A DNA stretch of 64,000 nt. Origin: Terriglobia bacterium (GTDB lineage: Bacteria > Acidobacteriota > Terriglobia > 20CM-2-55-15). The stretch covers positions 256,001 through 320,000 of the forward strand of contig CBDAOY010000008.1 of assembly GCA_965198225.1 (NCBI GenBank). Direction: 5' to 3'. This document shows positions 1 through 64,000 of this stretch, one piece after another; position 1 is the first letter of the stretch, and every line of letters starts with the position of its first letter. A model generated the notes under the pieces. That model did not search any database. It was not told the DNA's origin and was given only the letters and a program-made list of their open reading frames with translations. A program made the position numbers and the translations under genes.

Positions 1-1167
1 GACGAGAAGTTTCATCGCGCCGATATCCGTCGCTTGCGCTGCCCGCCAAAACGCCGTCGTTCCGGACACCACTTCCCACTCCTCCTTGTGATGGGGCGGG
101 TTGAACCACACGGAAGCCAGTATCCTGGCGTTCGGTTCGGCGCCCTGCTCCAGGAGCGCCTTCATCAGATCCAGATGACTGACCTTCTCCTGGGCAATAC
201 CCGACGCGGAGGTGGCCGGGGTTGGTGTCCACGCCAGTGGCGCCCATTTGCTGTGCAATAGTGCGTACAGAGGAGCGAGCCCATCGGTGCTGGGGAGGTT
301 GGGGTCCGCTCCGTGGTCCAGCAGGTAATCCGCGATCTCGTACCTGCCGTTGTTGATCGCGATTAGCATGGGGCTGGTGTTGTCCACCGCATTGACCCGA
401 TTGACATTGGCTCCGCCTAAAACCAGCGCGCGCACGCTGGCAATATGGCCTTCGCGAGCGGCATAGTGCAACGCTGCCATACCACCCGTGCCGAGGATCT
501 TTCCCGAATTCCTCGGCCGCGGCCTCGTCTCTCCGGTTCGAGACGGCGCCGGAACAGGGTTACCATCCTCGTCAATAAGGTTTTCATTGATCGCGACGAT
601 CTTGGACCTGAGGTCCAGATCTGCACCCCGGGACGCCAGCAGGCTGACAACCGGCGCCCGATTCAGCGCAGCCGCGAACATCACCGCCGTCTGCTGGCCC
701 GCGGCTTCGGTCGCGTTCACGTCCGCTCCATGGTCCAGCAGCGCTTCCACTGCCTCCACGCCACCCGAGGCCGCCGCCTGCATGAGAGGGGTCGTCCCGA
801 GGCCAGTGGCCAGACTTGTGTCTGCACCAGCCTCCAACAGCAACCCGATCATCGCTGCGCTCCCGTTCCTGGCGGCGAAGGCCAGCGGGGTAATCGACCC
901 CACCCGCGTTCCGGCCTTCAAGCCCGCGCCTGCCTGAATCAGCACCCGCGCCATCTCCAGGTCATTGTTGTACGCCGCCCAGTGCAGCGCCGTCATGCCA
1001 TCGCCCTGGGCTGCATTGACATCGACCCTCTGATTCAGGAGCGAACGAACCGCATCTATGTCGCCCTGCATCGCGGCATCGGCCAATCGAACGTCACCGG
1101 TAGCGCCTATCATCGCCGCGGCCATGCCAACTACGCAGAGTCCAGTCACTAAGGCCGTACGCAACAT
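1..1167 (-). CDS. Secreted ankyrin-repeat protein (3' end runs off window)
   Basis: Manual translation from ATG at 1167 (RBS GAGGAG): MLRTALVTGLCVVGMAAAM...LADAAMQGDIDAVRSLL...GDGMTALHWAA. Ankyrin consensus; paralog of 10640-12205. Confidence 0.85.
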   Translation of the reverse strand, partial: MLRTALVTGLCVVGMAAAMIGATGDVRLADAAMQGDIDAVRSLLNQRVDVNAAQGDGMTALHWAAYNNDLEMARVLIQAGAGLKAGTRVGSITPLAFAARNGSAAMIGLLLEAGADTSLATGLGTTPLMQAAASGGVEAVEALLDHGADVNATEAAGQQTAVMFAAALNRAPVVSLLASRGADLDLRSKIVAINENLIDEDGNPVPAPSRTGETRPRPRNSGKILGTGGMAALHYAAREGHIASVRALVLGGANVNRVNAVDNTSPMLIAINNGRYEIADYLLDHGADPNLPSTDGLAPLYALLHSKWAPLAWTPTPATSASGIAQEKVSHLDLMKALLEQGAEPNARILASVWFNPPHHKEEWEVVSGTTAFWRAAQATDIGAMKLLV

Positions 1168-1190
1168 ATGTCGTTTCTCCTCGGAGGCCC

Positions 1191-2570
1191 TCATATGGCA
1201 AGCTCTCCCGTGCTATCGCCGATTTCGTCCACGTCCTCAACCCCGAGCCTGTGCAGAATGGTCAGCAGAAGGTTCGCCATCGGAGTTCCTTCCGGGCATT
1301 CGAGGTGGAAATTGCCTTTGATCTGGCCGTTGGCGTGACCGGCTAGAAAAATCGGCAGGCGCAGATGTTCGTGTACATGGGAGTCCCCCATGGGACTGCC
1401 ATACATCACCAAGGTGTGGTCTAAGAGGTTGCCGTCGCCGTCGGGCGTGTCTTTCAACTTCTCGATGAAGGGAGCCACTGTACTGACGTGATACTGGTTC
1501 AACCGGGCGAACTCGGCGATACTCCCCGGATCTTGTCCGTGATGCGAAGCCGAGTGGAAGGGAATCGAGACCCCGCTGTCCGGGTAGACCGCCGAACTGA
1601 CGTCACGCGCCAGCTTGAACGCCGAAACGCGGGTGGTCTCCGTCATGAAAGCCAGTACCTGCAAATCGAGCATCAGGCTCATATGCTCCGCCCACGAGTC
1701 CGGCACGCCAATCGGGGCGTCCGGCAGCTGTCTCTCTCCGTCATGTTCCGCGTTGTATCGTTCGATCTTCTGAATCCGCCGCTCGATCTCGCGGACGTTC
1801 TCGAGGTAACTGTTAAGACGGTTGCGGTCGTTCGGGCCCACTTCCCTTTGTAGCCGAGCTGCTGAGCGCGCGATCCTGTCCAGAATGCTTCCGTTCTCCC
1901 GCAGCCGGGTGGCGCGCTCTTCCGATGTGCCACCGCCGCCGAACAGGCGTTCGAAAGTCACGCGCGGATTCCTCTCCATGGGTAACGGAGTGGTCGGTGA
2001 TGACCAGGAGATGGTGTCGGTGTAAACACAGCTGTAGCCATACCCGCAGGCAGCCGACAAGGAACCCGCGGACTCGATCGAGAGCTGGAGCGACGGCAAC
2101 GGTGTGTCCCGGCCGAACCGCTGCGCGTAGATCTGGTCGATCGAAGGGCCGCAAAAGTAATCCGCTCCCTCCGTTTTCTTCGGATGGGCTGCGGTCAAGT
2201 ACACCGCCGACGAGCGGGTATGATCGGCGCCCTCCTCGTTCGAGGTCCGAGCCCTTGCGTTCTCGAGATCCGTATTCGTAACGATTGTGATGTACTCCCG
2301 ATAGGGTTCGAGCGACTTCAACGTGGAAGTGAACTCAAAATCGGAGCCGGCTCTTTCGGGCGACCAGTAGTGAAGTTTCTGCCCTGTCCGCGTGCTGCCT
2401 GCTGCGCCATGAACCTGTTCGATGGCGCAGAGGCGGGGCGGTCGTGCCGCGGCCGTCTTGCGCAAAGGCGTCTGGGCCGGCAGCATCGACTCCAGAAACG
2501 GCAGCGCCGCCGCAACACCCATGCCTCGGAGAACCGTGCGTCGGGAGATATGCTTCTTCGTAATAAACAT
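1191..2570 (-). CDS. DUF1552 (HxxSHH) family protein, Tat-exported
   Basis: MFITKKHISRRTVLRG Tat motif; FHSASHH; DGDGNLLDHT; follows a DUF1592 gene. Confidence 0.88.
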   Translation of the reverse strand: MFITKKHISRRTVLRGMGVAAALPFLESMLPAQTPLRKTAAARPPRLCAIEQVHGAAGSTRTGQKLHYWSPERAGSDFEFTSTLKSLEPYREYITIVTNTDLENARARTSNEEGADHTRSSAVYLTAAHPKKTEGADYFCGPSIDQIYAQRFGRDTPLPSLQLSIESAGSLSAACGYGYSCVYTDTISWSSPTTPLPMERNPRVTFERLFGGGGTSEERATRLRENGSILDRIARSAARLQREVGPNDRNRLNSYLENVREIERRIQKIERYNAEHDGERQLPDAPIGVPDSWAEHMSLMLDLQVLAFMTETTRVSAFKLARDVSSAVYPDSGVSIPFHSASHHGQDPGSIAEFARLNQYHVSTVAPFIEKLKDTPDGDGNLLDHTLVMYGSPMGDSHVHEHLRLPIFLAGHANGQIKGNFHLECPEGTPMANLLLTILHRLGVEDVDEIGDSTGELAI

Positions 2571-2623
2571 CTGTTGGTACCCTCTCCGTACTTGGATCGT
2601 TTGTTTCGATTTAATCGAGTCCG

Positions 2624-5149
2624 CTAAGGGCTGGGAACGGCCTCCTGTCTCCGCTTCCCGGCGTCGGGACCCACGTCAGCCGCGGGGGCGGAATTCGTGG
2701 CTAAGGGCTCCACCTTTCTCATTTGGAACGGCATGCTGTTCACGATGCCCATAACGATTGACGTGAACCGGCTATCGTTCCGGGCGGCCTGCCGTCCGAT
2801 CTCGCGAACCACCGGCATGTCGATGTACGTGAATTCACGGCCTAAAGCATAAGTCACCAGCTTTACGATGAAGTTCCGGACATACGCATCAGAGTACTTC
2901 AACAGCGCCTGCCGCAGGTCGGCCGGGTTATTCACTTTGGTTCCGTCAACCAACTCACTCCCCGACTCTACAGGGAAGCCACTGTCGTGGGTGCGCCATG
3001 CCCCGATCGCGTCAAAGTTCTCCAGCGCCAGGCCTATCGGATCCATGATTTTATGGCAGGAGGCGCACGGTTCCCTCGTGCGGTGCTGTTCCAGACGGTC
3101 GCGCACCGATCGAAGCCTGAGCGGTTCACCGCCTCTACCCAAGGTGTTCTCCTCCAGGAGCGGTACGTTGGGAGGAGGTATCGGAGCAGTCACGCCCAGA
3201 ATCTCCTCCAGGATCCACTTGCCACGCACCACCGGGGAGGTCCGGTTGGAGAACGAGGTTACCGACAGAATGCTCCCCTGGCCCAACAGTCCCAAACGGC
3301 TCTCATCCTGTAGCTTCACGCGCCGGAATCTATTCCCCAGGACATTCGGAATTCCGTAGTGTTTCGCCAGACGCTCATTAACAAACGTGTAGTCCGCCGT
3401 CAGCAGATCGACAACACTTCGGTTCTCGCGCACGATGCTGTCGAAGAGCAACTCCGTCTCCCTTCGCATCGATTCGAGCAAGTTCTGGTCCGCGTCCGCA
3501 TACAGGTAAACATCGGGGAGCAATTCCCTGAGATTGCGCAAGTGCAGCCACTGTCCCGCAAAGTTTTTAGCCAGTGCTTCTGAGCGAGGGTCGGCCAGCA
3601 TGCGGCGCACCTGCTGCTCGAGTACCGCCGGATCCTTGAGTTTTTCCTGGCTGGCCAGGGTGATGAGTTGGTCGTCGGGGAGGCTGCTCCACAGGAAAAA
3701 CGCCAAGCGGGAAGCCAGCTCCAGGTCACTGATGCGATAGTTCGCACCCGCGACGGCATTGGTGGGTGTGCGCTCCACACGGAATACGAATTCGGGGTTC
3801 GCAATGATGAACTGCAAGGCCATTCGGATCCCCGTGTCGAAATCCGCCTGGTTGGCTCCTTCCTGGTAAGCGCTCATCAGCTCCTCGACATTCTCATCCG
3901 TCAACGGCCGCCGAAACGCATGCCGTGCCAGCGTTGTGATGATGTCGGCAGCGCAAGGCCCCTCTTCGCCCGCCGTGGCGGGCCGGCAGGTGAATATCTT
4001 GCGGCGGCTGGGCGTCTCGCTCACCCCTGTTGCGCTGTAGGGACCCATGATCGTGAGGTCTCTCAGGTGGGGAGGGTTTGTCAGCCCCTCGACCTGGCCC
4101 GAAAAATCATCGGCCAGGCTCCGCTCCGGCCGCCAGATGGGGTCTTCGATCGGGCCGTCGGCAAGGTCCACAAACGAGGCCGAGATTTTCTGCGGACCTG
4201 CCTTCACCCGGATCGGCGGCGTCCGCAGGTCGTTTTCGCCCGCTGTCATCAAGGGGTTGATGTCGAACAGCGCAACCCTCTCGCCGTTCACGGCCACCTC
4301 GAGTTGCTCGCCGTACATGGTGCTGCCGAAGAGGAAAGTGTTTCTCGTGAAGACCAGCAGCATTCGGAACACGTACTCGCCATCGGCCGGGAAGTTATGC
4401 ACTACGGCGATTCCGCCGCGCGTGCCGAACGGCGTACCCTCGACGTGACGTATCTGCGAGAAATTCGTTCCGAGACGGTATGTCTCCTCGATGGGGCTCA
4501 TCCGAGGGTCGCCAACAGCGAGACGACCGATCTTGCCGGCCGCTTGGACGTACGCCTCCAGCAGCGTGGGCGAAATGGCCAGGACCTCTGAAATGTTGTC
4601 GAAACCCTGGCTCCTCGTGTCGGCCGGCAGAAGCGACTCCGAGTCGACCTCCAGGTCAAGCAAGTCGCGGATCGCGTTGGCATATTCGGTTCGGTTGAGC
4701 CGGTGGAGGTACGGCGTTCCTGGATTCGGAGTAGAGGCGGCAGCGCGGTCGATCTCGGCTTCCAACGCCCGGGCAAAGGCCCTGACCGTCTCTTGGGTCG
4801 GCCGCGGCGAGCCCGCGGGAGGCATCATGCCCGTCCGCAGCTTGAGGATGATCCTTTCGGCCACCTGAGCGTTCAGCTCCGGATGCGCCAGGTCAACGTC
4901 TGAAAACGAGAAGCCTCCCGTTCGCACGTCATCGTCATGGCAGTATTCGCAGTACTGTCCGGCTAACTTCTGCCGCTCTTCTACCGGCATCGTGCCGGGC
5001 GTCTCAGGCTCTTGCAGGATCGCACCCGGCACAGGCGCGACCCGGAGCCCGCCCAACGCCTGAGCCAATGCGGGTACCGGGCTCAAGGCTTGCCCCATGG
5101 TCAACGCCGCTACAATCACCAAAAAACCGGGAAGGACAACTCTCTTCAT
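2624..5149 (-). CDS. DUF1592/DUF1588/DUF1587-type (PSD) protein with two c-type haem motifs
   Basis: Signal peptide; CEYCH and CASCH; LHRLNRTEYAN, ELASRLAFFLWSS and TSPVVRGKW motifs. Confidence 0.88.
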   Translation of the reverse strand: MKRVVLPGFLVIVAALTMGQALSPVPALAQALGGLRVAPVPGAILQEPETPGTMPVEERQKLAGQYCEYCHDDDVRTGGFSFSDVDLAHPELNAQVAERIILKLRTGMMPPAGSPRPTQETVRAFARALEAEIDRAAASTPNPGTPYLHRLNRTEYANAIRDLLDLEVDSESLLPADTRSQGFDNISEVLAISPTLLEAYVQAAGKIGRLAVGDPRMSPIEETYRLGTNFSQIRHVEGTPFGTRGGIAVVHNFPADGEYVFRMLLVFTRNTFLFGSTMYGEQLEVAVNGERVALFDINPLMTAGENDLRTPPIRVKAGPQKISASFVDLADGPIEDPIWRPERSLADDFSGQVEGLTNPPHLRDLTIMGPYSATGVSETPSRRKIFTCRPATAGEEGPCAADIITTLARHAFRRPLTDENVEELMSAYQEGANQADFDTGIRMALQFIIANPEFVFRVERTPTNAVAGANYRISDLELASRLAFFLWSSLPDDQLITLASQEKLKDPAVLEQQVRRMLADPRSEALAKNFAGQWLHLRNLRELLPDVYLYADADQNLLESMRRETELLFDSIVRENRSVVDLLTADYTFVNERLAKHYGIPNVLGNRFRRVKLQDESRLGLLGQGSILSVTSFSNRTSPVVRGKWILEEILGVTAPIPPPNVPLLEENTLGRGGEPLRLRSVRDRLEQHRTREPCASCHKIMDPIGLALENFDAIGAWRTHDSGFPVESGSELVDGTKVNNPADLRQALLKYSDAYVRNFIVKLVTYALGREFTYIDMPVVREIGRQAARNDSRFTSIVMGIVNSMPFQMRKVEPLATNSAPAADVGPDAGKRRQEAVPSP

Positions 5150-5298
5150 TAACGTTTCTCCCGCTGAGGGTAATGCCTGGTGCCTGGACTATCGAGGCCC
5201 CTCGAGTCCCGCCCGCCACCGCAAACAGGCGGCCCCGGTTCGTTCAGTGAAGAACCGAACGCTGCGCGAAAAATCTGGCCGATGAATAAGCTTCCGCA

Positions 5299-5327
5299 AT
5301 TATAGGTAGCAGGGGATTGAACCGCCA
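5299..5327 (-). promoter_or_regulatory. Sigma70-type promoter for the left DUF1592 operon
   Basis: Minus strand TTGGCG-17 nt-TATAAT, about 150 nt upstream of the ATG at 5149. Confidence 0.55.
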
Positions 5328-5481
5328 ACAAAATGAGGACGTTCTACGACGGCGCGCTCATGCGGTCCCGGACTTCTGATGCCCGAGACTCGGAATGCCG
5401 AAGCGGAATCGCATGGATGGGTTCGGATGTGCGTGCCTCCCGGCGGGGACACTCCGACGCCTGGAGACCGGGGCGTTTCTA

Positions 5482-6291
5482 CTATTGCCTGCCCGGTTTA
5501 CCCCCACGGGTGCGGCGCGCATAGAGGGGACTGTACTCCAGCCCGTAGGGCGACTTGCGCCTCAGTCGGGCTTTCTCGGTAAAGAATTCCTCCTTCTGGT
5601 CTCGGATCTCTTCCAACTCCTCTTCGGTGCAATCGCGGAGAGTGGTCTCCTCTCGTGGGATGAAGAAAACCTGTCCGACAGGCAGGCTGTGCGTCCCGGG
5701 AAGCCCCTCCCCCGGTTCCAGGACGTAACGGAACTCGCTTTCGTGCGGGAACCAGTCGGTCTCGACCCGGATGACCAGCATTGGAGCGACCGGTCGCTCG
5801 ATCATGTTGAAGACGGGGGCGTAAATGGTGTCCCAGCCCTGCGGGGTCCGGAAGTTGGTCGCTCCGCGCAGCGTGACTGCGCCGGGCGGGGTCCCCAGGT
5901 CTTCCGGAACGATATAGGATCGCGCCATCGCGACGGCGTTCTCCCGGTTTATTGGAGGGTCTTTGATCAGAAACTCGACCTCTTCCTGCATCTTCCCGAT
6001 GCTTCCCACCGGAAGGACGAGCGTGAGCGCGAAGACCGCCTCCCACTTTCCTCCTCCAGGCGGGCGCACGAAATACAGGAACCTGTAACGTCCCTCTCCC
6101 TGGTACTCGACGTGGAACGATTCGTTGTCCTCGAGCGGGGGATAGACCAGGTATCCGAGTGAGCTCCCGGCCTCGAGCACGGGGCAGTGGCGGGCATGCT
6201 GTGGCAACAGAGGCCGCTGCGGTTCGCGACGCGGCTTCAAGCCCACGCCGGGGCGGTACGAGTTGGGGAATAGCTTTACTTCCATGCGCAT
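5482..6291 (-). CDS. Hypothetical protein, DUF6065-like
   Basis: 269-aa ORF with HARHCP, FRTPQGW, VETDW and PVGQVFFIPRE motifs recalled from DUF6065. Start may be 6285. Confidence 0.6.
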   Translation of the reverse strand: MRMEVKLFPNSYRPGVGLKPRREPQRPLLPQHARHCPVLEAGSSLGYLVYPPLEDNESFHVEYQGEGRYRFLYFVRPPGGGKWEAVFALTLVLPVGSIGKMQEEVEFLIKDPPINRENAVAMARSYIVPEDLGTPPGAVTLRGATNFRTPQGWDTIYAPVFNMIERPVAPMLVIRVETDWFPHESEFRYVLEPGEGLPGTHSLPVGQVFFIPREETTLRDCTEEELEEIRDQKEEFFTEKARLRRKSPYGLEYSPLYARRTRGGKPGRQ

Positions 6292-6294
6292 ATA

Positions 6295-6355
6295 TTAGCA
6301 GCCCGTGGCAGAACTCTACAGGGCCGCGTTACGGCCAAACGGGGCCGGATTCTAG
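6295..6355 (+). mobile_element. Truncated left end of a CTAG-type structured element (subtype of 28952-29228)
   Basis: TTAG-CAGCCCGTGGCAGAA...CGCGTTACGGC...CCGGATTCTAG matches the left end of the 28952 copy and stops at its internal CTAG. Confidence 0.7.
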
Positions 6356-6626
6356 TGACCTGTAACAATGCTATCGGTACCAGCGTTCGGCGGAACGGCG
6401 TCGGATTTTAGGAGTGACGCCCGAGCCAATGCTGTTTCATTGCGAGGACGTCACGACACCGAAGACGGCGCCGTTGGGCCGAACCCTTCGGGCCGATGGG
6501 GGTTGCGGGCGATCTCTTTGTCGGAAGCCGTCACCGATGAAAGAGCATCGCTTTCCGTCTCCCTCCGCGACCTCGCCCGCAAGACCCATCGGCGATGGTG
6601 CCGATAGCACTGTTACAGGCCACTTG
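6352..6626 (+). mobile_element. About 275-bp non-autonomous structured element (MITE-like), copy A
   Basis: About 36-bp terminal inverted arms CTAGTGACCTGTAACAATGCTATCGG / CCGATAGCACTGTTACAGGCCACTTG; homologous to copies at 17503, 28952 and 60993. Confidence 0.85.
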
Positions 6627-6805
6627 GGATAGATCAAGCATGCCGGTGACTGCACGACTGACTCTCTCGGCGAAGGTTGGTCGTGCACTGAATCGCGATG
6701 TTTTCGGGGATTCAACTGGCCGGGCAGACAATATCTTTCCCAGAACGCCTTCATGTGCTATCGTTCTGTAACCAAACAACATAGGCATAATAAACAGGGG
6801 GCTCG

Positions 6806-9202
6806 ATGAAGTCGGTTTCCGTTTGGGTTGGAGTGCTTGGCGTGCTGGTTGTGTCCGCCGGAAGTGCCTGGGGGCAAACCCCGAGCACAATGCCGGTTTC
6901 ATCGCAGCAGGCGCTGGTCAACGACTACTGCTCGGGTTGCCACAACGACGCGATTCGTGAAGGTGGGTTTTCATGGGCCACGATCGACCTGGCCGATCCC
7001 GCCCGGAACGCGGAACAAGCCGAAAAGGTGATTCGCAAATTGCGGGCAGGCATGATGCCGCCGGCGGGCGCAACACGACCGGCGGTCGCTGACGCGAAGG
7101 CGCTTGCACTGTCGATTGAAACCGCGATCGATCGATCCGCTTCGGAGTACCCGTTTGCCGGCGCTCCCGAACTCCATCGGCTCAATCGAACAGAATACCG
7201 TAACTCGGTGCGCGAGTTGCTCGACTTGGATGTGGATGTTTCTTCGATGCTTCCGACCGACCAGATGAGCGGCGGCTTCGACAACATCTCCGACGTGCTC
7301 GCTGTGACTCCGGCGCTGGTGCAGGGATACGTCCGGGCGGCAGGCAAGATCAGCCGGCTGGCGATCGGTGACCCTGAAGTGGCCCCGACCATGTCGATGT
7401 ACACCGTGCCGAAGGTCGTCAACCAGCTGCGGCACGTCATGGGCACGCCGCTGGGAACGCGGGGCGGAACCTCCGTAGTCTACAACTTCCCCGCCGACGG
7501 CGATTACACGTTCAAGGTAGCCTTCTACCACGACTTCATCACCGAGCTGTTTGGCGCCAATCTGCCCGAGAACCTCCAGGGCCAGGAACTGGAGATCTCC
7601 CTAGACGGGGCCAGGGTGGCCATCTTCGAACTCGATCCAGAACTCTCCGAACCCGAAGGCACGTTGACGACAGAGTCGGTCCGGATCACGGCGGGCGCGC
7701 ATCGCGTTGCGGCCGCATTCATCTCGAAGTTCGACGGGCCGACCGAGGATGAGTTCCGCCAGGTGGAGCAGTCGATGATTGACGTCACCGGCGCGGTGCC
7801 CGGCCTAGTCGCCCTGCCACACCTGCACACACTGACTATTGCCGGCCCGTTCGTCGTGACAGGAATGTCGGAGACGGCATCCCGTCAGAAGATATTCCGG
7901 TGCAGGCCCGCGTCGGCCGACGCGGAACTGGACTGCGCGAAGAACATCCTGGGGACTCTGGCACGGCAGGCATACCGCCGGCCGATCTCGAACACCGACG
8001 TGGACTACCTGATCAACCACTACGGGGCCGGACGTGAAGAGGGAGACTTCGAGGCCGGGATCCAGATGGGCGTGCAGGCGATCCTCGGGCATCCGGAGTT
8101 TGTCTTCCGATTCGAGAAGACGCCGTCAAACGTCGGGCCAGGGACGAACTACCAGATCAGCGACCTGGAGCTGGCGTCCCGCATGGCGTATTTCCTCTGG
8201 AGCAGCCTGCCCGACGAGGAATTGCTGTCGCTGGCATCGGAGGGAAGGCTCGCCGAGCCCGGGGTGGTGGAACAGCAGGTCCGCCGCATGCTGGTGGATC
8301 CGCGCTCGGCTGCGCTGTCGGACAATTTCGCGTTCCAGTGGTTGCGCCTCCAGACGGTAAAGGAGGCCCAGCCCGAGGCGCTCGTGTTCCCGGAATTCAC
8401 GAGGAACCTCGGCGAGTCGATGACCGAAGAAACGAAGCTGCTCTTCGATAGCATCATGCGCGAAGACCGCAGCGTGATCGACCTGCTGACGGCGGACTAC
8501 ACGTTCGTCGACGAGGTGCTCGCGAAACACTACGGCATCCCGAACGTGCTGGGAAGCCGGTTCAGGCGCGTTGGGGTGACCGACCAGAACCGTTTCGGTC
8601 TGCTTGGACACGGAAGCGTCCTGACGTTGACGTCGCTGGCGAACAGAACGTCTCCCGTCCAGCGGGGCAAGTACGTCATGGAGGTCCTGATCGGATCGCC
8701 CCCGCCTGCGCCGCCCCCGGTCGTTCCCCCCTTGAAGGAGGCGGTGGATAACGAGGTCGTCCTCTCTGTCAGAGAGCGGATGATCCGGCACCGGGAAAAC
8801 CCCGCCTGCTCGGCATGTCACCAGATGATGGATCCGATCGGTCTGACTCTGGAGAACTTCGACGCGATCGGCCGGTGGCGTGCGAACGACAGCGGGTCTC
8901 GCATCGACCCGTCGGCCGAGATGTACGACGGGACGCCGCTCGACGGACCCGCCAGCCTGCGCGAGGCAGTCCTCGCTCGCTCCGAAGCGTTCATCGGAAC
9001 CTTTACGGAGCATCTTCTTTCATATGGTCTGGGCCGCGTGCTCAGTTATCGGGACATGCCCACGGTCCGGTCGATCGCCCGCGAGGCCGCGCAGAACGAC
9101 AAACGTTTTTCGTCGTTCATCCTCGGCGTCGTGAAGAGCGTGCCGTTCCGCTTGAGGCTCGCCGACGAAGAATACACGGCAGATCAGTTGAGAAACCGGT
9201 AA
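6806..9202 (+). CDS. DUF1592/DUF1588/DUF1587-type (PSD) protein with two c-type haem motifs
   Basis: Signal peptide; CSGCH and CSACH; paralog of 2624-5149. Confidence 0.88.
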   Translation: MKSVSVWVGVLGVLVVSAGSAWGQTPSTMPVSSQQALVNDYCSGCHNDAIREGGFSWATIDLADPARNAEQAEKVIRKLRAGMMPPAGATRPAVADAKALALSIETAIDRSASEYPFAGAPELHRLNRTEYRNSVRELLDLDVDVSSMLPTDQMSGGFDNISDVLAVTPALVQGYVRAAGKISRLAIGDPEVAPTMSMYTVPKVVNQLRHVMGTPLGTRGGTSVVYNFPADGDYTFKVAFYHDFITELFGANLPENLQGQELEISLDGARVAIFELDPELSEPEGTLTTESVRITAGAHRVAAAFISKFDGPTEDEFRQVEQSMIDVTGAVPGLVALPHLHTLTIAGPFVVTGMSETASRQKIFRCRPASADAELDCAKNILGTLARQAYRRPISNTDVDYLINHYGAGREEGDFEAGIQMGVQAILGHPEFVFRFEKTPSNVGPGTNYQISDLELASRMAYFLWSSLPDEELLSLASEGRLAEPGVVEQQVRRMLVDPRSAALSDNFAFQWLRLQTVKEAQPEALVFPEFTRNLGESMTEETKLLFDSIMREDRSVIDLLTADYTFVDEVLAKHYGIPNVLGSRFRRVGVTDQNRFGLLGHGSVLTLTSLANRTSPVQRGKYVMEVLIGSPPPAPPPVVPPLKEAVDNEVVLSVRERMIRHRENPACSACHQMMDPIGLTLENFDAIGRWRANDSGSRIDPSAEMYDGTPLDGPASLREAVLARSEAFIGTFTEHLLSYGLGRVLSYRDMPTVRSIAREAAQNDKRFSSFILGVVKSVPFRLRLADEEYTADQLRNR

Positions 9203-9217
9203 GGAGAGGAAACATCC

Positions 9218-10588
9218 ATGTTCATCACGAAGAAACACCTATCCCGACGCACCTTCCTGACGGGTGTGGGCGCGACCGTTGCGCTGCCGTTTCTCGAGTC
9301 GATGGTGCCTGCGCAGACGCCACAACGTCTGACCGCAGCCAACCCTCGAACTCGCCTGGCGTGCCTGGAAATGGTACACGGCAGCGCCGGCAGTACGCAG
9401 TACGGGATCGAGCACAACTACTGGATGCCGCCGACCGAAGGCGCCGATTTCGAGTTCGGATACATCCTGGAGCCGCTCGAGAGCTTCCGGGACTACATCA
9501 CGCTGGTCACCCAGACCGACCAGCGCCCGGCCGAAGCGTGGACGGCGGAGGAAGAAGGGGCCGACCACTTCCGTTCCAGCGCCGTGTTCCTGACGGCCGC
9601 TCACCCGAAGCAGACCGAGGGGTCCGATGTCCGGGCAGGGACGTCGATCGATCAGATCTATGCGAACCGGTTCGGTCAGGACACGCCGCTCCCCTCGATT
9701 CAGCTGTGCATCGAGAACGTGGATGCGACGGGTAACTGCGGGTACCACTACAGCTGTGTTTACATGAACTCGATCAGCTGGTCGTCGCCCGAGACCCCGC
9801 TGCCGATGACCATCGACCCGCGAATGGCGTTCGAAGATCTGTTCGGCGCCGGCGGCTCACCCGAGGCGCGGGCGGCCCGGCGACGCGCCAACCAGAGCAT
9901 CCTCGATGGCGTTACGCTCGAAGTGGCGCGGCTCCGGAAAGATCTGGGGCGGCGCGATCAGAACAGGCTGAACGACTACCTGGAGAGCGTCCGCGAGATC
10001 GAGCGGCGCATCGAAAAGATCGAGCAATACAACGCCAGCGGTGCGGAGCGGGAGCTGCCGTCGGCGCCGATCGGCGTGCCCGATTCCTGGGAAGAGCACG
10101 TCAAGATCATGTTCGACTTGCAGGTCCTCGCGTTCTCTGCGGAAGTGACGCGCGTTTCGTCGCACAAGCTCAGCCGGGACGTGAGCAATCGCGTGTTCGA
10201 AGCGAGCGGGAACAAGACGCCGTTCCATTCGGCATCGCACCATGGGTCGACGCCGAAGGGGATCGAGGATTACACGAAGATCAACCGCTACCACATCGAC
10301 CTGTTCGGGTATTTCCTCGACAAGCTCCGGAACACTCCAGATGGAGACGGGAACCTCCTGGATCATTCCATGGTCCTGTACGGCAGCCCGATGGGCGATT
10401 CCAACGTGCACGCGCACAAGCGAGTGCCGATGTTGCTGGTCGGCCATGCCAATGGTCAGCTCAAAGGGAATTGGCATGTCCGCGCACCGGATGAGACCCC
10501 GACCGCCAACGTGCTGCTCGCCTTGCTGCACAAGCTGGGGATCGAACAGGACATCATCGGCGACAGTACGGGAGTCTTGTCGATATAG
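9218..10588 (+). CDS. DUF1552 (HxxSHH) family protein, Tat-exported
   Basis: SRRTFLTG Tat motif; FHSASHH; paralog of 1191-2570. Confidence 0.88.
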   Translation: MFITKKHLSRRTFLTGVGATVALPFLESMVPAQTPQRLTAANPRTRLACLEMVHGSAGSTQYGIEHNYWMPPTEGADFEFGYILEPLESFRDYITLVTQTDQRPAEAWTAEEEGADHFRSSAVFLTAAHPKQTEGSDVRAGTSIDQIYANRFGQDTPLPSIQLCIENVDATGNCGYHYSCVYMNSISWSSPETPLPMTIDPRMAFEDLFGAGGSPEARAARRRANQSILDGVTLEVARLRKDLGRRDQNRLNDYLESVREIERRIEKIEQYNASGAERELPSAPIGVPDSWEEHVKIMFDLQVLAFSAEVTRVSSHKLSRDVSNRVFEASGNKTPFHSASHHGSTPKGIEDYTKINRYHIDLFGYFLDKLRNTPDGDGNLLDHSMVLYGSPMGDSNVHAHKRVPMLLVGHANGQLKGNWHVRAPDETPTANVLLALLHKLGIEQDIIGDSTGVLSI

Positions 10589-10639
10589 AACCGACCGTTG
10601 AAACAGGTTTAAGAGAAGCGTTAGTTAAAGGAAGAGACA

Positions 10640-12205
10640 ATGAAAACACTCGGACTAAGCTTACTTGCTCTACTCGTCGCGACCACGGCGATCGTTGCCG
10701 CGGCCAACGAGACCGAACTCGTCGAAGCCGCGATGCGCGGGGACACGGCTGAGGTACGCTCGTTGCTGGACGCCGGGGCCGACGTCAATGCGGTTTACGG
10801 TGACGGCAGCACGGCACTGCATTGGGCTGCCGGCAACGGTGATCTGGAACTGAGCCGCCTGCTGCTCGATGCTGGCGCCAGGGTCGATGCCGTCACACGG
10901 ATCGGATCGATGACCCCGCTGTTCATGGCGGCCAGGAGCGGGGAGGCTGGCGTGATCGAGACACTGCTGGAGGCAGGTGCGAGCGCGGACGAGGCCAACG
11001 ACAACGGGACGACGGTCTTGATGAGTGCGGCGGCTTCCGGAAACGTCGAAGCGGTTCGGGCGCTCATCGAAGCCGGTGCGGATGTCAATGCCACCGAGGA
11101 GACCAACGGTCAGACTGCGTTGATGTTTGCGGCCACCCTCAACCGTGCGGAAGCGATCCAGGCTCTGATCTCCAACGGCGCGGACACGGGCGTAATGACG
11201 AAGGTTTCCAAGCTACCGAACCGTGGCCGAGGCGGGCGGCGGTCCGGTCCGGCCGTCGTCGGCGGGATGACGGCATTGCACTTCGCGTGCCGGGACGGAC
11301 AGATGGATGCCGTCCGCGAACTCGTGGCCGGCGGAGCCGACATCAACGCAGTCACGGAGTCGAAACAGACCCCTCCGATCACGGAAGCCATCCTCAATGC
11401 CAATCTCGACATCGCCAAGTTCCTGCTCGGCAACGGCGCCGATGTGAACATTCCGAACGGCGACGGTCTGCTGCCGCTTTTTGCCACCTTGGACATCCAG
11501 TGGAGGCAAAACACCTGGTATCCGCAGCCGAACGTGTCGGAAGAGAGGACCAGTTATCTGGATCTCATGGAGGAAATCCTGGCCCATGGTGCCGACGTGA
11601 ATGCCCGGTTGGGAAAGAGGCTGTGGTACCGGACTTTTCGCTACAGCGGGGGCTGGATCGATCCGGCCGGCTCAACTGCCCTCTGGCGTGCAGCAGAGGC
11701 GAACGATGTGGACGCGATGCGTCTGCTCGCCTCCCACGGCGCCAATCCGACGATTCCGACTGCCCAGGGCACGACTCCCCTGATGGTCGCAGCAGGTTAC
11801 GGCTTCACGTGGCAGGCGACCAACATCAAGCCGGATTCGCGAATCGACGCCCTCAGGCACCTGGTTGAAGAGCTCGGCGCCGACGTCAATGGTAAGGACC
11901 TGCAGGATTACACGGCCTTGCACGGAGCTGCCTACGTGGGCGACGACGACGCCATCATGTACCTGGTGGCCAGAGGCGCCGACGTCGGCGCGCGGGCGAG
12001 TGCCCGCCTCGGGTCCCGGGCCCCGACCCCTGTCGAGCCTGGTACCGGAGACACGGTAACCGACTTTGCGAACGGTCCCCACGAGAAGTCCCTGTTGTTC
12101 CCGGACACGGTCCGGCTGCTGGAGTATCTCGGCTCGGAAAACTCCCACGACTGCCGGTCGACGGGGTGCGTGAACAACACGAAGGAGGATCGGCCACGTC
12201 GTTAG
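10640..12205 (+). CDS. Secreted ankyrin-repeat protein
   Basis: Signal peptide; many G-TALH-AA / GADVN repeats. Confidence 0.9.
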   Translation: MKTLGLSLLALLVATTAIVAAANETELVEAAMRGDTAEVRSLLDAGADVNAVYGDGSTALHWAAGNGDLELSRLLLDAGARVDAVTRIGSMTPLFMAARSGEAGVIETLLEAGASADEANDNGTTVLMSAAASGNVEAVRALIEAGADVNATEETNGQTALMFAATLNRAEAIQALISNGADTGVMTKVSKLPNRGRGGRRSGPAVVGGMTALHFACRDGQMDAVRELVAGGADINAVTESKQTPPITEAILNANLDIAKFLLGNGADVNIPNGDGLLPLFATLDIQWRQNTWYPQPNVSEERTSYLDLMEEILAHGADVNARLGKRLWYRTFRYSGGWIDPAGSTALWRAAEANDVDAMRLLASHGANPTIPTAQGTTPLMVAAGYGFTWQATNIKPDSRIDALRHLVEELGADVNGKDLQDYTALHGAAYVGDDDAIMYLVARGADVGARASARLGSRAPTPVEPGTGDTVTDFANGPHEKSLLFPDTVRLLEYLGSENSHDCRSTGCVNNTKEDRPRR

Positions 12206-12230
12206 GAACGGCATGAGATGAGCGGAAAGG

Positions 12231-12255
12231 GCCCGGGAACATTCCCGGGCTTTTT
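12231..12255 (+). terminator. Probable intrinsic terminator
   Basis: GCCCGGGAA-CA-TTCCCGGGC stem followed by TTTTT after the ankyrin gene. Confidence 0.65.
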
Positions 12256-12272
12256 CATGGGGGAATCCAGGA

Positions 12273-13217
12273 ATGGAACAATCAGAGAATCCATGCCCGG
12301 CTGCCGAACCCGGAAGCATGAACCGCCGCCAGCTCCTCCAGGCCCTGTCTGTCCTGGCTGCTGCCGCCGCACTGCCCTTCAGGGCCGAGGCGGCGCCGGC
12401 CTTCAAACCGATCTGGCTGAACCAGTACACCTACGTTGCGCCCGACATGGCCGCCACGGCCGACTGGTACGTCGAGGTCTTCGGGATGCAGCGGGGCATG
12501 GCCACGGCGCGGGAGACTCACCTGTGGTTTGGCGACGTTCAGGGCGACACGCTGATGATCGTGCGGCAGGCGCAGGCAGGCGACACGGCGCCGGCCCTCA
12601 CGAGGTTCGGTTTCACGATCAACTACTGGGACCGGGATTTCGTGCGAGCCGAACTCGAGCGGCGCGGTCTCGATCCACAGCCCGACACCGACAAGGGATT
12701 CTGGTTCCGGGATTTGGAAGGCAACGAGATCGGTGTCTTCGCGCCGGACTGGATGGAGAGAACCGACGCGTCGACGTCGCGGCCCTCCGTGTTGCAGGCG
12801 CTCAGCGCGAACCACATTGTCGTCGTCAGCTCAGACTATAAGAAGCTTGCCGACTGGTACCATGACCTGATCGCGCTCAACCAGACGACCGACTCCGGAA
12901 GAGACGTCGTCCAATGGTTCGGAGATACGGCCTGGCTTCCGACACAGGTGCGCGAGGGCGCGCAGACTTCCGCGGCTCTCGGTACATTCGACCACTGCGC
13001 TCTGACGGTTGCCGACTACGATACGCGAACGGTCGTGCCGGAGATGAAACGCCATGGGATTATCTCGCCGGATCGAGAGATAGAGGACGACGACACGGGC
13101 ATATATGGTGTCGACCTGAATGACTTCAAGATTCAGGTCTGTGCCTGGAACGAGGCGCCCAACCAGGACCGTCGGCGATTGCAACGGTCCCGGCAGCGAG
13201 GCCGTCCCGTTAGATAA
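12273..13217 (+). CDS. Tat-exported VOC/glyoxalase-like protein
   Basis: NRRQLLQ Tat motif; DMAATADWYVEVFG and FWFRDLEGNEIG VOC motifs; tandem domains. Confidence 0.75.
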   Translation: MEQSENPCPAAEPGSMNRRQLLQALSVLAAAAALPFRAEAAPAFKPIWLNQYTYVAPDMAATADWYVEVFGMQRGMATARETHLWFGDVQGDTLMIVRQAQAGDTAPALTRFGFTINYWDRDFVRAELERRGLDPQPDTDKGFWFRDLEGNEIGVFAPDWMERTDASTSRPSVLQALSANHIVVVSSDYKKLADWYHDLIALNQTTDSGRDVVQWFGDTAWLPTQVREGAQTSAALGTFDHCALTVADYDTRTVVPEMKRHGIISPDREIEDDDTGIYGVDLNDFKIQVCAWNEAPNQDRRRLQRSRQRGRPVR

Positions 13218-13234
13218 CGAAAGGAGAGGCAGAA

Positions 13235-14146
13235 ATGGATAGAGTCGGAAAGCTTTTTCGGGAACTGGATGGGAAGAGAATCAGCCGGCGGCAGCTCCTG
13301 CAGGGGATGGCAGCGGCGGCGACCGCTGCGGCCCTGCCTGTGCGGTCCGAGGCTGCGGCGTTCAAGGGGACCTGGGTCAACCAGTACACCTACGTCGCGC
13401 CCGATCTCAACAAGACCGTGGACTGGTACGTCGAGGTGTTCGGGATGCAGAGGGGCCACACCGACGCGAAGCGGGTTCACCTCTGGTATGGCGACACCGG
13501 AGGGGACACGCTGATGATCGTCCGGCAGGCCGAAGCCGGCGAGAAAGCTCCTCGTATCGATAAGTTCGGGTTTACGATCGCCGACTGGGATCGTACGGCC
13601 GTCGAGGCGGAGTTGCGACGTCTCGGGCGACGGCCCCAATCCGACACGGAGAAAGGGTTCTGGTTCGACGACCTGGACGGGAACGAGATCGGGCTGTTTG
13701 CCGCGGACTACGTCGAAAGACCGTCGGCATCTTCGGCGGCCCCGATGCTGTGGAAGGCGGTAAGCGCCAACCACATCGTCATCCTGACCGAAGATTACGA
13801 GGCGATGGCCGTCTGGTACAAGGACCTCCTCGACCTCAGACAGACGCGTAATTCGGGCCGGGATACCTATCTTTGGCTGAGCGATTCCGTCTGGATTCCG
13901 ACCATGGTGCGCGAGGATGGCATGACCTCTGCGGCCCTGGGAACGCTCGATCACGTTGCCTATTCGATCGAGACGTTTGAAAAGGAGTCCGTGGAAGCCG
14001 AACTGCAGCGCCGCAACCTGCAACCCGTACTCGACGCCGAGTACAGTTTCAACTGTGTCGACATCAACGGCTTCAAGACCCAGGTGTGCGACAAGGAACT
14101 CGTGGTCTTCGCCGAGCAGCGACCGCCTCGGGGCGGTGAGCTGTAA
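13235..14146 (+). CDS. Tat-exported VOC/glyoxalase-like protein (paralog)
   Basis: SRRQLLQ Tat motif; clear similarity to the preceding gene. Confidence 0.75.
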   Translation: MDRVGKLFRELDGKRISRRQLLQGMAAAATAAALPVRSEAAAFKGTWVNQYTYVAPDLNKTVDWYVEVFGMQRGHTDAKRVHLWYGDTGGDTLMIVRQAEAGEKAPRIDKFGFTIADWDRTAVEAELRRLGRRPQSDTEKGFWFDDLDGNEIGLFAADYVERPSASSAAPMLWKAVSANHIVILTEDYEAMAVWYKDLLDLRQTRNSGRDTYLWLSDSVWIPTMVREDGMTSAALGTLDHVAYSIETFEKESVEAELQRRNLQPVLDAEYSFNCVDINGFKTQVCDKELVVFAEQRPPRGGEL

Positions 14147-14170
14147 CCTCTTAGTGTCGAAATCTGCAAG

Positions 14171-14572
14171 CTAAAGGTCGATCAGCATCTTCAGATCCCG
14201 CAGGAACTGCTGTTTGTCCTTCGGGGAAATCAAGATGTAGTCGCTCGCGCCGTAGTCGATACGCAGCCGGTCCGTCGACAGGGCCGGGGCAGACGTCATC
14301 TCCCTGCTTTCCTTGACTGAACGGACGAGTTTGAGCGGGATCTTCCAACGGAAAAGGCCGAACCGAACGTAGAGGGTGTCCGGCGTCAGGCGGTAAGAGG
14401 TCGCTAAAAAAAACCACAGCGGAACGACGAAACCGGCCAACGCGACAATCAGGGCCGGAGCCGGCCAGCCTTCCTCCAGGAGCCGAAGCACGACCCGCAC
14501 GCCGATGAACGCCGAAGCGCCCACGGCGAGGAACACCCACCAGTCCATCTTCGATCTGTACGTCCTATCCAT
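14171..14572 (-). CDS. Bacterial PH-domain membrane protein
   Basis: Two TM helices, then SAPALSTDRLRIDYG...LISPKDK. Confidence 0.7.
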   Translation of the reverse strand: MDRTYRSKMDWWVFLAVGASAFIGVRVVLRLLEEGWPAPALIVALAGFVVPLWFFLATSYRLTPDTLYVRFGLFRWKIPLKLVRSVKESREMTSAPALSTDRLRIDYGASDYILISPKDKQQFLRDLKMLIDL

Positions 14573-15429
14573 GCCCTGCGCTGTCCTTCGAGGAAGGTCT
14601 CAATATCAAGGACGTAACAGCAGCAGGAAAACTTTCGAGGAATCGGAAGCCCGGCGATTTTTTATTCGTTCCTCAGAACCTGGATCGGGTCCACCTTCAG
14701 AGCCTTCCGTGTCGGAAGGTACCCGGACACCATCGAGATTGCCGCCAGCAAGCCGGTGAAGGCGAGGAACGGACCTGTTTCCAATCCGACGGTCCCAAAC
14801 AGCGCGCTTTCCATCAAGCGACCGAGTGCGAACGCCAGCGCAATGCCTAGAGCAAGCCCTACGGCCGTCAACCGCCTCGCACGGGCCAGCATCAGTCCCA
14901 GGATGTTGCCCGAAGAGGCCCCCAGGGCTGTGCGGATTCCGATCTCATGGACCCGCTGATTCACCAAGTATGTCATCAGTCCGTAGATACCCATCGATGA
15001 GATCAGCAGGGCCAGGGCCCCGAGAACGCTCATGATCGACCCGGCGTACTGAAGGCCGATCGTCGTGTCCTGGATCGCACGTTTCATCGTCCGGACTTCG
15101 TAGATCGGCTGTGACGGGTCGACGCGGAGGATGGCTTCGCGCACGGGCTGGGCGTGCAAGGTGGTATCGTCCGCCGTCCGCAATCCGATGGCGATATCCA
15201 GCCGCGGTGCCTGCGCATAAGGGAGGTAGGCGAGGCGATCAGCAGGACCAGGCCCGCTCCGAACTGCATAACCCCGAGGAATGCCGGCGCTCCGGGATCG
15301 ACCAGCCCTTCGGAGAGCGATCGGACTCCTACGTCCCACCCCCTGTTGTCGTCGGGATACTGCTCCTGTAACCGCTCCCCGATGACCCGCATCTCGGAAG
15401 CCGCGTCCTCGAGTTGAGGTATCTGGCAC

Positions 15430-16748
15430 CAGTAGTGTCCGACAGATTTAGGACCTCCCGGTCCTAAAGTTAGAACTGACGCGATGTAGCGCGCTTGTCA
15501 AGGTGTTAACGATTTGATTTCTGTGCGGCCTTCGCGGCAGCCTTTCCAGAGGTTTCTGGGAGGCACCGATGCACGCTGGCAAGCTGGTCTTCGCACAAGT
15601 CATGGAGTTCGCGCCGTGGTATACGTTCCGTCGTCTGGTGACCAAGTACCGCGGCAATTTCAACGTCCGCACATTCAGTTGCCTGGACCAGTTCCTATGC
15701 ATGGCCTTCGCTCAGCTGACCTATCGGGAGAGCCTGCGCGACATTCAAGCCTGCTTGCGAGCCCAACCCGCCAAGCTCTACCACCTGGGGTTGCACGGGA
15801 AGGTCAGCCGCAGTGCATTGGCCGATGCCAACGAGTCTCGCGACTGGCGCATCTACGGAGAGTTCGCTCAGGCGCTGATCCGCATCGCACGCCGCTTGTA
15901 TGCCCACGAGCCGCTCGGGATCGACCTGGACGAAACCGTCTACGCGCTCGACTCCACGATGATCAGTCTGTGCTTGTCGCTGTTCCCTTGGGCGCACTTT
16001 CGAAAGACCGAAGCCGCGGTGAAGCTTCATACGCTGCTCGACCTGCGTGGCGGTATCCCCAGCTTCATCCACATCTCCGAAGGCAGGCTGCACGACGTCA
16101 ACGTTCTCGACCTGCTCATCGCCGAAGCCGGTGCTTTCTACGTGATGGACCGCGGCTATCTCGACTTCGATCGCCTCTACACCTTCAATCAAGCCGGGAG
16201 CTTCTTCGTCACCCGTGCTCGATCCGACTTCGCGTTCAAGCGCATCTACTCCCAACCCGTCGACCGACACACGGGCCTCATCTGCGATCAGACTATCGAA
16301 CTGACCGTATTTCGCTCCCGCCGCGGCTACCCCGAACGGTTGCGTCGCATTCGTTATCGCGATCCCGAGGGTCGGCGACTGGTTTTCTTGACCAATCACA
16401 TGACGCTCCCAGCCCGGACCATCTGCGAGTTGTATCGCCTGCGCTGGCAGGTGGAGCTGTTCTTCAAATGGATCAAACAGCACCTGCGCATCAAGCGTTT
16501 CTTCGGCACTTCCGAGAACGCCGTCAAAACTCAGGTCTGGGTCGCCGTGAGCGTTTACGTGCTGGTGGCTATCGTGCGTAAAGAACTGAATTTGCCTTTG
16601 TCGTTGCACTCAATGTTACAGATCTTGAGTGTCACACCATTTGAGAATGTGCCTCTTTTTCAGCTGCTTACCGAATCCGGGCTCATCTCAAATCGACACT
16701 CTAACGCTAACCAATTGAATCTATTCTGAAACGTGTCGGACACTACTG
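15430..16748 (+). mobile_element. IS4-family insertion sequence (1319 bp)
   Basis: TIRs CAGTAGTGTCCGACA (15 bp perfect); 9-bp target duplication ATCTGGCAC at 15421-15429 and 16749-16757. Confidence 0.93.
15569..16729 (+). CDS. IS4-family DDE transposase
   Basis: ALDST, VMDRGY and YRLRWQVELFFKWIKQ (YREK) motifs. Confidence 0.93.
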   Translation: MHAGKLVFAQVMEFAPWYTFRRLVTKYRGNFNVRTFSCLDQFLCMAFAQLTYRESLRDIQACLRAQPAKLYHLGLHGKVSRSALADANESRDWRIYGEFAQALIRIARRLYAHEPLGIDLDETVYALDSTMISLCLSLFPWAHFRKTEAAVKLHTLLDLRGGIPSFIHISEGRLHDVNVLDLLIAEAGAFYVMDRGYLDFDRLYTFNQAGSFFVTRARSDFAFKRIYSQPVDRHTGLICDQTIELTVFRSRRGYPERLRRIRYRDPEGRRLVFLTNHMTLPARTICELYRLRWQVELFFKWIKQHLRIKRFFGTSENAVKTQVWVAVSVYVLVAIVRKELNLPLSLHSMLQILSVTPFENVPLFQLLTESGLISNRHSNANQLNLF

Positions 16749-17502
16749 ATCTGGCACCTCTGTTCTCACGCACATCGGGTGGGAAGGCGAGGGGAGACCA
16801 TACCTGTGCGCCGACGGGGAAGTCGAATCCCTCCGGCGCGACGCCGACGACGGTGTATGCCTCGCCGTCGAGCGTGATCGCCTGGCCCAGGACGGAAGGA
16901 TCGGCGCCAAAGCGTCTGCTCCAGAGACCGTGGCCCAGGATCACGCGGTACCGGTTGGCGACCTGCTCTTCTTCGGGCAGGAAGGTTCGGCCCATGACCG
17001 GTTCGACGCCTAGGATTTCGAAGAACCCGGGAGATGCGAACATTCCCTGGATGCGTTCGGGTTCGTCGCGGCCTTCAAGATTGACGTCCCAGTACTCGTA
17101 AGCGGCGAGCGTTTCGTAAACGTCGCTTTGTTCCCGCCAGTCGAGGTAATTGGCCGGTGCAACTGAGAAACCTTCGAACTCGAACAGGCTGTCGGGAGAA
17201 CTCTCAGCGAGCATGACCAAGCGGTCGACGTCCTCGATCGGAAACGGGCGGAGAACGATGGCATCGATCACGCTGAAGATGGCCCCGTTGGCACCCAGGC
17301 CGAAGGCCAGCATGAGGCCGACGCTGGCGCTCAGCAACGGCTGCCGGGCGATCATCCGAAAGGAGAAATGGATATCTTGTTTGAAATTGTGCATTTAGGG
17401 CCTGATCCTCCAGTCCGGGAATCATACGGCTCCCGGCAGGCAAAGGTTCCGCCGAAGACTGCTTTGATTGTAATGACGGAGGTTTTCGAGCGTCTTTAAC
17501 AG

Positions 17503-17771
17503 CTAGTGGCCTGTAACAGAGAGAGTGATAGCGGCGTTGCGAGCGCAACGGTACCGGATTCTAGGAGCGCCGCCCGAGGAAATGCTGCTTCATTGCGAGA
17601 AGGCGCGACGACGAAGACGGTGCTGTTCCGCCGCAACCCGAAGGGACGATGGGCCTTGCCAGCCGCCTAGATGAGTCAGGAAACAGCGATGTTTTCCATC
17701 GGCGACGAGTCGGGAGAGGACCCGCAAGGCCCATCGGCGACGCTGTCACTATCTCTGTTACAGGCCACTGG
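17503..17771 (+). mobile_element. Structured CTAG element, copy B
   Basis: Arms CTAGTGGCCTGTAACAGAGAGAGTGATAGCG / CGCTGTCACTATCTCTGTTACAGGCCACTGG; same internal architecture as the other copies. Confidence 0.85.
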
Positions 17772-17860
17772 GGCGGAACAAATCCCTGCGAGATGGCGTA
17801 CTTCCACAGCAACCCGGCAACAACTCTCACACGTTCCGGTGGATAGGAGAGGGAAGGATC

Positions 17861-20332
17861 ATGGATTCATGGTTTCGAGATCTTAAGTTCGGCGCCCGGA
17901 TTCTGTGGAAGGACCGTGGCTTCGCGACGACAGCCATTCTGACGCTGGCAATCTGCATCGGCGCCAACGCCGCAGTATTCACGATCGTGAACTCGGTGCT
18001 CTTGAGTCCGCTGCCCGTTCCCGAATCGGACCGGATCATGCTGGTGTCGAACCAGTACCCGAACGCCGGGGTGGGCGACAGCCCGAACAGCGGCGTGCCG
18101 GACTACTACGACCGGCTCCGGGACATCGATGTGTTCGGCGAGCAGGCCCTGTTCGGCGCCCAGGGGAGCACGCTGGACATCGACGGCACACCCCGTCGCG
18201 TTCGAGGTATGCGAGCGACCGCGTCGCTGTTTCGTCTCCTCGGGGTTGGGCCGGTGATCGGCCGAACGTTCGGTGAAGAAGACGGTGAGGTGGGTAACGA
18301 CCAGAAAATCATTCTCAGCCACGGACTGTGGCAGGAGCTGTTCGCCGGATCCTCCTCCGCGCTGGAGAGCGAAGTCCGGCTAAGCGGCCGTCCGTACACG
18401 GTCGTAGGTGTGATGCCGCCGGATTTTCTGTTTGTGGATCCCGAGGTTCGCTTCTGGACCCCGCTGGCTTTCACCGATGAGGACCGCTCCGATGATAATC
18501 GTCATAGCAACAACTGGCGCAACGTGGGCCGCCTGAAACCCGGCGCGACCATGGAGCAGGCGCAGGCTCAGGTCGACGCCTTGAACGCGGCGAACATGGA
18601 GCGGTTTCCATTCTTCCGGGAACCTCTCGAAAACGCCGGGTTCTACACGCGCGTTGAGCCGCTCCAGGAGATGCTCGTCCGCGATGTGCGATCGACGCTG
18701 TACCTGCTCTGGGGCGGGGCGTTCTTCGTCCTGCTGATCGGTGCGGTCAACATCGCCAACCTTGCGCTGGCCCGCTCGGGCCTCCGCCTGAAGGAACTGG
18801 CCACGCGTCTCGCGTTGGGAGCGGCACGCCCTCAGGTGGCGCGCCAACTGATTACGGAAAGCGTGATCGTAACGCTGTTGGGAGGCGTTGCGGGACTGGC
18901 GTTCGGATCATGGATACTGGGAGCCTTCGGCACCATCGGGCTCGACCAGCTTCCGCGTGCCGGCGAGATCCAGATGAACGCAACGGTCGTCGGCTTCACG
19001 CTTGCGATCGCGATCGTTGCGGGGATCTTGATCGGACTCGTCCCCCTCGGCTACGTGTTTCGATCGAACCTCAACCACGTGCTGCACGAGGAAAGCCGCA
19101 GCGGCTCCACGGGGCGTGGCGCACGGGCGATCCGGCGCGGCCTGGTCGTGGCCCAGGTCGGCTTCGCTTTCATCCTCCTCATCGGGGCGGGCCTTTTGCT
19201 GGCGAGCTTCCGCGAACTTCTGGAGGTGGATCCGGGTTTCCGACCCGAAGGTGTTCTGACGGCATCGGTCAGCCCCCCGTCGGTGCGGTATGAGGGAGGC
19301 GATGAGCTCCGCGCGTTCATGGACCGGGCTCTCGAGGGGATTCGCGCGATTCCCGGCGTCGAGGCGGCGGGCTCGACGACCAACGTGCCGTTCGGCGGCA
19401 ACTCGAGCGACAGCGTCATCCTGGCCGAGGGTTACGTCATGCAGCCCGGGGAATCTCTGATCTCCCCCCGGCGGCTGACCGTCACAACGGGCTACTTCGA
19501 GGCCATGGGCGTCGGGCTGGTCCGGGGACGGTTCTTCGGAGCTCAAGACACCGAGGACAGTCCCGGCGCCGTGATCGTCGACGAACGACTGGCGAACAAG
19601 TTCTGGGCGGGTCAGGATCCGATCGGCCGGCGCATGTACATGCCCAGCGACCCGAACGACCTGCTCAAGACCGACGAGAACACCGAGTGGCTCCATGTCG
19701 TCGGCGTCGTGAACGAAGTCCGGTTCGACGACCTGGCAGGGAACCGCAACCAGGCCGGCGCCTACTACTTTTCCTACATGCAGAGCCCGACGCGGGGCAT
19801 CACGTTTGCCGTCCGGACGGCGATGAACCCCGAGTCGCTGACCGAGACGCTGCGCGCCCGGATCGCCGCGGTCTACCCGCAGTTGCCGGTGTTCAACGTC
19901 CGGACGATGTCGGAGCGGATGGAACTGTCTCTGATGCCCCGCCGAGCTTCGATGCTTCTGGCGATAGGGTTCGGGACCATCGCGCTACTTCTGTCGGCAA
20001 TCGGGATCTACGGAGTCCTGGCCTACCTGGTCACCCAGCGCACGAAGGAGATTGGCATCCGCATCGCGCTGGGCGGCACGGCGCGACGGATCTTCTCGAT
20101 GGTGTTGCGCGAAGGAGCCCTGCTGGTTGGCGGCGGCCTCGTCCTGGGGCTTGGCGGGATCTTCGCGCTGCGACAGGCCGTCGGTAACCTTGTCTACGGC
20201 GTCGGGCCGACAGACCCGCTCGTGATCAGCGCTGTCGTTGCCACTCTCGCGGTGGTGGCGGTCGCGGCCTGTGCGCTGCCGGCTCGCCGGGCAACCCTCG
20301 TGGACCCGATCATCACCTTGAACGAACAGTAG
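17861..20332 (+). CDS. ADOP-type duplicated ABC permease (MacB_PCD/FtsX x2)
   Basis: 823 aa; RDLKFGARIL start, ELATRLALGA and EIGIRIALG motifs, VDPIITLNEQ end. Confidence 0.92.
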   Translation: MDSWFRDLKFGARILWKDRGFATTAILTLAICIGANAAVFTIVNSVLLSPLPVPESDRIMLVSNQYPNAGVGDSPNSGVPDYYDRLRDIDVFGEQALFGAQGSTLDIDGTPRRVRGMRATASLFRLLGVGPVIGRTFGEEDGEVGNDQKIILSHGLWQELFAGSSSALESEVRLSGRPYTVVGVMPPDFLFVDPEVRFWTPLAFTDEDRSDDNRHSNNWRNVGRLKPGATMEQAQAQVDALNAANMERFPFFREPLENAGFYTRVEPLQEMLVRDVRSTLYLLWGGAFFVLLIGAVNIANLALARSGLRLKELATRLALGAARPQVARQLITESVIVTLLGGVAGLAFGSWILGAFGTIGLDQLPRAGEIQMNATVVGFTLAIAIVAGILIGLVPLGYVFRSNLNHVLHEESRSGSTGRGARAIRRGLVVAQVGFAFILLIGAGLLLASFRELLEVDPGFRPEGVLTASVSPPSVRYEGGDELRAFMDRALEGIRAIPGVEAAGSTTNVPFGGNSSDSVILAEGYVMQPGESLISPRRLTVTTGYFEAMGVGLVRGRFFGAQDTEDSPGAVIVDERLANKFWAGQDPIGRRMYMPSDPNDLLKTDENTEWLHVVGVVNEVRFDDLAGNRNQAGAYYFSYMQSPTRGITFAVRTAMNPESLTETLRARIAAVYPQLPVFNVRTMSERMELSLMPRRASMLLAIGFGTIALLLSAIGIYGVLAYLVTQRTKEIGIRIALGGTARRIFSMVLREGALLVGGGLVLGLGGIFALRQAVGNLVYGVGPTDPLVISAVVATLAVVAVAACALPARRATLVDPIITLNEQ

Positions 20333-20624
20333 CGTCCAGTGTTTCCGGGTCGATTGCCCAGAGCTTCCGGGTTGATTCGCCGGACGGGCCCCGTGGGGGA
20401 GTCTTCGCTCCGCGGCCGTCTCCCAAACCCGTCCGTTCCCCTCGGAGCCCGTCAGCGGTCGTTTTCAACCCCCCCCAAATGCAGTGTGACGGCGTGTCCT
20501 GAGTTGGAAGCAGCGTCGCATGATTCCCGACGCCAGCCCACTTTTAACAAACTCTTGCTTGCTTGTCGGATGACCGGGAGTCAAACTTTTTCAATTGGCA
20601 AGATGCCGCGGATGGAGGGGAACA

Positions 20625-21164
20625 ATGATTATGAGGATCAACCTGCCTTCGCTGCTGGTTCTGGCAGCAGCCTTTCTTTTTGCCACCTCGACCAGTGCAC
20701 AGGTCCAGACGAATCCGTGGGGAGCGCGTGAGCAGTCGGGCTACGGAAGACCCACGCCGCTGCCGCGTTTCGGGGACGAGAAACAAGTTCCGATCTTACC
20801 CGCGCTGGACAATCCGTTCGGCGGCGCCGTGATCGAGCTGGCCCTCGAGATTACGGAATTTCAAAGAGAACAAGCTGTGCCGATCGTGGAGGCCGCCCGG
20901 GCAGCCGCCGAGCCACTGTTAGTCGACCTCGCACAGTCCCGTCAAGACCTCGAGTACGCGGTGAACTCCGCCGCCGGTGTCGCCGAGATTGACGCGCTCG
21001 CGACGCTCCAGGGGCAGCTGCTCGGACAACTCGCGGCTATCGGGGCGAACGCAAGGATTCAGATTCGGGCTCTCCTTACACCCGACCAGATCGACAAACT
21101 GGACGAGATCCGTGAGCGATTCGAGTCCCGTAGTCGTGAGAGACGGGCAAGACGGCGTCCGTAG
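20625..21164 (+). CDS. Spy/CpxP-like periplasmic protein
   Basis: RBS GGAGGGG, signal peptide, helical, C-terminal LLTPDQ (LTxxQ). Confidence 0.7.
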   Translation: MIMRINLPSLLVLAAAFLFATSTSAQVQTNPWGAREQSGYGRPTPLPRFGDEKQVPILPALDNPFGGAVIELALEITEFQREQAVPIVEAARAAAEPLLVDLAQSRQDLEYAVNSAAGVAEIDALATLQGQLLGQLAAIGANARIQIRALLTPDQIDKLDEIRERFESRSRERRARRRP

Positions 21165-21169
21165 CCCTT

Positions 21170-21853
21170 TTAGGCGGTAGCCTTCTTCGCCTTTTGTTCC
21201 ACCGCCTTTTCTATATAGGCCGGAGCGTCGGGCGTCTTGCAGCTGGTCTCGCCGTGGTCGACTTCAACCTTGCCGATAGTTCTTGCCGCTGCCAGGGCTT
21301 TCTTCCGAAGTTTCGGGTTGCGGATCCCGATCGCGATAAGTGCAGAGTTCATGGCGTCCCGGACCCTGTTCTTGCGGTCGTGGATCTCGCTTTCGATCGT
21401 GTCCAGATGGACGTCGAAGAAGCTGTCCGGCAGTTCGTCGTCGCTCATCGCCAGGTGAGCCAGTAGCTGCCACCCGGATCGTGCCACCCATTCACCCTTG
21501 GAAGTGTTCCACTTCTCGAACCTGCTGCGACAGTGCGCGGAGCGCGCGACGAGCCCGGAGAACGCATCGGTGATCGGGTAGCAGTCGAGATCTCGAGCCC
21601 ACTTGTCGGCCGATGCCTTTGTCAGTGCCCCCGGATCGGCGACCATGCAGGCCAGGACGCGGGCATCGTGGTTGCCGCTGGCCCAAAGGTCTTGCGCCAG
21701 CCGGTGATCCGTCTTGGCCCGCTTGGCCAGCTTCTTGAGGTTGGTATAACTGACACCGTACATACTCGACCCGACCCCATGTCGCGCATAGACCTTCCGG
21801 TTCTGGGCCGTTCCCATCGCTTTCAACAGCTTCAACATCTCCTTGCTCGTCAT
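21170..21853 (-). CDS. DNA alkylation repair (AlkD-like HEAT) protein
   Basis: LWASGNHDARVLA and VDHGETSCKTPDA motifs; RBS GAGGAG before ATG 21853. Confidence 0.8.
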   Translation of the reverse strand: MTSKEMLKLLKAMGTAQNRKVYARHGVGSSMYGVSYTNLKKLAKRAKTDHRLAQDLWASGNHDARVLACMVADPGALTKASADKWARDLDCYPITDAFSGLVARSAHCRSRFEKWNTSKGEWVARSGWQLLAHLAMSDDELPDSFFDVHLDTIESEIHDRKNRVRDAMNSALIAIGIRNPKLRKKALAAARTIGKVEVDHGETSCKTPDAPAYIEKAVEQKAKKATA

Positions 21854-22044
21854 CGTTCCGTACTCCTCGGTGTATCCGTCAGGCATTCCCGGTGCACGCT
21901 ACCGGCAATGTTTTCACGCCCCGCACGACGATTTCTCGTCGGCAGCCTAACGCCTCCCCGCGTGCGATCAAACGCAAATCGGAAAGAGGGAAGGGATTCG
22001 CTTTGTGTTCCGACGCCGCGATGTCGATTCAGCCGGTCGAGCTC

Positions 22045-24714
22045 TCACTCCTGACGGAGAGCCGCGAGCGGGTCGACCCGGGTGGACCGGCGTGCCGGCA
22101 GGTAGCAGGCGAGCATCGTGAGGAGGCCCAGCAGGACCGGCGCACCGACGACAACGATCGGGTCCGTCGTCGTCGTCTCCGTGATGGTCGTCAGTGCATC
22201 GAAATAGGAACCCATGGCCCTGGTCGTCCCAAACGCCAGAATCTGGCCGATGAAGGTTCCGACCACGACCAGGATCGCGCCCTCCTTCAGCACGAGCTTG
22301 AGGACCTGTGTCCTCTGGGCGCCCAGCGCCATGCGGATGCCGATCTCCTTGGCTCGTTGCGCGACCGCGTAGGCGGTGACTCCTCCGAGCCCGACTGCGG
22401 CGAGGATCAACCCGAAGACACCGATCCCGCCGTAGACGAACATAACCAGTCGGACCATGTACATCATCGTTTCAATCTGGTCGCTGAGCAGGCTGACGTT
22501 GAAGAGCGTCAGATTGGGATCGATGGCCGCGATCTCATTTCGGATCGCGCTCCGGATGTCGACGCCGGGATCGGTGCGCACCAGCAGCGTGACTCCCTGC
22601 GCTGAAGGGCGCTCGAAACCGGACGGCGGCATCGGCAGGAAGACGCCCATCCTGGATCGTTCCAGAATCGCTCCGGATCGAAAATCCGGAGCGACGCCGA
22701 TCACTTCGTAGCGATCCTGCTCGACGTCGAGAACCTGGCCGACCGGATCTTCCCCCGGCCAGGTTTCCGAAGCCATGGTCTCGTTGACGATCACGACGCG
22801 AGAATCTTCCGTCTCGTCTGCTGGTCTGAAACTCCGGCCCGGTGCGATTTCGACGCCGACAACTTCGAAGAATCCTTCGCCGACCCGTTCGCTCCGGATG
22901 CTTCGTGCGAGTCGCGCGGATTCGCCCAGGTCGGTGCTGGCCCGGAGTGACTCCTCATCGCCAAACATTCCCAACGGGATGGTCTGGGTCAGGCTGGCAT
23001 GCCGCACGCCCGGAATCCGGCGGATCTGCTCCGGGAGGCGGGAGAAAAATTCCTTCGCCTGCTCTCCGGAGTACCCGTCCCTGACCGGATCGAGCGACAT
23101 CATGTAGAGATTCCGAACGTCGAAACCGAGTTCGACGTTGCCGGACCGCGCAAACCCGAGGACGACAAATCCGGTGAGAAGAAGCAACATGAGCGATCCT
23201 GCGACCTGCTGGAGGACGAGGCCGTTGCGCATGCTGAACCAGCGGTATTTCTTCATCCTCATGTCGGCTCCGCTCTTCAGAGCGGGCGCCACGTCGGCCT
23301 TTGCCGCCTGGAGAGCCGGCGCCAGGCCGAATAGGATTCCGGAGAGAATGCTCAGGCCCAGCGTGAAGAGCAGGGCCGCCCAGCTTATTTCCAGCTCGAA
23401 AGTCATGTATTCGGGGATCATCAGTTCGATCCAGTCCGTTGTCGAGATGGACCACCAGGCAAAGGCGAACCCGACGACTCCTCCGAGCAGGGCCAGGATG
23501 GTGCTTTCTGTGATCAACTGCCGGACGATACGGCCCCGGCTGGCTCCGACCGACAATCGGATCGCGATCTCCTTGGCCCGTGCGCTGCCGCGGGCAAGAA
23601 GGAGCGTTCCGACATTCGAGCAGGCGATCAACAGCGCAAGTCCAACCAGGATCAGGGGGAAGCCCATCACCACGGGGAGATCTTCATCCCGGATCGGCAT
23701 CAGCCTGCCCCCGGCAACCAGGGTAATGCGCCTGCCTTCTCGTATGTCTCTCTCGCCGGCGTCCACCTCCTGCTGGCGGATCATCGCGTCGAGCGCCGCC
23801 TCGGCCTGCTGTCGGGTGACATCGAGAGAGAGCCGTCCAACCACGCTGAACGCTGCGATGTCTCTGTCACGGAGTTTGCCGGACCCGAGTTCCGGGGCGA
23901 TCCTCGGGTCCACTGTCGTGGGCAGCCAGATGTCCGCCGCTGCGAGGACCGGAAGGGCGCCGAAGAAGTCCTCTTCGGCCACACCGATGATCGTCGCCGG
24001 GTACCCGTTGATCCGCAGTATCGATCCAACCACATCGGGATCGCCGCCGAGACGGCCCCGCCAGAATCTGTGGCTGACGACCACAGTTGCCGGAGATCCC
24101 TGGACCCGTTCCGGTCCGGCGAACGTTCGGCCCATCACCGCTCCGGTCTGCAGGACGTCGAAGTAGTTCGGTGTGACCAGGTGACCCCAGGCGCGGCTCG
24201 ATCGATCGTCGGTCTTAACCACAAACGGAACCGGAGAAATGTAGGCCGCAATCGCGGAAAACTGTCCGCTGTTGTCCTGGAAATTTTCGTAGTCGGGGTA
24301 TGAGACCGGCCTGAGCGACGATACGAGTTCGTCCGGGTTTCCGACGGTAGGGATGTCGCGCACGATGAGCGACTCCATCTGGCTGAATGTCGTCGTCGTC
24401 AGGCCGATGCCGATTCCGATCGAGACGATCGAGGCAATCGTGAAGCCTTTCGATCGGGCCAGCATGCGAATCGCGTAGCGCGCGTCCTGGGCCAGCTCGT
24501 AGGCATGTTCGATCGGAACACGGACCGCCAGGTCGAGCAGGAGCTGCGCAATCATGGTGAGCAGGTTGCCCCAGCCGTGACGCTGGGCCGCGTCGCGGAG
24601 GATGTGGTTCGTGTCCTGGATCATCTCTCGCTCGTGGTCGAGGCGAAACTCGTCAGGGAAGGCCCGAACCAACTTCCGGTAGAGCCAGAGTGAAAAAGCC
24701 ATCGTGATCTTCAT
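22045..24714 (-). CDS. ADOP-type duplicated ABC permease
   Basis: 889 aa; QDARYAIRML, EIAIRLSVGA, EIGIRMALGA and VDPLAALRQE motifs; start overlaps the padR stop. Confidence 0.92.
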   Translation of the reverse strand: MKITMAFSLWLYRKLVRAFPDEFRLDHEREMIQDTNHILRDAAQRHGWGNLLTMIAQLLLDLAVRVPIEHAYELAQDARYAIRMLARSKGFTIASIVSIGIGIGLTTTTFSQMESLIVRDIPTVGNPDELVSSLRPVSYPDYENFQDNSGQFSAIAAYISPVPFVVKTDDRSSRAWGHLVTPNYFDVLQTGAVMGRTFAGPERVQGSPATVVVSHRFWRGRLGGDPDVVGSILRINGYPATIIGVAEEDFFGALPVLAAADIWLPTTVDPRIAPELGSGKLRDRDIAAFSVVGRLSLDVTRQQAEAALDAMIRQQEVDAGERDIREGRRITLVAGGRLMPIRDEDLPVVMGFPLILVGLALLIACSNVGTLLLARGSARAKEIAIRLSVGASRGRIVRQLITESTILALLGGVVGFAFAWWSISTTDWIELMIPEYMTFELEISWAALLFTLGLSILSGILFGLAPALQAAKADVAPALKSGADMRMKKYRWFSMRNGLVLQQVAGSLMLLLLTGFVVLGFARSGNVELGFDVRNLYMMSLDPVRDGYSGEQAKEFFSRLPEQIRRIPGVRHASLTQTIPLGMFGDEESLRASTDLGESARLARSIRSERVGEGFFEVVGVEIAPGRSFRPADETEDSRVVIVNETMASETWPGEDPVGQVLDVEQDRYEVIGVAPDFRSGAILERSRMGVFLPMPPSGFERPSAQGVTLLVRTDPGVDIRSAIRNEIAAIDPNLTLFNVSLLSDQIETMMYMVRLVMFVYGGIGVFGLILAAVGLGGVTAYAVAQRAKEIGIRMALGAQRTQVLKLVLKEGAILVVVGTFIGQILAFGTTRAMGSYFDALTTITETTTTDPIVVVGAPVLLGLLTMLACYLPARRSTRVDPLAALRQE

Positions 24715-25079
24715 CGGGCACGCGCCTCACCCTCGAGTGCCGCACGCTTGCTGTGGATGACCTCGACGAGCTGTTCCAGCCGCTCGCATTCGGCTTCCAG
24801 CAAGCGTTGCCCGTCCCTCGTCAGACGGTAATAGCGTCGCCGTTCGTCGTCGTCCTCAGGCGCAGGTCGCTCGTCGGATTCTTCGATCAGCCCTTCTTCT
24901 ATCAACCGTCGGATCGTTCCGTAGAGCGTGGCCGGCCACAGCCGGATCTTCTGGTCGGTCCGTTCGAGCACTTCCTGCATGATCCCGTAGCCGTGCTGTT
25001 CGCGGCCGGAAAGCGAAAGGAGAATATGAAACCAGTTCGCCCGGAGGGGCAGGAATGAGTCGAGTCGCTTCCTGTTCAT
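24711..25079 (-). CDS. PadR-family transcriptional regulator
   Basis: HGYGIMQEV...PATLYGTIRRL...RRRYYRLT. Confidence 0.92.
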   Translation of the reverse strand: MNRKRLDSFLPLRANWFHILLSLSGREQHGYGIMQEVLERTDQKIRLWPATLYGTIRRLIEEGLIEESDERPAPEDDDERRRYYRLTRDGQRLLEAECERLEQLVEVIHSKRAALEGEARAR

Positions 25080-25095
25080 AATAGGATCAGTATAA

Positions 25096-25121
25096 TATAT
25101 ATATCAATAAAGATATATATA
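25096..25121. promoter_or_regulatory. Probable PadR operator over the padR promoter
   Basis: Perfect inverted repeat TATATATATC-6 nt-GATATATATA in an AT-rich patch 17 bp upstream of padR. Confidence 0.65.
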
Positions 25122-25242
25122 AATCATTAGTCTTTGGGGTCCTCCTCGTTTCAAGACGGATCGGTCTAGATTTTGATTGCCAAATACTGGTCATACCGCC
25201 CACGCTTTGTTACCCTGATCCTGCTTTGGTCCGTGGGGGAAA

Positions 25243-25827
25243 GTGGTGATTCAAAAAATCTTGCGTAGGCCCGTACGCTGGCTCGTGGTTCTAGCTCTTT
25301 TTGTTGCGGTCGTTCCATCACAGGCGCAGAGCCGGCAGCAGCGTGAAGAGCAGCAGCGCCGCGCAGCGGAACAGTTGCAACTGGACCGTCTGAACCGCTT
25401 CGTCGACGATGTTCATCTGCTCTATGAGGCCAGTGGCGAACTGGTTTCCTACCGGGTACGCCCGGAAATGACGTCGTCGGAAATCCGGGTGATCACCGAC
25501 AGGTCCAGGGATCTGGACAGGCAGGCCACCCGAATCATTTCGTTCATCGAGAACGTTGCGCCCTACGTCAAGGGGAACACCGAAGACCTCTGGATAATAC
25601 GACCCCTGAATGAGAGTCCGACTCTCGAAGACAGGTTGACGCTCATCCTGGCGCTCGTCTATCGCGTCGAACCCAAGATCAATCACCTGATCGACCTGAT
25701 GAGCGGTGAGAGCCATCCGGCGATTGAACTCCAGGATCTCCAGGTTGAAGCATCGCTCCCATACCTTGTGGTTGGCGGACTCCAGGTGATCAAGGATCTG
25801 ACCGTCGAGCTACGCGGCACGTTCTAA
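25243..25827 (+). CDS. Hypothetical secreted protein
   Basis: 194-aa ORF with a signal peptide; no recognised motif. Confidence 0.6.
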   Translation: MVIQKILRRPVRWLVVLALFVAVVPSQAQSRQQREEQQRRAAEQLQLDRLNRFVDDVHLLYEASGELVSYRVRPEMTSSEIRVITDRSRDLDRQATRIISFIENVAPYVKGNTEDLWIIRPLNESPTLEDRLTLILALVYRVEPKINHLIDLMSGESHPAIELQDLQVEASLPYLVVGGLQVIKDLTVELRGTF

Positions 25828-25937
25828 GCGTCGCGGCCTCCCAGCTTCTCAAGGTCGAGACCTCCCCGATAGCGGGCTGAAACCTTCCGGATCGGGTCAG
25901 CCCACTGCTGCAGGAACCAGCCCGGGGCATACCCGCA

Positions 25938-26438
25938 ATGGGACATCGAGACGAGCCGAACTCGAACCAAGCGCCCGGTCCGGAGCCCGGCTGGCGAGAA
26001 GATCCCCGCCTGCGGGGCCGCTTTCACCGGCAGTGTCTGGACGACATTCAAGTGCTCGTCCACGACGGCGGTCCCCGATTCTCGTCGCACCGGCCCGAGG
26101 CCGTGTGGGTCACCGTGACCGAATGCCGAGGCGATGTCTTCCGCGGAGTGCTGGTTAACCAGCCCGAGCAACTGCGCCGGGTGTCGAAGGGCGATTCCGT
26201 ACGATTCATCGTGCCCGAGTCCGGCCCGTACCCGCTCCAGGTTTCAGAGAAATACTTGCGTGAGCGAGCCGACTGGGCCATCCACCCTTGCGACGGATGC
26301 GGTTTGTCCGAACTGTTCGATGCGCCCACGGACTTGATCGACAGCGTCTTCGACGTGTCGGACGGTTTCGTGCCGGAGGTGTTCACCGCCCTTTGTGCGG
26401 CATGCGGAGGGCAGTTGATCGTTCAACGAGCGGAATAG
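25938..26438 (+). CDS. Hypothetical protein with C-terminal CxxC...CxxC zinc ribbon
   Basis: EAVWV...FRGVLVNQP (DUF2314-like), then CDGC and CAAC. Confidence 0.6.
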   Translation: MGHRDEPNSNQAPGPEPGWREDPRLRGRFHRQCLDDIQVLVHDGGPRFSSHRPEAVWVTVTECRGDVFRGVLVNQPEQLRRVSKGDSVRFIVPESGPYPLQVSEKYLRERADWAIHPCDGCGLSELFDAPTDLIDSVFDVSDGFVPEVFTALCAACGGQLIVQRAE

Positions 26439-26457
26439 CCAAGGGAACATTGATCCT

Positions 26458-27123
26458 GTGAAGAAGTACGTATCGGAAGTGATCGGGACCTTCGCGCTGG
26501 TGTTTGCAGGAACCGGGGCGATCGTCATTGGAGACACCGCGGGGACGGTTTCCCACGTCGGTGTCGCGCTGACGTTCGGGCTCGTGGTCATGGCTATGAT
26601 CTACGCTCTGGGGGACATTTCCGGCGCGCATCTGAACCCCGCGGTGACACTGGGTTTCTACGTCGCTCGTCGCATGGAACTGACCGAGGTCGGGCCGTAC
26701 ATCTTGAGTCAGTCTGCCGGAGCCGTTCTGGCCAGCGGTGCTATCTTCTTCATGTTCCCGGCCCATCCCACCTTGGGTGCCACTCGACCGGCCGGCTCGC
26801 TGACGCAGTCCTTCCTGCTGGAAGTCATCCTGACGTGGATGCTGATGTTCGTCATCCTGAACGTGTCGACGGGAGCCAAGGAAAAAGGAATGACGGCCGG
26901 AATAGCGATCGGATCGGTCATCGCCTTCGAAGCGATGTTCGCCGGACCCGTGTCGGGTGCGTCGATGAACCCCGCGCGGTCGCTCGGCCCGGCGCTGGTC
27001 TCCGCCCGGATCGACGTCCTGTGGTTGTATTTTGCCGCACCCGCTCTCGGGGCGCTGCTCGCCGTCCCGACTTGCCGTTGCGTGCACGAAGACAACTGTT
27101 GCGCCGAGGAACCCTGCGCGTGA
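26458..27123 (+). CDS. MIP-family aquaporin, probably arsenite channel
   Basis: SGAHLNPAVT and SGASMNPARS; Cys-rich tail; overlaps the arsC start. Confidence 0.9.
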   Translation: MKKYVSEVIGTFALVFAGTGAIVIGDTAGTVSHVGVALTFGLVVMAMIYALGDISGAHLNPAVTLGFYVARRMELTEVGPYILSQSAGAVLASGAIFFMFPAHPTLGATRPAGSLTQSFLLEVILTWMLMFVILNVSTGAKEKGMTAGIAIGSVIAFEAMFAGPVSGASMNPARSLGPALVSARIDVLWLYFAAPALGALLAVPTCRCVHEDNCCAEEPCA

Positions 27124-27527
27124 GCCGATCCGGGGACCGACCCGTCAGCCTCCTGTTCGTTTGCGTCGAGAACTCCAACCGCAGTCAGATGGCCGAAGCG
27201 TTCGCACGCATCCACGGCGGCAGTCGTGTTGAGGCGTACAGCTCCGGCTCGAGACCTTCAGGGAAGGTCAACCCCAAGGCCGTCGCTTCGATGCAGGAGC
27301 TCGGTTACGAACTGACTTCCCACCAGCCCAAGTCGCTCTCGGAGATACCCGACGTCGAATACGACTTCGTCGCGACGATGGGCTGCGGAGATGAGTGCCC
27401 CTGGGTGCGCTCGAAGCGGCGCGAGGACTGGGACATCCCGGACCCGAAAAACATGGAGCCGGAACAATTTCGCGAAGTGCGGGGCTTGATCGAACAAAAA
27501 GTCAAAGGAGTCCTGGAAAGTTTGTAG
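27120..27527 (+). CDS. arsC: Arsenate reductase, LMW-PTPase type
   Basis: CVENSNRSQMAE P-loop and TMGCGDECP; GTG start overlapping the aquaporin stop. Confidence 0.85.
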   Translation: MSRSGDRPVSLLFVCVENSNRSQMAEAFARIHGGSRVEAYSSGSRPSGKVNPKAVASMQELGYELTSHQPKSLSEIPDVEYDFVATMGCGDECPWVRSKRREDWDIPDPKNMEPEQFREVRGLIEQKVKGVLESL

Positions 27528-27569
27528 CGGCAGTAGCTGCTTTGCGAAAAGTACCGCGAGAGAGCACAT

Positions 27570-27632
27570 GTGAGGGGGACAGGGCTAGCCCTGTCCCCGC
27601 TGGTTGTTGAGCAGAAAAGTTGGCGAGGGCAG
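27570..27632 (+). repeat. GGGGACAGGGCTAGCCCTGTCCCC palindromic repeat, copy 1
   Basis: Perfect 24-bp palindrome with conserved flanks; inverted copies near 53728 and 56410. Confidence 0.8.
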
Positions 27633-27650
27633 GTGACAAGGGAAACCACT

Positions 27651-27711
27651 ACCCAACTCCCCTCCTCATCTGAGGAGGGGTGGCCCGAAGCGCCGGGTGG
27701 TGTTGATCAGG
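27651..27711 (+). repeat. REP-like CCCCTCCT..AGGAGGGG repeat
   Basis: ACTCCCCTCCTCATCTGAGGAGGGGTGGCCCGAAGCGCCGGGTGGTGTTGATCAGG; copies at 28441 and 53614. Confidence 0.8.
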
Positions 27712-28021
27712 AGCCGGCGTTCGAGAGAATTTCGACTTCCTCGTCCAAAGCTTTCCCAAGTCGGTCCTTCTCGACTTCCAGGTCATATCGATTCTGCAGG
27801 TTGAGCCAAAAGCGTTCCGAGGTCCCAAAAAAGCGACTCAATCGTAGCGCCGTGTTCGCACTGATTGAACGCTTGCCATGCACAATTTCATTGATGCGGC
27901 GAGGGGGGACGCTAATGCCCTTCGCCAACCGATACTGGCTCAACCGAAGTGGCACCAGAAAATCCTCGAGCAGGATTTCCCCCGGGTGAATCGGCTCTAG
28001 AATTTTCTTCCCCATGTTCAT
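27707..28021 (-). CDS. higA: HigA-family antitoxin
   Basis: PIHPGEILLEDFL...RRINEIVHGKRSI...FWLNLQNRYDL. Confidence 0.92.
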   Translation of the reverse strand: MNMGKKILEPIHPGEILLEDFLVPLRLSQYRLAKGISVPPRRINEIVHGKRSISANTALRLSRFFGTSERFWLNLQNRYDLEVEKDRLGKALDEEVEILSNAGS

Positions 28022-28305
28022 CCTCGGTGATAGTCGACGATTTCGACCGCCTGCGCGTCGGAGCTCTTCCACACGAAGCAGATACGCCACTGATCATTGA
28101 TTCGGATGCTGTGTTGTCCTTTTCTATTGCCGCGAAGCCGCTCCAACCGATTGCCTGGTGGAGTACGCAGGTCACTCAGCGACTCCGCAGCGTCAATCTG
28201 AAGCAGCCTCCGCAGTGCGACCCGTTGGAGTTGCTTCGGAAGAGCCCTACTACGCTCACGAACAAACAGTTTCTCGGTCTCTTTGTCAGCAAAGCTCCGG
28301 ATCAC
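28018..28305 (-). CDS. higB: HigB/RelE-family toxin
   Basis: IRSFADKETEKLF...PPGNRLERL...HSIRINDQWRICF; toxin-first order. Confidence 0.92.
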   Translation of the reverse strand: MIRSFADKETEKLFVRERSRALPKQLQRVALRRLLQIDAAESLSDLRTPPGNRLERLRGNRKGQHSIRINDQWRICFVWKSSDAQAVEIVDYHRG

Positions 28306-28310
28306 ATGAA

Positions 28311-28348
28311 AAGCATAACGCCACGCATTATTAACGTCAAACGTTATG
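28311..28348 (-). promoter_or_regulatory. higBA promoter with operator palindromes
   Basis: TTGACG-17-TATGCT overlapped by two imperfect ATAACG-N5-CGTTAT palindromes; transcript nearly leaderless. Confidence 0.7.
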
Positions 28349-28440
28349 TCCTTCAAAAGCAAGGGGGCTGACTTCAAATCGCTGTTGGATGAGTTGGAGG
28401 GAAGTGTGAGTGAACCAGCAGTCTGCGCCTGCGGCGCATC

Positions 28441-28567
28441 CACCCAAACTCCCCTCCTCAGATGAGGAGGGGTGGCGCGAAGCGCCGGGGTGGTGTTGAT
28501 CAGGAAGAACCACCCCGTCTGCACTTGCTGTGCATCCTCCCCTCCTTATATCCAAGGAGGGGAGTTC
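28441..28567 (+). repeat. REP-like inverted doublet (CCCCTCCT family)
   Basis: Two hairpin units, CCCCTCCTCAGATGAGGAGGGG and CCCCTCCTTATATCCAAGGAGGGGAGTT. Confidence 0.8.
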
Positions 28568-28606
28568 GGAGTTGGGGGCAAGTGAGATGTATGCTCTTTT
28601 AACGGC

Positions 28607-28951
28607 CTACGGCCTACGACTTCCCCCCGGCGACTGCGTTTCTTCCAGGTAGTCCAGGATGATCTTTCGGTCTTGCGGGGACGGTGCTCCCATTCCCTGG
28701 TCGTTGATCATGTCGGTGATCACCTGGTCCCACTGGGATCGTGTCAACTCTGCACCGGTGATCAAGCCGGCGTCATGGCATCCGAGACAATGCTCCTCGG
28801 CGACCTTCAGCCCCGTGCCCGGTTTCAATTCCTGGGCTTCCACTCCGCGCGCCTCCGGCTGCGCGCCGACATATGCCGCCGCGAGGAGTAATGCCACTAG
28901 CAAAAGAAAAACTCTCCTGAGGGTGATTTCCACGCGTCCTTCCTCTCGCAT
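28607..28951 (-). CDS. Monohaem cytochrome c, SorB-like
   Basis: Signal peptide, CLGCH, WDQVITDM; downstream of a sulfite oxidase. Start may be the GTG six codons later. Confidence 0.8.
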   Translation of the reverse strand: MREEGRVEITLRRVFLLLVALLLAAAYVGAQPEARGVEAQELKPGTGLKVAEEHCLGCHDAGLITGAELTRSQWDQVITDMINDQGMGAPSPQDRKIILDYLEETQSPGGSRRP

Positions 28952-29228
28952 CCAGCAGCCCGTGGCAGAAGTCTGATGGCTCGCGTTACGGCGGCGTCGC
29001 GCCAGATGCTAGGCGCCGCGCCGACCGATCTGCGGGTCCCGAGAAATGTCGCGTGGCAACAACGCCCGCGTGTGACGCCGCCGTAACCCTCCGGGCGCAC
29101 GGGGGTTGCGGTCGGATACTTTGTTGCTCGTCGTCATGATGAAACCGCATCAGTTCCTCCTCGCGCCTCGTCTCCGCCTCGCAAGACCCGTGCGCGCGAA
29201 CCATCAGACTTCTGCCACTGGCTGCTAG
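28952..29228 (+). mobile_element. Structured CTAG element, copy C (variant arms)
   Basis: Arms CCAGCAGCCCGTGGCAGAAGTCTGATGG / CCATCAGACTTCTGCCACTGGCTGCTAG; right half near-identical to copy D (TCGTCGTCATGATGAAACCGCATCA). Confidence 0.85.
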
Positions 29229-30532
29229 GCGATAGTCACAGCCACGCGGTGCATGACGTTGTTCAGGTAGCCCCGCGGATTCCAGCCGGGCACGATCGGC
29301 GGTTGGGTCCTACCGTTCGAGTCAGTGGCTCGCGCCCACACTTCGTAATAGCCCCGAACGGGAAAACCGATCTCTGTTTCCCACCGTTGCCACGCATACG
29401 GGTTCACCGGTTCCGCCAGTCGGGTGGCGTGCCAGGCCTGTCCGAAGTCGTAACTCACGTCGACACGCGATACCGTTTGGTCGCCCGCCCATGCCTTGCC
29501 CCGGACAGTTACTGTCTGGCCCAGCGGCGCCGTGGTTTCGGTCTCGGGTCGGGTGATCAAAGATTTGACCGGCAAGGAATGGATGATCTCCATTTCCTCC
29601 TGCGGAACATCTGCTCCCGCCTGGACCGGGTACTTGTTGATCCGGTAGGAGTAGCCCGTCATCCCGCGACCGTCGTGCTCTTGGTCGCGAATCTGGATTC
29701 GATTGATCCATTTCGCTGACGCCGAGCCCGGCCATCCGGGTATCACCATGCGGACCGGGAATCCATGGATTGCCGGAACCGGCTGTCCGTTCATTTCCCA
29801 CGCGAGCAGGTTGTAGGGGCTCATCGCTTTCGAAATCGGAACGCCGCGGGACAGGGCGACCAGCTCCGGGTTCCGGCTCAGGTGGACGTCGTCGCAGTGA
29901 TTCGCGGTGTAGACGGCCGTCGGCTTCACGCCCGCAGCAGCGAGCACGTCCGCCATGCTGACCCCGGTCCACCGCGAGCACGCGATCGCGCCGACGGTCC
30001 ACTGCATCCCGCTCGGGTGTGGATCGTAACCGGCCCGCCCGTTTCCGGTGCACTCGAGTTGAAGATTCCAGCTGCGGGTCGGAAAATTCCGCTTGAGGTC
30101 GTCGAGCGAAAGCTCCAGCGGCCGCTCGACCTCGCCGTCGACCACCAGCCTGTAGCCCGTGCTGTCCATCCGCTCGGCCATCGAGCCCATGTTTCCGTTA
30201 TTCCGTACGTAGTGGTATTTGATCGGCGTGACGTCGTCGTCCAGTTGATGCGCCCGGGCTTCAGCCCCGACAGGGCGCTGGTTCAGGACCACAAGGTCTT
30301 TGCCTTGGAGCAGTGGGTGAGTGCCCTCTTGTGCGAGCGCGACGGGAACCAACCCGGAGGGCATGTTCCGCGCGAAAGGGATGTGAGCGCCGACGGCCAC
30401 CATCATTGCCGTCAACCCGGCTCCATTCAGGAAGCCGCGTCGAGTGATCGGATCCGCCTTCCGACCCCAGATCAAAGAGTCTGCCCGCTCCGGGTCCCGG
30501 TATAGCTCGAAGATGTCTGTCTCCCGCTTCAT
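29225..30532 (-). CDS. Sulfite oxidase-family molybdoenzyme (SorA/SoxC-like)
   Basis: TRRGFLN Tat motif; YVRNN, LECTGNGR Mo-ligand Cys, HGFPVR and WNPRGYLNN motifs. Confidence 0.92.
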   Translation of the reverse strand: MKRETDIFELYRDPERADSLIWGRKADPITRRGFLNGAGLTAMMVAVGAHIPFARNMPSGLVPVALAQEGTHPLLQGKDLVVLNQRPVGAEARAHQLDDDVTPIKYHYVRNNGNMGSMAERMDSTGYRLVVDGEVERPLELSLDDLKRNFPTRSWNLQLECTGNGRAGYDPHPSGMQWTVGAIACSRWTGVSMADVLAAAGVKPTAVYTANHCDDVHLSRNPELVALSRGVPISKAMSPYNLLAWEMNGQPVPAIHGFPVRMVIPGWPGSASAKWINRIQIRDQEHDGRGMTGYSYRINKYPVQAGADVPQEEMEIIHSLPVKSLITRPETETTAPLGQTVTVRGKAWAGDQTVSRVDVSYDFGQAWHATRLAEPVNPYAWQRWETEIGFPVRGYYEVWARATDSNGRTQPPIVPGWNPRGYLNNVMHRVAVTIA

Positions 30533-30610
30533 AGTCGCTCCTCGTGGTTGTTACCGTGCCAATTGTAGTCGAGGCAGAGATCAACATGGGAGAGAAACAG
30601 AGGTTTGCGA

Positions 30611-30680
30611 TCAGCCTTCAGCTAGTTCGGAAACCGGACGACAGTCCCACCGATTGAGCTGATAGCTGACTGCTGACAGC
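30611..30680 (+). repeat. Heptamer (TCAGC/GCTGA) inverted mini-element, copy 1
   Basis: TCAGCCTTCAGC-core-GAGCTGATAGCTGACTGCTGACAGC; core shared with 38603-38694. Confidence 0.75.
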
Positions 30681-30687
30681 ACGCTGG

Positions 30688-31044
30688 TTAATCCGAGAGC
30701 AAATTGTCAAAAAGTGAGGATCCAGCGTCTACTCGGAGAACGACCGCGGTTCCGTAGGCGAGTAGCTCGGCCATGTTGGCAGCGATGTAAGAGGTGATGA
30801 AATGGGTGCCGATGATGGCGTTTCCACCGAGACTCTTAGCCTCAGACACCATGTGGTCGACCGCTTGTTCGCGGCTTTCAGCCAGGAGCTTGGTGTACTC
30901 GTGCACCTCGCCCCCTACGATCCCGCGGAGGGCGGCCATGATGTCCCGGCCCAGGTGGCGGGCCCGAACGGTGTTCCCGCGGACGAGCCCCAGCGTCCGG
31001 ACGATTCGTTTTCCGGCTATGGAATCAGTGGTCACAACGATCAT
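30688..31044 (-). CDS. YbjQ/UPF0145-family protein
   Basis: GEVHEYTKLLAESREQA...AELLAYGTAV. One extra C may have removed the usual stop (CTC GAG TAG). Confidence 0.88.
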   Translation of the reverse strand: MIVVTTDSIAGKRIVRTLGLVRGNTVRARHLGRDIMAALRGIVGGEVHEYTKLLAESREQAVDHMVSEAKSLGGNAIIGTHFITSYIAANMAELLAYGTAVVLRVDAGSSLFDNLLSD

Positions 31045-31478
31045 TTCTTCACTCCTCTGTAACGGTCATGCGGCAGTTCGAGCAATCGTTGCCGGAGGAC
31101 GGAGATCAGCAAAAGAGCCATGCCGACCACAATCGCCCCGGCCGAGAGGTTCTCGAACGTCATCAGGTCCGGATCCGTCAGGAAGAGATACACGCCGTAG
31201 ATCGCCCAGACGGCGAAGCCCATCAGCAACAGGAGCCAGCCGGCCTTCCGGGGCACCTGTACCGACATTCGTTCCTCCAGCTTTTCCATTTCTTCCTCCG
31301 TGGGTTCGCGGAACCGGGTCGCGGAGGTCGCCTCCTGCAGAGTCCGCAGCTGGTCCAGTGTCCGACGACACTCATCGCAAGTTTCCAGGTGGACGCGAAC
31401 AGTTTGGCCCTCCTGTTGGGTCAGTTCGTCATCCATGTACGCCGAAATCAACTCTCGGACTTTTTCGTGTGCACTCAC
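31041..31478 (-). CDS. Zinc-finger (zf-HC2) membrane anti-sigma factor
   Basis: HLETCDEC plus two TM helices; coupled to the sigma gene. Confidence 0.85.
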   Translation of the reverse strand: MSAHEKVRELISAYMDDELTQQEGQTVRVHLETCDECRRTLDQLRTLQEATSATRFREPTEEEMEKLEERMSVQVPRKAGWLLLLMGFAVWAIYGVYLFLTDPDLMTFENLSAGAIVVGMALLLISVLRQRLLELPHDRYRGVKK

Positions 31479-32005
31479 AAGTACCTCTCCAGGTCCTGGC
31501 GTAGTTTTTCCCGGGCATGATGCAGTCTGGACGTCACGGTCGTCATGGGCGCATCGACTGTACTTCCGATCTCCGCATATGTCATGCCGTGCACGTCGCG
31601 CAGGATGACCACCTCGCGCTGTTCTTCGGGCAGCTTGCCGATCGCCTCCCAGATCCGGGTTCTGAGTTCCAGCTGTCGGGGGAGCGGAAGCGAGCCCTCG
31701 GTTGAAGGTTCGATCATGTTCTCCAGCGCGTATTCTTTCCGCGAATTTCGCCGGCGCAGGTGGTCGATCGCGACGTTTCGCAGGATCCGGTAGAACCAGG
31801 GAACCAGCGAACGATCGGGATCGCGCCGGGCCCAGTTGCGATGGACCTTGAGAAAGGCCTCCTGGGTCAGGTCCATCGCGTCTTCGCGATTGCCGACCAT
31901 CTGCAGTATGAAATGGAAGGCACGTACCCGATGTTGTTTGACGAGCAGGCTGAGCTCTTCGGCGTTCGTTGTCACAGCTTCTTCGATTTGAATGATCGCC
32001 TCCAT
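31475..32005 (-). CDS. ECF RNA polymerase sigma factor
   Basis: DAMDLTQEAFLK, WFYRILRN and TVTSRLHHAREKL motifs. Confidence 0.92.
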   Translation of the reverse strand: MEAIIQIEEAVTTNAEELSLLVKQHRVRAFHFILQMVGNREDAMDLTQEAFLKVHRNWARRDPDRSLVPWFYRILRNVAIDHLRRRNSRKEYALENMIEPSTEGSLPLPRQLELRTRIWEAIGKLPEEQREVVILRDVHGMTYAEIGSTVDAPMTTVTSRLHHAREKLRQDLERYL

Positions 32006-32120
32006 GGCAGCTTACCCGTTACTGATGGATACGCAATGGGCGGGTCGTTTCTTTCTGCGCTTTGAGATTTTTCGTTTTCTGGGGATCGCGGGCCTCGAAC
32101 GCATCAGTAATAATGGATAT

Positions 32121-32735
32121 ATGGCCCTCACCCGGATCGTCGCCGTCCGGCACGGCGAGACAGAGTGGAACACTCAGGGACGTTTTCAGGGACACCTGGA
32201 CAGCCCGCTGACCGAGCGGGGATGGAATCAGGCCCAGGCCCTTGCCGAGCGTCTCAATCAGGAGACATTCCAGGTCGTCTACAGCAGCGACCTCGAGCGG
32301 GCTCGACTGACCGCAACGTGCGTCGCCAACCGGTGCGGCCACAGAGTCGTCTTGGACGATCGTCTGCGGGAGCGGCACTACGGAGTTTTCCAGGGCCTGC
32401 GGATGCAGGAGATCGCGGACCAACACGCCGACGCATACCTGAATTATCTGGAGGGGGATCCGGACTACGCGATCCCCGGCGGCGAGAGCCAGCGTCAGAG
32501 GTTCCTCCGACACATCGGCTGCTTGAACGAACTGGTGGCCCGCCATCGAGGCCAGACTCTTCTGGTCGTCGTCCACGGTGGTGTGCTCGACAGCCTGTAT
32601 CGCAGTGCCACCGGCATGGGGCTGGAACTACCGCGTGAGGATCCGATACCCAACGCCGGTCTCAATGTGTTCGCCCGCGACGACCTCGTCTGGAGGATGG
32701 AGATCTGGGCCGACGTAGCGCATCTGGCATCGTGA
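32121..32735 (+). CDS. Histidine phosphatase (phosphoglycerate mutase) family protein
   Basis: RHGETEWN...SSDLERA...HGG. Confidence 0.9.
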   Translation: MALTRIVAVRHGETEWNTQGRFQGHLDSPLTERGWNQAQALAERLNQETFQVVYSSDLERARLTATCVANRCGHRVVLDDRLRERHYGVFQGLRMQEIADQHADAYLNYLEGDPDYAIPGGESQRQRFLRHIGCLNELVARHRGQTLLVVVHGGVLDSLYRSATGMGLELPREDPIPNAGLNVFARDDLVWRMEIWADVAHLAS

Positions 32736-32896
32736 CTCCCACTTTTTCCTAGTTCCGAAAAAAAACGAAAATTTTGCGGCCAAAACGCGACCCTTGCATC
32801 CGGAAAGAATCGGTTCTAAAGGGGTAAAAACCATAAAACCCAGTGGAAAACATGAGGGAAGGGGTAGGAAACAGCTTAAGAAGCGGTAAAAATCTC

Positions 32897-32926
32897 TTGA
32901 CAATCATGCCGTCCTGGCATTGAAAT
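32897..32926 (+). promoter_or_regulatory. Promoter of the HTH-pilMNOPQ operon with spacer palindrome
   Basis: TTGACA at 32897, ATGCC-GTCCT-GGCAT palindrome in the spacer, weak -10 TGAAAT. Confidence 0.5.
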
Positions 32927-32955
32927 AGGGCATCCCCGGGAGATCTAGAGGTCAA

Positions 32956-33183
32956 ATGGAACGTTTGAAAGAAGTTATGACTCTGCGGGAGGCTTCGCAG
33001 TATCTGGGCATCTCACCCGATACGCTTTACAAGTATCTGGGCGAGGACAAGATTCCCGCGTTCAAGCTTGGAAACCGGTGGCGCTTCAAGAAGGACCTGC
33101 TCGACCGGTGGATGGAAAAGAAGAGCGAACGCGGAGCGAACTCTCAAAGCAGACGAGGGAAAAAGATCAGGACTACGAGCTGA
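32956..33183 (+). CDS. Excisionase-like/BldC-like HTH_17 DNA-binding protein
   Basis: VMTLREASQYLGIS...IPAFKLGNRWRF. Confidence 0.88.
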   Translation: MERLKEVMTLREASQYLGISPDTLYKYLGEDKIPAFKLGNRWRFKKDLLDRWMEKKSERGANSQSRRGKKIRTTS

Positions 33184-33210
33184 TCCAACCGGTCAAGAGG
33201 CGGTAGAGGT

Positions 33211-34257
33211 ATGCTTTTTAGCAGGAACAAGCCGCTTGTCGGGTTGGATGTCGGTTCCAGCTCGATAAAAGCGGTAGAACTGGTCAAATCCAAGAGCGGC
33301 TACGAAATCGTCGGCTTCGGCCGTCAGGCGCTGGCGGCGGACACTGTCGTCGACGGTGCCATCACCGATGCCAGCTCGGTCTCGGAAGGGATCAAGGCCC
33401 TCTTCACGAGTGGCAAGTTCAAGGCCAAGGCCGTGGCCACAAGCGTGTCCGGGCATTCGGTCATCGTCAAGAGGGTGGTCCTGCCCGTCAACAGTCCAGA
33501 TGAGGTTGCGTCGTCGATCGAGTTTGACGCCGACCAGTACATTCCTTTCGAGATTTCCGAAGTCAATCTGGATTATGAAGTGATCGGTCCGTCCGAATCA
33601 GATGACGGCGGGCTCGAGGTCCTGCTCGTCGCCGCCAAGAAGGACCAGATCCAGAACAACACCGAAGTGATCACGATGGCCGGTCGCGTACCGCAAGTGG
33701 TGGACATCGACGCCTTCGCGATTCAGAACGCTTTCGAGGTCAACTACGCTCCGGACCCCGATGCCACGATCGCCCTGCTGAACGTTGGCGCGTCGCTGAC
33801 CAACATCAACATCGCGAAGGCCGGAATGCCGCTCTTCATCCGGGACGTGTCGGTCGGCGGCGACCAGTACACCGACATTCTGCAGAAGGAACTCCAGCTC
33901 TCGCTCGAGGAGGCGCAGGATCTCAAGTTCGGCAAACAGGTCGGGATGTACGACGCGGAGATGGTACAGCCGTTGCTCGACTCCATCACCGATATGTTGA
34001 CGATGGAAGTGCAGAAGACATTCGATTTCTTCAAGGAGACGTTCCCGGAAGAGTCGATCTCTGCGATTTACCTGAGCGGGGGCGCCGCGCGGGCAACCGG
34101 TTTGACCGAGAAGATTCAGATGGCCTTCGGCTTCCCGACCGAAGTGATGGATCCGCTGAAGACCGTCAAGGTGGGCTCGAAAGTCGATTCGGGGAGCGTG
34201 CAGGGACCGGCCCTGGCCGTTGCGATCGGGCTGGCGCTGAGAGGGTTTGACGAATGA
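33211..34257 (+). CDS. pilM: Type IV pilus assembly protein PilM
   Basis: GLDVGSSSIK, actin-like fold, AIGLALRG end. Confidence 0.93.
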   Translation: MLFSRNKPLVGLDVGSSSIKAVELVKSKSGYEIVGFGRQALAADTVVDGAITDASSVSEGIKALFTSGKFKAKAVATSVSGHSVIVKRVVLPVNSPDEVASSIEFDADQYIPFEISEVNLDYEVIGPSESDDGGLEVLLVAAKKDQIQNNTEVITMAGRVPQVVDIDAFAIQNAFEVNYAPDPDATIALLNVGASLTNINIAKAGMPLFIRDVSVGGDQYTDILQKELQLSLEEAQDLKFGKQVGMYDAEMVQPLLDSITDMLTMEVQKTFDFFKETFPEESISAIYLSGGAARATGLTEKIQMAFGFPTEVMDPLKTVKVGSKVDSGSVQGPALAVAIGLALRGFDE

Positions 34258-34568
34258 TTCGAGTGAACCTAATCGGGGGACCGAAGAAGGCTGCCGCTGC
34301 TAAGAGCGGTATCAGCCTGCAGGTACCGACCGCCATATTGCCACTCGTGTGGGTGGGGCTGGTGGTCGGGGCGACGCTGTACCGAGCAGGGACCGGCCCT
34401 GGCCGTTGCGATCGGGCTGGCGCTGAGAGGGTTTGACGAATGATTCGAGTGAACCTAATCGGGGGACCGAAGAAGGCTGCCGCTGCTAAGAGCGGTATCA
34501 GCCTGCAGGTACCGACCGCCATATTGCCACTCGTGTGGGTGGGGCTGGTGGTCGGGGCGACGCTGTAC
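34200..34568 (+). repeat. Perfect 183-bp tandem duplication of the pilM/pilN junction
   Basis: 34200-34382 is identical to 34386-34568, separated by CGA; creates a 60-aa truncated pilN at 34254-34436. Confidence 0.92.
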
Positions 34569-35093
34569 GGCTACTCCTGGTATTCGGATCTGGTCGGCCA
34601 GCAGGAGCAGCTCGGCAGCCAGATCTCCGCCGCCCAGGCCCAGATTGCCCAGCTGCAGTCGGTTATCGATGCGGATGCCCTCTACGAGCAGCGGAAGCAG
34701 ATGCTCGAGGACCGCATCGCGGCGATCGAGGACTTGCAGCGAAACCAGATGAGCCCCGTCGTTACGCTCGACATCTTGAGCCAGGCGATTTCCCCGACCG
34801 AGTACGTCTGGCTGAACCAGCTCGGGCAGAACGAGAGCCAGGTGACCATGTCGGGCGTCGGAACCTCGCTGAATGCTATTGCCGATTTCGAGACGAGTCT
34901 GGAAGACACCGGCTATTTCCGGAACATCGTTCTCGCCAACGCGCAGGACTCGCAGGGCCTGTTCACCTTTTCGATGAGCTGTGAGTTTACTCCACCACTC
35001 CTCGACGAGGATGAGGAATCGGAGAACGAGGAAGATTCCGGGGACGAAGCCTCGGACGGAGCCGACGAACCGTCGGAGGGCGCCGGCGGGTAG
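34440..35093 (+). CDS. pilN: Type IV pilus assembly protein PilN
   Basis: MIRVNL motif, TM helix, coiled coil, VWL. Confidence 0.9.
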   Translation: MIRVNLIGGPKKAAAAKSGISLQVPTAILPLVWVGLVVGATLYGYSWYSDLVGQQEQLGSQISAAQAQIAQLQSVIDADALYEQRKQMLEDRIAAIEDLQRNQMSPVVTLDILSQAISPTEYVWLNQLGQNESQVTMSGVGTSLNAIADFETSLEDTGYFRNIVLANAQDSQGLFTFSMSCEFTPPLLDEDEESENEEDSGDEASDGADEPSEGAGG

Positions 35094-35101
35094 GACAGAC
35101 G

Positions 35102-35693
35102 ATGGCTATTGAATTCAGCGCTTTTCAAAGGTTGGCCTGGTACTACCAGGCGCTGATCGTGGTCGTGCTCGCCGGTGGTGGCCTGGCCCTGTTCTGGTAC
35201 ATGTATCTGATCCCGATCCAGACCGATATCGACGGGAAAGAAAGCCAGCTCGTGGACCTGACGCAGCAGGTTGCCACGGCCGTTCAGCGCCAACAGGTCC
35301 TCGCGCAGATCAAGGCCGAATCTGTCGAATTGCAGGCCCGTCTGGACGAGCTCAAGAGCGTCCTGCCGCTGGAGAGAGAGACCGACATCATCCTCCGCCA
35401 GGTCGAACAGGCGGCGAGGGACTCCTCGCTGCGGATCCTGCAGTTTGACCCCCGGCAGATGATCGACCAGGAGGTCTATTCGGAGTGGCCAATCGACATG
35501 CAGGTCGAAGCGACTTACCACAACATGGCGCTGTTTCTTGATCGTATTCGGCAGTTACCGCGAATCGTAAACATCACAGGTCTGCAGATGAGTTCGGGCG
35601 GAGACGGTGTGACGACAACGATTTCGGTGAGCTTCAGCGCGACGACTTTTGTGTACCGGGAGGAGGATCCCCCCCCCCCCCCCGGGGATGTGA
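35102..35693 (+). CDS. pilO: Type IV pilus assembly protein PilO (as sequenced, reads through a C15 tract into pilP)
   Basis: TM + coiled coil, YHNMALFLDRIRQLPRIVNI; TGA at 35691 is in frame with one fewer C. Confidence 0.85.
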
Positions 35694-35701
35694 TCGGGAT
35701 C

Positions 35702-36205
35702 ATGAGGTATACGCGGATACTGCTGTTGGTTCTGCTCGGCGTTGGGGCAACACGGGTACCGGGGATTGCTCTCGTCACGCCCCTCGAGCAACAGGAGGGC
35801 GAAGAGCAGGCACGTCCGGCACTCGCGATTCCGCCGGGGTATCTGTACGAACCCGGCGGACGCCGGGACCCGTTTGTCGATCCCGTTCCCGAGCCGGTCG
35901 TCGTGGTCACGGGCCCGGTGATACCTGCGGTGCGTCCGCCGGGGCTTCCCGGCGTGTTGCTGAACGAGATTCAGATTGTGGGGGTCGTGATATCCGCCCA
36001 GGAGGTCTCGATGAATACCGTCGTGATCATCGCGCCGGGCAACCGGACATTTTTCGGCAAACCGGGTGACGACATGTTGGACGTGGTGATCAAGGAGATC
36101 CGGGCCGACGAGGTCGTGTTCGAAATAAAGCCCATCGAGGGGCGCCCGGAACCGGAGGAACCAGAGCAAGTCGTGCGACGCCTTAGCACGACGCCAGGAG
36201 AATGA
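35702..36205 (+). CDS. pilP: PilP-like pilus assembly protein
   Basis: Own signal peptide after ATG 35702; YEPGGRRDPF motif; lies between pilO and pilQ. Confidence 0.75.
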   Translation: MRYTRILLLVLLGVGATRVPGIALVTPLEQQEGEEQARPALAIPPGYLYEPGGRRDPFVDPVPEPVVVVTGPVIPAVRPPGLPGVLLNEIQIVGVVISAQEVSMNTVVIIAPGNRTFFGKPGDDMLDVVIKEIRADEVVFEIKPIEGRPEPEEPEQVVRRLSTTPGE

Positions 36206-36208
36206 TTG

Positions 36209-38544
36209 ATGACTGTGCTCGCTAAAACAACCATGGCCGTCGGTGCTTTGTTCCTGCTGGCGACAGTGGCCGTCGGTGCTGCGGATGAAGCCGTAGCTGT
36301 CGAGGGTTTGGCCGTGGATACAGATGGGGAAGTGGTCGAGTTCACGATCACGTCGACCGAGTGGGTTCGGTACACGTATTTCGAGCTCGAAGGGCCACGT
36401 GTTGTCGTCGACTTCCACAACGCCGAGAATCGACTCGGGTTCTGGAGGAGGACGATCGAAGAAGGGCTGGTCGAGAAGGTCCGGGCAGCGTCCTTTGTCG
36501 ATGATAGCCGCGATGCCACGCGAGTCGTGTTCCACCTGACGGAGGCGACTCCGTACGAAGTCGTCGATGAAGGCGACGGGACCGTCCGTGTCCGATTCGG
36601 CATCGATCCGGCTGCGGCTGAGGACGGCGACCAGGAGGTCGGGAACGGCGGCCAAGAAGTCGACCAAAGGATGGACGAAGCCGATCTGGCGGGGATCGAA
36701 GAAGAAACGATACCGGTGGACGCATCCTCCGAGGCCGACTGGAACGTCGGTATCGGCGACCAGGAGGTCGGGATCGTCGCCCCAGCGGATGGCCTCTTCG
36801 ATGACGCGATCGAGGAGATCGATGACGCGGTCGAGGAGACGGCAAGATCGGAGTCCCCGAAGCCTCTTCCTTACGTCGAGAACGGGTCCGGGTTCACCCC
36901 CAGCGCGGAACTGGTGAAGGAATGGGTCCCCGATTTCGACATGGTGGATTCCGAATCAGCGGGGGTTCCGGACGACGCTCCGGCAACGGTTGAGCCACCC
37001 TCGGCCGAGAGTCTGTCGTACTTCCGATCATTGAAGAAGCGGTTGATCCGGCCCCCTCCGCCCTCGTTCGGAACACGAACAGCGTCCTTGAGCGCGTTCC
37101 CGAGGTGCCGGAGCCCACAGCGGTACCCGAGACTGTTGTCCCAACTCCGGTGCTGGAAGAGACGACCTTTCTCGGGCAGGTAGTCACTCCGATCCCGACC
37201 CCACAGTACACCGGCGAGATCATCACGCTGGACCTGAAGGAGGTGGATCTGAGGGACTTCTTCAGGCTGATCGGAGAGATCAGCGGTTTGAACGTCGTCC
37301 TCGATCCGACGGTCGCCGGTACTTTGACTCTTCTGCTCAGAGACGTACCCTGGGATCAGGCCCTGGACGTCGTCCTGCGGAACAACGCGCTCGGTTACGA
37401 ACTTCAGGGCAACGTCCTGCGTGTGGCGACACAGGCCACCCTGCAGGCCGAGGAAGACGCCCGGGCTGCTCTGCGCGATGCGCAGGAATTGAATGCGGAC
37501 CTTGTGACGCGGACCCTTATCCTTAGCTACACGCAGGCGACTGACGTATCGGTGACGATCCAGGACCTGCTCTCTGACCGCGGCACGATCATCACCGATG
37601 GCCGGCGGAACGCCCTGATCGTCAGTGATGTGCCCACGCGTTTCGGCCAGGTGGACTCGCTGGTGAGCTTTCTCGATACCCCTTCGCAGCAGGTGGAGAT
37701 CGAAGCCCGGCTGCTTTCGGCCAACAAGTCATTCTCGCGAGAGCTGGGCTCGCAGATCGGGCTCCTGATCGGAAACAACAGCCAGAACGTCTTTGGCGGA
37801 GTTCCGGGGCTCACCAGCCCGGTTGTCCGCGCGCCGGTGACAGCTTTGGGACCCAGCCTGCCGTTGGTTGCCGATTTCGGGGCATCGGCGACATCCGGGT
37901 TTTCCTACCTGCTCGGTGCCGGTGGCGATATCCTGCTCGACACGATCATCTCGGCCGCCGAGGCCAACGGAACGGCAAAACTTCTTTCTCGCCCCAGAGT
38001 TACGACGCAGAACAACCAGGCCGCCACGGTGTCCCAGGGAACCCAGATTCCGGTTCAGACGAACGTCAACAACACGATCACCACTCAGTTTCTCCCCTTC
38101 ACGCTTAGCTTGAGCGTGACGCCGCAGATCACCGAGGCCGGGACGATCCTGCTGAGCGCTACGATCGAAAACAGCAGTCCCGACTTCGCCCGCGCTGTCA
38201 ACGGTACTCCGTCCGTGTCGACACAGCAGGCCCAGACTTCGGTATTGATACCCGACGGCGGAACAGCCGTAGTGGGCGGAATCCTGATCGACAACGATTC
38301 GATCAACGTGCGCCAGGTGCCCGGTCTCGGTAACATCCCGGTGCTCGGCCACCTGTTCAAGAATACTCAGGTCATTAAGAGTACGAGCGAACTGCTGTTC
38401 TTCATCACGGCCCGGATCAAGCCCGCGAATCCACTGGAATTCGTGCCGACGTCGCAGGAACCCGACGAGGAGGGCGCGACAGGTCCGGTGCCGCCCGAAG
38501 GCATTCAGGAGGAGATGCAGCGTGGTCCCGGGCGCTTTTTTTAA
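36209..38544 (+). CDS. pilQ: Type IV pilus secretin PilQ with AMIN domain; frameshift near 37010
   Basis: AMIN (RVVVDF) plus acidic linker in one frame; YTGEIITLD, VPWDQALD and secretin core in another. Removing AG at 37010-37011 joins them. Confidence 0.88.
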
Positions 38545-38602
38545 ACGCTTGATCTTCTGGTTTGAGAATAGTTCTTTGAGTTTGGTGGGATCAAGCGTGC
38601 CC

Positions 38603-38694
38603 TCAGCCCTCAGCGTTCAGCCTTCAGCTACTTCGGAAACGGGACGACAGTCCCATCCGACTGAGCTGAGAGCCGATAGCTGACAGCTGATCGC
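38603..38694 (+). repeat. Heptamer inverted mini-element, copy 2
   Basis: (TCAGC)x4-TTCGGAAACGGGACGACAGTCCCA-(GCTGA)n. Confidence 0.75.
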
Positions 38695-38705
38695 CTATCT
38701 TAAAG

Positions 38706-39083
38706 ATGAGTAACGCTCTGTTCCGCGAGATTTCCGAAAGGGTGCGGAACAAGATCTCCGGGTTTCAGGCCCTCGCCCTGGTAAGCGTCGACGGCAACAT
38801 CGTTGATCAGGTGGCCGTGGATCCGGTCGTGGACGCTGAAGCGCTGGCGGAGTATGCGACGCTTCTTCGGATTGCCGACCACACTGCCGAGGACACCGGG
38901 ACCGGGGAACTGTCCGAGACGGCCTGGGTCGCGGATCGCAGCCTCGTACTGACCCGACGCATCTCTCCGGACAATTTCCTGATCCTTGTGGCGGATCCCG
39001 ACACTCAGACGGGCCAGGCTCGCTATGTACTCCGTCAGGCGGCATGGCGGTTGCGTCCCGCAGTGGAGGAAACGGAGCGCTAG
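38706..39083 (+). CDS. Roadblock/LC7 (MglB-like) domain protein
   Basis: [10 protein letters not shown]...GQARYVLR pattern; 125 aa. Confidence 0.7.
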
Positions 39084-39136
39084 CTAGCACCCCGACGGGG
39101 AGAAGTGCCCGACGATGTTATACTTGTGCGGCTAAC

Positions 39137-39595
39137 ATGAATCAGAAAGACCTGAAAGAACTGATCGAACTGTTCTCATCAAAGGAGGGCATCGAAGAGC
39201 TTGAGGTCGAACGCTCCGGAGTGCGGCTGAAGATCCGTCGTGCGTCGAATCACGCGTCGATGGCCAGCATCGAGCAAGCGTCTCCTGGAGAACGCCCAGT
39301 CGAAGCGATCGCGCCGCCCCCCGTACCAGCTCAGATTCCAGCCGAAAGCAGCGGTCTCTCTTATGTGACTTCACCCATCGTGGGAACGTTCTATCGCGCC
39401 CCGAGTCCGGATGCAGATCCGTTCGTGACTGTCGGTGACTTCGTCGAGAAGGGTAGCGTGGTGTGCATCGTCGAAGCGATGAAGCTCATGAACGAAATCG
39501 AATCTGAAGTCGCAGGCGAAATCGTCAGCATCTCCGTCGAAAACGGCCAACCGGTCGAGTACGGCGAGCGGTTGTTTGCCATCCGCGAGCGCTAG
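39137..39595 (+). CDS. accB: Acetyl-CoA carboxylase biotin carboxyl carrier protein
   Basis: SPIVGTFY and EAMKLMNEI. Confidence 0.95.
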
Positions 39596-39622
39596 CGACC
39601 TCGGACCGTTCCCACTAACCAA

Positions 39623-40987
39623 ATGTTCAGAAGAGTGCTCATCGCGAATCGGGGGGAGATTGCACTCCGCGTGATGTTTGCCTGCAAGGAACTGGGTATT
39701 CAGACCGTCGCGGTTTTTTCCCAAGCGGACCGCGACGCTCTCCATGTCCGATTCGCGGACGAGGCGATCTGTATCGGTCCAGCTCGAAGCACAGACAGCT
39801 ACCTGAACATACCCGGGGTGATCAGCGCGGCCGAGATTGCCAATGCCGACGCGATCCACCCCGGATACGGCTTCCTTTCCGAGAGCGCCTATTTCGCGGA
39901 GGTTTGTGAAGAGTGTGGAATCAAGTTCATCGGACCCTCCGCTGACAGCATCCGTTTGATGGGCGACAAGGCCCGGGCCCGGAATGAGATGGTCCGCGTG
40001 GGTCTACCGATCCTTCCCGGTAGTTCCAATCCCGTCGACGAGCCGGACGAGGCGCTCGAAGCGGCCGAAGAGATCGGCTACCCACTGATCATCAAAGCAG
40101 CCGCTGGCGGCGGGGGGCGCGGGATGCGGGTCGTCGGCAATCGTGAGGAATTGCCGGCGGCGCTCGGGACCGCGCGGGCCGAGGCTGCCGCGGCTTTCGG
40201 CGACTCCCATTGCTACCTGGAGAAGTTCATCGAGAACGCCCGGCATATCGAGTTCCAGGTTCTGGCCGACGATTTCGGTAATGCAATCCACCTCGGCGAA
40301 CGCGAGTGTTCGATCCAGCGTCGGCATCAGAAACTCATCGAGGAGGCGCCGTCGGTGATCATGACCGATGAGTTGCGCCGTCGGGTCGGCGATGAGGTCG
40401 TCGCGGCCGTCAAGGAGCTCGGGTACACAAACGCCGGAACATTCGAGTTTCTCGTCGATGAGAGCAACCGCTTCTTCTTCATGGAGATGAACACGAGGAT
40501 TCAGGTCGAGCACGGAGTTACTGAGATCCTGACCGGCATCGACCTGCTGCGGGACCAGATCCTCGTCGCAGCGGGCGAGGAGATGCCCCATCGCCAGGAG
40601 GACGTTCATTTCAGGGGGCACGCCGTTGAGTGCAGGGTGAACGCCGAAGATCCTTTCACCCACAGGCCCTCGCCGGGCAAGATCACGTCGTGGCACCCCC
40701 CGGGCGGTCCGGGCGTTAGAGTGGACACAGCCGCATATGCCGAGTATGAGATCCCTCCCTACTACGATTCATTGATCGCCAAGGTCATCTCGCACGGTGC
40801 GAACCGGGAAGAGACCCTCCGGCGGATGGAACGCGCTCTCCGGACGTTCATCATCGAAGGGGTGAAGACGACAATCCCGATGCATCTGGAGATCTTGACC
40901 AATGACCAGTTCCGAGCCGGAGACATTTCGACACGATTCCTCGAAGACCTGCTCGAGCCGAAGCCCCGGATGGCCGCACCGGTATGA
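39623..40987 (+). CDS. accC: Biotin carboxylase
   Basis: [16 protein letters not shown] and [10 protein letters not shown]. Confidence 0.96.
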
Positions 40988-41604
40988 CGGCGGTCCCGCG
41001 TCTGTATGCGATCGCGGACGCATCTTTTGGTGACCCAGTCGCCATCGCTGCGCGTCTATTCGCTGCCGGAGCCGAACTGGTTCAGGTGCGTAACAAGAAC
41101 GCCTTTTCCGGCGTCCTGCATGCACAGGCCGCGGCCATCGTAGCCGAAGCGCCCGCCGCCGCCCGAGTCATAGTAAACGACAGGGTGGATGTGGCGCGTC
41201 TGGTCGGAGCGGCCGGAGCGCACGTGGGGCAGGAAGATCTGCCTGCGGCCCACGCCAGGAGCATTCTCGGCTCGGACGCGGTTCTCGGGCTATCGACGCA
41301 CGACCTGGATCAGGCCTTGAGAGCCGACACGGAGGCAATCGACTATCTCGCCCTCGGACCGATTTTTCCGACGTCAACGAAGAAGGATGCCGAAGATGTT
41401 CTCGGACTCGAGGTCCTGGAGAGGGTCTGCGGGCTCGTCCGCAAGCCGGTCGTCGCAATCGGCGGCATCAACCTCGACAACGCGCCGGACGCGCTGGCTG
41501 CGGGAGCCAGTTCCGTTGCTGTGATTTCAGACCTTATCGCACACAACGATATCGAGACGAGGGCCCGGGAGTTCTTGAACAAATTGGACGCCACTCGCGT
41601 CTAA
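40984..41604 (+). CDS. thiE: Thiamine-phosphate synthase
   Basis: [22 protein letters not shown] and AIGGI. Confidence 0.92.
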
Positions 41605-41610
41605 TGAAGA

Positions 41611-41790
41611 CGTAGGCCGTTGTCCGTAGGCCGTATTCCGTTAAGAAGTGACGAGTGACAAGTGAGGGTCCCTATTGGTAATCCGTTGAGAAAGTGACAC
41701 GTAACGCGCGGCGAGAAGGAGTGGGAAGGGGTAACTGTGGTCGGTAACGGCCTACGGCCTACGGACAACGTTCCCGAACTGACAACTGAA
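41611..41790. repeat. Heptamer-rich element with 18-bp inverted ends
   Basis: CGTTGTCCGTAGGCCGTA (41618-41635) inverted at 41753-41770; internal AAGTGAC heptamers; related ACGGCCT runs near 28601 and 56493. Confidence 0.7.
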
Positions 41791-41841
41791 CGGTGTTCCC
41801 GTACACTGAACGGTTACGCTTGAAAGGGTGATGGTGGATTC

Positions 41842-42537
41842 TTGAGTGTCTCCGAACAGAAGGGTCTGGATGTCGAGATCGAGCCGACGACGTCTCTTTC
41901 GGTCGAGTTGTACCTGATCCGGACCCGGGCAAACCGGCACCTGCCCTACATTCCTCCGCGCGGGCTCAAGGCTTGCGAGGCGACAGAAGGAGATCACATC
42001 CGGGACTTCATCCGGAAGATGGTTCGCCATCGGAGCAGGGTCATCCGCTGGCTGGGTCGCGTGACCCGGACAGCACATCTTTATTACCAGAAACTCGAAG
42101 ACAAGATTGATCCGCTGGAACGAATGATCAAGGCGATCAATTGCCCCGATCAGCTGAAGATCCGGCATTCTCCGGACGCTCGGCCGGAGTCCGCTTTTCA
42201 TGCGTTGGTCCGCAAGCAGCAGGTCAAGCACCTCGTGTGGCTGCTCGTCGATGGTTCCATCACTCTCGTTGTCGTGATACTGACGCCCTTCTTTTTCTTC
42301 ATACCGGGTCCCAATGTGTTCTTCTACTATCCGGCCCTCCGCCTGGCCAGCCACTATCGCGCGATGACCGGCGCTCGCCGGGCGCTCGACCAGAATCTGC
42401 TCAGGTTTCATGAGTTGCCTGAACTGGCCGGTCTCGAAGACAATTTGCAGGCTGCCCGAGACAAGAGCGATATCGGCAGGGCGACCAGAGATGTCGAAAT
42501 CGAAGGTCTGGACAAATTCCTGGAGCGGATGGGCTAG
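41842..42537 (+). CDS. Hypothetical membrane protein
   Basis: 231 aa with hydrophobic segment ...FFFFIPGPNVFFYY. Confidence 0.65.
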   Translation: MSVSEQKGLDVEIEPTTSLSVELYLIRTRANRHLPYIPPRGLKACEATEGDHIRDFIRKMVRHRSRVIRWLGRVTRTAHLYYQKLEDKIDPLERMIKAINCPDQLKIRHSPDARPESAFHALVRKQQVKHLVWLLVDGSITLVVVILTPFFFFIPGPNVFFYYPALRLASHYRAMTGARRALDQNLLRFHELPELAGLEDNLQAARDKSDIGRATRDVEIEGLDKFLERMG

Positions 42538-42575
42538 CAGCCCGCGGCTGCCAGCATCCCGATTGGAGATAGCAA

Positions 42576-43496
42576 ATGTTTGACTTGAAGGGCATTGTGC
42601 CTCCCATGGTGACACCATTCGACGAGTCGGGTGAGGTCATCTATTCCGACTTTGAGAGCAACATCGGAGGATACCTGGAAGCCGGTGTTGAAGGGTATCT
42701 CGTGCTGGGCTCGAACGGCGAATCGGTCTATCTGGAACACGATGAGAAGCTCAAACTCATCGAAGCCGCCCGCAGATGCGTGCCTGAATCGATGATGCTG
42801 CTTGCCGGAACCGGCTTGGAGTCGACCCGGGCAACGATCCAGCTCACCCGTGAGTCAGCCGACCGCGGCGTGGACGGAGTCCTGGTCAAAAACCCGTTCT
42901 ACTACAAGAGCCGCATGACGTCCGACGTGTACCTGGCTCACTACACGGCCGTCGCGGACGCATCGCCGGTGCCCGTGGTTCTCTACAACGTTCCGATGTT
43001 TACGGGGATTTCGATGGAAGCGCCGCTGATGATCGAGCTGGCGAAGCATCCGAACATCCGCGGAGTCAAGGAGAGTGCCGGGAACGTTCAACTGATCTCC
43101 GAGATGGCCTGGGCGACGACGGATGATGATTTTCCGATACTCGCCGGAGCGGCTCCGACGCTGTTTCCCAACATGACAGCCGGCGCCCGTGGGGGCATCG
43201 TCGCGCTCGCGTGCGCTGCCCCGGGGATCATGATCCGGTTGTACCGCGCTGTCGAGGAGGGGGATCATGGTCTGGCAGCGGCGATGCAGCGCATCGTGGC
43301 GCCTTCCGCCCTCGCCGTTACGGCCAGGTACGGGATTCCCGGTCTGAAGGCGGCCATGGAGTTCGAGGGTCTCAGGCCCGGGTTGCCGCGCTCCCCGTTG
43401 CTGCCGCTGGGCGCATCCGAACGCAAGGACCTGGAGCGAACCCTGGAATGGATGAACAGCCAGGCCGCCGAAGTGAGGGTCGAATCTCACGCCTAG
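42576..43496 (+). CDS. Dihydrodipicolinate synthase-family aldolase
   Basis: GSNGES, LYNVP and GVKES Schiff-base Lys. Confidence 0.9.
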   Translation: MFDLKGIVPPMVTPFDESGEVIYSDFESNIGGYLEAGVEGYLVLGSNGESVYLEHDEKLKLIEAARRCVPESMMLLAGTGLESTRATIQLTRESADRGVDGVLVKNPFYYKSRMTSDVYLAHYTAVADASPVPVVLYNVPMFTGISMEAPLMIELAKHPNIRGVKESAGNVQLISEMAWATTDDDFPILAGAAPTLFPNMTAGARGGIVALACAAPGIMIRLYRAVEEGDHGLAAAMQRIVAPSALAVTARYGIPGLKAAMEFEGLRPGLPRSPLLPLGASERKDLERTLEWMNSQAAEVRVESHA

Positions 43497-43560
43497 TGGC
43501 CTGAAGCATGGGAAGCATCGACCTCAAGACAAGGCATCGGTCCGGGACGCGACGCCCGTA

Positions 43561-45093
43561 ATGCAGATTCCATTCGATGCCCTCCCATCCGCGTCTGGTT
43601 TCTTCCTCGATTACACACTCAACTGGAAAAAGGTCAGTCGGTTCTACTCCTCTCCCTACACGCTGGGTGGGATCGCGAAGTTTGCCAGGGACTTGCCCGG
43701 TGCCGACATCGCCCACCTGGAGCGATTGTGCGTGGCTCTCGAAGCCCGACAACGGGGTTGGGATGGGGAGAACCTCGGTGTGAAAAAGCTCGCCGCGGGC
43801 GCCGTGGCAGTGCTTGCCGGGCAGCAACCGGGTTTGTTCACCGGCCCCCTGTACTCGATCTTGAAGGCGCTTACGGCGGTCAAGATTGCCAGGAAGCTGG
43901 AGGGAATGGATATTCCCGCCGTCCCCGTGTTCTGGATAGCGGCCGAAGACCACGACCATGCGGAGATCGAGTGGGCCGCGGTCCTGGATCGAGACTCGAC
44001 ACTGCACAGGATAAGAACGGAACTGTCAGATGGAGGCCGTACCCCGGTTGGGTGGCTGACGTTTGGCGATGATGTGACGAAGGCTGTCGACGACTGTTTC
44101 GATCTCCTGCCGCAGTCGGAATTCCACCAAGACGTCCGCTCCGTGGTTGGCCGGGCCTATCGTCCAGGGTCCTCACCGGTCGATGCGTTCGCGCGAATGA
44201 TGGTACGTCTGTTCTCGGGTACCGACCTGGTTCTGGCGGACCCGCTGGATTCGGGTTTGAGGGGTTTGGCCGAACCAGTTCTCCAGCGCGCCGCTCGGTC
44301 CAACGACGACATCCGCCGGGCCGTAATCGTGCGAACTGGAGAGATTTCCGAGGCCGGCTATCAACCGCAGGTCCGAGTGGATCGCAACTTTACCGGGCTG
44401 TTTACCTACAACGGTCGCTCCCGTGATCCGGTCCGACCCGATGACGCCGTCGATGGTTCGGACCTGAGTCCGAACGTCCTGATGCGGCCCGTGGTGCAGG
44501 ACTCCATTTTTCCGACGGCAGCTTATGTCGGGGGGCCGGCTGAGGTCGCCTATTTTGCGCAGGCGGCTCCTATCTATGAATGTCTTGGAAAGACTATGCC
44601 ACCGGTGTTCCCGCGCATTACCGCGACGCTGATCGAACCGCCGGTAGTCCGAGTGATGAACAAATATGCCCTGGGCGCGGAGGATCTGTTCGCGGGGCGG
44701 GACCAGCTGAGAAAGCGCGCCGTCGGTGCGGTCCACGACGCACGGGTCTTCGAGGAGGTCCGCGAGAACGTTGCCGTCGAGGTCGAGCGTTTGAGACCGG
44801 CTCTCGCCCGGATCGATCCGACTTTGGCCGGGGCATTGGATAATTCGCGCCAGAAGATGATGCATCAGGTCGAGAGTCTGCAGGCCCGATTCGTGAGTGC
44901 CGAGATTCGCCGGAGCGAAGTTCTCGACCGCCACCTGAGCACATTTACGAACCGGCTGTTTCCCGACAAGAGGCTCCAGGAGAGGGTCGTCAACGTGACT
45001 TCCTTCCTGGTGCGATACGGCCTCGGACTGGTTCCCCTGCTCGATGAACGAACGGAACTGGGCATCTCCGCCCACCAGGTCGTCGAATTATGA
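43561..45093 (+). CDS. bshC: Bacillithiol biosynthesis cysteine-adding enzyme
   Basis: GQQPGLFTGPLY, FWIAAEDHD, SPNVLMRP, YVGGPAEVAY and LQER. Confidence 0.93.
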   Translation: MQIPFDALPSASGFFLDYTLNWKKVSRFYSSPYTLGGIAKFARDLPGADIAHLERLCVALEARQRGWDGENLGVKKLAAGAVAVLAGQQPGLFTGPLYSILKALTAVKIARKLEGMDIPAVPVFWIAAEDHDHAEIEWAAVLDRDSTLHRIRTELSDGGRTPVGWLTFGDDVTKAVDDCFDLLPQSEFHQDVRSVVGRAYRPGSSPVDAFARMMVRLFSGTDLVLADPLDSGLRGLAEPVLQRAARSNDDIRRAVIVRTGEISEAGYQPQVRVDRNFTGLFTYNGRSRDPVRPDDAVDGSDLSPNVLMRPVVQDSIFPTAAYVGGPAEVAYFAQAAPIYECLGKTMPPVFPRITATLIEPPVVRVMNKYALGAEDLFAGRDQLRKRAVGAVHDARVFEEVRENVAVEVERLRPALARIDPTLAGALDNSRQKMMHQVESLQARFVSAEIRRSEVLDRHLSTFTNRLFPDKRLQERVVNVTSFLVRYGLGLVPLLDERTELGISAHQVVEL

Positions 45094-45109
45094 TCTGTGG
45101 AAGAGAGTC

Positions 45110-46252
45110 ATGAAGATTGGCATTACCTGTTATCCCACATACGGCGGCAGCGGTGTCGTCGGCACCGAGCTTGGCAAGGAACTCGCGGTGTACGGTCACG
45201 AGGTTCACTTCATCAGCTACGCGTTACCGATACGCCTGACGATGACCGATCGCGTCTACTTTCACGAGGTGGAGGTGCTGTCCTATCCGCTCTTCGAATA
45301 CCCGCCCTACGATCTGGTTCTCGCGACCAAGATGGCAGAGGTAACCACCAAGTTCGATCTCGACATCCTGCACGTCCACTACGCGATACCCCATTCGATC
45401 AGTGCCTTCCTCGCCAAGAAGATGCTGCCGGACAGGTCGGTCCCGTTCGTGACCACCTTGCACGGAACCGACATCACGCTCGTGGGAAACGATCGGTCTT
45501 ACCTTCCGATTACCCGGTTCGGCATCGACGAGAGCGACGCGGTTACCGCCGTGTCGGAGTACCTGCGCGAGAGAACCATCAAGGAGTTCGGTACTCGGAA
45601 GGAGATTGAAGTCGTCCCAAACTTCGTCAACTGCGAGGTGTTTCGGAAGTCGCTCGATTCAGAGTTCCGTTCACAGTTTGCTGCCGCCGATGAAGCCTTG
45701 ATGATCCACATCTCGAACTTTCGGCCGGTCAAGCGAGTCGACGATGTCATCGAGGTGTTCGACCGGGTGCGCCGGAAGAAAAAGGTCAAGTTGTTGATGG
45801 TTGGCGACGGTCCCGATCGACCTAAAGCGGAATGGCTGGCGGAAGTGAAGGAGATCGCCGGCGACGTCCACTTCCTGGGCAAGCGCAACGACATGGATCG
45901 CCTCCTTTCGGTAGCCGACGTCCTGATGCTGCCGAGCGAGCTCGAATCGTTCGGGCTGGTTGCCCTCGAGGCGATGGCCTCGGAGGTTCCGGTGATCGCG
46001 ACGCGTGTCGGTGGGGTGGCTGAGGTCGTGGACGACGGTGTGGACGGCTTTCTGTTCGATGTCGCCGATCTCGAGTCGATGGCAGACGCCGCAGCGTCCA
46101 TCCTTTCGGATCCAGACCTGCGAACCCGGATGGGGCAGGCCGGAAGGGAGCACGCGAAGCGGAACTTCTGCCACGATCGCATCGTCGGTCAATACGCCGA
46201 TCTGTACAGTCGGACCATCGAGCGAGTGCACTCGGCAGAACGGGCGTCTTGA
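45110..46252 (+). CDS. bshA: N-acetyl-alpha-D-glucosaminyl L-malate synthase
   Basis: MKIGITCYPTYGGSG, HVHYAIPH, TTLHGTD and SNFRPVKR. Confidence 0.95.
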   Translation: MKIGITCYPTYGGSGVVGTELGKELAVYGHEVHFISYALPIRLTMTDRVYFHEVEVLSYPLFEYPPYDLVLATKMAEVTTKFDLDILHVHYAIPHSISAFLAKKMLPDRSVPFVTTLHGTDITLVGNDRSYLPITRFGIDESDAVTAVSEYLRERTIKEFGTRKEIEVVPNFVNCEVFRKSLDSEFRSQFAAADEALMIHISNFRPVKRVDDVIEVFDRVRRKKKVKLLMVGDGPDRPKAEWLAEVKEIAGDVHFLGKRNDMDRLLSVADVLMLPSELESFGLVALEAMASEVPVIATRVGGVAEVVDDGVDGFLFDVADLESMADAAASILSDPDLRTRMGQAGREHAKRNFCHDRIVGQYADLYSRTIERVHSAERAS

Positions 46253-46358
46253 TTGCATGCACTCTGCATCTGAGAGCAAGCCCTCAGGCCTAAAGATCAA
46301 CCGTGTAGTTTCTTAGAAAGAAGCGGTAACGTTTTTCCCGTGGCGCGTGTCTTATAAG

Positions 46359-46419
46359 TAACAAGATTTCCTCCACGCCATAACGTGACCCGCGGTCTCA
46401 CCCGCCGCGGGCTTTTTTT
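46359..46419 (+). ncRNA. Candidate small RNA with anti-SD motif and intrinsic terminator
   Basis: ECF-like GTAAC-N16-GTGTCT upstream; unpaired TTTCCTCC; CCCGCGG..CCGCGGG stem + T7. If not an sRNA, the hairpin is still a terminator. Confidence 0.4.
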
Positions 46420-46498
46420 GCTTCAGTCGGAAACTACCGCTTGCTGCGCTAGCGCGCATTTCTCACCGGGATCCGCCAGACAACGTTCGGAGCTCCTA

Positions 46499-46616
46499 AA
46501 TTCGGGGACGGAGACCGAATTTTTGGGAACCGAAAACGACGGTCTGATGGTCCGGGTAATTCGGTCTCCGTCCCCGATCTCCTCGGTTTTGTGAATTCGG
46601 TCTCCGTCCCCGAATT
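46499..46616. repeat. Three copies of AATTCGGGGACGGAGACCGAATT (one forward, two inverted)
   Basis: 46499-46521, 46558-46578 and 46594-46616. Confidence 0.85.
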
Positions 46617-46646
46617 CCCCACGGGTCTAAAACGCTGAAAACAAGA

Positions 46647-46719
46647 AGCCAACGAGCGGATTTGAACCGCTGACCTGCTGATTACGAATCAGCTGCTCTA
46701 CCAGCTGAGCTACGTTGGC
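46647..46719 (-). tRNA. tRNA-Thr(CGT), CCA not encoded
   Basis: GCCAACGTAGCTCAGCTGGTAGAGCAGCTGATT-CGT-AATCAGCAGGTCAGCGGTTCAAATCCGCTCGTTGGCT cloverleaf. Confidence 0.96.
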
Positions 46720-46811
46720 AAAAAAATGCTCACCCAGAGGGTGAGCAAGAGTTGTAAAGAGAAAAAGGATTCACCCCGCAGGACGGGGCGGAAAAGCTCC
46801 AATGCATCCAT

Positions 46812-46840
46812 AATTTAAATAGGGGGTTGAGGCTTGTCAA
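46812..46840 (-). promoter_or_regulatory. Sigma70 promoter of tRNA-Thr
   Basis: TTGACA-17-TAAATT. Confidence 0.65.
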
Positions 46841-46901
46841 CCAAAATCATCGAAGGCGCTTCGAAGGCCTTCACTTTCATCAGCTTGGGGAGAATTGCGC
46901 T

Positions 46902-47975
46902 CTACTGGTTGAGCTGCCGCGGCGTAACTGACTGATCTATATTGAGTTGTATGAATCCTTCATCATGGCCGCCCCCGAACCCTCGGTTCGGGTACCGTGT
47001 TTTCATATAGATGCGGAGCCCGCCAAAACCGACTCCGGCGACCACCGTGAACGCGAGCGCAATTCCAATCCACGTAAAGATCGTCAGGATCATGTAGGGC
47101 AACGTCAAAGCGCCCGGAAGCGGCTCGTTCCACGTCACCTGAGACTCGTAGTTCACCGTCGAAAGGATCGATCCCCAGACGTCGGGATCGGTGGTTTCCT
47201 GGATGATCGCGACCAGAGGGCCGGAACGTTTGTGCGGCGTGATGCTGCCCGTTGCGGCGAGCCAGTTCTCTGAATGTTGTTTGGCGAGTTGCTGCGTCGG
47301 GTAGAGAAGCATCACGAGCCGTGCTTGGGTTGCTTCGGTCCTGTATCGGGCGACGGCCACTTCGACGCTGTCGTCGAAACCAAAATGAGCGGACTCGAGT
47401 CCGACCGAATCTTCGAACATCAACGGGTCGAGGATGTACTGCTCCGACCCCGCCACAAGACCCTCCGGGGGAAGATGCCGGGATACTGGAGGCTTGGCCG
47501 ATCGCCCGACGATGTTCGCTGATAGAATTTTGGCGAGACCTTCAACAGCGAGACTGGAACCAGCAAGTCGGGCGACGTACTTGGACTGCCAGAAGACCAG
47601 CTCGTCACCGAGTCGGTAGCCCTCGGCCCCGACCGGAGACAACTCGAATCCGTCGCGACCCCGCTCCCGCTCGAGCGTGAACAGACCGAACGCCGCAGTC
47701 GATTCGATCATCTCATAGAGCGTCGTCTCGACGCGTCCGTCCCGTCCATCGAACGTCACCAGCGAAGCCCCGATCAGGCCGTACTTTCGAACGGCTCGGG
47801 CGTTGTCGCCTGCAAGGGTCTCGATGTCGTCCTCGCCGTACTCGACCGGCTCGGATGCCGCTTCCCACGCCGTCTCATCGACGATCCACGCAATCAGGGT
47901 CTCTCTGTTCTGCGCTTCGAGAGTCGCGGGAAACAGCAACACGACGACCCATAGCCACAATGGGGTTCTCATCAT
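46902..47975 (-). CDS. Hypothetical secreted protein with C-terminal TM anchor (DUF6599-like)
   Basis: Signal peptide, YEM..AAFGLFT, C-terminal TM helix. Confidence 0.65.
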   Translation of the reverse strand: MMRTPLWLWVVVLLFPATLEAQNRETLIAWIVDETAWEAASEPVEYGEDDIETLAGDNARAVRKYGLIGASLVTFDGRDGRVETTLYEMIESTAAFGLFTLERERGRDGFELSPVGAEGYRLGDELVFWQSKYVARLAGSSLAVEGLAKILSANIVGRSAKPPVSRHLPPEGLVAGSEQYILDPLMFEDSVGLESAHFGFDDSVEVAVARYRTEATQARLVMLLYPTQQLAKQHSENWLAATGSITPHKRSGPLVAIIQETTDPDVWGSILSTVNYESQVTWNEPLPGALTLPYMILTIFTWIGIALAFTVVAGVGFGGLRIYMKTRYPNRGFGGGHDEGFIQLNIDQSVTPRQLNQ

Positions 47976-47991
47976 TCCGACCGGTAGGTCA

Positions 47992-49665
47992 CTACTCTCG
48001 AATTCTGGCGGCCCGAAAGCCGCTCAAGGTATCCGAGTACGATCTTACACCTTCGAAGAGAGCCTCGGCAATCTGATGCCGGCGATCCTCGCCTCTCAGA
48101 AGTCGTTCGTCGTCTGGATTGCTGATGAAGGAAACCTCGGCGAGGATGGATGGCATGTTGGCGCCGATCAACACGACGAACGGGGCCTGCTTGACGCCGC
48201 GATCCTTGCCGAAATGTTTTCTGGTCGCCAGCGATCTCTGAACATGCGCAGCGAACTCGCGGGACTCGTCCACTTTGTCCCGCAATATGATTTTGCTGAC
48301 GATGTCCTGGAGCTCGGATATGGACCGCTGGGATGCCGCGTTCTCCCGCGCCGCGATCTGAAGACCTTCTCTGGATGTTGTGAAGTTCAGGAAGTAAGTC
48401 TCGAAACCCCGGATCGAGCTGATGTGACTGGCATTGGCGTGGATGGAAAGGAACAGGTCGGCTTCGGCTTGGTTTGCGATCGCGGTTCGATTCTCGAGCG
48501 GGACGAAGGCATCGTCTTCCCGCGTCATGACGACCTCGGCTCCGAGTTCGGTTTCGATCCTTTCCTTCAGCTTGCGGGCGATGTCGAGCACCAGCGCTTT
48601 TTCCGTTAGACCTGTCGGACCAATCGTGCCTGTATCTTTCCCGCCGTGCCCGGCGTCGATGACAACCCGCCCCACCTTCAGGCCGAGACTGCGAATCAGC
48701 GAATGATCCCCGTTCGCGGTCGGGCGTGCGGGTGTTCCGACCGGGTCGTCGGCCGCTTCGGCGCTTTGCTCGGAGGCTTCTTCCGGTTCGATCGCGGGTG
48801 TTGCCGGATCGGGAGTGCCCTGCGGTTCGCTTCGCGTGACTGATCCCAGCTCCAGGTCCCCAACCACGTCGATCACCAGGCGGTCGGGTTCCCGCAGCGT
48901 GAACGTGGTGACGTTGGTGAGTTGGACCAGGTCGAGAACCACACGCACGGTGTCGGAATCATGCTGAGCGACCCGAATTTTTTCGAGCATCCCCGATTCC
49001 ACAGGGAAGGCACTGTTTCGGAGTGCCTCGCTCAGCCGGGCATCGGCGATATCCACGAAGACCCGGGCCGGATCCTTCGCGTCGCCCTGCGTGAAGATCG
49101 GTCTTCCGCCCAGATCGACGACCACCCGCACCGATTTCTTGGACTCCCAATAGCGGATGCTGTCGACTGATGTGAGCGACGTTCGGGTGGCGAGGGCTGG
49201 CTCAAGATCGCTTTCCGCCGGGGCATCGCTTTCGAGTTCTCCGCCGGCTTCCTCGGCGGTCTGGACCAGGACCGGTTCCACCGTGGGCGGATTCATCAGG
49301 TGGTCAATGTTTTCACGGGCGCTGGAAATGAAACGAGATCCGGGATACTCCCGGATCAGGAACTGGAGTGTCTTGATGGCGTCCCTGGCATCGTCGATTT
49401 CCTGGTAGAGTGCGGCGATATTGATGAGCGCGTTGTCGGCGTACCCCGTGTGCGGGGTAATCAGGTACACACGCTCGTAGAGGCGGATGACACGCAGGTA
49501 TGCCGAGCGGGCGCGTTCCCCGATCGGCTTCTCCTTGAGTGCGGCTTCTTCCTGTTGGGCTGCCTGGTAGGCGTCGCTGGCACGCTGGCGGAGGGACTGC
49601 CCGAAGCCCGCGGACGCCATGACGAGCGCGATCAGGAGAACTGGAATGAGCCTGAGCTTTAGCAT
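47992..49665 (-). CDS. N-acetylmuramoyl-L-alanine amidase (TPR + AMIN + Amidase_3)
   Basis: IDAGHGGKD, LSIHAN and AEVSFISN. Confidence 0.93.
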   Translation of the reverse strand: MLKLRLIPVLLIALVMASAGFGQSLRQRASDAYQAAQQEEAALKEKPIGERARSAYLRVIRLYERVYLITPHTGYADNALINIAALYQEIDDARDAIKTLQFLIREYPGSRFISSARENIDHLMNPPTVEPVLVQTAEEAGGELESDAPAESDLEPALATRTSLTSVDSIRYWESKKSVRVVVDLGGRPIFTQGDAKDPARVFVDIADARLSEALRNSAFPVESGMLEKIRVAQHDSDTVRVVLDLVQLTNVTTFTLREPDRLVIDVVGDLELGSVTRSEPQGTPDPATPAIEPEEASEQSAEAADDPVGTPARPTANGDHSLIRSLGLKVGRVVIDAGHGGKDTGTIGPTGLTEKALVLDIARKLKERIETELGAEVVMTREDDAFVPLENRTAIANQAEADLFLSIHANASHISSIRGFETYFLNFTTSREGLQIAARENAASQRSISELQDIVSKIILRDKVDESREFAAHVQRSLATRKHFGKDRGVKQAPFVVLIGANMPSILAEVSFISNPDDERLLRGEDRRHQIAEALFEGVRSYSDTLSGFRAARIRE

Positions 49666-49734
49666 CCGTCGCAGAATACGGCCCGAAATCGGGTGCCGTC
49701 CTTCCGTCGGCCCCGGATGTCCGGTTACTCGCGA

Positions 49735-50496
49735 CTACCGCTTCGGTCCGACGTTGGAGAAGTGCGATACTCCACGGTCGTCTACCGTACGGTAGAGCGC
49801 GGGTGCAGGAGGCTTCGCGGCCTCCTCTTTCGCAATCTGGCTGACAGGCTCCGAAACAACCGGTCGCGGTTTCGGTGCGACCGGCGCTGCGGACCGGGCT
49901 TGGGCGTGAATCTTGCGGTACGCCGCCTGGACTTTCCGCACATAGTTTTGCGTTTCGGGAATTCGCGGAATCCGACCGAGGCGCGCCACCCGGTTCTCAC
50001 CCGAGTTGTAGGCCGCCAGCGACAGATCCAGCCTCCCCGGGAACATATCGAGCAGGAGTCGGAGGTATCGGACACCGCCTTCGATATTCTGTGCCGGGTC
50101 GAAGAAATCGCGAACCCCGAACCGCTTGCCGGTTGCCGGAATGAGTTGCATCAGACCCCGGGCGCCCTTGTGTGAAACCGCACGACGATCGAAATTGGAT
50201 TCGACCTGGATCACCGCCCGGACCAGCGACGGGTCGACCCGGTGTCTGGTCGAAATGGTGTCGATCAGCCCGTCTATGGTGCCCACCGTCCTTGGTGGGG
50301 TCACGGCGATGGACGGGATCGCTGTCGGTGTGACGGGTATGGTTTCCGTGACGGCCGGGGTGTAGTCAGCGAGATTGGTGAAAACGATCTTGCCCTCCCT
50401 GTTCACGAACGCCGTGATGCGGTCGTCCGCCCACACCTGCGAAGTCCCCAGCAGGAGTAGAATCGCACCCACTCCGATGAGCTGTCTCGTTTTCAT
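49735..50496 (-). CDS. Lytic transglycosylase (SLT)
   Basis: VESNF...GARGLMQL...AAYNSG...ETQNYV. Confidence 0.9.
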   Translation of the reverse strand: MKTRQLIGVGAILLLLGTSQVWADDRITAFVNREGKIVFTNLADYTPAVTETIPVTPTAIPSIAVTPPRTVGTIDGLIDTISTRHRVDPSLVRAVIQVESNFDRRAVSHKGARGLMQLIPATGKRFGVRDFFDPAQNIEGGVRYLRLLLDMFPGRLDLSLAAYNSGENRVARLGRIPRIPETQNYVRKVQAAYRKIHAQARSAAPVAPKPRPVVSEPVSQIAKEEAAKPPAPALYRTVDDRGVSHFSNVGPKR

Positions 50497-50518
50497 TTCG
50501 AACACAACAGACTGTGGT

Positions 50519-53161
50519 CTAGGAGACCATCTCAGCCACGATATTGTACACTGCTTGTAAAGCTTGATCCAGTTTTTCAGGCTCTTTTCCACCGGCCTGG
50601 GCGAAGTCCGGTCGCCCGCCTCCGCTGCCTCCGACCAGCTCGGCGACCTGCTTGACGATCTTACCGGCGTGTAAGCGGGCCCTCAGGTCTTCCGAAACAG
50701 CGGTGACCAGTATTGCCTTGCTGTCGGAAGCGGACCCGAGGACCACGAGACCGGAGCCCAGACCGGCCCGCGCACTTTCGGCCAATTCTCTCATCAAAGC
50801 GGCGTCAACCCCTTCAACTTTCTGCGATATGACCTGGACGCCGCTGACCGTGTTCTGGGACTCGAGGAGGTGCTGAAGTTGCGACTTTGCGCCCTTTCGC
50901 TTGATCGTGTGCAGTTCATCTTCGAGATGCTTCTGCTGTTCGAGCATCTTTTCCACAGCTCGGGTCAACTCGGACCTCGGAGCGCGAAGCCGATCGGCAA
51001 GCGCTTTCAGCAGGTTTTCATCTTCTCCAAGGCGCTGGTAGCTGCCGAAACCCGTGAGCGCCTCCAGTCGTCGAACGCCTGCGGCGACGCTGCTCTCGGA
51101 AACGATCTTGAAAAGGCCCACGTCCCCGGTCATTCTCGTGTGCGTACCCCCGCACAATTCCATGCTGATGTCCGGGATCGACACGACGCGCACCTTCTGC
51201 TGATATTTTTCGCCGAAGAAAGCGATGGCTCCGGACTCGATCGCCTCGTCCAGTGCCATCTCCCGCGTCTGGACCGGATGGTTATCCAGGACGATCGCGT
51301 TGATACGTTCTTCGATCTCTTCGACTTCTGCGTCGGTCAGGGACGCGTAGTGAGTGTAGTCGAAACGCAGCCGGTCCGGCGCCACGAGCGATCCGGCTTG
51401 TTTGACGTGGACACCAAGCGTGTCTCGCAGGACTGCGTGGAGCAGGTGCGTGCCGGTGTGGTTCGCAGCGATTCTGCGTCGCCGTCCGGCATCGACTTGA
51501 GCAGAAACTTCGTCTCCGGTCGAGATCCGACCGAAGTCCATCTCGACCCGATGCAGGATGAGTCCCGGTGTCGGGGAATAGGTGTCCAGGACGCGGGCCG
51601 CGCCGGAGGGAGAAGTCAGCATTCCCACGTCGCCGACTTGACCACCGGATTCGGCATAGAAAGGCGTCTGATCGAGAGCAATCTCTGCCTGCGTTCCGCT
51701 GCCTTCGACGGACTTGTCAAGTCTGCCGTCACGGACGATTCCCAACACTCGACTCGCCGCCTGGGTCGTTTCGTAGCCCAGGAAGACGCTTGCTCCGTTC
51801 TCGATGAACTGGTCATAGAGCGGCAGATCGCCGGATTCGCTGCCCTTCCAGCTTTCCCTGGCGCGGGCTCTCTGTCCCTCAAGCTCGACTTTGAATCCCT
51901 CGATGTCCAGCTTCAGGGACTTTTCGCGCGCGATTTCTTCGGTGAAGTCCAGCGGCAAGCCGTAGGTGTCATAGAGCTTGAAGATGTCTGGGCCCGGGAT
52001 TACCTCTTGCCGCTCGGAGACCAGCCGTGAGGAGATATCATCGAGCTTGCCGATGGCCACGGCAACCGTCGCCGAAAAGCGCCGTTCTTCGTTCTCGACA
52101 ATGCGGGCGACGTATTCTCGAGTCTTGAGCAGCTCAGGATAGGCCTCCTTCATCAACTCCACGACATGCCCCGTCATCGAGTGGAGAAAGGGTTCATCCC
52201 GCCCGAGTAGGGTGCCCTGTCGTATTCCACGCCGCATTATCTTCCGCAGGACATAGCCTCGACCCTCATTGGACGGGATGATCCCGTCACTGATGAGGAA
52301 CGTGGCCGCTCGCGCATGATCGGCGATGATGCGGAGAGATACGTCGGTCGGCTGCGAGCTCCCGTATTTCACCCTGAAATGCTCGGCGGCTCGATCGATC
52401 AGGGATCGCAGCAGGTCCGTTTCGTAGTTGCTGATCTTGCCCTGCAGGACGGAGGCGATGCGCTCCAGGCCCATACCCGTGTCGATGGAAGGCGCCGGCA
52501 GTGGTTGGAGATGGCCCTGATCGTCGCGGTCGAATTGCATGAAGACCAGATTCCACACCTCCACGTAGCGTCCACACTCGCACGGAAAGTCGCAGTTATC
52601 GTGGCCTTCTTCGCTGGCTTCCGGGCCGAAGTCGTAATGAAGTTCCGAGCACGGTCCGCACGGACCCGTCTCTCCCATCTGCCAGAAGTTGTCTTTCTCG
52701 TCCATCCGGACGACCCGGTCCGGGGCGATGCCGATGTGGTTTTTCCACAGTTCATCAGCTTCGTCATCCTCCTCGAAAACCGTCACCCACAGACGATCCC
52801 CCGGCAGTGCGAACTCGTCGGTCAGGAGTTGCCAGGCGTACTCGACGGCTTCCTTCTTGAAGTAGTTGCCGAAAGAGAAGTTGCCGAGCATCTCGAAGAA
52901 CGTCTGGTGACGGCGTGTGTGACCGACCACATCCAGGTCGTTGTGTTTACCTCCGGCCCGCACACATTTCTGACTGCTCGCGGCCCGGTTGTAACTCCGC
53001 TCGTCCCTGCCCAGGAAGACGTCCTTGAACTGGTTCATTCCCGCGTTGACGAACAGCAGCGTCGGGTCGTCGGCGGGAATCAAGGGCGAGCTGGCAACCA
53101 CGGTGTGGCCGCGTTCTTCGAAGAACTTGAGAAAACGGCTTCGGACTTCGCTACTCTTCAC
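50519..53161 (-). CDS. alaS: Alanine--tRNA ligase
   Basis: TLLFVNAGMNQFK, FFEMLGNFSFG, ELCGGTH and GGGRPDFAQAGG. Confidence 0.98.
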   Translation of the reverse strand: MKSSEVRSRFLKFFEERGHTVVASSPLIPADDPTLLFVNAGMNQFKDVFLGRDERSYNRAASSQKCVRAGGKHNDLDVVGHTRRHQTFFEMLGNFSFGNYFKKEAVEYAWQLLTDEFALPGDRLWVTVFEEDDEADELWKNHIGIAPDRVVRMDEKDNFWQMGETGPCGPCSELHYDFGPEASEEGHDNCDFPCECGRYVEVWNLVFMQFDRDDQGHLQPLPAPSIDTGMGLERIASVLQGKISNYETDLLRSLIDRAAEHFRVKYGSSQPTDVSLRIIADHARAATFLISDGIIPSNEGRGYVLRKIMRRGIRQGTLLGRDEPFLHSMTGHVVELMKEAYPELLKTREYVARIVENEERRFSATVAVAIGKLDDISSRLVSERQEVIPGPDIFKLYDTYGLPLDFTEEIAREKSLKLDIEGFKVELEGQRARARESWKGSESGDLPLYDQFIENGASVFLGYETTQAASRVLGIVRDGRLDKSVEGSGTQAEIALDQTPFYAESGGQVGDVGMLTSPSGAARVLDTYSPTPGLILHRVEMDFGRISTGDEVSAQVDAGRRRRIAANHTGTHLLHAVLRDTLGVHVKQAGSLVAPDRLRFDYTHYASLTDAEVEEIEERINAIVLDNHPVQTREMALDEAIESGAIAFFGEKYQQKVRVVSIPDISMELCGGTHTRMTGDVGLFKIVSESSVAAGVRRLEALTGFGSYQRLGEDENLLKALADRLRAPRSELTRAVEKMLEQQKHLEDELHTIKRKGAKSQLQHLLESQNTVSGVQVISQKVEGVDAALMRELAESARAGLGSGLVVLGSASDSKAILVTAVSEDLRARLHAGKIVKQVAELVGGSGGGRPDFAQAGGKEPEKLDQALQAVYNIVAEMVS

Positions 53162-53586
53162 AGGAGGTTTTCCAGTTCATCGCGTATGGCTTCTTCCTCA
53201 TAACCAAGACGCACCAGTGACCTCGAAAGACGACTGGCATCACGGACTGAGAGAGGCGGTTTCACGTTCAAATCCTTCATTTTAGTCCCGAGGGCCTCGA
53301 CAAGCGAGGGCCATTTCCCCGCTGCGATCACATCCGCGATGATGGTGTCGCCGACGCCGTGGCGCATCAACTCGTATTCGAGCCGTCGGCGGCCCCAGGA
53401 CGTCCTGCCCCGCACGTAGGTCTCCGAGAAACGTCGGTCGTCGAGGTATTTCTTCTCGATGAGGCGGTCGATCACCGAGGGTGGAACGTTCCCAAACCGG
53501 CGATCGAGCCGGGCCCGAAGCCGATGGATACTGAATTCCCGACGGGCCAGGAGCTTGATGGCGTAGTTGTAGATTTCGTCCTGCAT
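53158..53586 (-). CDS. recX: Regulatory protein RecX
   Basis: AIKLLARREFS...YLDDRRF...GRRRLEYELMRHGV; upstream of alaS. Confidence 0.85.
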   Translation of the reverse strand: MQDEIYNYAIKLLARREFSIHRLRARLDRRFGNVPPSVIDRLIEKKYLDDRRFSETYVRGRTSWGRRRLEYELMRHGVGDTIIADVIAAGKWPSLVEALGTKMKDLNVKPPLSVRDASRLSRSLVRLGYEEEAIRDELENLL

Positions 53587-53613
53587 GGGGAGAGCAGCTG
53601 CAAGCTCAGGCGA

Positions 53614-53760
53614 CACCCAAAACTCCCCTCCTCGGATGAGGAGGGGTGGCGCGAAGCGCCGGGGTGGTGTCGACCTGGAAGAAACCACCCGTCTGCCTTC
53701 TCCAACTTTGCGGCGAACTGAACACCCGGGGACAGGGCCAGCCCTGTCCCCCTCACGTCC
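53614..53760. repeat. CCCCTCCT-family REP next to an inverted GGGGACAGGG palindrome repeat
   Basis: Matches 28441-28520 and the reverse complement of 27570-27632. Confidence 0.8.
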
Positions 53761-53781
53761 GTTCTCCCGCGGATCATTCGG

Positions 53782-54731
53782 CTAAGCGAAAAACCCAACT
53801 GGCAACTGACTACTGACTACCGGATACAACCAATTGTCCGGGTCCGGAAGCGCACCCTGGATGATATCGAAGAACGCACGCTGGATTCTTCCCGTCAGCG
53901 GACCGCGGTTTCCTTCACCGATGGCGATGTGATCGACGGACCGAATCGGTGTGATTTCCGCAGCGGTGCCCGCGAAAAAGAGCTCGTCGGCGATGTAGAC
54001 AGCCACTCGCGGGGAATCGCTTCTTCCCGCACCGTCAACCCCATGTCGGCGGCGATTCGCATGACCGAGTCGCGCGTGATACCCGATAGCACCGAATGTG
54101 CCAGCGATGGGGTGTGAATGACACCGTCGCGAACCAGGAAGAGGTTCTCGCCGCTGCCCTCGCTGACGTATCCCATCGCATCGAGCGCCACTCCCTCCGC
54201 GAAGCCGTTGTGGACGGCTTCCATCTTGATTAGCTGGGAGTTCATGTAGTGCCCGCCGGCTTTGGCGATTGCAGGGAACGTGTTCGGAGCCATACGCGCC
54301 CAGGAAGACACGCATATGTCGACGCCGTTCTCCATGGCATCCGCGCCGAGGTAGGAGCCCCATTCCCAGACGGCGATGTATGTCTCCACCGGAACGCCGA
54401 TCGGGTTCACGCTCAACGTGCCGTAGCCACGCAGGACGACGGGTCGGACGTAGCAGGCTGCCAGCCGGTTTGCAAGGATCGTTTCGATGACCGCACTCGT
54501 CAGCGAAGCCTCATCGTAGGGGATGTCCATGCGGTAGATTCGTGAAGATTCCACCAGGCGGCGGATGTGGTCTTTCAGTCGGAAGACGACGGAGCCCCCC
54601 GGCGCTTCGTAGCACCGGATGCCTTCAAAACAGGATGAGCCGTAGTGGACGACGTGGGAAAGAACGTGTATCTGTGCCTCATCCCAGGAGATGAACTCTC
54701 CGTTTTTCCAGATTGTTTCAGACGGGTTCAA
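53782..54731 (-). CDS. ilvE: Branched-chain amino acid aminotransferase; frameshift near 54000
   Basis: [21 protein letters not shown] and LSGITR in one frame; [17 protein letters not shown] in another. Confidence 0.9.
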
Positions 54732-54897
54732 AAGCGTTCCTCCGTGTAGATCGGCCAAGAGAGGGGACTTATCGGGATACGATTCCCGCGACGCCCGGCA
54801 TGTTATCCTAACTGTCTCGTATCACAAATAAGCCGGGCTTTCGGGACGAGATGCTGCGGATCAGCCGTGGCGCTGCGTTCCTCGCCGAGAACCGCCG

Positions 54898-55422
54898 ATG
54901 CCGCGTCCACGAGTCATTCTGCTTCAGTCTTTGCTGGTGCTGGTTCCGTTGTTGGCCGGCTGTGGCTATCGTTTGGCTGGAGGCAACCTCGCGTCCGGGT
55001 CCGGGCGGAGCATTGCCGTGCCGTTGTTTCAGAACGCCACGACAAACTATCGCATCGAGCAGCGCCTGACCGAAGCCGTTCGCCGCGAACTCATCCAGCG
55101 CACCCAGTACGACGTGCTGCCCGCTTCCGCGGGGGACTTTGTGTTATCGGGGCAGGTGTTGAGTGTGACTTCGATTCCCATCATCTTTACCGACCGGGGA
55201 CGGAGCACCGCCTACACCGTGGCAGTCGAAGTAAGCGTGAGTCTAACCGACAGTCGCGACGGCTCGCTGGTCTTCGCCGACGAGCGTTGGACGTTCCGTG
55301 AAGTCTTCGAGTTGTCGAATGACTCCGAGACCTTTGTTCCGGAAGACGCGGCCGCTATGGATCGCCTCGCCCGTCGCTTCGCTTCTTCCCTGGTTGCGTC
55401 GCTCTTCCACCGAAGTCCGTGA
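54898..55422 (+). CDS. lptE: LPS-assembly lipoprotein LptE family
   Basis: Lipobox LAGCGYRL; upstream of holA. Confidence 0.8.
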   Translation: MPRPRVILLQSLLVLVPLLAGCGYRLAGGNLASGSGRSIAVPLFQNATTNYRIEQRLTEAVRRELIQRTQYDVLPASAGDFVLSGQVLSVTSIPIIFTDRGRSTAYTVAVEVSVSLTDSRDGSLVFADERWTFREVFELSNDSETFVPEDAAAMDRLARRFASSLVASLFHRSP

Positions 55423-56381
55423 AGTTTTCAGAATTTCGAAAAAAGAATGACGCTCCCCCCGGGCATGTCTTCGTGTTCGTGTGCGGAGACGAATTTCTAG
55501 TCGAGGAATCGAAGGAAGTGTGGGCACGGCTTTTCGGCGGGAACTGGGCGGTCGAGAAGACCTCCGCCAAAGAGCTGGATTCCGTCGAGCCGTCCGAGCT
55601 TATGTCGTCGGCGCTGACGCCGCCACTGTTCGGAGAAAGCCGCGTTCTGATGGTCACCAACGCGGGAAAAGTTCCGAAGAAGCGACTCACCCATTTCGCC
55701 GAGATCAACGCCCTGGAGGACTCCTCCCTCAAGATCATCCTTTGCGTCGCCGGCCGGAGGTCGCTCCAGGCGTGGACCAAGACGTTCAAAGTTGTGGAGA
55801 TAGAACCGCTTCGGCCGGCCGATACGATCCGGTGGGTCAAAGAACGGTATGGCGTCCGAGCCGAGGTGGCGAGCTACATTGTCGAGAACATCGGGGCTGA
55901 GCTGTATCCGCTGTACCGGGAATTGGAGAAGCTGCAGACGTACGTGAAGAAAGAACGACCTATAGAGGTGGAAGACGTCGACATGCTGATTCTTCGCTCC
56001 GAGCAGTTCGGACCTTTCGAGTTGGACGACGCCGTGCTCGCACAGGATTATCCGAAGGCGGTTCGTGTCGCCGAAGCCATGATCGAAGAAGGCATGGAGC
56101 CTCTCCAGATACTTGGAAAGCTTGCCGGCCTGTGGCGGAAACTATTCGCCAGCAAACAACTCGTCTCCCGCGGGCGCGGAAGTGAGGTCGGGCGCGCTCT
56201 GGGTGTACACGATTTTGTCGCTGGGAAGCTTCGGAAGGCAGCACCGGGTTTCAGCTCGGAGCAGCTGGCCGTGGGGTTCGGCGAGCTCCTGAAGGCCGAC
56301 AAGGCGTTCAAGAGCACAAGCGCCAGCGCCAGGCCCGAATACACGTTCGACGCCATGCTGTGGAAAATGGTGGGGAAGTAG
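55419..56381 (+). CDS. holA: DNA polymerase III delta subunit
   Basis: TPPLFGESR and ELEKLQTY; lptE-holA-rpsT context. Confidence 0.85.
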   Translation: MKFSEFRKKNDAPPGHVFVFVCGDEFLVEESKEVWARLFGGNWAVEKTSAKELDSVEPSELMSSALTPPLFGESRVLMVTNAGKVPKKRLTHFAEINALEDSSLKIILCVAGRRSLQAWTKTFKVVEIEPLRPADTIRWVKERYGVRAEVASYIVENIGAELYPLYRELEKLQTYVKKERPIEVEDVDMLILRSEQFGPFELDDAVLAQDYPKAVRVAEAMIEEGMEPLQILGKLAGLWRKLFASKQLVSRGRGSEVGRALGVHDFVAGKLRKAAPGFSSEQLAVGFGELLKADKAFKSTSASARPEYTFDAMLWKMVGK

Positions 56382-56383
56382 TC

Positions 56384-56465
56384 CCGACGTTTCTGCTTAG
56401 CCAACACCCGGGGACAGGGCTAGCCCTGTCCCCCTCACATTGGCTCGCTCACGGCTCGTTTCGCG
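56384..56465 (-). repeat. GGGGACAGGGCTAGCCCTGTCCCC repeat, copy 3
   Basis: Perfect palindrome at 56410-56433 with family flanks. Confidence 0.8.
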
Positions 56466-56524
56466 AAGTGAATAACACTTATTGACAACGACAACGGCCT
56501 ACCGATAACGGCCTACGATCCGAA

Positions 56525-56791
56525 TCAAGCCGCCATGGCGTTGACGTTTCGCGTCATGCGGGACTTGTAGCGCCGTGCCGCATTCGCCTTGATAACGCCC
56601 TTCTGAACGGACTTGTCGATCAGGCTGAACGTCTTCGGCAACATCGCCCGGGCGTCGTCGACCTTGCCCTCGGAGATCACCGATTTCAGCTTCTTCAACT
56701 GTGTCTTCAGCTTGCGTCGGTTCATCTGGTTGATGAGTCGTCTCTGCTCGCTTTGTCGGTTCCGCTTTATCGCAGATGCATGGTTTGCCAT
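56525..56791 (-). CDS. rpsT: 30S ribosomal protein S20
   Basis: [13 protein letters not shown]...[16 protein letters not shown]. Confidence 0.96.
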
Positions 56792-56951
56792 TAGCTTCAG
56801 TCTCGAAACGACCATGATAGCAATTGCTTCGCCTGGTGGTCAATCTCACCAGGTGGGACAGACTTGCGGTCGTACCGGCAAAGGCCCCACCGACGGTGGT
56901 CCCCGAGCCCCGCGTGCTATAATTCAGAACGAGTTACGTCCTCAGCCAGGA

Positions 56952-57956
56952 ATGAAGAAAACCATCCCCATCGGCGAAGGCATCGCCGACCTCTTCGGTA
57001 CTTACGACGGGAACATCAAGTATCTGGAATCTCTTCTCAACGTCGAGGTCCATATCGCTCCCGACAACCTGACGGTCGAGGGAGGCGACGAGCAGGTGAC
57101 GTTGGTGGAGCAGTTCATCCAGGACTACGCTCATCTTCGGGCCGAAGGGATCCAGCTTTCGAGCGAAGACCTGAAATCGATCATCCGGATCGTCTCGGAG
57201 GACAACTCGGTGACGTTGCGCGAGGTCGTTGCCCCCCCTCGACAGTTTCAGGTAGGAAAGCGCAGTATCGCGCCCAAGACCCTCAACCAGAAAATCTACA
57301 TGGAAGCCATCGACACCTACGACATGGTCTTCGGCATCGGGCCCGCGGGCACGGGAAAGACTTACTTAGCGGTCGGCATGGCTGTTCGGGAGCTGCTGGC
57401 GAAACGTGTCAGTCGCATCGTGCTGACCCGGCCGGCGGTGGAAGCGGGCGAACGACTGGGTTTTCTGCCCGGGACACTGGAGGAGAAGGTCGATCCCTAC
57501 TTGCGGCCGCTTTATGACGCCCTCTATGACATGCTCGACGCAGATCGGGTCGACCGGTACCTGGAACGTCGCGTGATCGAGATCGCGCCGATCGCGTTCA
57601 TGCGTGGAAGGACGCTGAATGACTCGTTTGTCATCCTCGATGAAGCCCAGAACACGACGTCGGAACAGATGAAAATGTTTCTGACTCGAATAGGCTTCAC
57701 CTCCAAAGCAGTCATCAACGGCGACATTACACAGATCGATCTTCCGTTCGGTAAGACGTCCGGCCTCGTCGAAGCCCGCGATGTTGTCTCCGGTATCGAG
57801 GGGATCGGGTTCGTGACCTTCAACGACCGGGATGTGGTGCGACATCCGCTCGTTCTCCAAATCGTGCGGGCCTACGAGAAATACTTCCCGTGGCGTATGG
57901 GGAGCCAACGAGCGCTGTCGTTCAAACCGCCCGAGGACAAGGGTCACCCCTCATGA
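56952..57956 (+). CDS. PhoH-family ATPase
   Basis: [19 protein letters not shown] and LDEAQN; extended -10 TGCTATAAT at 56915. Confidence 0.94.
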
Positions 57957-58399
57957 GCGCGCCGGCCCCGACATCGACCGAACCGGGAGACCCCGAGCCA
58001 TACCTCCTACTCAACCGGCAGCGTAAACACAGCGTCGACCGGTACGAGCTGTCGGACTTCATAACCCTACTGGTGGACCACCTCCATCCTGCTGGAACGT
58101 TTTCAGTTGTGCTGGTCAGCGACCGCGTGATCCGCGGTCACAACGCGACTTACCGGGGCCTTGATAGGCCGACCGATGTGCTGAGTTTCCCCGGCGACGA
58201 GGGGTACCTGGGCGATGTGCTCATCTCCACGGAAACCGCCTATCATCAGGTCCGACGTTCCCGAACCGTCAGCTTTGAGACCAATCTGAAAAGACTGGCC
58301 TTGCACGGATTGCTGCATCTGATGGGCTACGACCATGAGAGCGATGACGGTGAGATGCGGGCTCTCGAACGTCGCTTGCGCCGGAGATTTCGATGTTGA
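57953..58399 (+). CDS. ybeY: rRNA maturation endoribonuclease YbeY
   Basis: PTDVLSF and [11 protein letters not shown]. Confidence 0.95.
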
Positions 58400-59667
58400 G
58401 CGTGCTGGAGTTCCTGATCGCGGCCGTCCTTGTCGCGTCGTTGCTCGTGATGTCGATCCTCGATTTCGCGCTCGGAGGTGTGAACCAGATCGCGTTGCGA
58501 CGACTCGCCGACGCGTCCAGGTCGAAATCGAGCCCGCTCTGGGCCGCGATGGTCGAGTCGCGAGCGGAGGTGCTGATGGTGATCCACATCAGCATCCAGA
58601 CGCTGCTGATCGCGATAGCCGTGTTGCTCACCGGAGCGTTCCTCCGAGCACCGCTTCATGACGCTCTGGCGCTTCCGGCCGGAGCGGCGACGACTCTCGT
58701 ACTGGTTTTGGTTTTTCGGCAATTGTTACCCCGCGCAGTGGCCATCGGCAATCCTGATGACGTGTTAGCGCGGCTCGTCCCGACCCTGACCGTCCCCTAC
58801 TACCTGCTGCGCCCGCTGGTTCAGTTGATGATGTCGGTCTTGAATCGCTTTCACCGGTGGGAGGAGGAGACTGAGTCCGAAGACGAGGAGGAGGCGTCCG
58901 AAGATGAGATCCAGGCCTTCATCGACGCGGGGCAGGAGGAGGGCATCCTCGAACAGGACGAAGGAGCAATGATCCAGTCCATCGTCCATTTCGGTGACAA
59001 AGCTGCTCTCGAAGTGATGACGCCTCGGCCGCAAATCGTCGCCGCCGACGTCTCCTGGAGTGTGGATCGCACGGTCAACTTGATCGTATCCAACCGTCAT
59101 TCCCGCATTCCCGTCTACCGGACCGAACTGGACAACATGGAAGGTATCCTGCACGAGAGGGACCTGCTGCGGATCTGGAGAAGCGGGGAGCAACTCGACA
59201 ATCTGCGATCCGTCTTGCACCCGGTTCACTTTGTGCCCGAGACCAAGCCGATCGACGACCTGCTGCAGGAAATGAGGGCCGAGGGCCATCAGATCGTCCT
59301 CGTGGTCGACGAGTATGGTGGAATTTCCGGTCTGATCACCGTCGAGGATCTGGTCGAAGAGATCGTCGGCGAGATCAACGACGCGGACTCCGAAGGCGAA
59401 AAGGTGTTCGAAGAGGGTGGAGGCAGCTATCTGGTGCCGGGCGGCCTCGAACTCGACTCGATGGAAGATCGATTGGGGATGCCCCTGGTTGAGGATACCG
59501 AATGCACAACCGTCGGTGGGGCCGTGGTCGAGCTGTTCGGGAGGCTGCCCGCTTCAGGAGAGAAAATCGAACATCGGGGTCTCGCCATAGAGGTCGTCGA
59601 CGCCGACCGGCGGAAGATCCGCAGGATTCGCATCCGATCGATGACGGCTAAAGGGGGCTCCAGGTAA
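58393..59667 (+). CDS. HlyC/CorC (CNNM-CBS-CorC) transporter
   Basis: TM domain, VMTPR, HSRIPVY and VVDEYGG...EDLVEEIVGEI. Confidence 0.92.
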   Translation: MLSVLEFLIAAVLVASLLVMSILDFALGGVNQIALRRLADASRSKSSPLWAAMVESRAEVLMVIHISIQTLLIAIAVLLTGAFLRAPLHDALALPAGAATTLVLVLVFRQLLPRAVAIGNPDDVLARLVPTLTVPYYLLRPLVQLMMSVLNRFHRWEEETESEDEEEASEDEIQAFIDAGQEEGILEQDEGAMIQSIVHFGDKAALEVMTPRPQIVAADVSWSVDRTVNLIVSNRHSRIPVYRTELDNMEGILHERDLLRIWRSGEQLDNLRSVLHPVHFVPETKPIDDLLQEMRAEGHQIVLVVDEYGGISGLITVEDLVEEIVGEINDADSEGEKVFEEGGGSYLVPGGLELDSMEDRLGMPLVEDTECTTVGGAVVELFGRLPASGEKIEHRGLAIEVVDADRRKIRRIRIRSMTAKGGSR

Positions 59668-59671
59668 CTAG

Positions 59672-60992
59672 CAGGCTGCTGAAAAACTTCGTTCGTTAAG
59701 AGAACGAGGGCTTCGATTGGGAATCTCAGAGCAATGAACGCCGAGGTGAATGACGAAAGTGAGAAATCGGTCATCCGATGGAGACGGATTGAGGGGCCAG
59801 GCGATCCAGAGTGGCCTGTGTTGATCCATTCAGCAGGTCTCCATTGTGAGATTCCGTATGCGAACCATGTTGTAGGCGGCCGCGGCGAAAGTGAACATCC
59901 AGCCCACTCGATCCGCCCCGCGATGGCGCGTCTTGCGCATCGTGCCAACGGTCTTCATCCAGCCAAAGATTTCTTCGACGCGCTTGCGCTTCCGTTGACT
60001 GACCCGGTAGCTGTCGTGTCGCACGGTGCGCCGGTCGATCGCAGTGAACTGTCGTTTCTGAGCGACATGAGGTGTCACCTTCAACGCGCGTGCCTGAGAG
60101 ACAAACGACCGGGTGTCGTAGCCCTTGTCCGCACCCAGAGTTGCGCGTCCCGCTCCCGATACGCCGGCAACCATCCTCAAAGCGGCTTCGCGTTCCGCTG
60201 TCCCGGTCGCGGCGGTGACTTCGGCATCGACCACCAGTCCGTGCCGGTTGTCCATGAGCACATGTCCCATGTAATTGAGTTTCGCTTCAGTCCCAAGCGA
60301 CTTGCGAAACATCCGGGCACCCGGGTCCGTCGTCGATTGATGCGTCTGATTCGTCCGCTGTTCCCCGTGAAAATGGACATCGGGGTTCCGCGGCCCACGC
60401 CGGTTCTTTCGCCGCACCTTCCCTTTCTTTCGGAAGCTCTTCTGTCCGGCCCACGCTTCAATCAGCGTTCCGTCCACGCTGAAATGTTCATCCGAAAGCA
60501 GACGGCTCGCGCGTGCCTTCTCCACCACAGCCCGGAAGAACAACTCGGCGACTTCTCCGGCCAACAATCGGTCACGGTTCTTGGTAAACACCGTCGGTAC
60601 CCATACCTCGTCGTCCAGGCTCAGGCCAACGAACCAGCGAAACAGCAGGTTATAGTTCAGCTGCTCCATCAACATCCGTTCACTGCGGACCGTATACAGC
60701 ACCTGCAACAGCAACGCGCGCAGCAACTGCTCGGGCGGAATCGACGGTCGCCCGACACCGGAGTACATCGAATCGAATACGCCCGAAAGCTCCTCCAGAA
60801 CCTCATCGACCATTTCCTTCATCGGTCTCAACGGGTGGTCTTCCGGTACCCGGCGTTCTGGCGATATGTAACTAAACATCGACTCCTGATGGCTCTCCAC
60901 TCCTCGCATTCGGTGCCTCCTGGGCTCGTTTCGCCCAGATTCCCCCGAATCGATGTCAGCGTTGGTCCATCTCGGAGTTTTTCAGCAGCCTG
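59672..60992 (-). mobile_element. IS5-family insertion sequence (1321 bp)
   Basis: 17-bp perfect TIR CAGGCTGCTGAAAAACT; CTAG duplication at 59668-59671 and 60993-60996. Confidence 0.93.
59830..60909 (-). CDS. IS5-family DDE transposase
   Basis: GRPSIPPEQLLRA, SVDGT, GADKGYD and RKRVEEIFGW. Confidence 0.92.
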   Translation of the reverse strand: MRGVESHQESMFSYISPERRVPEDHPLRPMKEMVDEVLEELSGVFDSMYSGVGRPSIPPEQLLRALLLQVLYTVRSERMLMEQLNYNLLFRWFVGLSLDDEVWVPTVFTKNRDRLLAGEVAELFFRAVVEKARASRLLSDEHFSVDGTLIEAWAGQKSFRKKGKVRRKNRRGPRNPDVHFHGEQRTNQTHQSTTDPGARMFRKSLGTEAKLNYMGHVLMDNRHGLVVDAEVTAATGTAEREAALRMVAGVSGAGRATLGADKGYDTRSFVSQARALKVTPHVAQKRQFTAIDRRTVRHDSYRVSQRKRKRVEEIFGWMKTVGTMRKTRHRGADRVGWMFTFAAAAYNMVRIRNLTMETC

Positions 60993-61267
60993 CTAGTGGC
61001 CTGTAACGGAGATATCGGTACCAGCGTTGCGGTGGAACGGCACCGGATTCTAGGAGCCGACGACGAGGTAATGCTCCTACATTGCGAGGAGGAGAGACAA
61101 CGAAGACGGTGCCGTTCCGCCGCAACCCTCCGGGCCGATGGGGGTTGGGGTCGATCTCTTTGTCGTTCGTCGTCATGATGAAACCGCATCAATTTCTCCT
61201 CTCTCCTCGACCTCGACTGGCAAGACCCATCGGCGATGGTGCCGATATCTCCGTTACAGGCCACTAG
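60993..61267 (+). mobile_element. Structured CTAG element, copy D (both CTAG intact)
   Basis: CTAGTGGCCTGTAACGGAGATATCGG / CCGATATCTCCGTTACAGGCCACTAG, perfect 26-bp arms. Confidence 0.9.
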
Positions 61268-62158
61268 ATGGGTCTCGGGGATTTCAAGTCCGGCTTCGTC
61301 TCGATCGTCGGAAGGCCGAATTCTGGCAAGTCCACGCTGTTGAACCGGCTCGTCGGCGACAAGATTTCGATCGTGACACCGCGTCCCCAGACGACACGCA
61401 ACATCGTCCGTGGAATACTAAGTGACGCGCGCGGTCAGGTTGTGTTTCTCGACACACCGGGAATACACAAACCGGGGCACCGGATGAACGAGCGCATGAT
61501 GCGCTTCATGCTGGAATCGTTGGAACACATCGACGTGGTCCTGTTGATGGTCGACGCTTCCGTGCCCCACGGTCGCGGCGACGAGTTCGCGTTGGAACTC
61601 GTCAAGGGCTCGAAATCCCGCCGGTTCCTCCTGTTGAACAAGATCGACAAGATCGCCAAGGAAGAACTGCTACCGGCGATCGACCGATACCGGAAGAAGG
61701 CCGATTTCGACCAGATCATCCCGCTTTCGGCCCTGGACGGCGATGGCGCGGAGATCGTCACTGAGCAGCTATTCAGTTACCTTCCAGCGGGTCCGATGTA
61801 CTATCCAGGCGACCAGCTGAGCGACCAGCCCGAGCGTTTCCTTACTTCCGAAATCATAAGGGAGAAGCTGATTCTGGCGACCCGCGAGGAACTGCCTCAC
61901 GCCACGGCAATCGCCATCGAACGGTTCGAAGAAGACGAGAAGCTGGTCCGGATCCATGCCTCAGTTTACGTAGAGAGAGCGTCGCAGAAGGCCATCGTCA
62001 TCGGTAAGGGCGGCCAGCTGTTGAAGCAGGTTGGCACCGAAGCCCGCCACGAACTGGAGTCGCTCCTGCATAGCAAAGTGCACCTGGCGCTCCATGTGAA
62101 GGTCAAGAAGAAGTGGCGGGACGATGAGAAGATGCTGGAAACGCTTTTGGGGAGGTAG
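61268..62158 (+). CDS. era: GTPase Era
   Basis: GRPNSGKST, PQTTR, DTPG, NKID and KH domain VIGKGG. Confidence 0.96.
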   Translation: MGLGDFKSGFVSIVGRPNSGKSTLLNRLVGDKISIVTPRPQTTRNIVRGILSDARGQVVFLDTPGIHKPGHRMNERMMRFMLESLEHIDVVLLMVDASVPHGRGDEFALELVKGSKSRRFLLLNKIDKIAKEELLPAIDRYRKKADFDQIIPLSALDGDGAEIVTEQLFSYLPAGPMYYPGDQLSDQPERFLTSEIIREKLILATREELPHATAIAIERFEEDEKLVRIHASVYVERASQKAIVIGKGGQLLKQVGTEARHELESLLHSKVHLALHVKVKKKWRDDEKMLETLLGR

Positions 62159-62341
62159 TGTAGGTGCGCTCTATGAGCGGAACCATCTATTAGCGTCGGG
62201 CCCACCGTCCCCCTCACGACGAAAGACTGAACGTTCACGGACCGAATTGCAGTGCGTGGGCTCGCGGAGAAAGACAGTTGGTCCGGTCCCCCCACGCCAT
62301 CCTTGACCAGAACAGTGTGCGGTCATAGACCGCACCTACAC
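62159..62341. repeat. GTAG-type REP inverted doublet (REPIN-like)
   Basis: GTGTAGGTGCGCTCTATGAGCG on the left; reverse complement GTGTAGGTGCGGTCTATGACCGCAC on the right; between convergent genes. Confidence 0.75.
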
Positions 62342-62731
62342 CTACCACTCGCTGTACGGGGTTCCCTCAGACGATACTGCCGTCGAACCGCTGTGCACGT
62401 CGACTATGCCGGTCTCCAGTTGGTCGGGAATCATGGCCGTGTCGCCGAACTCCACCTGCCACGTCGTGCTCGACTCGGTGATGGGATCTTCCGGAATCTC
62501 CCGGTAGTAGCCGGCGTCGACGAGATCCTCCAGTGCCTGCGGGGCCGTCTTTTTGTCTGCCGTGTACTGGTCGATCACCGTCCGCAAGCCGTGCAGGTTA
62601 TCTTTGAGGACGGCTTCCTTCGCGCGCAGTACGACGGACTGGTACATCGGGATCGAGATGGACGCCAGGATTGCGATGATCGTCAGGACGATCATCATTT
62701 CGAGCAGGCTGAAGCCGTTCTTACCACTCAT
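62342..62731 (-). CDS. Prepilin-type (GspG-like) pseudopilin
   Basis: G/FSLLE cleavage-methylation motif. Confidence 0.88.
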   Translation of the reverse strand: MSGKNGFSLLEMMIVLTIIAILASISIPMYQSVVLRAKEAVLKDNLHGLRTVIDQYTADKKTAPQALEDLVDAGYYREIPEDPITESSTTWQVEFGDTAMIPDQLETGIVDVHSGSTAVSSEGTPYSEW

Positions 62732-63185
62732 GGTAGTTGGTTCCGTCCAGAGCGGTTCCGCCGGATCTCGTGTAGACGTCGAACACGTTAGACCCGCCCC
62801 AGGAGTTGGATTCCGGGTCGTCCTGGTACGCCCGCAGGCCCCAGTCGGTGGAGTTCGTCATGGGGTCCACGGGGACTCGGCGCAGAAACTTCATCTTACG
62901 GTCGACCTGGCCGACCTGATCGACGCCCTCGACGAGGATTTCCAGGCTCTCCGGGTAGCCTTCCGTTCCCAACGTCACCTGGATCATACCCAGGTCCGAC
63001 GCCTCCTTGTAACGATCTATCGCAACACGCATCTCGCGCAGCACGCGGCGCAACTCCACTTCCTTCTGCCGCCGAATTGAATTTCTTGCCAGCGGCACGG
63101 CGATCCCAGCGAGGATCGCGATGATCGTCGCGGTGACGATCAACTCAATTAGAGAGAAACCACGCTGGGATCTCGCTCGAAACAT
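62721..63185 (-). CDS. Prepilin-type pseudopilin
   Basis: G/FSLIE motif; FLRRVPVDPMT. Confidence 0.88.
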   Translation of the reverse strand: MFRARSQRGFSLIELIVTATIIAILAGIAVPLARNSIRRQKEVELRRVLREMRVAIDRYKEASDLGMIQVTLGTEGYPESLEILVEGVDQVGQVDRKMKFLRRVPVDPMTNSTDWGLRAYQDDPESNSWGGSNVFDVYTRSGGTALDGTNYHEW

Positions 63186-63195
63186 ACCCTTATCT

Positions 63196-64000
63196 TTATG
63201 GCACGGTGATCGGCAACTCTGCAATCTTTCCTGTCCGTGGTTGGGCGTCGGGCGCTCGGACACTAAAGCCGGTGACCCTCAATGTCGATTGTCCGCTCCG
63301 CAACCCGCGGAGGGTCAGACGCACGATGCTGCCCTCTCCCGACAGAGGGGCCGAGAGCTCGGGCCTCTCGAGGGATATGATCGCCCGGCCCGCTCCGGTG
63401 TCGATATTTTGCATGACTGCGACGCTGGCGCCGTCCTGGCTCAGGAATCCTCCGTCCACGACGTTGTCGAGCGCGACGAGAGATGGATCGAATTCGATCG
63501 TCAGGTCCGCACCGCTCATGCCCGTGGCGTTGACGTTGATGTCCAGTTCGGTCGGGCTTTCGGTTGAGAGCGTCAAGACCGCTGGATCGAACTGTATGGC
63601 GTCGGTCGGGACCGATACCGCTGCGGAGGGATCCGGAACCGCGCCCTCAGGTTCGGGCTCGGGTTCGACGATCTCGGCGTTGTCCGGTTCCGGCTCTTCA
63701 GGCTGCGGAATCGACGGCTCTCCAACCATTCCTCTAAACCGTGTGTCGGTCTCGGTACCGACAACGATACCGCGCAGGTTACGGTCGTTGATGTCGGGCA
63801 TCTTCACGATATGGGGCGTCAGAAGAATAATGATTTCCGTCTGATCCTGCTGCCGCGTCTCGGAGCCAAAAAGGTGCCTCAGGATCGGGATTTTTATCAG
63901 GCCGGGAATACCCGCAAAAGCCGTGCTTTCCGTTTCCGTGATCAACCCGCCCAGGATGTTGGTTTCACCTTCCTTTAGTCGAATCTCGTGTTGGATCGAA
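63196..64000 (-). CDS. Secretin (GspD-like) with C-terminal cohesin-like domain, 5' part outside window
   Basis: GIPGLIKIPILRHLF...EIIILLTPHIV, then beta-rich FDPSLV...GGFL. Confidence 0.85.
   Translation of the reverse strand, partial: SIQHEIRLKEGETNILGGLITETESTAFAGIPGLIKIPILRHLFGSETRQQDQTEIIILLTPHIVKMPDINDRNLRGIVVGTETDTRFRGMVGEPSIPQPEEPEPDNAEIVEPEPEPEGAVPDPSAAVSVPTDAIQFDPAVLTLSTESPTELDINVNATGMSGADLTIEFDPSLVALDNVVDGGFLSQDGASVAVMQNIDTGAGRAIISLERPELSAPLSGEGSIVRLTLRGLRSGQSTLRVTGFSVRAPDAQPRTGKIAELPITVP

Follow-up and report, generated by a model that had tools for sequence, protein, structure and literature searches.

A CTAG-flanked repeat family with a conserved hairpin core, probably mobilized by IS630 transposases, in a Terriglobia genome

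The four repeats of about 275 bp in the window, the stretch of 64 kb that was analyzed, are best explained as an IS630-mobilized MITE with a conserved hairpin core, an explanation that we consider probable. In the usual definition, a MITE has conserved ends and an interior that is free to vary. The repeats described here conserve their interior fold like their outer ends, and it is the inner ends that turn over. Across one bacterial family, one core was found to travel with several sets of IS630-type ends. The data for the copies, their partners, and their fold are set out below, together with the alternative explanations that were considered.

Copies, insertion sites, and IS630 partners

The sequence-only reading had located four copies, A to D, in the window. 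All four are present with the coordinates it had given (Table 1) and align along their whole length, with a mean column identity of 76% for A to D aligned end to end. As a copy number, four holds for the window; the genome contains 169 related loci, of which 100 are 255 to 300 bp long. The element measures 267 to 278 bp, and the 106 copies of 245 to 300 bp were sorted into subfamilies of 40, 18, 15, 9, 8, 6, and 5 copies plus 5 singles. The domain coordinates were taken from covariance models, with all matches on the + strand (both domains of copies A, C, and D and domain 1 of copy B); domain 2 of copy B fell below the model threshold. The E-type fragment and copy A are a nested insertion of which the far side was lost, and nested copies were thereby recorded at 6296-6626 of the window as well as at locus L011.

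Table 1. Repeat copies and their parts in the 64-kb window
Feature	Position	Strand	Description
E-type 5' fragment	6296..6351	+	Second end type (TAGCAGCCCGTGGCAGAA...); ends at its own internal CTAG, which is the start of copy A
Copy A	6352..6626	+	Subfamily A, 40 full copies in genome
Copy A, terminal repeats		+	
Copy A, domain 1	6384-6492	+	
Copy A, central hairpin		+	CCC-loop-GGG
Copy A, domain 2	6493-6594	+	
Copy B	17503..17771	+	Subfamily B, 15 full copies
Copy B, domain 1	17535-17645	+	
Copy B, domain 2	17646-17739	+	Interior divergent
Copy C	28952..29228	+	Subfamily C1, second end type
Copy C, domain 1	28984-29095	+	
Copy C, domain 2	29096-29196	+	
Copy D	60993..61267	+	Subfamily D, 9 full copies
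Copy D, domain 1	61025-61134	+	
Copy D, domain 2	61135-61235	+	

With 96 of the 106 copies overlapping predicted genes by at most 30 nt, the family was counted as mostly intergenic. The element has no transposase gene. No reading frame is open across subfamilies, each frame being interrupted by stops in most of them; the element is therefore not a peptide gene, and a coding origin of the period-3 GAG/GAC arms was rejected on the same ground. At the borders of the copies, the right terminal C of copy C together with TA (29225-29227) makes the TAG stop of a minus-strand ORF (29225-30532), and the ATG of an era-like ORF (61268-62158) follows immediately after the end of copy D. The Pfam content of the window comprises PSD/PSCyt domains, DUF1552, duplicated MacB/FtsX permeases, and BshC, which may hint at an Acidobacteriota-like or Planctomycetota-like organism.

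Insertion at CTAG had also been proposed, and most flanks are indeed CTAG: among the 98 copies for which both termini could be placed, the motif lies at the left in 66 and at the right in 70. It is exact on both sides in only 48 of them. In variant flanks, the changes sit in the two outermost positions of either side, and the left and right sides differ. IS630 duplicates the TA within CTAG, and such a duplication is unreadable at CTAG sites themselves; variant flanks that differ between sides are not predicted by this textbook duplication. CTAG is scarce genome-wide, with 3394 sites observed against 22925 expected from base composition. For annotation in this group, the family accounts for more than 100 intergenic repeats per genome and for a noticeable part of the CTAG sites, which are rare. 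A search for the empty site of copy D covered three genomes of the same genus, whose gene order upstream of era differs, and found none; mobility is therefore inferred rather than observed. A blastn search of a plasmid collection with copy A gave no match.

The sequence-only reading had invoked a folded ssDNA or RNA substrate for an unknown protein. As for mobilization, the protein is not an unknown one, as the outer terminal repeat matches a resident IS630-family IS. The IS is 1131 bp long and CTAG flanked, occurs in three copies in the same genome that are 100% identical over 1131 bp, and encodes a protein of 349 aa. This protein scored 257 bits (E = 2.2e-76; cut-off, 100) against NF033545 (IS630 family transposase) and was above the cut-offs for PF13358, HTH_32, HTH_23, and HTH_29, showing the DDE domain and N-terminal helix-turn-helix domains of the family. 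The outer 16 to 17 nt of copies A, B, and D are common to both ends of the IS, and about 23 of 31 positions are alike when read by eye. A second IS630 member, whose protein is 43.5% identical to the first, has ends resembling those of the F-type copy; no IS carrying the second end type (subfamilies C and E) was found in this genome. From these matches, the copies are almost certainly a MITE of IS630. The partner IS was also considered as the source of the core, an origin that was rejected since nhmmer gave no match to its interior at E values up to 10. A transposase scan of named genomes, with the window's own genome left out, gave only relatives at 66 to 80% identity, spread over many phyla.

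The distribution of the core was followed with a model of domain 1; of 34 genomes of one bacterial family, 21 contain matches to it. Genome-wide, the model gave 130 matches, the ends of which were inspected for part of them. Within the family, the core is enclosed by no fewer than six end types, with other genera carrying other terminal repeats. Elements with domain 1 only, elements with domain 2 only, and chimeras are all present, and once domain 1 has the left end of one type and the right end of another. In sister species, unrelated sequence takes the place of the domain 2 interior.

Anatomy and conservation of the fold

The element is an imperfect palindrome of about 275 bp in four parts. 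The terminal stem is 32 nt long, and its arms are complementary at 28 to 32 of the 32 positions within one element. Domain 1 is a rod of about 45 bp in which G-C pairs alternate with tandem G.A steps, of which there are four to five, as in CGACGACGAG opposite CGAGGAGGAG. It is followed by a small central CCC-loop-GGG hairpin, noticed in the sequence-only reading; 98.8% of its cells are paired. Domain 2 is related to domain 1 as a diverged, inverted copy (paralogue): the domain-1 model matches domain 2 on the opposite strand with up to 50 bits, and the converse match reaches 57 bits. The terminal arms had been quoted correctly. A/D and B have the T.G wobble and the G.A mismatch in common, in identical places, although five of the surrounding positions differ between A/D and B on both sides with the pairing kept. 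The co-varying inner stems were likewise confirmed as quoted.

Pairs were counted in non-redundant copies from several genera (n = 57 for domain 1 and n = 43 for domain 2). With related sequences in alignments that had been fitted to the model structure, the shuffle control overstates the effect, and only the control with slid partners keeps relatedness; read in this light, 96.0% of the domain 1 cells were paired compared to 88.8% after shuffling, both sides had changed in 18 of 25 pairs (shuffled mean, 6.7; reached by 0 of 500 shuffles), and double-change cells numbered 111 compared to 8 to 18 with slid partners, while the corresponding values for domain 2 were 95.5% compared to 84.9%, 11 of 23 pairs (reached by 3 of 500 shuffles), and 71 cells compared to 5 to 22. 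Copy D folded as single-stranded DNA gave −82.1 kcal/mol on the + strand (z = −9.5) and −77.8 kcal/mol on the − strand (z = −9.1), and none of 200 shuffles folded as well on either strand. Between end types, the mean pairwise identity is 0.70 in both domains, a conservation equal to that of the outer terminal repeat, versus 0.46 to 0.47 in the inner terminal repeat. The earlier claim that structure and not sequence is conserved is therefore borne out for the fold, which is kept by compensating changes, and does not extend to the outer terminal repeat, which is conserved as well. It is likely from these data that the fold is under selection.

The G.A register proposed for domain 1 proved real, given one bulged base. 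In the inner stem of 54 of the 57 sequences (three with short arms were left out), there were 404 Watson-Crick, 345 G.A, and 43 G.U pairs compared to 53 other mismatches. Of 57 sequences, 52 and 48 have G.A at the outer step, and 50 and 39 have it at the inner one. The middle G.A steps of copy A give way to Watson-Crick or wobble pairs with the register unchanged. The same exchange of G.A steps with Watson-Crick pairs, in register, was observed between subfamilies for domain 1 and, on the minus strand, for domain 2, and the interpretation of the G.A steps as pair equivalents is supported by it. The minus strand of domain 2 (41 of 43 sequences) gave 391 Watson-Crick and 276 G.A pairs. The zipper reported on the opposite strand thus exists, but not as a separate design; it arises because domain 2 is an inverted copy of domain 1.

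Level of selection and alternative explanations

Within subfamilies, paired sites had a substitution rate of 0.0241 and unpaired sites one of 0.0285 (2.41% versus 2.85%), and resident copies decay almost neutrally. Read-in transcripts would be sense in 45 cases and antisense in 37 (p = 0.44), and elements adjoining gene starts are split 45 to 48 (p = 0.84). Near-neutral decay without orientation bias would place selection on propagation rather than on a domesticated structured RNA, which had been suggested from the sequence and receives little support here. On the + strand, G.U exceeds A.C in domain 1 (69 versus 16 cells; 16 versus 11 pairs) and in domain 2 (28 versus 17 cells), and the excess in domain 1 points to one folded strand.

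In the mechanism that we propose, IS630-family transposases would act in trans and insert copies at CTAG-like sites, and the fold would be maintained by selection on still-transposing lineages and not on each resident copy. The reason judged most likely is extrusion of the hairpins, either as a cruciform or as single-stranded DNA. In an element so short and stiff, extrusion would let the two ends meet for the transposase, and the mismatches would prevent a perfect long palindrome. That the fold serves mobility at the DNA level is put forward tentatively from the sequence data. If it is needed for movement, the family would offer a testable handle on how the ends of very short elements meet and also a natural case of G.A-zipper hairpins under selection. 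A more specific version, which we consider rather unlikely, is that domain 1 is a structure-specific cis element needed by IS630-type transposases or by a host factor, in a cruciform or in folded single-stranded DNA. This would explain why the same fold is carried between many terminal repeats family-wide, and a cis requirement that depends on structure would be described here for the first time in a cut-and-paste system of the IS630/Tc1 type.

Three other origins of the conserved core were weighed. The core could be a structured RNA that acts after transcription, as a processing or stabilizing element or as a protein-binding RNA, with transposition only spreading it. Given the palindromic layout of two domains, a transcript would contain one G.A-zipper hairpin in either insertion orientation, the excess of G.U over A.C is seen on the + strand of both domains, the core is as well conserved between end types as the outer repeat, and bacterial MITE transcripts are described, in the available part of PMC2229807, as forming long stem-loops able to affect neighbouring mRNAs. 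This reading is nevertheless unlikely in view of the unbiased orientation to genes, the almost equal rates at paired and unpaired sites of resident copies, and the replacement of the domain 2 interior by unrelated sequence in sister species. It is also without an Rfam match: Rfam 15 gave only a tRNA in the whole window at gathering scores, and the region of copy D (60900-61350) gave no match even at E values up to 10. In four metatranscriptome runs (sponge metagenome), contigs matched pieces of the window at 95 to 100% identity, some wholly within copy D (61023-61246) and never bridging into the unique flanks; as the element is multi-copy and the libraries may contain DNA, these contigs say nothing on transcription or strand, and the uncovered parts of the window carry no meaning.

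Quasi-palindromes are corrected by template switching, and the covariation could accordingly be a mutational by-product in which one arm templates the other, by template switching or arm conversion, without selection on the fold. The near-complete complementarity of the terminal arms, in spite of the low identity of the inner terminal repeat between end types, would be expected from such a process, as would the 50 sites within subfamilies that changed with their partner and were still Watson-Crick, compared to 13 that became mismatched. Moreover, of 17 inner positions, only about 10 agree between the two ends of the partner IS (read by eye), which indicates that transposase binding needs no match as perfect as that in the MITE. 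Templating should, however, erase mismatches, yet the G.A steps, the bulge, and the T.G and G.A near the core persist and keep to the same places from one subfamily or genus to the next, with turnover in the pairs beside them. G.A is also strongly favoured over G.G or A.A (345 compared to 53 other mismatches), and a strand-symmetric mechanism would not give the asymmetry of G.U over A.C. The by-product was therefore deemed improbable. Finally, the core could be an independent host repeat, REP-like or a host-protein site, captured repeatedly by IS630-type ends, which would make the family polyphyletic. Domain 1 does occur alone or beside other second domains, its end types number six or more, and in one case its two ends are of different types. 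Among the domain-1 copies with inspected flanks, however, no free-standing core was found, all lying within terminal repeats or beside a truncated end. The end types resemble one another, the two of this genome being alike at 12 of 18 positions (read by eye), which fits divergence and not independent capture, and repeated capture is accordingly very improbable.

Relation to known repeats and hairpins

The sequence-only reading knew of no described family with this architecture. This agrees with the lack of an Rfam match, but a fold kept by compensatory changes has a published precedent in bcr1. No description of the present family was found in the literature, of which catalogues in supplementary files (e.g., PMC11602168) may list it. 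The MITE-like repeat bcr1 of the Bacillus cereus group keeps its fold by compensatory changes, according to the part of the review available (PMC3184786); the same text gives it 5-bp direct repeats, reports it as transcribed, and reads its structure at the RNA level, whereas the elements described here have an IS630 partner and a CTAG target and are known from DNA sequence.

The other comparisons were drawn from the accessible portion of PMC2229807. RUP of the pneumococcus, for which mobilization by IS630-Spn1 was proposed, is likewise short and non-autonomous, with ends resembling an IS630-family IS of the same genome, TA-containing sites, about a hundred intergenic copies, and insertions into other mobile elements. 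Compared by description, RUP differs in its length of 107 bp and its short terminal repeats, and the organisms are unrelated; within that portion, no report was found of a core common to different end types or of G.A-rich stems. CIR of Caulobacter and Brucella shares two long inverted repeats forming two linker-joined arms and conservation across genera. It is described there with a loop-exposed GANTC methylation motif and no known transposase partner, while the arms of the present elements lie inside a long terminal stem and are mutually inverted copies. Correia/NEMIS elements of Neisseria are likewise short (100 to 160 bp), with 24-bp terminal repeats, terminal TA, and transcripts that fold into long stem-loops; in the same account, they have an IHF site and undergo RNase III cleavage as RNA, and no orientation-dependent effect is suggested here.

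For the G.A steps, the closest counterpart was CGAG-repeat DNA hairpins of G:C and sheared G:A pairs, which are thermally stable according to the available part of Novotny, Plavec and Kocman 2023 (PMC10085684). Domain 1 has the same G:C/G:A alternation, and, judged from the sequence pattern, a CGAG-block-like arrangement of G:C and tandem G:A in register is present. The published hairpins are human-promoter oligonucleotides studied by NMR, as far as that part states, whereas the pattern here is read from a bacterial transposon sequence. One domain-1 arm has GAC where the CGAG-block motif has GAG.

Copies, ends and identity of the elements

The four copies that the sequence-only reading had placed in the window (copies A to D, see table) were recovered, and their arms, inner stems and CCC-loop-GGG hairpins were as it had quoted them. 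They align end to end with a mean column identity of 76%. In the source genome (6.4 Mb), the window occupies C8:256001-320000. With the four copies as blastn queries, 169 merged loci were found in this genome, 100 of them 255 to 300 bp long. Clustering of the 106 loci of 245 to 300 bp gave subfamilies A (40 copies), E (18), B (15), D (9), C1 (8), D2 (6) and C2 (5) and five singles, with identities of 0.90 to 0.96 within subfamilies. Profile searches found 130 domain-1 and 112 domain-2 units genome-wide. By our own rough gene prediction (4768 genes, 82% coding), 96 of the 106 copies lay outside genes.

The elements were assigned as nonautonomous MITEs on the basis of ends in common with IS630-type insertion sequences and because no frame was open across subfamilies, a result that also removed a coding role from consideration. 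Subfamilies A, B and D start at the 5' end with TAGTGRCCTGTAAC and subfamilies C and E with TAGCAGCCCGTGGCAGAA; 12 of 18 positions are common to the two end types by our reading. When the first end motif was searched outside the 169 loci, a CTAG-bounded element of 1131 bp with A/B/D-type ends was obtained, present in three genome copies that are 100% identical across the 1131 bases. Its ORF of 349 aa matched NF033545, IS630 family transposase (E 2.2e-76; 257 bits for a cut-off of 100 bits), together with PF13358 and three HTH domains, all above cut-offs. A second IS630 member, its protein 43.5% identical, has ends resembling those of an F-type copy (another end type) and of copies in another genus; no IS bearing C/E-type ends was found in this genome. 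The fold had been read as a possible substrate for an unknown protein; with ends common to resident IS630-type insertion sequences, the mobilizing protein is no longer unknown. Derivation of the core (the hairpin interior) from the IS interior was rejected, as nhmmer gave no similarity at E values up to 10.

Elements and neighboring features (window coordinates unless a contig is named)
Feature	Coordinates	Strand or arrangement	Remark
Copy A	6352-6626	+	
Copy B	17503-17771	+	
Copy C	28952-29228	+	
Copy D	60993-61267	+	
PSD/PSCyt-domain and DUF1552 gene pairs	2624-5149 and 6806-9202, with 1191-2570 and 9218-10588	divergent	around copy A
FtsX C-terminal ORF	14662-15429	-	
Transposase gene, DUF4372 plus DDE_Tnp_1	15569-16729	+	between FtsX and MacB ORFs
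MacB periplasmic-domain ORF	16660-17394	-	
Mini palindromes, examples	C4:330358, C8:771746, C9:1014132		source genome

Copy A lies in the intergenic region flanked by the two divergent gene pairs. Copy B directly follows the FtsX and MacB ORFs (14662-17394), which look like one permease gene interrupted by an insertion sequence. A minus-strand molybdopterin oxidoreductase ORF takes its TAG stop (29225-29227) from the CTAG at the end of copy C, and the CTAG at the end of copy D adjoins the ATG of an era-like ORF (61264-61270); coincidence of CTAG targets with TAG stops is to be expected.

Two-domain fold and tandem G.A steps

Folding of copy D as single-stranded DNA gave -82.1 kcal/mol (plus strand, z = -9.5) and -77.8 kcal/mol (minus strand, z = -9.1), and none of 200 dinucleotide shuffles folded as well on either strand. 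Covariation, proposed from the window copies, was borne out in both domains with alignments of the window copies and 49 loci and two covariance models (16 and 17 seeds); the family-wide domain-1 set comprised 50 sequences after filtering at under 93% identity. Standard pairs occupied 96.0% of cells in domain 1 (57 sequences) versus 88.8% when shuffled, and 95.5% versus 84.9% in domain 2 (43 sequences, 41 distinct). Changes on both sides were seen in 18 of 25 pairs of domain 1 (shuffled mean 6.7; reached by 0 of 500 shuffles) and in 11 of 23 pairs of domain 2 (reached by 3 of 500), these counts coming from related sequences in alignments fitted to the model structure. Most weight was given to the control that keeps relatedness, in which partners were slid by 1 to 3 columns: cells changed on both sides numbered 111 versus 8 to 18 in domain 1 and 71 versus 5 to 22 in domain 2.

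The inner stem of domain 1 contained 404 Watson-Crick, 345 G.A and 43 G.U pairs, 53 other mismatches and 61 bulged positions in 54 of the 57 sequences, three short-armed ones being dropped. The alignment scoring favored G.A; the register is nevertheless set by flanking G-C pairs. G.A was far commoner than G.G and A.A. The two positions of the G.A/A.G step were occupied in 52 and 48 of 57 sequences at the outermost step and in 50 and 39 at the innermost, while the middle steps were G.A or Watson-Crick/wobble according to subfamily, with the register unchanged (e.g., copy D versus copy A). By our reading of the alignment, an extra G.A/A.G step lies beside the long outer stem, GGATTC opposite GAAGAC. 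Thermal stability is described for DNA hairpins built from successive G:C and sheared G:A pairs (PMC10085684).

The domain-1 model matched domain 2 on the opposite strand (best 50.3 bits; in the window 6489-6591, minus strand, 31.7 bits), and the domain-2 model likewise matched domain 1 (best 57.1 bits). These reciprocal matches indicate that domain 2 arose as an inverted copy of domain 1 and has since diverged, with the small central hairpin as the center of the old palindrome. In the minus-strand reading, the domain-2 inner stem gave 391 Watson-Crick and 276 G.A positions (41 of 43 sequences) and a mean arm score of 26.3 versus 13.0 ± 5.8 for shuffled arms; the plus-strand reading gave 312 plain mismatches. 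The opposite-strand zipper pattern is thus real, but it follows from the inverted duplication and is no separate design.

Level of selection and proposed role of the fold

For the 101 copies in the seven subfamilies, the within-subfamily substitution rate per site was 0.0241 where bases pair and 0.0285 where they do not, and 114 changes led to G.U and 83 to A.C. Given these near-equal rates, the decay of resident copies is almost neutral. Between lineages, G.U exceeded A.C on the plus strand of domain 1 (69 versus 16 cells, which are nonindependent events; 16 versus 11 pairs), the domain-2 values being 28 versus 17 such cells and 8 versus 10 pairs. The plus-strand excess keeps a single-strand reading of the fold alive. 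Taken together, the data place maintenance of the fold along lineages that go on spreading rather than in every resident copy, and a role in propagation is therefore favored. Extrusion of a hairpin or cruciform might bring the two termini together in an element this short and stiff, and the mismatches might stop it from being a perfect long palindrome.

The earlier suggestion of a domesticated structured RNA was weakened by this near-neutral decay, by the lack of an Rfam match and by unbiased orientation, both toward read-in transcripts (45 sense, 37 antisense; p = 0.44) and beside gene starts (45 versus 48; p = 0.84). RNA-library contigs do lie within copy D; they prove neither transcription nor strand. 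Covariation of purely mutational origin, in which one arm serves as template for the other, agrees with the near-perfect arms, yet it would remove mismatches, and the G.A steps and the T.G plus G.A pair persist at fixed positions. Repeated capture of a host hairpin by different ends is unlikely because no core without ends was seen among the copies whose flanks were inspected, a part of the 130 units.

Fold-conserving MITEs are not new in kind. The closest are RUP, a pneumococcal MITE tied to IS630-Spn1, the two-armed CIR repeats (both PMC2229807) and bcr1, whose cruciform-like structure is kept by compensatory changes (PMC3184786). Supplements aside, no publication was found that describes stems based on tandem G.A steps, or a core that several sets of IS630-type ends have in common across one bacterial family. 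The observation made from the window stands, and its interpretation was right in part.

Target site, modularity and spread

Both termini could be placed in 98 copies, of which 66 had CTAG on the left, 70 on the right and 48 on both sides; genome-wide, CTAG is strongly avoided (3394 observed versus 22925 expected from base composition). Departures were nearly confined to the outer two positions per side and differed between left and right (CCAG|CTAG four times, CTAG|CTGG five times). IS630 elements duplicate TA, so equal dinucleotides would be expected on both sides; the departures do not match this simple duplication, and an AG...CT element inserted in the middle of CT^AG would fit better. No empty site was found, and same-genus genomes show a different gene order upstream of the era gene.

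Relatives of copy D occurred in 17 of 40 related genomes and, within its own family, in 15 of 23 (source genome excluded). The domain-1 model matched in 21 of 34 family genomes, five of which had from 108 to at least 111 matches each. The same core carries quite different terminal repeats in other genera. Elements with a single domain, either 1 or 2, exist, one element has left and right ends of different types, and in sister species and some elements of this genome the domain-2 interior is swapped for unrelated sequence with the outer stem kept. Mean pairwise identity among 16 seed elements was 0.70 in each domain, whereas the ends gave 0.67 to 0.70 over their outer 16 nt and 0.46 to 0.47 over their inner part; within single elements, 28 to 32 of 32 arm positions matched in the 11 of 16 for which the script found a register. 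Copies at two loci (L003 and L020) in a genome of another genus are 98.2 to 98.5% identical to subfamily A, and that genome yielded no close relative of the 1131-bp partner IS, hinting at horizontal transfer of the MITE.

Genome-wide, 24 mini palindromes, each about 23 nt long, are composed of nothing but the outer segments of both terminal repeats, TAGTGRCCTGT joined to TACAGGYCACTA, with CTAG on both sides in ten. These could be minimal elements, or what an element leaves when its palindromic body is lost. At 62160-62345, immediately 3' of the era-like gene, some 140 bp are enclosed by a REP-like palindrome, about GTAGGTGCGGTCTATGACCGCACCTAC, present in two copies inverted to each other. At other places in the genome this palindrome also adjoins several MITE copies, and RNA-library contigs of related strains carry 23 to 30 other letters in place of 62179-62316/62322.
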